This document shows positions 1 through 36,284 of a DNA stretch of 36,284 nt, piece after piece (within the stretch, counting starts at the first letter, position 1; every line of letters starts with the position of its first letter). Under the pieces are notes generated by a model. It was not told where the DNA came from and did not search any database. It was given only the letters and a program-made list of their open reading frames with translations. The stretch spans positions 1-36,284 of the IMG/VR virus record IMGVR_UViG_3300024249_000019. One strand, 5' to 3'. The position numbers were made by a program, and so were the translations under genes. The stretch is from a virus. Its lineage: Duplodnaviria; Caudoviricetes.

Positions 1-224
1 TGTCGAACCGCCACGCCAGGATTGTCGAGGCACTGGGAGGGTCCACCCGAGTGGCAAGCCTGCTGGGACTGAAGGAAAACACGGTCGGCAAATGGAAGCG
101 GCGGGGCATCCCATCGCACCACTGGCACCGCATCATCGCGCTGTCGCCTGACCTGACGCCGGAATATCTGGACCGCACCAAGCCCCGCGGCGCGCAGCGG
201 CGCTGCCAGGAGGCGGCCGAATGA
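1..224 (+). CDS. Cro-like HTH repressor (start codon cut by window edge)
   Basis: Frame from nt 3 reads SNRHARIVEALGGSTRVASLLGLKENTVGKWKRRGIP, a typical Cro/YdaS 'LGG...VA..LG.....V..W...GIP' pattern; TGA overlaps next ATG (ATGA 221-224). Confidence 0.75.
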   Translation, partial: SNRHARIVEALGGSTRVASLLGLKENTVGKWKRRGIPSHHWHRIIALSPDLTPEYLDRTKPRGAQRRCQEAAE

Positions 225-1021
225 CCGCCACCGCCCACCGCACCCCGGCCCGGTTCCGGCTGACGGCGCCCGAGGAGCGCATATGCGCTGGCTGCGGCCG
301 AACCTTCACGGTTACGCGCAAGCATCTGAAGCAGAAGTCATGCAGCCCGGCGTGCGGCGTCGCGGCTCGCCCAAAGCGGCAGCGGTATGTCTGGACTGAC
401 GCCACTGACGATGTGGTCAGGAGCGGCTACGAGCGTGGCGATCCAGTGAGCGAAATCGCCGCCAGACTGGGTAGGACCACCGTAGCGGTTTCTGTCCACG
501 CACAGGCACTGGGACTGCGTCATCGGTACAGCCAACGCACACTGGCTGATCGGTTCATGGACTATGTGCTGCCAGAGCCGAACAGCGGATGCTGGTTATG
601 GACCGGTTCCCGCGATCGTAAGGGGTATGGGCAACTCCGAATTGACGGCGGCCTGAAGTACGCCACGCACGTGTCTCTCGCACTTGCTGGCCGCCAGGTG
701 CCGACAGGCCTGCAAGCGTGCCACCGTTGCGACAACCCTGGCTGCGTCAACGCAGAACATCTCTTTATCGGAACGCAGAAGGACAACACTGCGGATATGA
801 TCCGCAAAGGTCGCGCCAGCAAGCCGCCTGGCGCGAAGCCAGGCCAAGGGATGAAGCAGTTTTGCTGGCTAGGTCATCCCCTTTCCGGCGATAACCTATA
901 CTTCACTGCAATCAGTCGTGGATGCCGCCAATGTCGCACGCTACGAAAGGCTAATCGACGCGCAAACTTCGTGGCGCAAGGCTTGCGTTGTGACGGCTTA
1001 CCTAGGGCAGTTCCATGTTGA
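221..1021 (+). CDS. HNH endonuclease with Zn-finger and HTH accessory domains
   Basis: CWLWTG..DRKGYG...CHRCDNPGCVNAEHLFIGTQKDN core; N-terminal CxxC..CSxxC; C-terminal CxxGH..CxxC. Confidence 0.85.
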   Translation: MTATAHRTPARFRLTAPEERICAGCGRTFTVTRKHLKQKSCSPACGVAARPKRQRYVWTDATDDVVRSGYERGDPVSEIAARLGRTTVAVSVHAQALGLRHRYSQRTLADRFMDYVLPEPNSGCWLWTGSRDRKGYGQLRIDGGLKYATHVSLALAGRQVPTGLQACHRCDNPGCVNAEHLFIGTQKDNTADMIRKGRASKPPGAKPGQGMKQFCWLGHPLSGDNLYFTAISRGCRQCRTLRKANRRANFVAQGLRCDGLPRAVPC

Positions 1022-1467
1022 TGGAACATCCCATCAGCGCCCTGAAACTCACGTCTGAGATCATCAAGGAAAAGGATCTCCAGGCATCCGTCAGGCATGC
1101 GCTCGACATACTGCTGCTGCCGCCGGCCATATGGTTCGCCATGCCGGTCGGTCACATCAAGCTCACCAAGGCACAGGCCGCTCGCCTTACGGAGATCGGC
1201 CTGAAGCGTGGCCTCCCAGATATTTTCGTACTGCACCATCGCCTCTATGGCGTTGAACTCAAAAGACCTGGGGGCCGGCTCTCAAGCACGAGGATCGTGC
1301 GTACAAGACGTGGCGGGTTGCGAGAATTGGTTGGCCAACGCGAGACCTTCCCACTGCTGGAGGCGGCCGGCCTGACTATCGGCGTCTGTGACAGCCTGCC
1401 TGCCGTGCTGACGTTCCTGGCGGCCTGTGGCGTGCCGCTGCGGCTCCATGCGGAGGTGGCGGCGTGA
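1015..1467 (+). CDS. VRR-NUC / PD-(D/E)XK nuclease
   Basis: GLKRGLPDIF...GVELKRPGGRLS motif. Confidence 0.75.
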   Translation: MLMEHPISALKLTSEIIKEKDLQASVRHALDILLLPPAIWFAMPVGHIKLTKAQAARLTEIGLKRGLPDIFVLHHRLYGVELKRPGGRLSSTRIVRTRRGGLRELVGQRETFPLLEAAGLTIGVCDSLPAVLTFLAACGVPLRLHAEVAA

Positions 1468-1574
1468 GCCTGCTCCGCGCCTGCCTGATCACGCTGTGCA
1501 GCTGGGCTGTGGCGTTTGCTGTCACCTGGCTGGTGGTGGTGACGCTCGGCGATGGCGGCGCAGCAATCCGATGA
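1464..1574 (+). CDS. small membrane protein (36 aa)
   Basis: GTGA overlap with upstream stop; hydrophobic LITLCSWAVAFAVTWLVVVTL. Confidence 0.45.
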   Translation: MSLLRACLITLCSWAVAFAVTWLVVVTLGDGGAAIR

Positions 1575-1590
1575 AACCAGGGGAACAACA

Positions 1591-2442
1591 ATGGGAGATG
1601 TAATACCGTTCAGCTTTCATCGGGATAATGAGGACTTCGAGGTCCGGGTTGTCGCCAGGGGCGGCGAGCCTTGGTTTGTGCTTGGTGATGTGTGTCGGGT
1701 TTTAGGGCTCGGTAATCCTAGCATGGCGGCTCGACGGCTCAGGGACTGCGAGAAGGGGGTCATTCCGATTGATACCCCTGGTGGCGCCCAGGAAACCGCG
1801 ATTATCAGCGAACAAGGGCTGTATCGCCTAGTGTTGCGCTCTGACAAACCACAAGCGGTTGAGTTCCAGGACTGGGTTGTCGGAGAGGTGCTCCCATCAA
1901 TCCGGAAGACTGGCTCGTACCATCACGCTCCACAGACGCAGGATATGCTGCTTGAGCGGATCACTGTCGCCGTGGAAACGCAGGCGCAGGCAGTCGGATG
2001 TCTGGCGACGGATGTGGGGGCGGTGAAAACCGATGTCGTCTGGATCAAGGACGAGCAGAAAAACCAGGGCATCAGATTAAAAGCAGTCGAGGCGATTGTG
2101 CGGGAGACAAAGCCGAGGCGAAAGAATTTCATCAAAGGCACGGAACGGACGCATTGCCATTGCATATTGGAAGTATTCCACGGCTTATGCCCTGTTTGCA
2201 ACAAATGTGAGATAGTCTCTTGCGATGGGGTGCTGCTCCAGACTGGTCACAAGGAACACTATAAAGCGGTTAACAAGCCCGATCTTTATCATACTTGGCT
2301 GATCTGCGTGGAGTGCCATGGGAAGAGGCACAAGTTTCCTGCTGACTACTTCGATCCTGATTTCAACAACTACCAGCAGAAGCTGCGTCGGTTTATCGAT
2401 CCTGCTGGGAACCAGCTTGATATGTTCAGGCGCGTCGCATGA
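1591..2442 (+). CDS. BRO-N antirepressor-like protein with C-terminal HNH-like Zn domain
   Basis: EPWFVLGDVCRVLGL...ISEQGLYRLVLRSDKPQAVEFQDWVVGEVLPSIRKTGSY is BRO-N; C-terminus CPVC...EH...LICVECH. Confidence 0.85.
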   Translation: MGDVIPFSFHRDNEDFEVRVVARGGEPWFVLGDVCRVLGLGNPSMAARRLRDCEKGVIPIDTPGGAQETAIISEQGLYRLVLRSDKPQAVEFQDWVVGEVLPSIRKTGSYHHAPQTQDMLLERITVAVETQAQAVGCLATDVGAVKTDVVWIKDEQKNQGIRLKAVEAIVRETKPRRKNFIKGTERTHCHCILEVFHGLCPVCNKCEIVSCDGVLLQTGHKEHYKAVNKPDLYHTWLICVECHGKRHKFPADYFDPDFNNYQQKLRRFIDPAGNQLDMFRRVA

Positions 2443-2612
2443 CGCCCTTCCGACTCAGCCATTTCCAGGGTAGAAACGAGAACGCCGCCCATGTTTCGAG
2501 CATGGACGGCGCCTGTAACTGCATAACTGGCTTCGGGGTTGCACTCACCGAAGGGGACCAAGACACCCTCTTCATAACGCAGCTCCGGAGACTGAGCAAG
2601 GGAGCGCGTACC

Positions 2613-2870
2613 ATGTCCATCAGCTATTCACATTCGAGGCCGCAGGGCCGTGCTCACCGCGACAAGATCCAGCGGTGGATCATCCCGAGACTCGAGGTGG
2701 GCTGTCGGGTGCCGTCGGCCAACTGGATGGCCAGGTTTTTGGGCATTTCGTCCAGTGAAGGCGGGCGGCAGATCCGGCGGGCATTGGACGAGGCGGGCAT
2801 CACGACCGAGACGCGTGGCGTTGGGCGTGGGCGGCGGATCTATGTGGTGACATTGGGAGAGCGGCCATGA
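2613..2870 (+). CDS. small winged-HTH-like DNA-binding protein
   Basis: GGGAG SD before ATG 2613; GCRVPSANWMARFLGISSSEGGRQIRRAL resembles a GntR-like wHTH; ATGA overlap with next gene. Confidence 0.55.
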   Translation: MSISYSHSRPQGRAHRDKIQRWIIPRLEVGCRVPSANWMARFLGISSSEGGRQIRRALDEAGITTETRGVGRGRRIYVVTLGERP

Positions 2871-3826
2871 GTGTGCCGGCATTTGCGTGGGCATTGGAGC
2901 GTGGTCGCACGCTGGGCTTATCGCCGGCCTGTCGTCTGGTGCTGATCTATCTGGCTGACATGGCGAACGGCGAGCGGGTGTGCTGGCCGGGGCAGGAGAC
3001 GATTGCGGACTTTACTGGGTTGGCGGTGCGGACGGTGCGGTCTGCGATCCACGGACTGGCCGAACTGCAACTCATACGTGTGGACGCGAGGTCTGGATTT
3101 GCTGCCAGGTTCACCATTCTACGCCCCGACACCCCGGCAAACGGTGCCGAGGTTACACCCTCACACCCCGGCAAAATGTCCCAGGGTGCCCCGGCAAATG
3201 GTGCTGGGGTAGGTGAGCACGTTTTGCCTGGGGGGGTCGGCACATCACTGCAGGGGGGTCGGCACATTACGACCGTGACCCCGGCAAACGGTGCCGACGA
3301 CCCTTCTTATACCCAAGTAAGAGACCCTAAGAGGCGCGCGAGCGCGCCCGAGGCAGGGAAGGTTTTAAAGTTTGGGAAGAAGGAGGAAGGCGGCACCCCA
3401 CCGCCAGCGCCACCACCCGCCGCACCGCCTAAGGCGCCTGTCATCGGCGCAACTACAGGTAGCACCCAGACCTACCGGCTGAGCGACGCTAGCGACGAGG
3501 ACCCCGGGGCGTTCAATGCGTGGTGGGCGGCTAAGCGGGCAGCACAGCCAGCCGCCGTGGCACAGCAGGTCGTCCGCGGCGAGGTCGTGCCCGATGACGA
3601 CAACCCGCCGGTCGATCCTGGCGTCGCCCTGGCCGTGCTCGCCAATGTGCGCCACGCGCTGCGGATGCGCGCCTATCCGCCCAGAGCACCCGGCATGTCG
3701 GCCGACGAGCAGATCGACGATCTGTGCCCACAGCGCCCAAAGGCTCACCACCTGCCAGACGCCGCACTGCGCGCTGCCAGAGCCGAACTCGCCGCCAGAG
3801 CCGCAGCACACGGTGTCCGGCCGTGA
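2867..3826 (+). CDS. phage replication initiator (N-terminal HTH)
   Basis: RLVLIYLADMAN...CWPGQETIADFTGLAVRTVRSAIHGLAELQLI; internal iteron cluster; position after Cro/antirepressor. Confidence 0.75.
   Translation: MSVPAFAWALERGRTLGLSPACRLVLIYLADMANGERVCWPGQETIADFTGLAVRTVRSAIHGLAELQLIRVDARSGFAARFTILRPDTPANGAEVTPSHPGKMSQGAPANGAGVGEHVLPGGVGTSLQGGRHITTVTPANGADDPSYTQVRDPKRRASAPEAGKVLKFGKKEEGGTPPPAPPPAAPPKAPVIGATTGSTQTYRLSDASDEDPGAFNAWWAAKRAAQPAAVAQQVVRGEVVPDDDNPPVDPGVALAVLANVRHALRMRAYPPRAPGMSADEQIDDLCPQRPKAHHLPDAALRAARAELAARAAAHGVRP
3132..3297. repeat. iteron cluster, putative replication origin
   Basis: CCCCGGCAAA at 3132, 3166, 3189, 3279 (first and last extend to CCCCGGCAAACGGTGCCGA); imperfect inverted copy near 3222-3234; GGGGGGTCGGCACAT twice (3231, 3253). 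Confidence 0.75.
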
Positions 3827-4053
3827 ACGACCAACGCCTCTCAGCCCTGCTCCGCACGCTCAATGCGGCCGGCTACCAGACCGGCGCGCTGAGCTACCGC
3901 AAGCTCTGGGAAGGCGCCGTCGAGGGCCGATACCCGGCGCATCAAGTCACCGGGCGGTGGCACTTCCGTGCGGCCGACCTCCCAGCCATCGCCGCCACCT
4001 ACCGCCTGCCGCGCACCCTGCCCAGCACAAAGCGAGCCCACCATGCCGCTTGA
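3823..4053 (+). CDS. small Xis/MerR-like DNA-binding protein
   Basis: GTGA overlap; SYRKLWEGAVEGRYPAHQVTGRWHF resembles excisionase-type wHTH. Confidence 0.5.
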   Translation: MNDQRLSALLRTLNAAGYQTGALSYRKLWEGAVEGRYPAHQVTGRWHFRAADLPAIAATYRLPRTLPSTKRAHHAA

Positions 4054-4624
4054 CGCCGATGCCACGCAGTGCGTAGCTACACACCAGCCGGTGGCCAACC
4101 ACCCCCGGTGCTACTGCGTGCGCTGGACCTGCGTCACAACCGGCAACCAAGCCGAGCACTACGCCGCAAGCAATCTCCAACGCTCCGGATACCAAACATA
4201 CCTCCCATTGCGCACCATCCAACGCCCCGACCGTGCCGTTCCCTCCCTGCTGCACACCGTCACCGTCCCGCTATTCAGCCGCTATCTGTTCGTCCAACAC
4301 GACCCAGCAACCTCGTGGGGACCAATCCGTGACACCCCAGGCGTCCGAAACGTCATCCGATGCGGTAATCAACTGCAGTATGTCCGTAAGGGCGCTGTGA
4401 GCGCGCTACAGGCCGTCGAGGCGCTGGCCGCTACCCAACCACCTAAAGATGCCCAATGGCGCCCTGGCGACGCTGTGGCGCCCCGCACGGGGCCATTCCA
4501 GGGGCTAGGGGGTGTGGTGCTCTCGGCGGAGGGGGAGGACGCCACCGTCGGCATCCTGTTCCTCGGACAACTCCGCGAAGTGCGGTATCCAGCCGATGCA
4601 CTCGTGGCACGACAGGACTACTGA
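4043..4624 (+). CDS. NusG/RfaH-family transcription antitermination factor
   Basis: NGN domain (EHYAASNLQRSGYQTYLP...PLFSRYLFV...IRDTPGVRNVI) plus KOW (GDAVAPRTGPFQGLGGVV); sits at the Q-antiterminator position before the late genes. Confidence 0.85.
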   Translation: MPLDADATQCVATHQPVANHPRCYCVRWTCVTTGNQAEHYAASNLQRSGYQTYLPLRTIQRPDRAVPSLLHTVTVPLFSRYLFVQHDPATSWGPIRDTPGVRNVIRCGNQLQYVRKGAVSALQAVEALAATQPPKDAQWRPGDAVAPRTGPFQGLGGVVLSAEGEDATVGILFLGQLREVRYPADALVARQDY

Positions 4625-4625
4625 C

Positions 4626-4820
4626 CTACAGCAACCGCTGTGAGCTGCGCTGGACATACGTCCCAACACGCTCAGCAAACGCCGCCAATCGCTCCACAGC
4701 ACGACGATCAGTCCGGTTCCATTCATCCTCAGCAACCGGAACCCGCACATCCTCGTTGCCAGCATTCGTCGTAATCACACTCAACCATACCCACTTAGTC
4801 ACATCCCGCCGCACGCTCAT
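4626..4820 (-). CDS. hypothetical protein (reverse cassette)
   Basis: Start overlaps stop of upstream minus-strand gene. Confidence 0.45.
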   Translation of the reverse strand: MSVRRDVTKWVWLSVITTNAGNEDVRVPVAEDEWNRTDRRAVERLAAFAERVGTYVQRSSQRLL

Positions 4821-5011
4821 TGCTCACTCTCCAACCTGTCCTGCATCTCAGCACGCGACAGCTTCAACGCCGCCTCAGCCGCTCGCCGCAGCCACTCACT
4901 CAGCGTCTGGCCCTTCTCGCGGGCATCCCGCTGTATATACGCCAGCATGTCGTCAGGCAGATAGAACGTCAGGCGCGAAGGCGCACCTTCCCAGGCTGGT
5001 GTCTCGCTCAT
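4817..5011 (-). CDS. ribbon-helix-helix (CopG-like) protein
   Basis: RLTFYLPDDMLAYIQRDAREKGQTLSEWLRRAAEAAL fits beta-helix-helix RHH pattern. Confidence 0.7.
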   Translation of the reverse strand: MSETPAWEGAPSRLTFYLPDDMLAYIQRDAREKGQTLSEWLRRAAEAALKLSRAEMQDRLESEQ

Positions 5012-5253
5012 CGCACAATCATCCCAGCCAGCAGGTCATCACCGCGTAGCCCATCATCAAAACGGGATAGAAGCTTCTCCGCCAGATGGTCCTGCAATGA
5101 CGCAACCATGATGTCGCTGCTGTCGTGCTCACTGATCGCAAGCCGCTCCAAAGCCGCATTCAATGCCTTTAGGTCGGCCGCGTCATAACCCTCAGTGTTG
5201 TCATCCCGAAAGCGCGCCGTCTCGTTCCGGGTGTAAACTGCGAAAATGCTCAT
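5008..5253 (-). CDS. hypothetical protein (reverse cassette)
   Basis: GGAG SD upstream; 4-nt overlap with downstream gene. Confidence 0.6.
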   Translation of the reverse strand: MSIFAVYTRNETARFRDDNTEGYDAADLKALNAALERLAISEHDSSDIMVASLQDHLAEKLLSRFDDGLRGDDLLAGMIVR

Positions 5254-5288
5254 CTGTCTGTCTCCGTTGGTTGTTGCGGTGAAGCGGC

Positions 5289-5555
5289 TTACGCCGCCTC
5301 ACACATGAAGTTGCCAGCACCGTGGTTCTTGCCACCACAGCTGCACTCGCACTTAAAGCCCGTCGCATGCAGGCAACGCGCATCGCACTTGTGGTTGGAG
5401 GGGTTCGACTTGCGCTCAATGATCCGCTCAACCTGCACACGCACACCAGCAGGCGTCAGCCCAGTGAAGTGCTTCGCACCAGTGTAGATGCTGCCATCGT
5501 GCCGGATCGCAGTGAGCCGCTGGTCAGCAGCGAAGTAGCGAAGGTTGGCCATCAC
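5289..5555 (-). CDS. Cys/His-rich hypothetical protein
   Basis: HKCDARCLHATGFKCECSCGGKNHG; GGAGG SD. Confidence 0.65.
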   Translation of the reverse strand: MMANLRYFAADQRLTAIRHDGSIYTGAKHFTGLTPAGVRVQVERIIERKSNPSNHKCDARCLHATGFKCECSCGGKNHGAGNFMCEAA

Positions 5556-5729
5556 TCAACCCTCCATCCCGATGTAAGCCTGCGCCGCTTTGATGCCCGC
5601 GCGTTTGGCAGCCGAGTTGTTGGAGAAACCGCCCTTGCAGGCGACAACCTTCTCGCCATCAAACACAACGTATTCATACTTGCTGTAGGTGGTGTAATCG
5701 CGTCCGGCAGAGATGTGCACTTCGGTCAT
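5556..5729 (-). CDS. hypothetical protein (57 aa, below ORF-track cutoff)
   Basis: MTEVHISAGRDYTTYSKYEYVVFDGEKVV..., AAGGA SD, directly downstream of promoter. Confidence 0.6.
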   Translation of the reverse strand: MTEVHISAGRDYTTYSKYEYVVFDGEKVVACKGGFSNNSAAKRAGIKAAQAYIGMEG

Positions 5730-5754
5730 CGCTCAGTTCCTTGTTGATGACCCC

Positions 5755-5783
5755 AATATGTGACGAGTGGTGATGGATGTCAA
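5755..5783 (-). promoter_or_regulatory. sigma70-type promoter of reverse cassette
   Basis: Minus strand TTGACA-17 nt-CATATT. Confidence 0.7.
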
Positions 5784-5852
5784 TAGGTGTTTGTGTGTGT
5801 GAACACATTTATCTGTTGCTGTCTGGTGTGGTAAAGAACGGAGCGTAAGTCA

Positions 5853-6209
5853 TTGCTCACTCTAGAGCCGCCAAGTAGAAAACAAGGCGGGCGCCCGCTC
5901 GGCAGCGCAAATAGCGTTAACGCCGACGTCCGCGGAATGGTGCTCATCGCCCTGCACAAGGTCGGTGGCGTCAAGTATCTGGCGCAGCAAGCTATCGATC
6001 ATCCAGCCACATTCATGGCGTTGCTGGCCAAGGTGATGCCGACATCGATCGTGTCGCCGCCTGGCACGCATCTCCATCTACACCTCGAGGCCGCAATGCA
6101 GATCTCAAAGCAGATGCAGGCTGAGCCCAGACCCACAATAACCATTGAGCAGCAAGCGCAGGCAGCACCGCCAGCATCATTGCTCGATGCACCATTGCCC
6201 GAGGAATAG
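5853..6209 (+). CDS. terminase small subunit-like protein
   Basis: GGRPLGSANSV...GGVKYLAQQAIDHPATFMALLAKVMP resembles alphaproteobacterial phage TerS-like proteins; start uncertain. Confidence 0.6.
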   Translation: MLTLEPPSRKQGGRPLGSANSVNADVRGMVLIALHKVGGVKYLAQQAIDHPATFMALLAKVMPTSIVSPPGTHLHLHLEAAMQISKQMQAEPRPTITIEQQAQAAPPASLLDAPLPEE

Positions 6210-6346
6210 CACAACCTATACGTGTTGTGAGATGAGAGTGATAGCGGTGGGAAAGCGCCATCATGTCCACAAAGGGATATTATCGGACGTAATAGTCCGG
6301 TTGTATTTTATGGCGATAGCGTCGGACGCGCGCTATGATCTGGCGC

Positions 6347-6772
6347 ATGGAAACAAAGATCTGCACGCTGTGCCAAATCGAGAAACCGCTTACCGCTTTC
6401 CACCGCAGCCACAGGAAGCATCAGGCTAGATGCTCAGCGTGTCGCAACCAGCGAGCAAAGCGCGTCTATGCTTCGGGCGACACAGTCAAGATACAGGCGC
6501 GAATACGCCATTTGTATCGTGCTTACGGTCTGTCGCTGGAGCAGTTCGATGAGTTGTTTTATCGACAAGCTGGGCGATGCGGGTGTTGTGGGGATGACCT
6601 GCGGCCTGGTCGTGCCATGCACCTAGATCACGATCACTCGTCCGGTATGGTGCGTGCTATCCTGTGCCACGCCTGCAACGTGGGTCTTGGCTACTTTGAG
6701 GCGCCCGACAGTCGTGTGGTTGCTATTGGTGCGTATCTCTCAGCCTGGCGCAGCACTGATCCGCCAGAGTAG
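6347..6772 (+). CDS. endonuclease VII-family (DH-H-R-N type) nuclease
   Basis: YGLSLEQF...QAGRCGCC...LDHDHSSGMVRAILCHACNVGLG; N-terminal CxxC finger. Confidence 0.85.
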   Translation: METKICTLCQIEKPLTAFHRSHRKHQARCSACRNQRAKRVYASGDTVKIQARIRHLYRAYGLSLEQFDELFYRQAGRCGCCGDDLRPGRAMHLDHDHSSGMVRAILCHACNVGLGYFEAPDSRVVAIGAYLSAWRSTDPPE

Positions 6773-6975
6773 CGAACCGACACAACCAACATCGATGCGA
6801 ACCGGCTCATGTGCACCAGCTACACCAATGCCTTAGCCAACCAGGACCGAGGGGGTGTCGGGGCCCCCCTTCAACGCCTCGACCATGACACCCACGCCCA
6901 CCCCCACACCCCCTCCGAAAATTTCTGCCCAAAATTCCGTGTATACACGCGGATATACACATTGAGGGACTAGAG

Positions 6976-7191
6976 GTGATGATTGGCGCGTTGATTTACC
7001 TGCTGATTTATCTGTTGGTTCTGGGCATTGTGCTGTGGCTGGTGCTGTATGTGCTCAGCGTGATTCCGTTGCCGCCGCCGTTCCAGCAGGTGGCGCGGGT
7101 GATTGTGACGGTGATTGCGTGCCTTATCCTGATCCTGCTGCTGCTTGACTTTGCGGGGATCGGCCTTGGTGGCCGGCCGTTGCTGCGATGA
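6976..7191 (+). CDS. small two-helix membrane protein
   Basis: Two long hydrophobic segments around PLPPPF; GAGG SD. Confidence 0.65.
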   Translation: MMIGALIYLLIYLLVLGIVLWLVLYVLSVIPLPPPFQQVARVIVTVIACLILILLLLDFAGIGLGGRPLLR

Positions 7192-7413
7192 GCATCCGGC
7201 TGTTGGCGGGGGATTGCTGGTGCCGGCACGACGCTGCTCGTTGCTGATCGGCTGCAGCGTGATGCCATCGGGATAGACCTGAACGTGGCCTACACGGAGC
7301 TGGAGCGGGTGCGGGCGGATGCTCCGTTGTTCGTGGACATCGATGCGGGGCCGATGCCCGAGCATCCGGAGGAGCAGGCGATGGCTGATCTGTTCGCCGA
7401 GGCGGCCGAGTGA
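7188..7413 (+). pseudogene. internally deleted N6/N4 DNA methyltransferase remnant
   Basis: Starts MSIRLLAGDC (typical beta-class MTase N-terminus); a shifted frame from about 7216 reads AGAGTTLLVADRLQRDAIGIDLN (motif I/II) to TGA 7413; catalytic middle missing. Confidence 0.75.
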
Positions 7414-7631
7414 GCCGGCATCGCCGGTATGATGACCTGAGTGCTACCATTCTCAAGGATGGCTGGACGGGTTGGATTTGGCCGGTGCCGGACGGTTACC
7501 GTTTTCGCTGCTGTGACTGTGATTTGGTGCATGTGATGCAGTTCCGGGTGGATGACGGTGACGTTGGGATGCGGCTGAAGCGGGACAATCGGGCGACTGC
7601 GGCGAGGCGGCGCCAGTGGATGGCGAAATGA
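7410..7631 (+). CDS. hypothetical protein with CCDC motif
   Basis: GTGA/ATGA overlaps on both sides; FRCCDCDLVH. Confidence 0.6.
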   Translation: MSRHRRYDDLSATILKDGWTGWIWPVPDGYRFRCCDCDLVHVMQFRVDDGDVGMRLKRDNRATAARRRQWMAK

Positions 7632-7695
7632 GCCACGGCGTGCTGCTCGGGATCATGGTGCTGGCGCTGGTGGTGCTGATGATCGCCGCTGTCAC

Positions 7696-7986
7696 ATGAT
7701 GAAACCCCTGACGCCATACCAGAAGCGCGAGATCATCCGGCTGCGTGGGGCTGGGTATGACTTCAAGACGATTGATCGGATTGTCGGCAGCGGGCCGCGG
7801 CAGGCCAGCAACCTCTGGTATAACATGTCGCAGGAGAAACGCGCCGCGCTGACCAAGACGCCCGCCCACCGCTCGCGCGAGGAAGAGGTGGCGCGGGCAC
7901 GCAAGGCGCTGCAGCACGAGATCACGTTGGCCCGCCAGGAGCGCGCGACGGCGGCGCCGTTCAAGGTGCGGCCGCTGCTGTGGTGA
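7696..7986 (+). CDS. HTH-like hypothetical protein
   Basis: LTPYQKREIIRLRGAGYDFKTIDRIVG; coupled to a 23-aa hydrophobic ORF at 7628-7699. Confidence 0.55.
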   Translation: MMKPLTPYQKREIIRLRGAGYDFKTIDRIVGSGPRQASNLWYNMSQEKRAALTKTPAHRSREEEVARARKALQHEITLARQERATAAPFKVRPLLW

Positions 7987-7993
7987 GCGTCAC

Positions 7994-8188
7994 ATGATCC
8001 TGCAGAACACCGCGTTCCGCTGCCTCTCGTGCAAGCACGAATGGATGGACGACCTGGTGAGCCACGCTCACTTCCGCATCGTCATTGCCTCGATGCGTGC
8101 CATCCACTGTCCGAAGTGCGGCGTCGGTTGGAAACGGATCGTGATCATCACTGAAGCTTCGCACGACGACACGCCACAACAGGCGTAG
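7994..8188 (+). CDS. zinc-ribbon small protein
   Basis: CLSC...CPKC. Confidence 0.55.
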   Translation: MILQNTAFRCLSCKHEWMDDLVSHAHFRIVIASMRAIHCPKCGVGWKRIVIITEASHDDTPQQA

Positions 8189-8262
8189 CTACGGGTGAAG
8201 TGCCGACATCGACACGTGATGACGTAAGACGCATACACATCGACACACAGGAGCATAAGCAC

Positions 8263-8928
8263 ATGGCAGGTTATCTCGCCTACATCATGCCGCTCGAGGG
8301 TTCGCCCGGCCGACCGGACAATTCCCTGCCGGGTATCGGTGGGCCGGTTGATCCTGGGTATGGCGTCGGCATCGAGCGTCCGTCGCATCCGATCGCGTTA
8401 CCGCCAGGGTCGATCAGCGGCACCCCGGAGCATCCGATCTACACGCCGCCATCAGCGCCCGGGCAGCCATCGCACCCCATCGTGCTGCCCCCCAACAGCG
8501 TTGGAGGGACGCCTGAGCATCCGATCTACTATCCCCCGAATGTGTGGCCGCCTGGTGGACATCCGGCGCACCCGATTGCACCTGGAGGTGGGCCAAGCCA
8601 GGGTCCAGGCTTCCCGACACACCCGATAGCCCCTGGTGGGCAGCCGCCGGGGTTCTGGGGCGGTGTGGCGCTGCCTGGCGTGGACAATGGATTGCCTGTG
8701 CCGCCGACGACATGGCCGCCTGAGCCGATCCCGCCACTGCCGCCTGAGTTGAGCAGCCAGGTGGTGGTAGCGGTTCACAAGCCTGGACAGGACTGGGTGG
8801 TGAAGTCGTATCCCGTCGGGCCGTCGCAAGGCTTGCCAGAGCCACCCGCCGGACCATCACAGGGGCTGCCGGGGCAGCCGCCGCGTGTGGACAATACACT
8901 ACCACCCAGCGCTCAACCGAGGCGCTGA
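8263..8928 (+). CDS. proline-rich repeat protein
   Basis: AGGAG SD; six PxHPI repeats and three DNxLP repeats. Confidence 0.7.
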   Translation: MAGYLAYIMPLEGSPGRPDNSLPGIGGPVDPGYGVGIERPSHPIALPPGSISGTPEHPIYTPPSAPGQPSHPIVLPPNSVGGTPEHPIYYPPNVWPPGGHPAHPIAPGGGPSQGPGFPTHPIAPGGQPPGFWGGVALPGVDNGLPVPPTTWPPEPIPPLPPELSSQVVVAVHKPGQDWVVKSYPVGPSQGLPEPPAGPSQGLPGQPPRVDNTLPPSAQPRR

Positions 8929-8971
8929 TAGTCTCGCGGTGGGCGTGATGTGGCCGCGCCACCCCTTTCTG

Positions 8972-9514
8972 TCAGTCCAAATTAGCAAACTCGCCGAACA
9001 GCCTGATGGCAGCTTCACGATAGGCTTTGGAGGCTTCCTCAGCAGTGGCGAAAGTGCCGAGGTGGACGCCTTTGTCTCCAAACGAAATACGGGCAGTAAA
9101 TCCATTTCTTTGGTGGGCGGGCCGAACGCCTCGGTAGCCAATTCTAGGAGTCTTTCTATAGCGGGTATTGATCATGTTCTGGCTTTGGGTAGCGGCGCGC
9201 AGATTAGTAATGCTGTTGTCCCAGGAATCGCCGTTTGCATGGTCAATGCCGTTTGGCACTGGATCGCCGTAATGGATCAGCCAAGCAAGGCGATGTGCCA
9301 GGAACTTCGTCCGTCCGATAGCGATGTATAGATAGCCGTGTTTCTTGAAGCCGCCAGCAGACTTGCCTCCATAGCGTCCGTTCCATGCAGCGCACGCATG
9401 ATCAGTGCCGAACATCTCACGAGGGCGAGGCTTCCAGATGAAGCCGCCGGTTGCTGCGTCGTAGTGCAGCAATTCGCGTAACAGAGTCCGTGATGGTAGT
9501 GGTTTGACAGCCAT
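8972..9514 (-). CDS. HNH homing endonuclease with AP2 domain
   Basis: AHRLAW...IDHANGDSWDNSITNLRAATQSQN plus GYRGV...HLGTFATAEEASKAYREAAIRLFGEFA; GGAGGA SD. Confidence 0.9.
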   Translation of the reverse strand: MAVKPLPSRTLLRELLHYDAATGGFIWKPRPREMFGTDHACAAWNGRYGGKSAGGFKKHGYLYIAIGRTKFLAHRLAWLIHYGDPVPNGIDHANGDSWDNSITNLRAATQSQNMINTRYRKTPRIGYRGVRPAHQRNGFTARISFGDKGVHLGTFATAEEASKAYREAAIRLFGEFANLD

Positions 9515-9582
9515 GTCGATCCTCCGAACAGGGTCACTTGGTTAGGACGCCTCGAACCGCTTCAACGGCCGGGGCGTCCGCT
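9509..9582 (+). ncRNA. SymR-like cis-antisense RNA element 1
   Basis: CAT; GATCCT-6-AGGGTC hairpin; TTGGTTA linker; GGACGCCTCG/CGGGGCGTCC hairpin; GCT. Confidence 0.6.
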
Positions 9583-9608
9583 CTCAATACCACAATACGC
9601 ATCTTCGA

Positions 9609-9754
9609 TGCCGGAGGCTACGTCTAGGCAGGACGCAAACACCGATCGAACGGGGACGCAATATCCGGCAGGAGCCGCCCCGGCCACTCGTCGGTTCATC
9701 AGGATGGACCCCAATTCCAGTAGACGAGCGGGGGTGACAGCCGGAGAGACGGCA
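9609..9754 (+). ncRNA. candidate structured RNA (partly c-di-GMP-I/GEMM-like)
   Basis: Nested stems TGCCGGA/TCCGGCA, CCCCG/CGGGG, CTCGTC/GACGAG, GGTTCAT/ATGGACC, GCCG/CGGC; GCAAAC..GGACGCAA and GACAGCCGG motifs. Confidence 0.35.
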
Positions 9755-9777
9755 CAACAACCAACCCCAGGGGCTTC

Positions 9778-9975
9778 GTGACCGACGAGGAGACCAAGAC
9801 CGTCCTGGGGCTGGGGGGGCGGCTTATCACCGCCCTTCCGGCGCAGTTCCTGACGCTCGTTGTCATCAACGTGCTGGCGCTTGGCTTCCTGTTCTGGTTC
9901 GTGGATGCGCGGGCGAACCACACGGCCTCGGTGCTCAATCAGCTGCTGCAGGCGTGTCTACAGCGGTCGCAATAG
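9778..9975 (+). CDS. small membrane protein (possible holin-like)
   Basis: Hydrophobic FLTLVVINVLALGFLFWFV; function is a guess. Confidence 0.5.
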   Translation: MTDEETKTVLGLGGRLITALPAQFLTLVVINVLALGFLFWFVDARANHTASVLNQLLQACLQRSQ

Positions 9976-9978
9976 GCC

Positions 9979-10016
9979 AAAAGAAAAGGCCCCGCACTCA
10001 CACAGGAGAGCGGGGC
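9979..10016 (-). terminator. intrinsic terminator on minus strand
   Basis: Minus: GCCCCGC-T-CTC loop GAG-T-GCGGGGC followed by CTTTTCTTTT. Confidence 0.6.
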
Positions 10017-10086
10017 GCCGGAAGGTTCCTTGGTTCGTTATCGCATCCCCACCATAGCGCGCGGAGTGCGGCCATGCCAGCCAGCA

Positions 10087-10358
10087 TGAAACACGTCATC
10101 AGCGTGCCCTGGACCGACGAGGAGCGCACCCTGCTGCGCCAACTCCGCGCCAACGGCCTCGGCCCAGTGCTGATCGGCAGAATGATGGGGCGGTCCAAGT
10201 ACTCCGTGAACAAGCAGATCCAGGCCATGAGGCTGGCAGCACGGCCCCCGGCGCCAGATATGACGCCGCAGCCACGTCAGAGACCAGCCCAGCCCTTGCG
10301 GCCTGGCGCGCGCACCCTGCCGCCATTGCCGAGCGAGATGCATGACGATCGCGCTTGA
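10087..10358 (+). CDS. GcrA/Myb-like HTH protein
   Basis: WTDEERTLLRQLRANGLGPVLIGRMMGRSKYSV; exact start uncertain. Confidence 0.55.
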
Positions 10359-10653
10359 TTTTTACGCTCCGGGTTTTTTGGACCTTGAGGAGCGAGGAGA
10401 TCTCGTGGGGGAGACGCGTTACCGCACCACCGCGCTGGTGCGCGACGACGATCAGAAATTAGCGCTCAGAGTGGCCATTGACGATGACGGGGAGAGCGAG
10501 GGGGTAACGATCCAGCTAAGCCGCTACCACGCGGAGGATAAAGCAACCGGCAAAGCCTATCATGTTCGCATGGAAGCCTACCTCGAATGGAGCGATGTTG
10601 GGCGTATCCATGCGTTCCTGGGGCACCTCCTGGCGGTCTATCAGCAGCCATGA
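10342..10653 (+). CDS. hypothetical protein
   Basis: Globular-looking 103-aa ORF whose stop overlaps the terminase ATG. Confidence 0.55.
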   Translation: MTIALDFYAPGFLDLEERGDLVGETRYRTTALVRDDDQKLALRVAIDDDGESEGVTIQLSRYHAEDKATGKAYHVRMEAYLEWSDVGRIHAFLGHLLAVYQQP

Positions 10654-12119
10654 GCGACACCGCGACCGACTATGCAGAAACTATGCCCCCATCGTGGGCC
10701 GAGGCGATTGCGCGGGCGCCCAATCCCTATGAGGTGTCATTAGCCAGATATGCCCGTGCACCGATTGCGTTTGTCAGGGAAGTTTTATTAGCGGAACCCG
10801 ACGAGTGGCAGCTGAAGGTGCTGCGCGCCCTGGCCAGAGGGCATACACGCATCGCGGTGCGATCGTGCCATGGGCCGGGCAAGACCGCGCTGGCGGCCTG
10901 GGTGGCGGTGTGGTTCAGCAATACGCGGGCCCCGTTCAAGCTGGCGATGACGGCACCGAGCGCCCCGCAGCTGTTCGATGCGCTGTATCCGGAGCTGATC
11001 AAATGGCTCGACCGGCTGCCTGGTGCGTGGCGCGAGCTGTGGCATGTGACGTCCGATCATATCACGCTGAAATCCAACCCCGAGTGCTTTATCACCGCGA
11101 GGACATCGCGGCAGGAAACGCCCGAGGCGCTGGCGGGCTTGCACAGCGACAACATCCTGCTGGTGGTGGACGAGGCGAGCGGCGTGCCCGAGCAGGTGTT
11201 CGAGGCGGCATCAGGCTCGATGAGCAGCGCAGGGGCAATAACGCTGCTCATCGGCAACCCGACACGATCATCGGGGTTCTTCTGGAAGACGTTTAATTTG
11301 GAGCGGGACCGCTGGTTCTGCATGAAGGTCGGCCACCTCGACAGCCCACGGGTCACCGCCGACTACGCCGAGGAGGTTGCCGGACGCTACGGCATCGACA
11401 GCAACGCGTATCGCGTGCGCGTGCTGGGTGAGTTCCCGCTGGCCGATGCGGACACCATGATTGCAGCCGAACTGATCGACAGCGCGATGCTCCGCGACGT
11501 GGCGCTCGACAGCACCGAGCCCGAGATCTGGGGCGTTGATGTCGCGAGATTTGGGACGGATGCCAGCGTGCTGATCAAGCGCCGCGGCAACGTTGTTCCT
11601 GAGATGCCCAGAAGCTTCCACCAGGTCGACACTATGATGCTGGCAGGGGCCATAAAAGCGGAATGGGACGCGGCGAGCGCCAGCCGGCCGACGTTGATCT
11701 GTATCGACGTCATAGGGATTGGTGCGGGGGTGGTGGACCGGCTGAATGAGCAGGGGTTGCCGATCCTGGGCGTGAATGTGTCGGAGTCACCGAGTACCAC
11801 CGGGCGGTATGCCAAGCTGCGCGACGAGCTGTGGGAGCGCTGCGGCCAGTGGCTGGCCACGCGCGCGGTGCGGCTGCCCCGCCACGACCGGCTGCGCGAT
11901 GACCTGGCGGCACCACGCTATACGCATCTGAGCGACGGCCGGCTGAAGGTCGAGGATAAGAACTCCATGCGGGCTCGAGGATTGCCATCATGTGATTACG
12001 CCGATGCGCTCAACCTGACGTTCTGCCAGCAGGGGCTGGGGGTGGGCTCGGGCATGAGCGGCGGGATTTATGACCAGCGGGGGATGCGGATGGATCTGGG
12101 CGCGGAGGTGGAGGTATGA
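10650..12119 (+). CDS. terL: terminase large subunit
   Basis: Walker A SCHGPGKT, Walker B LLVVDEA, coupling motif IGNPT, RNase H-like WGVDVARFGTD and DYADA. Confidence 0.93.
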   Translation: MSDTATDYAETMPPSWAEAIARAPNPYEVSLARYARAPIAFVREVLLAEPDEWQLKVLRALARGHTRIAVRSCHGPGKTALAAWVAVWFSNTRAPFKLAMTAPSAPQLFDALYPELIKWLDRLPGAWRELWHVTSDHITLKSNPECFITARTSRQETPEALAGLHSDNILLVVDEASGVPEQVFEAASGSMSSAGAITLLIGNPTRSSGFFWKTFNLERDRWFCMKVGHLDSPRVTADYAEEVAGRYGIDSNAYRVRVLGEFPLADADTMIAAELIDSAMLRDVALDSTEPEIWGVDVARFGTDASVLIKRRGNVVPEMPRSFHQVDTMMLAGAIKAEWDAASASRPTLICIDVIGIGAGVVDRLNEQGLPILGVNVSESPSTTGRYAKLRDELWERCGQWLATRAVRLPRHDRLRDDLAAPRYTHLSDGRLKVEDKNSMRARGLPSCDYADALNLTFCQQGLGVGSGMSGGIYDQRGMRMDLGAEVEV

Positions 12120-12610
12120 GCGGCACCCAGGGACTGCTTGGCCCTACGGTTGCGTCCGGCATCACCCCCGACAGCGACCAGGGCCAGTTGGCCAGCGCCA
12201 TCAGCAGCTTCTTCGGCGGCGGCGCACCGCAGTTCCAGACGCAGACGCCCCAGGCCCCGGCCCCGGCGCCCATGCCCACGTATGACCGGTGGGGCCGGCC
12301 GCAGGGGGCCGGCGCCCTGCCCTCGCTCAATGTCGGGCCAGGGCTGGCGCAGGCACCCACGGGAGCAGTGACCCCTGGCCCGTCGGGCTACGACATGTGG
12401 GGACGGCAGGCGCCACCAGCACCGCAGGCACAGGCTGCACCCCAGCTTCCCGGCCTCGCCGACATCCTGGCGATGATCCAGGCCGAGCAGATGCGCCAGG
12501 CGCTGGCCAACGCCAACGCACCCCAGGGGCTGCTGGGCGGCCCAACTGGAAACGAGGGCGGGGCCGGCGGCTCAGCCGACCACGGCGGCGCCGATAGCGG
12601 GGTGATATGA
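12116..12610 (+). CDS. Pro/Gln/Ala-rich hypothetical protein
   Basis: GGAGG SD, ATGA overlaps both sides; duplicated YDxWGR. Confidence 0.6.
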   Translation: MSGTQGLLGPTVASGITPDSDQGQLASAISSFFGGGAPQFQTQTPQAPAPAPMPTYDRWGRPQGAGALPSLNVGPGLAQAPTGAVTPGPSGYDMWGRQAPPAPQAQAAPQLPGLADILAMIQAEQMRQALANANAPQGLLGGPTGNEGGAGGSADHGGADSGVI

Positions 12611-12789
12611 GCGGACTGACGCCGGATCAGCAGCGCGCGCTGTCCGCGTGTCAGGCGATCTGCATCATCCTCGCGGAGGATGTGTTCGCGCGGATCGATG
12701 GCGTCGGTGACGTGACCCAGGACGAGTGGATGGAAGATAAACGAGCAGAACTGAGCTTCTGGCTGAAGCAATTGAAAGAGCCGGTATGA
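12607..12789 (+). CDS. hypothetical protein (60 aa)
   Basis: ATGA overlap; flanked by 12-bp direct repeat TATGAGCGGACT. Confidence 0.5.
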   Translation: MSGLTPDQQRALSACQAICIILAEDVFARIDGVGDVTQDEWMEDKRAELSFWLKQLKEPV

Positions 12790-12794
12790 GCGGA

Positions 12795-13334
12795 CTAATT
12801 ACGAGCAAATGCACCGTGCAGGCGCTTCGCGGCCTTTCTGCGCGCTGCGGCAGCCTCCTCCATAGTATCAAATGTGCCGATATGATGAGGACGACGGTTT
12901 TTCATCACACGAGCCACAAATCTACCGGTGAGCTTAATCCGGAATACGCCTTTTACCCCCGTTGTGCTATTGCGATGCCCCCGTTGGTTGGCGAGGTTCC
13001 CAGGGTAGTCAGCCAGTCGAAGGTTTGCGATCCGGTTATTCCATTCGTGACCATCAATGTGGTCGATTATGAGCGGAACTGGTTCGCCGTAGGCCAGCAG
13101 CCATGCGAGCCTGTGGGCCATGAACCTGGAGCGATTTATGTAGATGGCAAGGTAGCCATCAGTTCTCGCGGAACCCGCAAAAGTGCCAGCATATCTCGTA
13201 TTCCACCTGGCACACTCTCGCGCGCTGCTGAAGTGGTGCGCTGGCCTGATGCGCCATTGGAATATTCCGCGATCAGGACTGTAATCGAGGCACTCGCAGA
13301 CATACTCGCGATCTGGCAGCGTCTTAGTAGCCAT
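12795..13334 (-). CDS. HNH homing endonuclease with AP2 domain (paralogue of 8972-9514)
   Basis: AHRLAW...IDHIDGHEWNNRIANLRLA...GVKGV...HIGTFDTMEEAAAAR; GGAGGA SD places start at MATKTLP. Confidence 0.9.
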   Translation of the reverse strand: MATKTLPDREYVCECLDYSPDRGIFQWRIRPAHHFSSARECARWNTRYAGTFAGSARTDGYLAIYINRSRFMAHRLAWLLAYGEPVPLIIDHIDGHEWNNRIANLRLADYPGNLANQRGHRNSTTGVKGVFRIKLTGRFVARVMKNRRPHHIGTFDTMEEAAAARRKAAKRLHGAFARN

Positions 13335-13400
13335 CTGATCCTCCTTCCAGGGTCGTTGGTCAGGAGAGCGGTGGCGTGGCAAGCGTCGCCGTTCTCCGCT
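13329..13400 (+). ncRNA. SymR-like cis-antisense RNA element 2
   Basis: CAT; GATCCT-6-AGGGTC; TTGGTCA; 14-bp hairpin with three G-U pairs on + strand; GCT. Confidence 0.6.
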
Positions 13401-13411
13401 GGAGCAATATC

Positions 13412-16141
13412 ATGAGCGGGCTTGTGGCGCGACCTCAATCGTTGCCTTTCGGTGGCCTGCTTGGTGCGGCGCCGCAAGGCGGGATTATGTCCCCAATGAT
13501 GGGCGGCGTCCCCCCGCTTCCACCACTCCCGAACTTAGTGCCGTCCGGCATGCAGCCTCAGGGGCTAAACGTGGGAAGCGAGCAAATGCTCGCATACTTA
13601 GTGCCACAGCCCCGGGCGGACATTCCACCAGATGGCGATCTTGATCTACCGCCATCGCTGCGGCGTTATGCGGCTGGGTTACGTCCTACAGTAAAACCGG
13701 CTGGTGTAAAATGGCAACAGGAGATTTTATTCGAGCGACTGGGGAAGGACGATCGCGAGATTGAGGCGGTGGCGCAGTATTACTTCAAGATTGCGCAGAA
13801 CTACGACATGTATCTGAGCAAGGAGCGCATCACCGCATCGCAGTATTATGACGGGCGGCCACTGGGCGATGAAACACCCGGGCGCTCACAGATCGTGTTG
13901 ACGGTTGTCCGCGATACCATCCGCAGCACGCTACCAAGCCTGCTGCGCGTGTTCACCGGGGTCGAGGATCCAGTCAGCTTTGAACCGATTTCATCTGAGA
14001 TCACCGGCAACGACCAGCTGGCGACGATGCTGGCGCGCCAGGCGACCGACTATGCCCGCTGGGCGCTGTTTACCGCCAACCACGGCTGGCAGGTGCTGCA
14101 CGACGTATTGTTGGACGCTCTGACCCGCAAGGCTGGGTGGGCGCGCTGGTATTGGGGCAAGCGCGAACAAGTGCGGACGGATGTCTGCGAGGGCCTGTTG
14201 CAGCCACAGCTGCAAATGCTGCTGGTCCAGCCAGGCATCGAGGCGCAGCGCATCGTGCGCCGGCCGATGACCGACGAAGAGCAGAGCGTTATGCTGAAGA
14301 CCCCCGACGGGGCGATGTACCTGAGCCAGGGCGGCGCCCCCGAGATGTGGGCCGCGACCATCACCCGCACCGCGCAGCAGAACTGGCCGTGCGTCGAGGC
14401 GGTGCCGGCCGAGTGCGTCTGGGTGGTGGCCGACGCGAATGATGTCGGGACGGCGCGCGGCATCTTTCACGTCAGGGACGTCCCGGCATCCGACCTGATC
14501 GAGATGGGGCTGCCGGCAGACAAGATCCTGGCCTACTGCGATACCATGCCGCGGCCGCAGCAGCGCCGCGAGATGATCGCGCGCAACCCGGCGCAGGGGC
14601 TCAACATCAAGGCCTCGCCCCCGAATGACCGCAGCATGGGCATCTGTCGCTACGCCGAGGGCTGGATCCGCTGCGATACCGACAATGATCACAAGGCGGA
14701 ACTCATTCACGTCCATATGCTGGGCAATGCCACGAAGCTGATCCAGTGGGAGCGCTGCGACGAGATCCCGCTGGCATGCTTCACGCCGTATCGCGAGCCG
14801 GGGCGCCTGATCGGCTATTCGCAGGCCGACATGGTGATGGACCTGCAGCGGGTTGAGAGCCGGGTGATGCGGGCGACGCTGGACAGCCTGGCGCAGTCTA
14901 TGTTCCCCAGGACGGTCGTTACGTTGGGGCAAGTGAACCTCGCGGATGCCAGACAAACCGCCATCGGGTCGATCATCCGGACGACGCAGCCGGGGGCGGT
15001 GACCGAGCTGGTGAAGCCCTATACCGGCGAGGCCGCGATCGCCATGCTGCAGGTGCTCGAGGCGGTGCGGGAGAGCCGCACCGGCATCACGCGGGCGTCG
15101 CAGGGCCTCACCGTGGACGAGCTGCAGTCGACCGCGCCCGTGGCCGTCTCGGCGCAGACCGGCGCCGCGCAGGACCGCCTTGATATGGTGGCGCGGACAT
15201 TGGCCGAGACCGGGCTGGCGCCGCTGTATGCCGGGCTGCTGAAGATGATGGCGCGGCATCAGGACCGGCCGAACGTCTATCGCATTCGGGGCCAGTGGGC
15301 GGCGATCGATCCGCGCGCGCTCGGCGTGATGTGGCAGACCTCCGTGAATGTCGGCGGCAAGGGCATGCCGATGGAGCGGCTCGCGATGCTGGCGCAGATC
15401 GCCGCCAAGCAGGAGATGATCATGGGCTCGCAAGGGCTCGATAACCCGCTGGTCGGCGTGCCGGAATATCGGAATACGCTCTCGCGTATGTTGGAAACCG
15501 CGAATATTGCCGATGTGTCGTCATATTTTAAGGCGTTGCCCCCCGGGTTCGTCCCGCCACCACAACCACAGCAGCCGAACCCCGATCTGCTGCTTGCGCA
15601 AGTACAGGCCGGCAAGACGGCGGCGGATGTCGAGAACGACCGGGCGTCGGAACAAACCAAGCGGGCGCAGATGTTGACCGAGGATGACCTGAACCGGGAC
15701 AAGGCGGCATTGGACGCGTGGACGAAAACGTGGGTCGCCGGCGCCCAGTTCGGCACCCCGGTGCCGAGCCTGACGGAATTCCAGCAGGCCATGGCGAGCA
15801 AGGGGCCGGGCATCCAGCTGCTCGGCGATCTGCCGCCCCCCACCAGCCCGCAGATGCCCGCCACCGCCGGGCCACCGCCAGGCCAGCAGCCGCCCCAGAA
15901 GCCGCCAGGGGCGCCACAGGGGCCAATGGCACCCACCATGCAGCCACCACGCCCGGCGCAGCCCATGGGGCCACCAGCGGGCAGCTTCAACCCGGCCCAG
16001 GCCATGGCCACGCGCCAGGCACTGATGTCGGGGCAGATGCCCACGGCGTATGGTGCCATCGCGGCCAATGCGGCGGGCAAGTCGCTGTTTGGGCCTGGGG
16101 GCCCACCGCTTCCAAGGCCACCACAACCATCAGGGCAATAG
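13412..16141 (+). CDS. portal protein with Pro/Gln-rich extensions
   Basis: Large ORF between TerL and scaffold; GGAG SD; P22-like portal character (YYDG..GRSQIV..VRDTI...ESRTGITRASQG..TA). Confidence 0.85.
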   Translation: MSGLVARPQSLPFGGLLGAAPQGGIMSPMMGGVPPLPPLPNLVPSGMQPQGLNVGSEQMLAYLVPQPRADIPPDGDLDLPPSLRRYAAGLRPTVKPAGVKWQQEILFERLGKDDREIEAVAQYYFKIAQNYDMYLSKERITASQYYDGRPLGDETPGRSQIVLTVVRDTIRSTLPSLLRVFTGVEDPVSFEPISSEITGNDQLATMLARQATDYARWALFTANHGWQVLHDVLLDALTRKAGWARWYWGKREQVRTDVCEGLLQPQLQMLLVQPGIEAQRIVRRPMTDEEQSVMLKTPDGAMYLSQGGAPEMWAATITRTAQQNWPCVEAVPAECVWVVADANDVGTARGIFHVRDVPASDLIEMGLPADKILAYCDTMPRPQQRREMIARNPAQGLNIKASPPNDRSMGICRYAEGWIRCDTDNDHKAELIHVHMLGNATKLIQWERCDEIPLACFTPYREPGRLIGYSQADMVMDLQRVESRVMRATLDSLAQSMFPRTVVTLGQVNLADARQTAIGSIIRTTQPGAVTELVKPYTGEAAIAMLQVLEAVRESRTGITRASQGLTVDELQSTAPVAVSAQTGAAQDRLDMVARTLAETGLAPLYAGLLKMMARHQDRPNVYRIRGQWAAIDPRALGVMWQTSVNVGGKGMPMERLAMLAQIAAKQEMIMGSQGLDNPLVGVPEYRNTLSRMLETANIADVSSYFKALPPGFVPPPQPQQPNPDLLLAQVQAGKTAADVENDRASEQTKRAQMLTEDDLNRDKAALDAWTKTWVAGAQFGTPVPSLTEFQQAMASKGPGIQLLGDLPPPTSPQMPATAGPPPGQQPPQKPPGAPQGPMAPTMQPPRPAQPMGPPAGSFNPAQAMATRQALMSGQMPTAYGAIAANAAGKSLFGPGGPPLPRPPQPSGQ

Positions 16142-16150
16142 GAGGACACC

Positions 16151-16321
16151 ATGGTCACACGAGCCAGCGGGAGCCAGTCGACGAAAACCGTGCCCCGTCA
16201 GGGCCAGAACAAGCCCGTCGCCGGTGGGCCGGCTGGGGCGGGTAAGGCGCGCGGTGCCGCGTCGCTGCCGTCCATCAGCCGCACCACGGCGCCCCCGAGC
16301 AAGCAGCCCGCCAAGCGGTGA
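16151..16321 (+). CDS. small basic protein (56 aa)
   Basis: GGAGG SD; stop overlaps next GTG. Confidence 0.5.
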   Translation: MVTRASGSQSTKTVPRQGQNKPVAGGPAGAGKARGAASLPSISRTTAPPSKQPAKR

Positions 16322-16590
16322 GCGACCTCTCACGCGAGGAGCGGCACGAGATCCAGCGCCGCGGCAGTGAGGCCCACCGCCTGCTGCAGGACCGCGAGCT
16401 GATGGACATGCTCTCCTTTATCCGCGAGGGCGCGGTCACCACCGCGGTGCATGGCACCGATGCCCGCGAGCGCGAGGACGCCCGCAACCTCGCGCGCGCC
16501 ATCGATCACCTCGCCACCGAGATGCGCACCCGGCTCGATACCGCGCTGCTGCAGAACCAGCGCGAGACCGATGCCCGGCGGTTTGAGTGA
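16318..16590 (+). CDS. small helical protein between portal and scaffold
   Basis: Position typical of podophage head modules. Confidence 0.6.
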   Translation: MSDLSREERHEIQRRGSEAHRLLQDRELMDMLSFIREGAVTTAVHGTDAREREDARNLARAIDHLATEMRTRLDTALLQNQRETDARRFE

Positions 16591-16599
16591 GGATGCACC

Positions 16600-17736
16600 A
16601 TGAGTGAGAGTAGCAGCGCCGCGCCAGCCGCGCCGGCAGCCCCCGCAGCAGCCCAGCCGGCCACCCCGGCACCGGCCTCCAACGACGCCGCCCTGGCCAA
16701 CGCCCCAGCCCCCGCGTCACAGGAGGCCATCAGCCTCTCCGATGCCGGCCGTATGCTGGCCGCCAAGCGGCGCCAGGACGCGGCAACCGCACGCCTCAAT
16801 CCCGTGCAGCAGGGGCCGGGAGAGGCACGCCTCACTACGGCGCCCGCACAGCCCGCAGCGCCGGCGTCAGCACAACCCAAGCCCGCCGAGGCGACCGACA
16901 GCTACGACACCATCGCCAAGGCGCTGGGGCTCGAGCAGGGCGTGGCCCCGACGGCCGATGAGGGCGCACCAGCTGGTGAGACGCCCACCGATGGCGTCTA
17001 TACGATCGATGGCCACCGCGTCACCGCCGCCCAGATCAGGACTGCGATGGGGCAGGCGGCCGACTATACGAGGAAGACCCAGGAGCTCGCCCAGCAACGC
17101 CAGCAGCTGCAGCAGCAGGCCGAGGCGCTGGCCACCGTGCTGCCGCATATCCAGCCGGAATTGCAAAAACTCGGGCAGCAACTGCAGGGCGCCACCCCAC
17201 CCGATCCAGGAATGATCGAAACCGATCCCCAGGGGTATCTGCGGCAATTCGCGGCGTATCAGCAGGCCACTGCCGAACAACAGAGGTTGGGCACCCTCAC
17301 TCAGTTGCAGCAGCAGGCCTACGAGCGCTCGATGATGCAGCAGGTGGAAGCCGGCAATAAGGTGCTCAGCGAGAAGTACGAATTCTGGCGCGATGATGCA
17401 CAGCGGGCCGCGGTGCAACGCGATATCGCGGCATGGGCAACCGCCAAGGGCGGATACTCACGGCAGGAGCTGCAGGGGCTGTCCGATCCGCGCCACGTCG
17501 AAAGCATGATGAAAGCGATGATGTGGGACAAGATGGTGGAAGGCGCCAAGACCCGCGCGCCCGCCCCGGTGCAGACCGCACGCGTCCGCGGCACCCCGCC
17601 CCCACCACCCGCCGCCGCCGCCGTGCAGGCGCTCGAGCAGGCGTTCGAGGCCGCACCCAATGCGCGCAATGCCGCCGCGTTGTTGAGCGCACGACGCTCG
17701 GCCGCCGCCGGCAGCAACGGCAGCGGGCGGTATTGA
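16600..17736 (+). CDS. capsid scaffolding protein
   Basis: GAGG SD; YTIDG..VT...ADYTRKTQELA motif, coiled coil, directly upstream of capsid gene. Confidence 0.8.
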   Translation: MSESSSAAPAAPAAPAAAQPATPAPASNDAALANAPAPASQEAISLSDAGRMLAAKRRQDAATARLNPVQQGPGEARLTTAPAQPAAPASAQPKPAEATDSYDTIAKALGLEQGVAPTADEGAPAGETPTDGVYTIDGHRVTAAQIRTAMGQAADYTRKTQELAQQRQQLQQQAEALATVLPHIQPELQKLGQQLQGATPPDPGMIETDPQGYLRQFAAYQQATAEQQRLGTLTQLQQQAYERSMMQQVEAGNKVLSEKYEFWRDDAQRAAVQRDIAAWATAKGGYSRQELQGLSDPRHVESMMKAMMWDKMVEGAKTRAPAPVQTARVRGTPPPPPAAAAVQALEQAFEAAPNARNAAALLSARRSAAAGSNGSGRY

Positions 17737-17762
17737 CGGCACTGTATCCACGCTCGTAGCGT
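17733..17762 (+). promoter_or_regulatory. sigma70-like promoter for capsid gene
   Basis: TTGACG-18 nt-TAGCGT overlapping scaffold stop. Confidence 0.55.
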
Positions 17763-17770
17763 CCCGCCGT

Positions 17771-17880
17771 CGGTCGGGGGCAGTGGTGCATGCGCCACCA
17801 AGCAACGACCGGGCCGTGCAGTCGCAGGACGACCAAGTAGGCCATCGGCACGCAGCGCAGTCGGGACACCGACCAAGCGT
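17771..17880 (+). repeat. three tandem structured repeats in capsid 5' leader
   Basis: GCA-GT(G/C)G-loop-C(C/G)AC-CAAG at 17780-17802, 17818-17837, 17857-17877, each closed by an outer stem. Confidence 0.7.
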
Positions 17881-17980
17881 CTAAACGCCCGATCCGCCTT
17901 CAGTCAGATCCATTGCGAACCAGCAATTTTGGTTCAACCGGCACGAGGCGCCCAGCGCCCGGCCTGCAATGGAGATGGAT

Positions 17981-18860
17981 ATGGCCGTTCCCACAATGGG
18001 AGCCGCTCCCAGTAACACTTACATAGAGACAGCTGCCGTCGGCGTCCGTGAGGATCTTGCCGACATCATCTATCGCATCGATCCTGACGAGACGCCGCTA
18101 GTATCAGCCTGCCCGCGTGTCGGTTCCAAGCAGGTGCTCACCGAATGGATCGTGCAGGAACTCAACCCGGCCGCCGATAACGCCCAGCCCGAGGGCTTTA
18201 CCGCCGTCATGCAGGCAGTATTGAAGCCGATCCGCATCAATAATGTCTGCCAGATATTGGCGCGCACAGTCGGTGTGTCTAATACGCTGCGTGTTGTCGA
18301 TGTCGTCGGCGGTGAAGACGAATACAACCGCAACATGATCCTGCGCGCCATGGAGGTTAAGCGCGACCTCGAGCTCGCTGTCACGTCGCCGCTGGTGCGC
18401 ACCATCACCGATCCACGCCATATGTCGGGACTGCCCTGCTACACCGCATTCGGCGCGCGCGGCGCTGGTGCGGGCGTCATGCCGATCGGCGACGGCTCCA
18501 ACGCAGGCACCCCCGGCACGGCCTACGATCTCACCCTCGCCGTGGTGAATGCCGCCATCCAGCAGTGCTGGCAGGCCGGTGGCAATCCGACGCTCGGCAT
18601 CATGTCGGGCAACATCAAGAACTACTTCGCCACGCTCAGCCAAGGCGGCACGGGCAACCCGATCGTGGCGCAGAACATCGTCCAGGCGTCACCCACCGGC
18701 GAGATGACCATCCAAGGCGCAGTCGACGTCTACCGCACCAACTTCGGCACGCTGCAACTCACGCCGGATCGCTTCGGTCCCGCTCACCAAATTCTGCTTG
18801 TATCTACAGACTATGTGGAGATGGCACCACTGCCGGAAAGGGACATGGTGCAACAAGACT
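17981..18860 (+). CDS. major capsid protein, exon 1
   Basis: GGAG SD; VGVREDLADIIYRIDPDETP...NNVCQI...EVKRDLE resembles DUF5309/SU10-type capsid proteins; protein-like sequence stops at QQD. Confidence 0.88.
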
Positions 18861-19164
18861 CGCGCCGCATTGCGGCGAACGACAACGCCATTCGTTCGCT
18901 AGTAGCGGCATAGGTCCTTCAGCAAGTGATTGCTGTCGAAAACTGGGTGAAATCGGTGAAGGCGCAAACAGGAAAGCTGTGCGTAATACCGAGCCAAGCC
19001 CCGCAAGGGGAAGGTGTAACGACTAGGGGGCAACCCCGTAGCTTCAAGCGAAGCGAAGCGCCCAGCCCTTCCTCGGAAGGTGATGAGATAGTCTGCTCTG
19101 CATGGAGACATGCAGCAGCCCGCAAGGGCGGTTGGAGATCAGCGACCTCCAGCGAACAATCAGG
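18861..19164 (+). ncRNA. group I self-splicing intron (304 nt, no ORF)
   Basis: Exon-end GACU pairs with GGUC 18913-18916 (U-G at splice site); P10 GCAU 18908-18911 pairs with exon 2 AUGC; P AAUCGGUGAA, Q AAUACCGAG, R GUAACGACUAG, S GAGAUAGUC; P3 CUGGGU/GCCCAG; P7 GACUA/UAGUC; P9 with GAGA loop; terminal G. Confidence 0.92.
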
Positions 19165-19268
19165 ATGCGCAAACCGGCGACAACAGCCAGGGGGGGGTCA
19201 TTTTCGAAGGTTGTATCCGGCCCACCGCCCCCAAGGCTCACGCGACCATCTTCGACCTAAATCAGTAG
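19165..19268 (+). CDS. major capsid protein, exon 2
   Basis: Splice restores D-Y-AQTGDNSQGGVIFEGCIRPTAPKAHATIFDLNQ*, giving a 327-aa protein with the expected 'A.TGD...E...KAH..I.DL' C-terminus. Confidence 0.88.
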
Positions 19269-19858
19269 CCTTCACGAAAACGCTCAAGGTAAGCGGCCCC
19301 AGCCCGAAGCAGGGCGGGGTCGTCCTTGGCGTTCCCAAGCATCAGGTTGCAGCCACGACAGATCCAGCCACGGAACACGCCTGTGGCATGGCAATGGTCG
19401 TAATGCATTCCCCTCTTCGGGTCGGGTGGCCCGGCGCAGATTTCGCAGACCTCTGGGCGGGGCCTTTTGGCCAACGTCTCAAGGTCTATGGCGCGCTGTT
19501 CGATCTTGCGCTGATGCCGATGCCGATATTTGGCATTCAGCTCACCGTTGTCGTCCCTGATGTATTGACGGTGCGCCTCCCGAAGCTTCTCACGGTTCTT
19601 TTCGCGATAGCGGCGCTTGTTTTCGCGGACGGCCTCTGCGTTCTTCTTAACGTATTCGCGCTGGTAGGCATTCCTGGCTTCGCGCTGCTCCGGTGTCTCC
19701 TCGCTATAGCGCTTTCTTGCCGTCTTGCGCCTCTCTGGGAGGTTAGCGGCATAACTTTCCCGCTCATAGGCGCGTCTAGCCTCGGCGTTGTTCCTGCGCC
19801 AGGTGTTGGCATAGGCGGTCTTGATTGCCTTGCGCGTCTCGTCGTCGTTGGATGGCAT
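19262..19858 (-). CDS. free-standing endonuclease VII-family nuclease
   Basis: CEIC...HYDHCHATGVFRGWICRGCNLMLG; basic helical N-terminal repeats. Confidence 0.88.
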   Translation of the reverse strand: MPSNDDETRKAIKTAYANTWRRNNAEARRAYERESYAANLPERRKTARKRYSEETPEQREARNAYQREYVKKNAEAVRENKRRYREKNREKLREAHRQYIRDDNGELNAKYRHRHQRKIEQRAIDLETLAKRPRPEVCEICAGPPDPKRGMHYDHCHATGVFRGWICRGCNLMLGNAKDDPALLRAGAAYLERFREGY

Positions 19859-19933
19859 AGCTTCGATCCTTGGTCCGAACAGGGTTCGTGGTTAGGGACG
19901 TTGCTGGCCGTGGAGGGCCGGCAACGCCCCGCT
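19853..19933 (+). ncRNA. SymR-like cis-antisense RNA element 3
   Basis: CAT; GATCCT-10-AGGGTT; GTGGTTA; 15-bp hairpin; GCT. Confidence 0.6.
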
Positions 19934-19950
19934 TATAGCGGATTACCGCT

Positions 19951-20274
19951 ATGACCGAAACCATCCTCTACGATGCCTACAATCCGGTAACGCAGCGGTC
20001 GACCGAGATCGTGACCGACAGCGAAACCGGGTTGCCGGTCATCATCACCTCGCAGAACACGCGTCCCATCGTCGAGAGCGCGAAAGCCCTCGCCAGCAAC
20101 TTCGACAAGCACCGGCCGAACCCTGACGGCATCACCCATGTCGCCCGCATCCCGATGGTGATCTGGCAGCAGCTCCAGAAGCTCGGGATTACCCGCGACC
20201 AGAAGGCGCTCAACGCCTGGCTGGACGAACGCGACAACCGCGTATTTCGCACCGACGACGCACGACGCATCTGA
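19951..20274 (+). CDS. hypothetical protein, head module
   Basis: QNTRPIVESAK...HVARIPMVIWQQL...WLDERDNRVFRT; post-capsid position. Confidence 0.65.
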   Translation: MTETILYDAYNPVTQRSTEIVTDSETGLPVIITSQNTRPIVESAKALASNFDKHRPNPDGITHVARIPMVIWQQLQKLGITRDQKALNAWLDERDNRVFRTDDARRI

Positions 20275-20285
20275 AGGAGCACACC

Positions 20286-20600
20286 ATGGCCAGTCCCACC
20301 GCGACCAACGCCCCGAAGCCCGCGTCCATGGCGCCAACGCCGGGCGTCGGTGCCGCACCGCCAACCGCTGGCACCATGCAGCCCATGGCCGGACAGGTTG
20401 CACAGACGCCTGACACCAGGGGCGCCGAGCCGATGCTGGTCGAGGGCATCGATCCGGTGCTGCTGCATCGGCTGTATCCCGACGCCGACAGCGCCACCGA
20501 TGTGGCGGCCAAGGCGCTGGAGCAGGGCAGGAAAACCCACGAGGAGGGCGCCAAGCTGGTGGCGGCACAGCAGGTGCCATTGTCAGAGCAGGCACAATGA
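20286..20600 (+). CDS. hypothetical virion protein
   Basis: AAGGAG SD; shares a domain with the next gene. Confidence 0.65.
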   Translation: MASPTATNAPKPASMAPTPGVGAAPPTAGTMQPMAGQVAQTPDTRGAEPMLVEGIDPVLLHRLYPDADSATDVAAKALEQGRKTHEEGAKLVAAQQVPLSEQAQ

Positions 20601-21091
20601 GCGGCACCACCGAGCCCGTGCTGGTCGACGGCCTCGACCAGGTGCTGTTGATACGTTTGTATCCTACGGCCGATGGGCTCAGCGACGCGGCTGCCTTGGC
20701 GATGGCGCAGGGCGCGCAGACCGCCGCCGACGGCGCGACGCTGGAGGGCAGCCAGTATGAGCCGGTGCTCATGGTGGACGCTGATGCGGGCACGGGAGAG
20801 GGCACGCCGCCGCCGCCCGTAACGCCGCCGGTCAATGTCGACGTGCCGTATGTCCAGCAGGCCGGCGCCACGATGACCTGCACCATGGGCAACTGGCAGG
20901 GCGAGCCGACCAGCTATGCCTACCAGTGGCAGATGGACGACCAGAGCATCCCGAGCGCCGGCGCGAGCTTGCCCCTCACGCAAGCCGATCTGGGCCACAG
21001 CGTGGCCTGCATCGTCACCGCGACCAATGCGGCGGGCTCGACCGCGGCGCCGCAGTCCAATGCCGTGGTGGTGACGGACCAGGCGCGCTGA
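20597..21091 (+). CDS. virion protein with C-terminal Ig-like domain
   Basis: TMTCTMGNWQGEPTSYAYQWQ...DLGHSVACIVTATNAAGS. Confidence 0.7.
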   Translation: MSGTTEPVLVDGLDQVLLIRLYPTADGLSDAAALAMAQGAQTAADGATLEGSQYEPVLMVDADAGTGEGTPPPPVTPPVNVDVPYVQQAGATMTCTMGNWQGEPTSYAYQWQMDDQSIPSAGASLPLTQADLGHSVACIVTATNAAGSTAAPQSNAVVVTDQAR

Positions 21092-21768
21092 TGGCGTCAC
21101 TCGCCCAGCTGCAGGCCGACGTGGCCAGCTATCTGAACCGGCAGGACATCCTCTCGAATGGTGTCATGCCGGGCTGGGTGGCTGCCGTGGAGACCGAGCT
21201 GGCCCAGACGCTGCGGGCACGCTGCCAGGTGGCCTCGGCCATCCAGCCGATCGATGCCGCATACATCGCGCTGCCCAGCGACTTCGCCACCATGGAGAGC
21301 ATCAGGGACGCCACCACAGGTGAGCTGCTGACGCTGAAGGATGAGTGGTCGGGCCACTGGTCGCCACAGTGGCAACCGCTGGGCTGGCAGCCCTATGACA
21401 ACGTCACTGCATTCAGTGGCCCGAGCTACGCCTATCGCCTGGTGGCCAACTGCATCGAGTTCCTGCCACATCCCACGATCCCTGACCCACCCGATCCCAA
21501 CTGGGTGCCGCAGTCGGTGCTGATGGGCTGGTATCGCAAGCCGCGGCCCCTGCTGCTCCCAACAGATACCAACCCGATCCTGGAGAACCTCTATTCCGTC
21601 TACCTCACCGGGGTGGTGCGAGAGGGTGCCATCTGGGCGCTCGATGATGCCCGCGCCGGCCAGATGGACGCGGCATACCAGCAGGCCGTCACCAGGGCCA
21701 ATTTGTGGAAGCAACAGAGCGATTATTCCGGAGCCCCACTGAAAGCGGAGATGGCCACGGTTTTCTGA
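21091..21768 (+). CDS. head-tail adaptor protein
   Basis: MASLAQLQADVASYLNRQD...AVETELAQTLR...LPSDF...TNPILENLYSVYLTG. Confidence 0.7.
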   Translation: MASLAQLQADVASYLNRQDILSNGVMPGWVAAVETELAQTLRARCQVASAIQPIDAAYIALPSDFATMESIRDATTGELLTLKDEWSGHWSPQWQPLGWQPYDNVTAFSGPSYAYRLVANCIEFLPHPTIPDPPDPNWVPQSVLMGWYRKPRPLLLPTDTNPILENLYSVYLTGVVREGAIWALDDARAGQMDAAYQQAVTRANLWKQQSDYSGAPLKAEMATVF

Positions 21769-21806
21769 GTGCTGGACTACGACTTATAGTCTGTTACTAT
21801 CCATAG

Positions 21807-22271
21807 ATGAAAAAGACACCGCAGGAACTTAAGGAATATAACCGGCAATGGTTCAAGTCTCCTCTAGGCCGATACCACCAACACAAAGGGAAGGCCCTGT
21901 ATCGTGGGATCGAGTTCCTGCTGACGTTCGAGGAGTGGTGGGACATCTGGCAGGCCAGCGGCAAATGGGAGCGACGCGGCCGGCGTCGCGATCAATATGT
22001 GATGGCGCGGCATGGAGACCAGGGCGCGTATGAGACTGGCAACGTCAAGATATGTCTCGTTGCTGAGAATGTCGGCGAAAGCAACCGCGGCATGGATCAT
22101 CCTACCGCACGCAGGTCTGCTGTCATGAAAGCCGCGTGGGCAAATGCCACGCCTGTCCAACGCAAGCGCTGGGCGCATGTGGGTGTCGGGCGTGTGCATT
22201 CAGCCGAAACTCGCGCCAAGCAATCAGAGGCCGCCAGGAAGCTCTGGGCGCAGCGCAGAGGCGAATCCTGA
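21807..22271 (+). CDS. putative endonuclease with NUMOD3-like C-terminus
   Basis: RGIEFLLTFEEWWDIW...MARHGDQGAYETGNVKI; HSAETRAKQSEA; lower GC than neighbours. Confidence 0.7.
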   Translation: MKKTPQELKEYNRQWFKSPLGRYHQHKGKALYRGIEFLLTFEEWWDIWQASGKWERRGRRRDQYVMARHGDQGAYETGNVKICLVAENVGESNRGMDHPTARRSAVMKAAWANATPVQRKRWAHVGVGRVHSAETRAKQSEAARKLWAQRRGES

Positions 22272-23473
22272 TGGCAACCCTGCAACGCCTGTTCGTGCGC
22301 GGCACCCCTCGGGCCACCAAACAGGCCGCGCGCTATACGCCCGCCGGCGGCGCCGAGCGCTGCGGCATGTGCCGGCACTACGCCGCCCCATCGTCGTGCG
22401 CGCGCATCGAGGGGCCGGTGTCCGCGGCCGGGTGGTGCATGCTGTTCTCGCGCCAGGTGACCTATCCGCACCACGCGGGGGTGCAGTCGAGCAGCTCTGC
22501 TGGTCAGCCCCCAAGTCTGGATCTTGGGTTCCTGAGTCCAGGAGTTTTGGACCCGCAAATTACGTTTACGCGCGCGTCTACTGGGACTTACGTCGATATT
22601 GCTGGCGTGATGCAGACGGCAGCGATCAATGCGCCGCGGTGGGACTACGACCCTGTGACACACCAACTGAAGGGCGTATTGATTGAGGAGCAGCGCACGA
22701 ATGTATTGTTGAACAGTGCGGCGTTGACGACGCAGAGCGCGACGGTGACGGCGTTGCCGTGGACATTGAGCTTCTACGGGACCGGCACGATAACGCGGAG
22801 CGGGGTTAGCACAGGGGCCACGACCGGGACAGGGGCCAGCGCGCGGACTGTGGTGACGTTTACGCCGACAGCTGGGTCGCTGACGCTGACGGTCACGGGC
22901 AGTGTCACAAATGCGCAGTTAGAGAGCGGGGGGTACGCGACGAGCTACATTGCGACGGCCGGATCGCCTGTTGTGCGGTCGCGGGATATCTGCACAACCC
23001 CTGTTGGTGCTTGGTATGATGGGACGAAGGGCTCGCTGGCGGTCGAATATATCTTCATTGGATGCAACAACAACTTTAACTCACCAGTGCAGCTGGTGGG
23101 TAGTAATGTGAACACGGACTATATCAATACTGAAGGCTATGTGGCCCCAACGGCCGGCGTGCCTAATGTGCAGGTAATGGCCTCGGCATTTGTAGCCAAC
23201 GTGGCAAGCGGAACTGCAACGATAGCGGCGATGCCAACACCATTAGGTGTGGTTCATAAAGGCGCCGGTGCCTGGACTTTAAATGGGGGTTTGCAGGGTG
23301 CGCATGACGGGATTGTGTCGGCGTTGGCTGCGGTCGGGGCTTTGCCTGCGGTGTTGAATTTGACGGTCGGCGGTCCGATGCATTCGCAGCAGCAGCAGAA
23401 TCTATGGGCTCGCCGGGTGCGCTATTGGCCGCGGGCGATGGGGGCCAGTGAACTTCAGTCGGTGACCAGCTGA
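22271..23473 (+). CDS. head-spike/tail-fibre-like protein with N-terminal HiPIP-like domain
   Basis: C31-x2-C34-x8-C43-x12-C56 with GWCxxF; then FTRASTGTY...APRWDYDP...GVLIEEQRTN and a beta-rich C-terminus ending RRVRYWPRAM. Confidence 0.75.
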   Translation: MATLQRLFVRGTPRATKQAARYTPAGGAERCGMCRHYAAPSSCARIEGPVSAAGWCMLFSRQVTYPHHAGVQSSSSAGQPPSLDLGFLSPGVLDPQITFTRASTGTYVDIAGVMQTAAINAPRWDYDPVTHQLKGVLIEEQRTNVLLNSAALTTQSATVTALPWTLSFYGTGTITRSGVSTGATTGTGASARTVVTFTPTAGSLTLTVTGSVTNAQLESGGYATSYIATAGSPVVRSRDICTTPVGAWYDGTKGSLAVEYIFIGCNNNFNSPVQLVGSNVNTDYINTEGYVAPTAGVPNVQVMASAFVANVASGTATIAAMPTPLGVVHKGAGAWTLNGGLQGAHDGIVSALAAVGALPAVLNLTVGGPMHSQQQQNLWARRVRYWPRAMGASELQSVTS

Positions 23474-24030
23474 TGGCCACCTCGTACGCATATCCATTCG
23501 CGTGCTGGATGGGCCTGCAGTCGTCGGGCGCCGAGTGCGCCGGCACGGGCTATGTGCGTCGGCCGGTGACGTTCGCGGACACAGGCGACGGCATCCTCGG
23601 CGCCAACCTGGCCAGCGTACAGTGGCCGACGTGTGGTGCGGACTGGGGCGCCATCGACACGGTCAACCTGTATGACGCCCTCACGGGTGGCGATCTGATC
23701 GGCACCGGGCTTGCCACCACGATCGTGCAGACGCGCCTGTATGACATCCTGCGCGTGCCGGCGGGCGGCTATCAGGTCTACAATGCCACGCGCCCGCTGG
23801 GCTTCGGCACGCGCACCTGGGGCGTCGGCAAATACGCCACCTGGCACTATCTCACGCCGCCCTCGAGCGAGCTTGGCTCACCGTATGACGTCGGGCCGTA
23901 TGGCGCCGGGCCTTACGAGTTCAGCGAACGCGCGGTGCTGCTGCTGCGCACATTCGGCACCGTGCAGCTGTGCGGCGGCAACCCAGGCATCTGGGCGCCC
24001 GGCCCGTTTGATGTGGTGGCAGTATCATGA
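23473..24030 (+). CDS. tail-associated structural protein
   Basis: GYVRRPVTF...WPTCGADWGAIDTVNLYDALTGG; position in tail module. Confidence 0.6.
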   Translation: MATSYAYPFACWMGLQSSGAECAGTGYVRRPVTFADTGDGILGANLASVQWPTCGADWGAIDTVNLYDALTGGDLIGTGLATTIVQTRLYDILRVPAGGYQVYNATRPLGFGTRTWGVGKYATWHYLTPPSSELGSPYDVGPYGAGPYEFSERAVLLLRTFGTVQLCGGNPGIWAPGPFDVVAVS

Positions 24031-25259
24031 GCGGACCTGGCACAGACTATACGCTGACGCCCAACCTTGGGCTGTTTAAGCCGATCGCCAACATGGCCGT
24101 CGGGTTGTGGGGCGACCTCTGGAACAGCAACGCCGACGCGATCGACAGCGCCATCCATGCCTCAACCGGTGGTGGCCCATTCCTGCCGCTTGCTGGCAAT
24201 GCCACCGTGTTCGGCCCAACCACATTCAGCGACGCACTCACCCTCGGCACCTCGCTCATCTGGGGCAGCATCACGACAACTGGGTTCGGTAGCGGCATCG
24301 GCCAGATCCTGCCGCCGTTCGTCAGTTCGGGCGCACAGAACATCCCTGTGTTGTACACCGACAACCGGATAATCCTACGCAAACGTGTGCCAACCGCCAC
24401 GGACTTCGTGGACTTTCAGTTCGACCGCACCACGACATATACAGGAGGCACGCTGGCAGGTAACAAGAACAGAGTCGTTTCGATCAGCACGACGATCGGA
24501 GCAGGCGATGGTGCCAACAACTGGAACCTGGTCAATACGGCGACCAACAACAGCACCGCTGGCGGCTTTGCTACAGCACAATTCAACCAGGTTATCCGTA
24601 GCCCAGCCAGCAACGGTTGGATCACCGGTGGCCTGTTTGACGCCATCGATCAATCAAGCCTCGGTAGCCTGGCGTCCGGCGCCAAAAACCATGCATGCCT
24701 TGAACTGGACATGGAAACCAATGGGCTGGATGATGGGTTGAACACCCAGACATTCGGCGGCAAAGGCATCAGGAAAGCCCTGCACGTCGTCGGTATCCGC
24801 TGGGATCAGGCCAACAACACACAGACCGAAATTGCCACCGTGCTGTGGTGTACAACGTCCAGTCCGACCGGATCGGTCTCGCCGGACCCCCTCGTTAACT
24901 TTCAGCAGATCCTCGGCTTCGCACCTGGCACCCAGGTGCGGAATGTAGTCGATACACGCGGCGCGGTCGTGCCTGCCGGTTCAACCAATCCGGTCAACGC
25001 GCTCGTGATGCCAGCGAGCCATATTGTTGATTTCAACGGTGGCCCGGCGCTGAACAGTCTGCCTGGCGCCTATCTGCAATACACCACCACCGGCACGGCG
25101 CGGCTGCGCTACATGGTGGGCGCCACTGAGCGGCTCAGCTTCCCCGATGCTAAGCCGGCCATCACCGGCTCGCGCGGCACCGCAACGGTGGCTGTGCTCA
25201 CCGCCCTGCTCAGCGCGCTGAATGCCGCTGGCATCATCACCGACAGCACCACCGCATGA
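24027..25259 (+). CDS. tail fibre/spike protein 1
   Basis: N-terminal TPNLGL..P..WG..N.N..ID anchor, FLPLAG repeat, T/G/N-rich body. Confidence 0.7.
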   Translation: MSGPGTDYTLTPNLGLFKPIANMAVGLWGDLWNSNADAIDSAIHASTGGGPFLPLAGNATVFGPTTFSDALTLGTSLIWGSITTTGFGSGIGQILPPFVSSGAQNIPVLYTDNRIILRKRVPTATDFVDFQFDRTTTYTGGTLAGNKNRVVSISTTIGAGDGANNWNLVNTATNNSTAGGFATAQFNQVIRSPASNGWITGGLFDAIDQSSLGSLASGAKNHACLELDMETNGLDDGLNTQTFGGKGIRKALHVVGIRWDQANNTQTEIATVLWCTTSSPTGSVSPDPLVNFQQILGFAPGTQVRNVVDTRGAVVPAGSTNPVNALVMPASHIVDFNGGPALNSLPGAYLQYTTTGTARLRYMVGATERLSFPDAKPAITGSRGTATVAVLTALLSALNAAGIITDSTTA

Positions 25260-25272
25260 GGCACCCAGCATC

Positions 25273-25620
25273 ATGAGCGGCAGCGATTACACCACCACGC
25301 CGAACCTCGGGCTGTTCATGCCTAACTACGACATGGACGATGGCCAGTGGGGCTTTCACCTCAACCAGAATGCCACCAAGCTGGATGCTGCCATCGGCTC
25401 AGCCACGCCAGGCCCGTGGCTGCCGCTGAGCGGCGGGGCCGTTACCGGCGCAACTATCTTTAGCGGTTCCGTGCGCCACAACAGTACCGTCGGCTTCAAC
25501 AACACGGCCCCAATTGCCAAGCCAACGGTCAGCGGCTTGAAAGGCTCCAATGCCGCGCTCGGATCGTTGCTCGCGGCGCTCGTGGCCTACGGCCTCATCA
25601 CCGACACCACAGGCACATAG
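25273..25620 (+). CDS. short tail fibre paralogue
   Basis: Same N-terminal anchor and same C-terminal helix as 24027-25259. Confidence 0.7.
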   Translation: MSGSDYTTTPNLGLFMPNYDMDDGQWGFHLNQNATKLDAAIGSATPGPWLPLSGGAVTGATIFSGSVRHNSTVGFNNTAPIAKPTVSGLKGSNAALGSLLAALVAYGLITDTTGT

Positions 25621-25628
25621 GAGACGAC

Positions 25629-25952
25629 ATGGCAACGCTCGCAGGATCGATGTTCAACGGCGCGCAGGCCAACCCGCAATGGGTGCCGTGCGATGGCAAG
25701 CCGTACTATGCGCTCGATGCCAAGCAGCCGCAGCGCACGCCTAGCGGCATCTCCGAGGGTAACCGTCAAGATTATCTGCGTCGCGTCGGCTGGCAGGGAC
25801 GCAGGCGTGGCCTCGGCGCAATGGGGTGGATCATCCTGATGCCATTTGATGCCGGCGGTACCTGGAAGATAACCCTCGCTGATGATGCCGTCGAGACGGC
25901 TCTCACGCCACCCATACCATGGCCCGGTAAGCCGCCGGCGGGGATCAAGTGA
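25629..25952 (+). CDS. hypothetical protein
   Basis: AGGAG SD; overlaps next gene. Confidence 0.6.
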   Translation: MATLAGSMFNGAQANPQWVPCDGKPYYALDAKQPQRTPSGISEGNRQDYLRRVGWQGRRRGLGAMGWIILMPFDAGGTWKITLADDAVETALTPPIPWPGKPPAGIK

Positions 25953-26197
25953 TGAGCGACGCACAGGCGCCGATGGTCACGCCCGAGCAACCGCTCAGTG
26001 TCGTGCTGAGCATCCAGCAGTGGCGCGCCGTGCTTGAGCAACTGGCCGCCCCACTGCGCCCCGTGCAGGCGATGATCGCTGACATCGAACGGCAGTGTCA
26101 GACGCAGATCGCACGCCTGCAACAGCCGCCCTTGGCTATGAACATGCCACCGCGCGGTAACGGCGCGGAGGAACGGTCAGATGCCAGCCATAGCTAA
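25949..26197 (+). CDS. hypothetical helical protein (possible fibre chaperone)
   Basis: VLEQLAAPLRPVQAMIADIERQ; position among fibre genes. Confidence 0.55.
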   Translation: MMSDAQAPMVTPEQPLSVVLSIQQWRAVLEQLAAPLRPVQAMIADIERQCQTQIARLQQPPLAMNMPPRGNGAEERSDASHS

Positions 26198-26791
26198 CTG
26201 CGGCGAAGTGTTCTCTTGGTTGCGCTCGATATACACGATGAGCTTGCGCAGCCTGTCCGGACTGTCCTTCACGCATCCCAACGCAATGTTGCATCGGTCG
26301 CAAATCCAGCCGCGTGGATGGCCTTTGGTATGACAATGATCGAAGACAATGCCGCCGTCGTTGCCGCCGCACGCATCGCAAGCGTCCGGTCGCTTCCTGC
26401 CCAACAGGATCTCGTTCCTGGCGAGCAGCTTGGCGGGGCGTCTGGCGTTATTGCGCTTCCAAGCCGCTCGGTATTGCTCAGGCTTCTCCACCTGGACCAG
26501 CTTGCTGCGTCCACGTTGCTGCGCGTTAAGCTTGGCCCGATTAGCCGACTTATATGCCTTGCGATCAGCGACCACCTTTTCTCGGTTCTTTATGCGCCAT
26601 TCTCGCTGCTTTTCTCGAATGCGCGCCTTATTGGCGGCCTGATATTCGCGCTGATATGCTGCTATCTCTTCCTTGTTGGAGTTACGCTTAAGGCGTTCCT
26701 GCTCGCGGATCTTGTCTATGTTCTTCTGTCGCCACGCGCGGAAATACGCCCTCTGAGCGGCTCGCTTTTCTTCGGTCATGCTATGCTTCAT
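26177..26791 (-). CDS. endonuclease VII-family nuclease (paralogue of 19262-19858)
   Basis: CDAC...VFDHCHTKGHPRGWICDRCNIALG; N-terminal basic repeats; start MKHSM after SD. Confidence 0.88.
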   Translation of the reverse strand: MKHSMTEEKRAAQRAYFRAWRQKNIDKIREQERLKRNSNKEEIAAYQREYQAANKARIREKQREWRIKNREKVVADRKAYKSANRAKLNAQQRGRSKLVQVEKPEQYRAAWKRNNARRPAKLLARNEILLGRKRPDACDACGGNDGGIVFDHCHTKGHPRGWICDRCNIALGCVKDSPDRLRKLIVYIERNQENTSPQLAMAGI

Positions 26792-26865
26792 CAGCCTCGA
26801 TCCTTCTCGCGGGGGGTCGGGGTTAGGGGCGGTGGCAGTGTTGGACGCACTGTCGCCGCTCTGTT
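26786..26865 (+). ncRNA. SymR-like cis-antisense RNA element 4
   Basis: CAT; GATCCT..GGGGTC; GGGGTTA; 15-bp hairpin with four G-U pairs, apex GTG-TTGGACG-CAC. Confidence 0.6.
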
Positions 26866-26885
26866 GATACCATGGAGTGCATCGC

Positions 26886-27704
26886 ATGTCAGCTAGCACC
26901 ACTCCTAACTACGGCTTCAACTTACCGATTATTGGCGGCAATCAAGATACGTGGGGGAACCTCACTAATTCCAACTGGACCGCGCTGGATGGCTTCCTGC
27001 ACACGCTGACTGGGGGCACCGGGCCGACCGGCTCATTCCTGCCGACAACCGGCGGCGATATCACCGGCAGCATGACCATCAGCGGCAATCTCAGCGTCGG
27101 CAACCAACTCGGGGCCAGCGTCGGAGAATTCAAGACATCCTACACAGACGGATCGGCCTTCTTTGCCCACACCCAGGTCACCGACTTCTCGATCTATCGC
27201 GCCTTTCCGCAGCGCATCCTGCAGTGGCAGACCAACGTCACGGACGTCTACGACGAGCAGAACGGCACTCGCTTCTGGAACTCCAACACATCGCTGATGA
27301 GCCTGCAGTATGGCGGCCATCTCACCATCACCGGTAACGCTTTCAAGCCGAGCGGCGGGGCGTGGGCGGCAACCTCGGACGACCGCGTCAAGCGCCACGT
27401 CGAGCCATATCGGTCGGGACTGGCTGAGATATGCGCGCTGCTGCCCATCGCGTTTGAATACAACGGCGAGGGCGGCACGGCAGACGACGGGGTGACGCAC
27501 TACGGCCTCTCGGCGCAGGCCACACAGCCCATCATGCCGGAACTGGTGTTCGAGATGGCAACACCACGTCTCGATGGCTCGATTGATCCGCAGCTACTGC
27601 CCGGACAACTCGGCACCCAGTTGGGGCCACTCCTGCTCGCCGCCTGCAACGCCATCCGCGAGCTGGCAGAGCGGGTGACGGCGCTGGAATTGATCAGTGC
27701 CTAG
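26886..27704 (+). CDS. tail fibre with intramolecular chaperone (peptidase S74-like) domain
   Basis: TSDDRVKRHV...YGLSAQ..IMPELV...AIRELAERVTALE; same N-terminal anchor as other fibres. Confidence 0.8.
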   Translation: MSASTTPNYGFNLPIIGGNQDTWGNLTNSNWTALDGFLHTLTGGTGPTGSFLPTTGGDITGSMTISGNLSVGNQLGASVGEFKTSYTDGSAFFAHTQVTDFSIYRAFPQRILQWQTNVTDVYDEQNGTRFWNSNTSLMSLQYGGHLTITGNAFKPSGGAWAATSDDRVKRHVEPYRSGLAEICALLPIAFEYNGEGGTADDGVTHYGLSAQATQPIMPELVFEMATPRLDGSIDPQLLPGQLGTQLGPLLLAACNAIRELAERVTALELISA

Positions 27705-29256
27705 GCTTACCCAATCGCCACCGCCAGGCATCGTGCGCGAGAGCTCGTCGGAGGCGACCGCGGGACGCTGGTGGAACAGCAACAACATGCGCTGGCGTGG
27801 CGGCACCCTGGTGCCTGTCGGCGGCAACATGGTGGTCGAGGGCAGCAATGTCTCGGACGTCCCGCGAGACGTCGTCACCTGGCACGATAACGCGTATCAG
27901 CGCTGGGCGGCCTTCGGCACCGATACGCACCTCTGGGCCTACTGCTTCGATACTCAGGTGCTCTACGACATCACGCCGACCGGGGCGCCCCCGATCCTGC
28001 CGCCGGGCTATGCCTCGGGCTACGGCCTCGGCTTCTACGGCAACGGTGTCTACGGCATCTCGTCCCCTACAGGCGCACCGATCGGCCCCCCCGGCATCCT
28101 CGGCACCGTCACCGACTGGTGGTCGATGGATACGTTCGGTGAGCTGCTCGTGGTCGTGCCGACGCAGGACGGGCACCTGTATTCGTGGGATCCAAACACA
28201 CCGACGACACCCGCCACCCAGGTGCTCAATGCCCCCACCGGCAACCGTGGCGTCATCGTGACCGACCAGCGCCAGGTGGTGCTGTATGGCTCGGGCGGCG
28301 ATCCCCGTAAGATCGCCTGGTCCGACCAGGAGGATATGACCGTCTGGACCGCCGACGTCACCAACCTGGCTGGCGAGAAGCAGCTGGTGACCAGCGCGGC
28401 CGCGCTCACCGCGTGCAAGGTGGCGGCAGGCGTCCTGCTGTTCACCACCAATGACGTTCACCTCATGACGTACGTCGGGCCGCCGTATGCGTACGGCATC
28501 AGCCAGATCGCTGCTGGCTGCGGTCCGATCTCACCGCGCGCAGTGGCAGGGGCCGGCTCGTTCGCGGCCTGGATGAGCGCGCAGAACTTCTGGTTCTATA
28601 ACGGCAACGTCCAGCCGCTGCCGTGCGATGTGAAGAACTATTTCTTCGCCTCACTCAAAGCGGGGGGCGCCGGCCGGCTGTTCGGCTCGGCCAATCCGCA
28701 GTTTGCCGAGCTGTGGTGGGACTGGCCGGATGAGACCTCACAGAGCGGCGAGAACAACCGCTACATCGCCATGAACTACACCACGATCCCTGGCTACTGG
28801 CTGCTGGGCTCACGGACGCGCACCGCGGGCGATCGCATCGGCACCCTCGACTATCCAATCCTGGGCGGCGTCAGTGGCACCGGCGGGGCGTTGTTCCAGC
28901 ACGAGACCGGCTACACTGACAACGGCGCGCCACGCGCCAGCGCCGGCCAGGTGTTCGTCGAGAGCGGCGCCATCAACCAGGGCGAGGGGGATATCCGCTT
29001 CCATATCAAACAGGTGGTTTTCGATGACACCACCAATCCAACACTGGCACCGCATTTCGGCTTCCGGTTCCTGGCCAGGGAACAACCGCGCTCGCCGGTC
29101 GAGACCGACAGCGGGCTGTATACACAAATCCATGACGGACTGATGGATGCGCGGATCTCGGGGCGCAGCGTGCGGATGCGCATCGAGGCGATCGATGACG
29201 CGCCATTCAGTGTCGGGCGCAATCGCATCGATATCAGCGCCGCGGGACGCCGCTGA
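27697..29256 (+). CDS. tail nozzle / stabilisation protein (P22 gp10-like position)
   Basis: 519-aa beta-rich ORF, IAWSDQED...W, CGPISPRAV; precedes ejection genes. Confidence 0.65.
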   Translation: MPRLTQSPPPGIVRESSSEATAGRWWNSNNMRWRGGTLVPVGGNMVVEGSNVSDVPRDVVTWHDNAYQRWAAFGTDTHLWAYCFDTQVLYDITPTGAPPILPPGYASGYGLGFYGNGVYGISSPTGAPIGPPGILGTVTDWWSMDTFGELLVVVPTQDGHLYSWDPNTPTTPATQVLNAPTGNRGVIVTDQRQVVLYGSGGDPRKIAWSDQEDMTVWTADVTNLAGEKQLVTSAAALTACKVAAGVLLFTTNDVHLMTYVGPPYAYGISQIAAGCGPISPRAVAGAGSFAAWMSAQNFWFYNGNVQPLPCDVKNYFFASLKAGGAGRLFGSANPQFAELWWDWPDETSQSGENNRYIAMNYTTIPGYWLLGSRTRTAGDRIGTLDYPILGGVSGTGGALFQHETGYTDNGAPRASAGQVFVESGAINQGEGDIRFHIKQVVFDDTTNPTLAPHFGFRFLAREQPRSPVETDSGLYTQIHDGLMDARISGRSVRMRIEAIDDAPFSVGRNRIDISAAGRR

Positions 29257-29474
29257 TGGCCCGCCTGCCGCACGCACCCGCGCCGTTCATTGCCTCGATC
29301 TCGGGCGATCTCAACCAACGCCTGGCGCAGGTCGCTGACGCGATCAACCGTAAGGCAGATGCGACCACCACGCCCTCGTTCAACAGCATCGTGCTGCGCG
29401 CGCCGGATGGCAGCAGCTGGGAAGTGTCGGTGGATGTCGGTGGTGCACTGGTCACCGCGCAGGTGCTGCCATGA
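29256..29474 (+). CDS. small tail protein
   Basis: Coupled stops/starts; IVLRAPDGSSWEVSVD.GGAL. Confidence 0.6.
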   Translation: MARLPHAPAPFIASISGDLNQRLAQVADAINRKADATTTPSFNSIVLRAPDGSSWEVSVDVGGALVTAQVLP

Positions 29475-29842
29475 GCCTGTCCGGCGGCGAGAAAGCCAGG
29501 CGGCTGCAACGCGCTCTGGAATATGCCGGCGGCACGCATCGCATGGATAATGTCGTTGAAATGCTTAAAGCGGGGGACGCCACGCTGTTCGAGAACGAGG
29601 GTGGCGTCGTGGTGGCTGAGATCCAGACCTATCCGCTCTGCAAGGTCGCCCATTTTTGGCTGGGCGCCGGTGAGTTGCGCGCCTGCGTGGATCTCGAGGA
29701 CGAGGTGCTGCGCTGGGGCATCGAGCAGGGCTGCAGTGCCGCCACGATCGTGGGGCGTCCGGGGTGGGGCCGCATTGGCGCCTCGCGCGGCTGGAAGCCC
29801 TGGCACAGCACGCTGATCAAGCCACTGGAGCCCATGCCATGA
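29471..29842 (+). CDS. GNAT-fold-like phage protein
   Basis: VVAEIQTYP..HFWLGAGEL...WGIEQGC...GRPGWGR. Confidence 0.6.
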   Translation: MSLSGGEKARRLQRALEYAGGTHRMDNVVEMLKAGDATLFENEGGVVVAEIQTYPLCKVAHFWLGAGELRACVDLEDEVLRWGIEQGCSAATIVGRPGWGRIGASRGWKPWHSTLIKPLEPMP

Positions 29843-31197
29843 GGTTCAACGAGGCTGGCCAACCGGACCATCTGTCGTTCGCCGGGCTGCGCGGCGGGGG
29901 CGGCGGCAAAGGCGGCAAACAACAGACGGTGCAAGATACCGGCGGCACCAGCAACACCAGCGGGACGTCAGCGACGCAGTTGCCGCCTTGGCTCACCGAT
30001 GCCGCGCAGCAGGCGGTCGGCACCGCGCGGACGCTGTCGCAAGACCCCAACCTGTTCACCCCGTATCCAGGGCAACAGGTCGCCGATGTATCGCCCGGCA
30101 CGCAGGCGGGCTGGAACTACGGCATCAACACCGATCCGACCGCCATGGCCAGCCAGATCGGCAGCGGCGCTGGCGGCATCTATAACGTCTTGGCGCAGAT
30201 GTCTCTGCCGCAATCGCAGCAATACATCCAGCAGGGCGAGCAGGGCGCCCAGGGGGCGATCGGCACCGGGCTGTCGCAGGGGCAGTATGCGATCAACACC
30301 GGGCTGGCGAACGCCCAGCAGGCGATGCAGGGCGGCCTCGGCAACGCGCAGGGACTGCTCGGTGGGTGGGCAGGGCTCGGCCCGACCAGCGCACTGTCGG
30401 TGGCGCAGGACGCCCGCAGCATGATGTCGCCCTACACCCAGGCTGTCATCGATCCGACCATGGCGCTCGGCAAGCAGGCGCTGCAGCAGAACCTCCAGCA
30501 GGTCGGCGCCAATGCCAACCAGGCCGGGGCGTTCGGTGGCTCGCGACAGGGCGTGCAGGAGGGTGTGGCACAGAGCCAGGCAGCGTTGGGCGAGAGCAAC
30601 ATCTTGGGCCAGCTGCTCAATACCGGCTACGGCCAGGCGCTGACCACCGCGGGGCAACTCGGCAACACCCGCCAGCAGCTCAGTGAGAATGCAGCCAGCA
30701 TACTGGGACAGATGTATGGCAACGCCGGCAGCACGATGGCGGGGCTGCAGGCGAAGGGTGGCACCGACTTCGCGTCGCTGCTCGGCTCCGGGGCCGACCG
30801 GCTGGCGCAGGGGAACCTCGCCGCCGGTGGCCAGATGGCCGGCTACAACCAGACCGACATCGCCAACGCACTGCAAACCGGCTCGGGACTGCCGCAGCAG
30901 TATCTGCAGAACCTGCTGGGCATCGGCGGCCTGCAGCAGAGCCAGCAACAGGCCGGGTTGAATGCCCAGATGGGCAACTATTACGGGACGCAGCAGCAAC
31001 CGATCCAGAACCTCGATCTGCTGCTCTCGGCGGTGAGCGGCGTGCCCTTCGGCACCACCGGCGCCACCACCGGCACCGGTGCCACCACCGGCACCGGCAC
31101 CACGACAGCCACCACGACGCCCAGCACGGTCGACCAGATCGGCAGCTATCTCGGGCTGATCAGTAAGGTGGCATCGGTCGGCGGCGGATTGGTGTAG
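29839..31197 (+). CDS. ejection (DNA pilot) protein
   Basis: G/Q/A-rich; GGGGGKGG near N-terminus; GAFGGSRQGV motif. Confidence 0.7.
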   Translation: MRFNEAGQPDHLSFAGLRGGGGGKGGKQQTVQDTGGTSNTSGTSATQLPPWLTDAAQQAVGTARTLSQDPNLFTPYPGQQVADVSPGTQAGWNYGINTDPTAMASQIGSGAGGIYNVLAQMSLPQSQQYIQQGEQGAQGAIGTGLSQGQYAINTGLANAQQAMQGGLGNAQGLLGGWAGLGPTSALSVAQDARSMMSPYTQAVIDPTMALGKQALQQNLQQVGANANQAGAFGGSRQGVQEGVAQSQAALGESNILGQLLNTGYGQALTTAGQLGNTRQQLSENAASILGQMYGNAGSTMAGLQAKGGTDFASLLGSGADRLAQGNLAAGGQMAGYNQTDIANALQTGSGLPQQYLQNLLGIGGLQQSQQQAGLNAQMGNYYGTQQQPIQNLDLLLSAVSGVPFGTTGATTGTGATTGTGTTTATTTPSTVDQIGSYLGLISKVASVGGGLV

Positions 31198-31209
31198 GGG
31201 GAATAGGCG

Positions 31210-31620
31210 ATGAGTGGCACGTCGGCTGAAGACCTATTGGCCGGGTGGGGTTCGGAGCCTCTATCCTTCAGTGGCTCGTCCGGTCCGGGGTTTGTCGATA
31301 CCGGTGGGCTCGACACGACGGGCGCCGGCTCGTCCGGCATCAATGCGCAGGGCATCGCCAAAGCATTGCAGGGGCTCGGTGGCCAGCAGGGCGCCCAGAA
31401 GCCCGCGGTGCCGAACCTGCCTGGCGTGGCCGGTGTGGCACCCGGTGGCATCCAGGCCAATTCCAACGCCTACAGCGGCAGTGCCACCGGCATGAACCAG
31501 TTCCTGCAGGCGCTGATGGCACGCGTCGAGGCGTTGCGCGCGGCGTCCAACCCAGCCGCTGCGCGTCCGGTCAACATGGCCGGCGGCGGCGTGCGCGGTC
31601 CTGGGCTGCTCGGGCTCTGA
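31210..31620 (+). CDS. Gly/Ala-rich virion-associated protein
   Basis: Between ejection genes. Confidence 0.55.
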   Translation: MSGTSAEDLLAGWGSEPLSFSGSSGPGFVDTGGLDTTGAGSSGINAQGIAKALQGLGGQQGAQKPAVPNLPGVAGVAPGGIQANSNAYSGSATGMNQFLQALMARVEALRAASNPAAARPVNMAGGGVRGPGLLGL

Positions 31621-31629
31621 GGGGGCGAC

Positions 31630-33849
31630 ATGGCAGACACCGCGGACGACACCCAGACACTGCCGGATTACTCTGCCGCGTCGCCTGAGGTGAAGGCGGC
31701 GCTGCTGGGCCAGGCAGGCGGTGGCGGGAGCGGCGTCGACCTCAACGCCATCGCGCAGCAGCTGTTGCAACAACCGACCCTGCCGCAGCCCGACACCACA
31801 CCGGTCAAGCGCGGCTTCCTGTCGCTGCTCGGCGAGGCGCTGGCCGGCGGGCCGCTTACCGACGTGATGAGCCCGGCACAACGGGAGCGTGCTGGACTGC
31901 GCGCGCTGGGCGATTTCGGCACCTCGCTGATGGCGGGCAGCGGCTACTACCCGGGCAAGCCGATGTTCGGTGGGCTGGCAGAGGGGTTCCAGGGCGCGGC
32001 GCGTGGGGAGGCCGGCTCTGAGCAGGCCGCGGCGGCTTATCTCGCGGCGCAGCAGCAATACGCTGCGGGGCAGCAGCAGCAGTATCTTGAGCGGCTCAAG
32101 GTGGCGGTGCCGTTGCTGCGTGCCGGCGCCGCCGGTGCCGTGCCCAATCTGCTGCTCGGTGGTGGCGCCGTGCCAGGAACCAGCGGGGGCGCTGGTGGCG
32201 GCGGATATGAGGGCTCAATCGCCGGCATCGAGGGCACCGGCAAGAACAAGAACTCCTCGGCGTCCGGCGTCGGCCAGTTCCTCGACAGCACCTGGTCCGA
32301 CTTCGCCGCGGCTAACCCGGATCTGTTCAAGGGCATGACGCCGGCGCAGGTGATGGCCGCAAAGTCAGATCCAAGCCTTGGCGCCAAGGCCATCTCGTGG
32401 CTGGCACAGCGCAACGCGGGCGTGTTGAGCGGTGCGGGCGCAACGCCTACCGGCCAGTCACTCGGCATCGCGCACTATATCGGGCCGACGGCGGCGGCCA
32501 AGGTGATGGCAGCGCCGGACAATGCGCCTGTGAGCAGCTTCGTCAGCCCCGATGCGGTGCAGGCCAACAAGGAGATTGCCGCGGGGTTGACCGCCGGGCA
32601 GCTGAAGCAGCGCTACGCCAACGTGCCCGATCCCGACTTCCTGGCGCCCCCTAAGCCGGTGAAGGTGGCCGGTCCTGGGGCGCCCACAGGCGGCGCTACG
32701 GCGCCCGATGTGCCGTGGGATGTCCCGGCAGGGGGTGAGGCGGCAACCCCGCCAGCGGACGCCACAGCCCCGGCAACGGCAACGCCTGCCCCGCCCGCGC
32801 CCCTTTCGTTCGCGGACTTCCAGAAGCAGAACCCGATCCCCACCACGCCGGAGGAGCAGGCAACGCTCGATGCTCTGCAGCGGGTAAAACAGCAGACCGC
32901 GGTCGAGTTGCAGAATGCACCAACGACCGGCGTTGATAGGGTCAAGACGGTGCAGGCTGCCCGCGAGGCTGCCGATAATTTAGCTACAGCGACGCGCCAG
33001 ATACAGGACGCTCACACCGCCCATCAGGTGGCGCTGTACAACGCCGAGATGACGCGCCGGCAAGGGGACGAAAGAGCCGCGGCCGATCGGGCGGCGCAGA
33101 TCGCGCTGAAGGAGCAGGAGGGCAAGCAGGCAATCACGTTGGCCAACGTCCAGGGAGATGTGCAGCGCGCCACCAACAAGGAACAGGTGATCAATACCGC
33201 CAACCTGGAAGGCCTGAAAACGGCCCAGAAAGAGCAAGGCGAAGCCCGTGATGTGGTCTCCCAGCTGCAAGGTTTCCGCGCAATCTCCGATGGCGTCGGC
33301 CAGCCTAATTGGCTGCAGACCACCAAACTGCCAGGCAGCGAGAAAACAATCGCCGAGACACTAGGCCAACTCGGTATGCCGCTAAGCGATACCGGCGGCG
33401 TGCAACTGCTGCGCGGCGGCATCAACAACCTCGTGAAGACGCTGCGCCAGGGTATGGCTATGGGCTCGTTATCAGATCGCGATCTAAACTTCATTGAGCG
33501 TATGGGGCCAACCGAATGGATGGACCAGGACACCCGCACCGCAGCAGTCGCCTATCTCCAGCAGGCCTACCAAGCCAAGCAGCGGTTCACCTCCGATGTG
33601 CAGAAAGAGATGGCCAGGGGCAAGAACTACGGCGACGCGATCGATGCCGCCGACGCAAAGCAAAAGCCGTTTGTGCCAGCCGTGCCAGCCGATTTAAGCG
33701 CGCACTGGACCGACAATAGCCCAGAGTGGAGGGATCGACGCATCCAGTGGGCACAGCAGAACGAGGTCCACCCCGGCACGCTTTACCACCTTAGCAATGG
33801 CAGCATAATGGTAATGAAGTCGCCGCGCGCTCAGCAGGGGCAACAGTAA
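31630..33849 (+). CDS. ejection protein with lytic transglycosylase-like domain
   Basis: IAGIEG...SSASGVGQFLDSTW...AHYIGP. Confidence 0.75.
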   Translation: MADTADDTQTLPDYSAASPEVKAALLGQAGGGGSGVDLNAIAQQLLQQPTLPQPDTTPVKRGFLSLLGEALAGGPLTDVMSPAQRERAGLRALGDFGTSLMAGSGYYPGKPMFGGLAEGFQGAARGEAGSEQAAAAYLAAQQQYAAGQQQQYLERLKVAVPLLRAGAAGAVPNLLLGGGAVPGTSGGAGGGGYEGSIAGIEGTGKNKNSSASGVGQFLDSTWSDFAAANPDLFKGMTPAQVMAAKSDPSLGAKAISWLAQRNAGVLSGAGATPTGQSLGIAHYIGPTAAAKVMAAPDNAPVSSFVSPDAVQANKEIAAGLTAGQLKQRYANVPDPDFLAPPKPVKVAGPGAPTGGATAPDVPWDVPAGGEAATPPADATAPATATPAPPAPLSFADFQKQNPIPTTPEEQATLDALQRVKQQTAVELQNAPTTGVDRVKTVQAAREAADNLATATRQIQDAHTAHQVALYNAEMTRRQGDERAAADRAAQIALKEQEGKQAITLANVQGDVQRATNKEQVINTANLEGLKTAQKEQGEARDVVSQLQGFRAISDGVGQPNWLQTTKLPGSEKTIAETLGQLGMPLSDTGGVQLLRGGINNLVKTLRQGMAMGSLSDRDLNFIERMGPTEWMDQDTRTAAVAYLQQAYQAKQRFTSDVQKEMARGKNYGDAIDAADAKQKPFVPAVPADLSAHWTDNSPEWRDRRIQWAQQNEVHPGTLYHLSNGSIMVMKSPRAQQGQQ

Positions 33850-35381
33850 TGGGTGACAGCCTCGATCCCGCAGCCAGCTCGGTGATGGTGGCGCCAGGCG
33901 GCCCGAGCGGCTCGACCGACAACACCTCAACGACAGGCGTCGATCCTGGCGGCTCGTCCTACCCGGACATGACACCCACCCCAGGCAAACGATCGATCCT
34001 CGACACCAGCTTCAACACCGTGCCGTCCGATACCAGGCCTGGCGGATCGCTATGGGATGCTAATGTCCGCGTCGGAACGGAGATGAAGCAGACCTACCGG
34101 GACACGCAGCCGATCGTCGGGCCGGCAGCGCGCCAATGGATCGGCAACCAGGGATGGCTTGGCCGTAATGTCCTGGGACCAGCAGCGGATGTCGCCGATG
34201 TTCTAGGGAAAGGCGCATCGGCAGCCGGGGCCGGCGTTCTCGCCAACCTCTCGGAGATCGGTAGCGGCGGCAATCCCAAGCTGGCCAGGGACGTGCATGC
34301 CGCGCTGCAGATCCTGCCCGTGGTGCAGACCAGCATGCCACCTGTGGCTGGCCCGATTGTGCCGAAGGCACCAAGCTTCACGGGCGATATGCCGCCGCTG
34401 GCCCGGCCGCCTGGCGCACCGGCTGGCCCTACCAGCCCGAGTTACCAACCCGAAGCCGTGCCGATCAAGACGCCGGCTGATGCGCTTAAAGTCGCCAGCG
34501 GCCTGTATAAAACTGCCGACGCGTCAGACTTCCAGCTTCACCCACAGTTCACCCATGACTGGCTCGATAGCCTCGACCAGTATCAGAAGCAGACCCCCGC
34601 GGGGCAGGCCGCGGCAGGCCCCAATGCCACAACCAGTCTCATCGCTGATTTGCGCAAAACAGCCGACGCGCCGCTGGACAGCATTCAGAGCATCCAAGAG
34701 GTCGACAAGACGATTCAGGACGCAATTTCAAACCAATACCGCGACGGCACTCTGTCTCCCGAGGGCAGGCAGATGCGGCAGATCCTGCAGGACTTCCGCC
34801 AACGCTACTCGAACGTCCCGCCAGAGCATATGTCGGGCAGCCCACAGGGCATTCAGGCATTCAACGATGCGCGCAGCGCCTATGCGGCCTATTCGCGCAT
34901 GAACGATCTACAGGGCGTCGTGGACTCCACTGAGGGCAACCCCAATCGTGCGACGTTAATCGCATCACGCACCAATGCATTTCTGAATGATCCAGACAAT
35001 GTGCGTGGCTGGACCCCCGACGAAATCGCCACCGCCCGCAAGGCTGCCAACTCGGGCTTCCTGCAGGAGTGGATGCGCGCAGAAGGTAGTCGGTTGGTCG
35101 GTATTGGGACGGCTGTCACGGGGGGTGGTTTGACAGGCGCGCTGGCGGCGGTGCCAGCCCAGGTCGGGCTGTCCTACGCCGTGCGCAACGCTGCGGAGAA
35201 TATGCGACTGGCTCGATTGCAGAACGCTATCGGCGTCCTGGGACAACGCGTGCCGCAGCCTGGCACGGTGCCGCCGAGACCACCGCCGTTCATGCCGCCG
35301 CAATCCGTGGTATCAGCTGCTCGATATGCGCCGCTCGTAGGGCTGCTGGGGCAGCCAAACGGTCAACAATCCAATCAATGA
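33849..35381 (+). CDS. ejection/DNA transfer protein
   Basis: Large helical ORF closing the structural module. Confidence 0.65.
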   Translation: MGDSLDPAASSVMVAPGGPSGSTDNTSTTGVDPGGSSYPDMTPTPGKRSILDTSFNTVPSDTRPGGSLWDANVRVGTEMKQTYRDTQPIVGPAARQWIGNQGWLGRNVLGPAADVADVLGKGASAAGAGVLANLSEIGSGGNPKLARDVHAALQILPVVQTSMPPVAGPIVPKAPSFTGDMPPLARPPGAPAGPTSPSYQPEAVPIKTPADALKVASGLYKTADASDFQLHPQFTHDWLDSLDQYQKQTPAGQAAAGPNATTSLIADLRKTADAPLDSIQSIQEVDKTIQDAISNQYRDGTLSPEGRQMRQILQDFRQRYSNVPPEHMSGSPQGIQAFNDARSAYAAYSRMNDLQGVVDSTEGNPNRATLIASRTNAFLNDPDNVRGWTPDEIATARKAANSGFLQEWMRAEGSRLVGIGTAVTGGGLTGALAAVPAQVGLSYAVRNAAENMRLARLQNAIGVLGQRVPQPGTVPPRPPPFMPPQSVVSAARYAPLVGLLGQPNGQQSNQ

Positions 35382-35479
35382 GCGTTGCGGCGACCTCGCC
35401 AGGCTTCCCAATGATCGATCGCACGTATGACCAACCAAGCTAGCGGGATGCCGAGAAAGAAGCCCAATATCCAGATCAT
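35375..35479 (-). CDS. small membrane peptide (34 aa)
   Basis: MIWILGFFLGIPLAWLVIRAIDHW..., directly downstream of the minus-strand HNH gene. Confidence 0.35.
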   Translation of the reverse strand: MIWILGFFLGIPLAWLVIRAIDHWEAWRGRRNAH

Positions 35480-35492
35480 CACAGTTTCCCAG

Positions 35493-35993
35493 TCAGGTGC
35501 AGGATGAGGCGGCGCTATCAACGCCGCCCCTCCAGGTCAGTAGTCGCCATTTTCTCCCACGGCGGGCTGCGCTAATCGTAGTTTCAGCAACACCTAGCTC
35601 AGCAGCGAAAGAACGGCCTGTGCGCCACGTCTGTTCTCTGATCGCCAGCACATCAGCAGCTGTCAACTTCGAGTTAAAGCGGAGTGAGCCTTTACTTTCT
35701 CTCCCATGTCGCACCGTGTCCTGCCAGTTCTCGCGTGGCGTCGCCCATCGTAAATGCTTAGGTGCAACGCACGCTCGGTTTCCGCACCAATGCGCTACAT
35801 GTGGCTTATCCAGCGGTGGCATTCCATGAGCCAAAGTGCATACAACACGAGCTGCAGTGCCAGCAATGCCGGGGTATCTGACGCCGCCGTACCCCTCAGA
35901 GGTAAGGTTGTATGGCCAGAGCAAGCAATCGTTGCCGGCATAACCGACAGCCTCGGCGATAAATGCCGGAAGCGCTCCGCGGGGAGCTCGCAT
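35493..35993 (-). CDS. HNH endonuclease with C-terminal HTH
   Basis: CLLWP...GYG...AHWCGNRACVAPKHLRWATPREN...SKLTAADV; GAGGA SD places start at MRAPRG. Confidence 0.85.
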   Translation of the reverse strand: MRAPRGALPAFIAEAVGYAGNDCLLWPYNLTSEGYGGVRYPGIAGTAARVVCTLAHGMPPLDKPHVAHWCGNRACVAPKHLRWATPRENWQDTVRHGRESKGSLRFNSKLTAADVLAIREQTWRTGRSFAAELGVAETTISAARRGRKWRLLTWRGGVDSAASSCT

Positions 35994-36095
35994 CGGGTGG
36001 TCCTCATATACGCCCGTTGAGAGACGCTGCGCCGGGTGGGCAAGTCGGCGCGGCGTTAGGGGCGTCGTTGTGGTCACACACAGCGGCGCCCCGCT
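35988..36095 (+). ncRNA. SymR-like element 5 (variant with extra hairpin)
   Basis: CAT; CGGGTG/CGCCCG hairpin with TCCTC in loop; extra hairpin; GTTA; 14-bp GGGGCGTCGTTGTG/CACAGCGGCGCCCC hairpin; GCT. Confidence 0.5.
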
Positions 36096-36108
36096 TCGTA
36101 GGCGGGGT

Positions 36109-36284
36109 TCAGGGTCTGGTCGAAATAGGCCGTTCAAGGCGGTCTTCGTTTACTTCGTCCTCAAGCACATCGACCAGAGATGCACGCCACCTCTCTGCAT
36201 ACGGTCCGGCCGGCTCATTGTCGTAGATGAACTCCTCCAAGGCTGTCATCTCTTCCTTGGCATCCATCTTCGCAGAGCACTGCG
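36109..36284 (-). CDS. partial hypothetical protein (3' end)
   Basis: Open frame from window edge: ...MDAKEEMTALEEFIYDNEPAG...RP*. Confidence 0.4.
   Translation of the reverse strand, partial: QCSAKMDAKEEMTALEEFIYDNEPAGPYAERWRASLVDVLEDEVNEDRLERPISTRP

Follow-up and report, generated by a model that had tools for sequence, protein, structure and literature searches.

A RepX/SymR-like element, likely specifying a cis-antisense RNA, at the start of five reverse-strand nuclease genes in a tailed phage

The closest described systems to the element reported here are RepX of the IncQ plasmids and SymR of Escherichia coli. RepX is about 75 nt long and forms two stem-loops, with an AGCC 5' base, a GGTTAG junction and an anti-Shine-Dalgarno (anti-SD) sequence in stem-loop 1; it ends in CCGCT without a U-tract, and a TAGGCT box lies 13 nt upstream, inside repA. 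SymR, of 77 nt, has the same ends and layout, a similar hairpin 2 apex and a promoter embedded in its target reading frame. The targets differ from those considered below, being the RepA helicase for RepX and, for SymR, the AbrB-fold protein SymE under LexA. Both RNAs repress from this layout and are described as very stable (PMC1891008, PMC8136791); the latter paper counts only 24 RepX-like sequences (5 unique) and names repA as sole target. FinP of F-like plasmids is a further two-stem-loop RNA directed against a start region, but bears a GACA spacer and a U tail (PMC8136791). Translation of the T4 homing endonucleases (I-TevI-III, segB, mobE) is likewise limited by RNA structure, and T4 segD, too, lies reversed beside the capsid gene (PMC2988022); the T4 hairpins, however, form within the mRNA, and a late promoter opens them, whereas the present element has its stable fold on the opposite strand and its own predicted promoter.

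The window, meaning the whole stretch of 36,284 nucleotides analysed here, contains five minus-strand HNH/EndoVII genes, every one of which carries a two-hairpin element of about 73 bases. Each copy is located inside the late operon, in antisense orientation. The genes, with an intron given for context, are as follows.

8972..9514, minus strand: nuclease 1, HNH_3+AP2, free-standing; site empty in relative G007
12795..13334, minus strand: nuclease 2, HNH_3+AP2, inserted at the portal start; site empty in G006
18861..19164, plus strand: group I intron in the major capsid gene, directly upstream of nuclease 3 and outside the cassette
19262..19858, minus strand: nuclease 3, EndoVII family; its 3' end adjoins the capsid stop codon, and the site is empty in G010
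26177..26791, minus strand: nuclease 4, EndoVII family; site empty in G006, occupied by another EndoVII gene in G007
35493..35993, minus strand: nuclease 5, HNH_3

The sites of copies 1-4 are thus empty in related phages, which indicates that nuclease and element move together. A relic of the portal start persists at the 3' end of nuclease 2. With an HNH or EndoVII domain and an optional insertion whose site is found empty elsewhere, nucleases 1-4 are probably free-standing homing endonucleases. A phmmer scan of all window ORFs gave no further minus-strand nucleases, and three plus-strand nuclease-like genes (221-1021, 6335-6772 and 21807-22271) are without the element. The rule that a reverse nuclease needs the element was considered and given up: G010 has two reverse nucleases (one related to nuclease 2) that lack it and look leaderless, so the element is dispensable. 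It is also absent from relatives of nuclease 1 at 34% identity (5 loci) and from distant EndoVII matches.

On inspection the five stretches read as the initial annotation had described them, including a GTG-TTGGACG-CAC apex in copy 4. The boundaries proposed there did not hold so well. The conserved 5' boundary is A(G)C rather than CAT, and the cores were redrawn accordingly; the GGTY of the supposed linker (T/G)GGTYA is predicted to form the 3' strand of the hairpin 1 base, and copy 5 has GCGTTA instead. The redrawn cores are listed here.

9509..9582, plus strand: predicted antisense RNA 1, 74 nt; covers SD and ATG
13329..13400, plus strand: predicted antisense RNA 2, 72 nt; covers SD and ATG; weak match to Rfam Plasmid_R1162
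19859..19933, plus strand: predicted antisense RNA 3, 75 nt; covers the SD and not the ATG; no -10 found; weak match to Rfam symR
26793..26865, plus strand: predicted antisense RNA 4, 73 nt; covers the SD and not the ATG
36022..36095, plus strand: predicted antisense RNA 5, 74 nt, variant 5' end; pairs solely upstream of the SD

Coverage therefore extends to both SD and start codon in copies 1-2, to the SD only in copies 3-4 and to neither in copy 5, whose core misses the ribosome-binding site; the same 121 nt as copy 5 precede a 41-aa ORF at locus L069. The conserved ends of the element coincide with those of the annotated 77-nt SymR, from which it differs by a C-G to U-A swap at the base of hairpin 1.

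Several measures favour folding of the antisense strand. Fold z-scores of the five copies lie between -3.7 and -7.3 on the plus strand, and between -0.3 and -3.6 on the minus strand. The observation that non-Watson-Crick pairs are mostly G-U on the plus strand was borne out for hairpin 2 of the five copies (G-U 11 vs A-C 2) and extends across the family (60 vs 16 in 52 distinct hairpins); the antisense strand is the more stably folded in 57/57 members. A length of 70-80 nt, two stem-loops and an antisense-strand fold are all found. Predicted duplexes between each RNA and its own target reach -169 to -183 kcal/mol, and -56 to -90 kcal/mol across copies, the longest stretch shared across copies being 12 nt. 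In the sense leader the SD has a predicted accessibility of only 0.15-0.48. A regular U-tract is absent from the 3' end of the element. A closing helix between 5' AGC and 3' GCU was discarded, being about 5 kcal/mol worse with a predicted pairing probability of about 0, and the 3' end varies among held-out matches (GCT, GCC, GTC, GGT). An HUH-transposon or REP end, which the TTAG at the hairpin foot resembles, was also considered and set aside; inspection showed no second end at the 3' side of the nuclease, and the promoter and SD signals point to an RNA.

A loose descriptor scan did not exceed chance (10 matches, against a mean of 4.8 in 40 shuffles), but its five most stable hairpins were the five copies. 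Covariance models were more discriminating. Model R1 (29 rows) was trained without RepX, SymR or copy 5, and scores copy 5 at 34.1 bits; it ranks RSF1010 RepX (36.5 bits, E 3e-8) and E. coli SymR (28.4 bits, E 3e-6) each first in its 10 kb locus. The resemblance to SymR noticed at the outset is thereby upheld, although RepX is the better match. Model R2, whose training included the window copies, gives those copies 35.8-53.9 bits, and its best match in the window besides them and their reverse complements scores 9.7 bits. FinP is the top R2 match in the pSLT tra region, but at 17 bits. In R2 matches held out of training, aligned by fitting to the model, 21 of the 26 pairs change on both sides, which agrees with the earlier suggestion that the stems covary, and sliding the partners destroys the signal. 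The invariance of GGTYAGG and CCGCT is partly ascertainment, as both stood in the search patterns and models. No window copy reaches the Rfam gathering scores of symR (RF01809, 61 bits; best copy 3, 31.3 bits) or Plasmid_R1162/RepX (RF00043, 55 bits; best copy 2, 24.6 bits); elsewhere in the family, L219 is the best of 20 loci against symR, with 39.5 bits, and L034 scores 50.7 bits against Plasmid_R1162. Neither symE nor IncQ repA is the target in the window, where the targets are HNH/EndoVII genes.

Two features that were absent from the search pattern mark the matches that pass the model. In 24/25 model-passing matches, as against 7/53 pattern matches that fail the model, the conserved 5' A is preceded at 11-13 nt by a -10 box, and an SD lies upstream of an ATG in 22/25 as against 7/55. 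The box is present in all 22 held-out matches and in 33 of 38 non-redundant members, 15 of them with a full TAnnnT; at shifted offsets the corresponding frequencies are 17% and 0.9%. Silent mutations in the -10 box have reportedly been used on SymR. The window has the following candidates.

9497..9502, plus strand: predicted antisense -10 TAGTGG, TG-extended, inside the nuclease 1 coding start
13317..13322, plus strand: predicted antisense -10 CAGCGT, TG-extended, copy 2
26782..26787, plus strand: predicted antisense -10 TATGCT, TG-extended, copy 4
36009..36014, plus strand: predicted antisense -10 TACGCC, in the nuclease 5 leader

No such box was found for copy 3, and its relatives at the capsid site have mostly weak ones. 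A sigma-70 scan missed every element promoter because it demands a -35 match. The view that a dedicated plus-strand promoter is weak or absent was thus superseded: judged by sequence, the element likely has its own promoter, at the spacing seen in SymR and embedded at the target start, across the family and in four of the five window copies. On the nuclease side, the five minus-strand TA-hexamers reported just outside hairpin 2 are all present.

9584..9589, minus strand: candidate nuclease 1 -10 TATTGA; consensus match only
13404..13409, minus strand: candidate nuclease 2 -10 TATTGC, in the portal RBS spacer; consensus match only
19932..19937, minus strand: candidate nuclease 3 -10 TATAAG; conserved in relatives
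26864..26869, minus strand: candidate nuclease 4 -10 TATCAA; consensus match only
36095..36100, minus strand: candidate nuclease 5 -10 TACGAA; consensus match only

The element is not confined to nucleases. It precedes them in 29/46 viral elements but in 1/25 metagenome elements, so that the proposed nuclease linkage stands as an enrichment beside phage nucleases and fails outside phage contigs, where most members precede other genes. Other genes that follow it are integrases, a methylase and a Cas1, besides numerous unknown ORFs; a good number of the ORFs in the family are tiny (6-28 aa) or unknown. Some 31,000 metagenome stretches match the pattern, and 25 of 80 sampled matches pass the model; by rough extrapolation, some thousands of metagenome stretches may hold members. 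One member, L299, has no blastn match in named phages. No paper on this element family was found in the literature searched, which was mostly open-access.

The explanation that we favour, and consider quite probable, is that the elements belong to a widespread RepX/SymR-like family and likely specify a cis-antisense RNA of about 73 nt, which has its own predicted promoter in the first codons of the target and likely represses translation of the adjacent, probably homing, nuclease. It draws on sequence, covariation, strand bias, promoter-like boxes, SD overlap and empty sites. Transcription by host sigma-70 polymerase would begin 11-13 nt downstream of the -10 box, with the conserved A as first base. 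The RNA would run to the third base beyond hairpin 2, close to the start of the nuclease mRNA; given the lack of a regular U-tract, its 3' end might be produced by exonuclease trimming or by an atypical terminator. Through the anti-SD of hairpin 1 it would pair with the mRNA leader and block ribosome loading, each RNA repressing its own gene only. Because such RNAs are stable, synthesis of the nuclease might be concentrated in the period right after the DNA enters, when little RNA has yet built up, which would suffice for homing and limit later damage; this timing is proposed by analogy. Read-through of late genes on the plus strand may add antisense RNA, and could be the main source at copy 3. 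Points that count against this explanation are the missing -10 box of copy 3, the copy 5 core that reaches neither SD nor ATG, the reverse nucleases of G010 that do without the element, and the number of tiny or unknown member ORFs.

The initial annotation had suggested the late plus-strand transcript as a possible antisense source; on this reading the RNA is that transcript, or a piece cut from it, and needs no dedicated promoter. The position of all five copies antisense within the late operon agrees with this, as do copy 3, which follows the capsid gene and lacks a -10 box, and the want of a U-tract, with which a processed 3' end would be compatible. We nevertheless think it improbable as a general account, given the -10 boxes at fixed spacing throughout the family and in 4/5 window copies; moreover, several members share the orientation of their neighbours, among them the nucleases of L220 and L121, for which Pfam identified the neighbour on either side, so late antisense read-through does not occur there. 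It may still hold for copy 3. Somewhat less probable again is a working structure in the nuclease mRNA, with hairpin 1 hiding the SD and hairpin 2 capping the 5' end in the manner of the T4 leaders. The low predicted SD accessibility and the T4 homing-endonuclease precedent (PMC2988022) speak for it, but the greater stability of the antisense strand in every member and the excess of G-U over A-C pairs do not, and it would make an antisense promoter pointless.

An equally slight chance is given to repression by polymerase interference between convergent promoters 70-80 nt apart, the RNA being a by-product and hairpin 2 a terminator protecting the neighbouring genes. Of 28 nuclease-linked viral members, 26 have a TA-hexamer immediately beyond hairpin 2, and copy 5 retains the layout without SD coverage; yet overall the sense TA enrichment is modest (43/72 vs 30%), hairpin 1 and the SD overlap are conserved, and RepX overlaps the end of the upstream gene with no evident facing promoter. 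SymR, furthermore, represses in trans (PMC1891008). Least probable of all is type I toxin-antitoxin addiction, in which the nuclease would kill any cell from which the element, with its labile RNA, had been lost. Here the reported stability of SymR and RepX (PMC1891008 and PMC8136791) is unlike that of addiction antitoxins, and RepA, integrases, a methylase and Cas1 are among the targets; empty sites and the insertion pattern fit homing. It is true that nucleases can be toxic and that SymR is classed as an antitoxin. With mostly non-nuclease targets outside phage contigs and RepX as the better match, however, the idea of a nuclease/antitoxin cassette family finds no support, and the RepX/SymR-like cis-antisense RNA is preferred.

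A bolder extension of that reading is tentative, and we would sooner doubt than assert it: SymR and RepX would fall within a single large superfamily, as yet undescribed, of portable entry-timer cassettes, in which facing promoters and a stable antisense RNA are combined with swappable mobile-element genes (homing nuclease, integrase, methylase, Cas1, replication protein). Expression would burst in a naive cell and then shut off, and a resident copy would silence an incoming one in trans, so that a homing nuclease would fire solely in the absence of its allele; natural RNA/leader pairs, each orthogonal to the others, would number in the thousands. If true, two narrow Rfam families would become one widespread regulator of mobile DNA, and backward-facing free-standing homing nucleases would have a timing mechanism, the known cases being hairpins in mRNA. 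The metagenome members would then be a source of orthogonal antisense switches.

Searches of four related phage records found no tyrosine or serine integrase in any of them, a point against the entry timing, and no resolvase or S24; HTH_3 repressors are present in G006 and G007. The capsid-gene intron of the window matches Rfam RF00028 with 66.7 bits at 18882-19115, its junctions having been placed by comparison with intron-less capsid genes.

All five two-hairpin layouts that the initial annotation had described at the starts of the minus-strand nucleases (copies 1–5) are present in the window sequence, and each folds better on the + strand than on the - strand, as had been claimed. A covariance model of the element scores the five copies at 35.8–53.9 bits and the rest of the window, their own reverse complements excepted, at no more than 9.7 bits; a loose descriptor scan of the window was not above chance (10 matches, with 4.8 expected from shuffles). 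The claimed spans were right in layout; the family boundaries move the starts of copies 3–5 and give the following cores.

Element cores in the window, by family boundaries
9509-9582, + strand, copy 1, covering SD and ATG
13329-13400, + strand, copy 2, covering SD and ATG
19859-19933, + strand, copy 3, covering SD only
26793-26865, + strand, copy 4, covering SD only
36022-36095, + strand, copy 5, covering neither SD nor ATG

Conservation of pairing in the stems was also borne out: covariation is strong in three alignments (22/27, 21/26 and 18/26 pairs), all of them fitted to the model. In the last, the pair count alone was matched by 103 of 500 shuffles, while the other four measures exceeded the shuffles. 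Model-free analysis with MAFFT and RNAalifold recovered hairpin 2 and not hairpin 1. At its base, hairpin 1 pairs AGCC with GGUY; this segment is nearly invariant, although it was absent from the first search patterns. One lineage has G-C there in place of C-G, and another A-C in place of G-U. The strand bias of the pairs is 60 G-U against 16 A-C.

Covariance model R1 picks out both the IncQ plasmid antisense RNA RepX and SymR, the antisense RNA of E. coli symE, having been trained without either; FinP shows only a weak likeness (17 bits). Reciprocal matches to Rfam RF01809 and RF00043 all fall below the cut-offs, so the elements are not members of those families. The RF00043 (R1162 antisense) model is written in the mRNA sense, ending in SD and AUG, and therefore scores the opposite strand, which may hide relatives. 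RepX is described, in excerpts of PMC8136791, as an exceptionally stable 75-nt RNA that covers the repA RBS and consists of two stem-loops separated by a GUUA spacer, lacking a U tail; the match of this length to the element comes from sequence rather than mapped ends, with a possible error of 2 nt. Excerpts of PMC1891008 describe SymR as very stable, 77 nt long and transcribed from a promoter within symE, where silent -10 changes abolish the RNA and SymE rises; it acts in trans, and RNase III and Hfq are both dispensable. The elements are likely to work in the same way as these two RNAs.

A -10-like box (A2 plus T1 or T6, 11–13 nt upstream of a conserved A) occurs in 33 of 38 non-redundant members, 15 of them full and RepX and SymR counted, compared with 17% and 0.9% when the offset is shifted, and in 22/22 held-out members; 21/55 carry a TG extension. 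Among metagenome matches the box is found in 24/25 that pass the model and 7/53 that fail it (p 7e-13), and an SD in 22/25 and 7/55, respectively. The earlier view that a dedicated + promoter is weak or absent in most copies is not supported: copies 1, 2, 4 and 5 have the box, and copy 3 has none 11–13 nt before the conserved A. Many alphaproteobacterial members (L297, L299, L304, L306, L309-L313, L315) have an ORF starting M(A/V)D(S/T)xNxR, apparently because its codons spell the antisense promoter; several of these ORFs have merely 21–33 aa.

We consider it quite probable that each cassette produces a stable cis-antisense RNA, which would stop ribosome loading on the leader of its own nuclease and, by analogy, confine nuclease expression to a short period after entry. 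The 3' end of the predicted RNA has no U-tract. Late + strand read-through is a less likely source of antisense RNA; the window's late operon does lie on +, but at two loci (L220, L121) the nuclease is co-oriented with both neighbours, so read-through cannot supply it there. Hairpins in the nuclease mRNA leader might instead exert the control, as excerpts of PMC2988022 describe for T4 homing nucleases, restrained by hairpins in their own mRNA; this too we rate below an antisense RNA, as we do polymerase interference and an addiction module. A literature search found no paper on this element family.

The nuclease-plus-element cassette is, by sequence comparison, mobile and modular. The element is present at 11/11 loci of nuclease 3 relatives sharing its N-terminus; it was not found at distant EndoVII matches or at five nuclease 1 relatives of 34% identity. 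Empty sites occur in related genomes (site 1 in G007, sites 2 and 4 in G006, site 3 in G010). Site 2 has a duplicated portal start: the original survives as a relic at the nuclease 2 3' end (12786-12800), and a recoded duplicate lies beyond the copy 2 element (13412-13435). At the capsid site of L057 and L072 an HNH-AP2 gene replaces EndoVII while hairpin 2 is nearly unchanged, and the 121 nt of copy 5 recur unchanged in L069 ahead of a 41-aa ORF. Counting against a strict nuclease-element rule, two reverse-strand nucleases of G010 lack the element. These HNH genes (21540-22088, 31902-32390) have a -10-like box 7–8 nt before the ATG, and their mRNAs are likely leaderless, an alternative control. 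Model searches found no element at the three + strand nuclease-like genes of the window, which has eight such genes, five on -.

Pattern scans for further members specified no gene. The viral set comprises 46 distinct elements of at least 33 bits, near-duplicates and weaker matches excluded. By phmmer an HNH/EndoVII gene, in one case broken, follows 28, and a GIY-YIG gene follows one. The proposed nuclease link thus holds at 29/46 viral elements; elsewhere other genes predominate. Because about 13 of the nuclease-linked elements form, by inspection, a single capsid-site lineage, nucleases account for roughly half of independent viral sites. The other viral elements lie ahead of an integrase gene, a methylase gene and unknown ORFs. 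Members were found in 7/120 further genomes from the class of G001, with only 40 candidates scored per genome, and in 6/11 genomes within one order. None of 15 new class-sample matches has an HNH/EndoVII neighbour (by inspection), and one of eight ORFs scanned beside such matches is RuvC-like. The element also lies ahead of another integrase and a Cas1 gene (L270 3-1511), and a 2-kb Acinetobacter plasmid has a member between its replication gene and a small ORF (L312 384-460). The metagenome pattern scan returned 119 matches; of the first 80, 25 pass the model, and one HNH is among 22 ORFs scanned beside those that pass. The unpublished genome G004 contributes one training row (L196) and 5/34 held-out rows, and conclusions are unchanged on the metagenome set, which contains no G004 sequence. 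Variant elements with GGTAGG and a GAA end (L287 in G006, L288 in G007; about 24 bits) precede small coiled-coil/membrane ORFs.

The 36,284 bases are the entire virus record, at 88% completeness, with an early region of Cro-like, antirepressor and replication initiator genes and a podovirus-like late operon. Relatives of the capsid protein share 29–38% identity, Rhizobium and Sinorhizobium phages among them. An ORF of Pro/Gly-rich repeats (8200-8928, +) has no PHROG match, and non-coding DNA to the right of copy 1 (9644-9777), with no Rfam match, is 92% conserved in G007, above the flanking genes. An ORF-less group I intron (18861-19164, +) lies within the major capsid gene, adjoining EndoVII nuclease 3; G006 and G007 have the nuclease 3 counterpart and no capsid intron, a pattern resembling collaborative homing.
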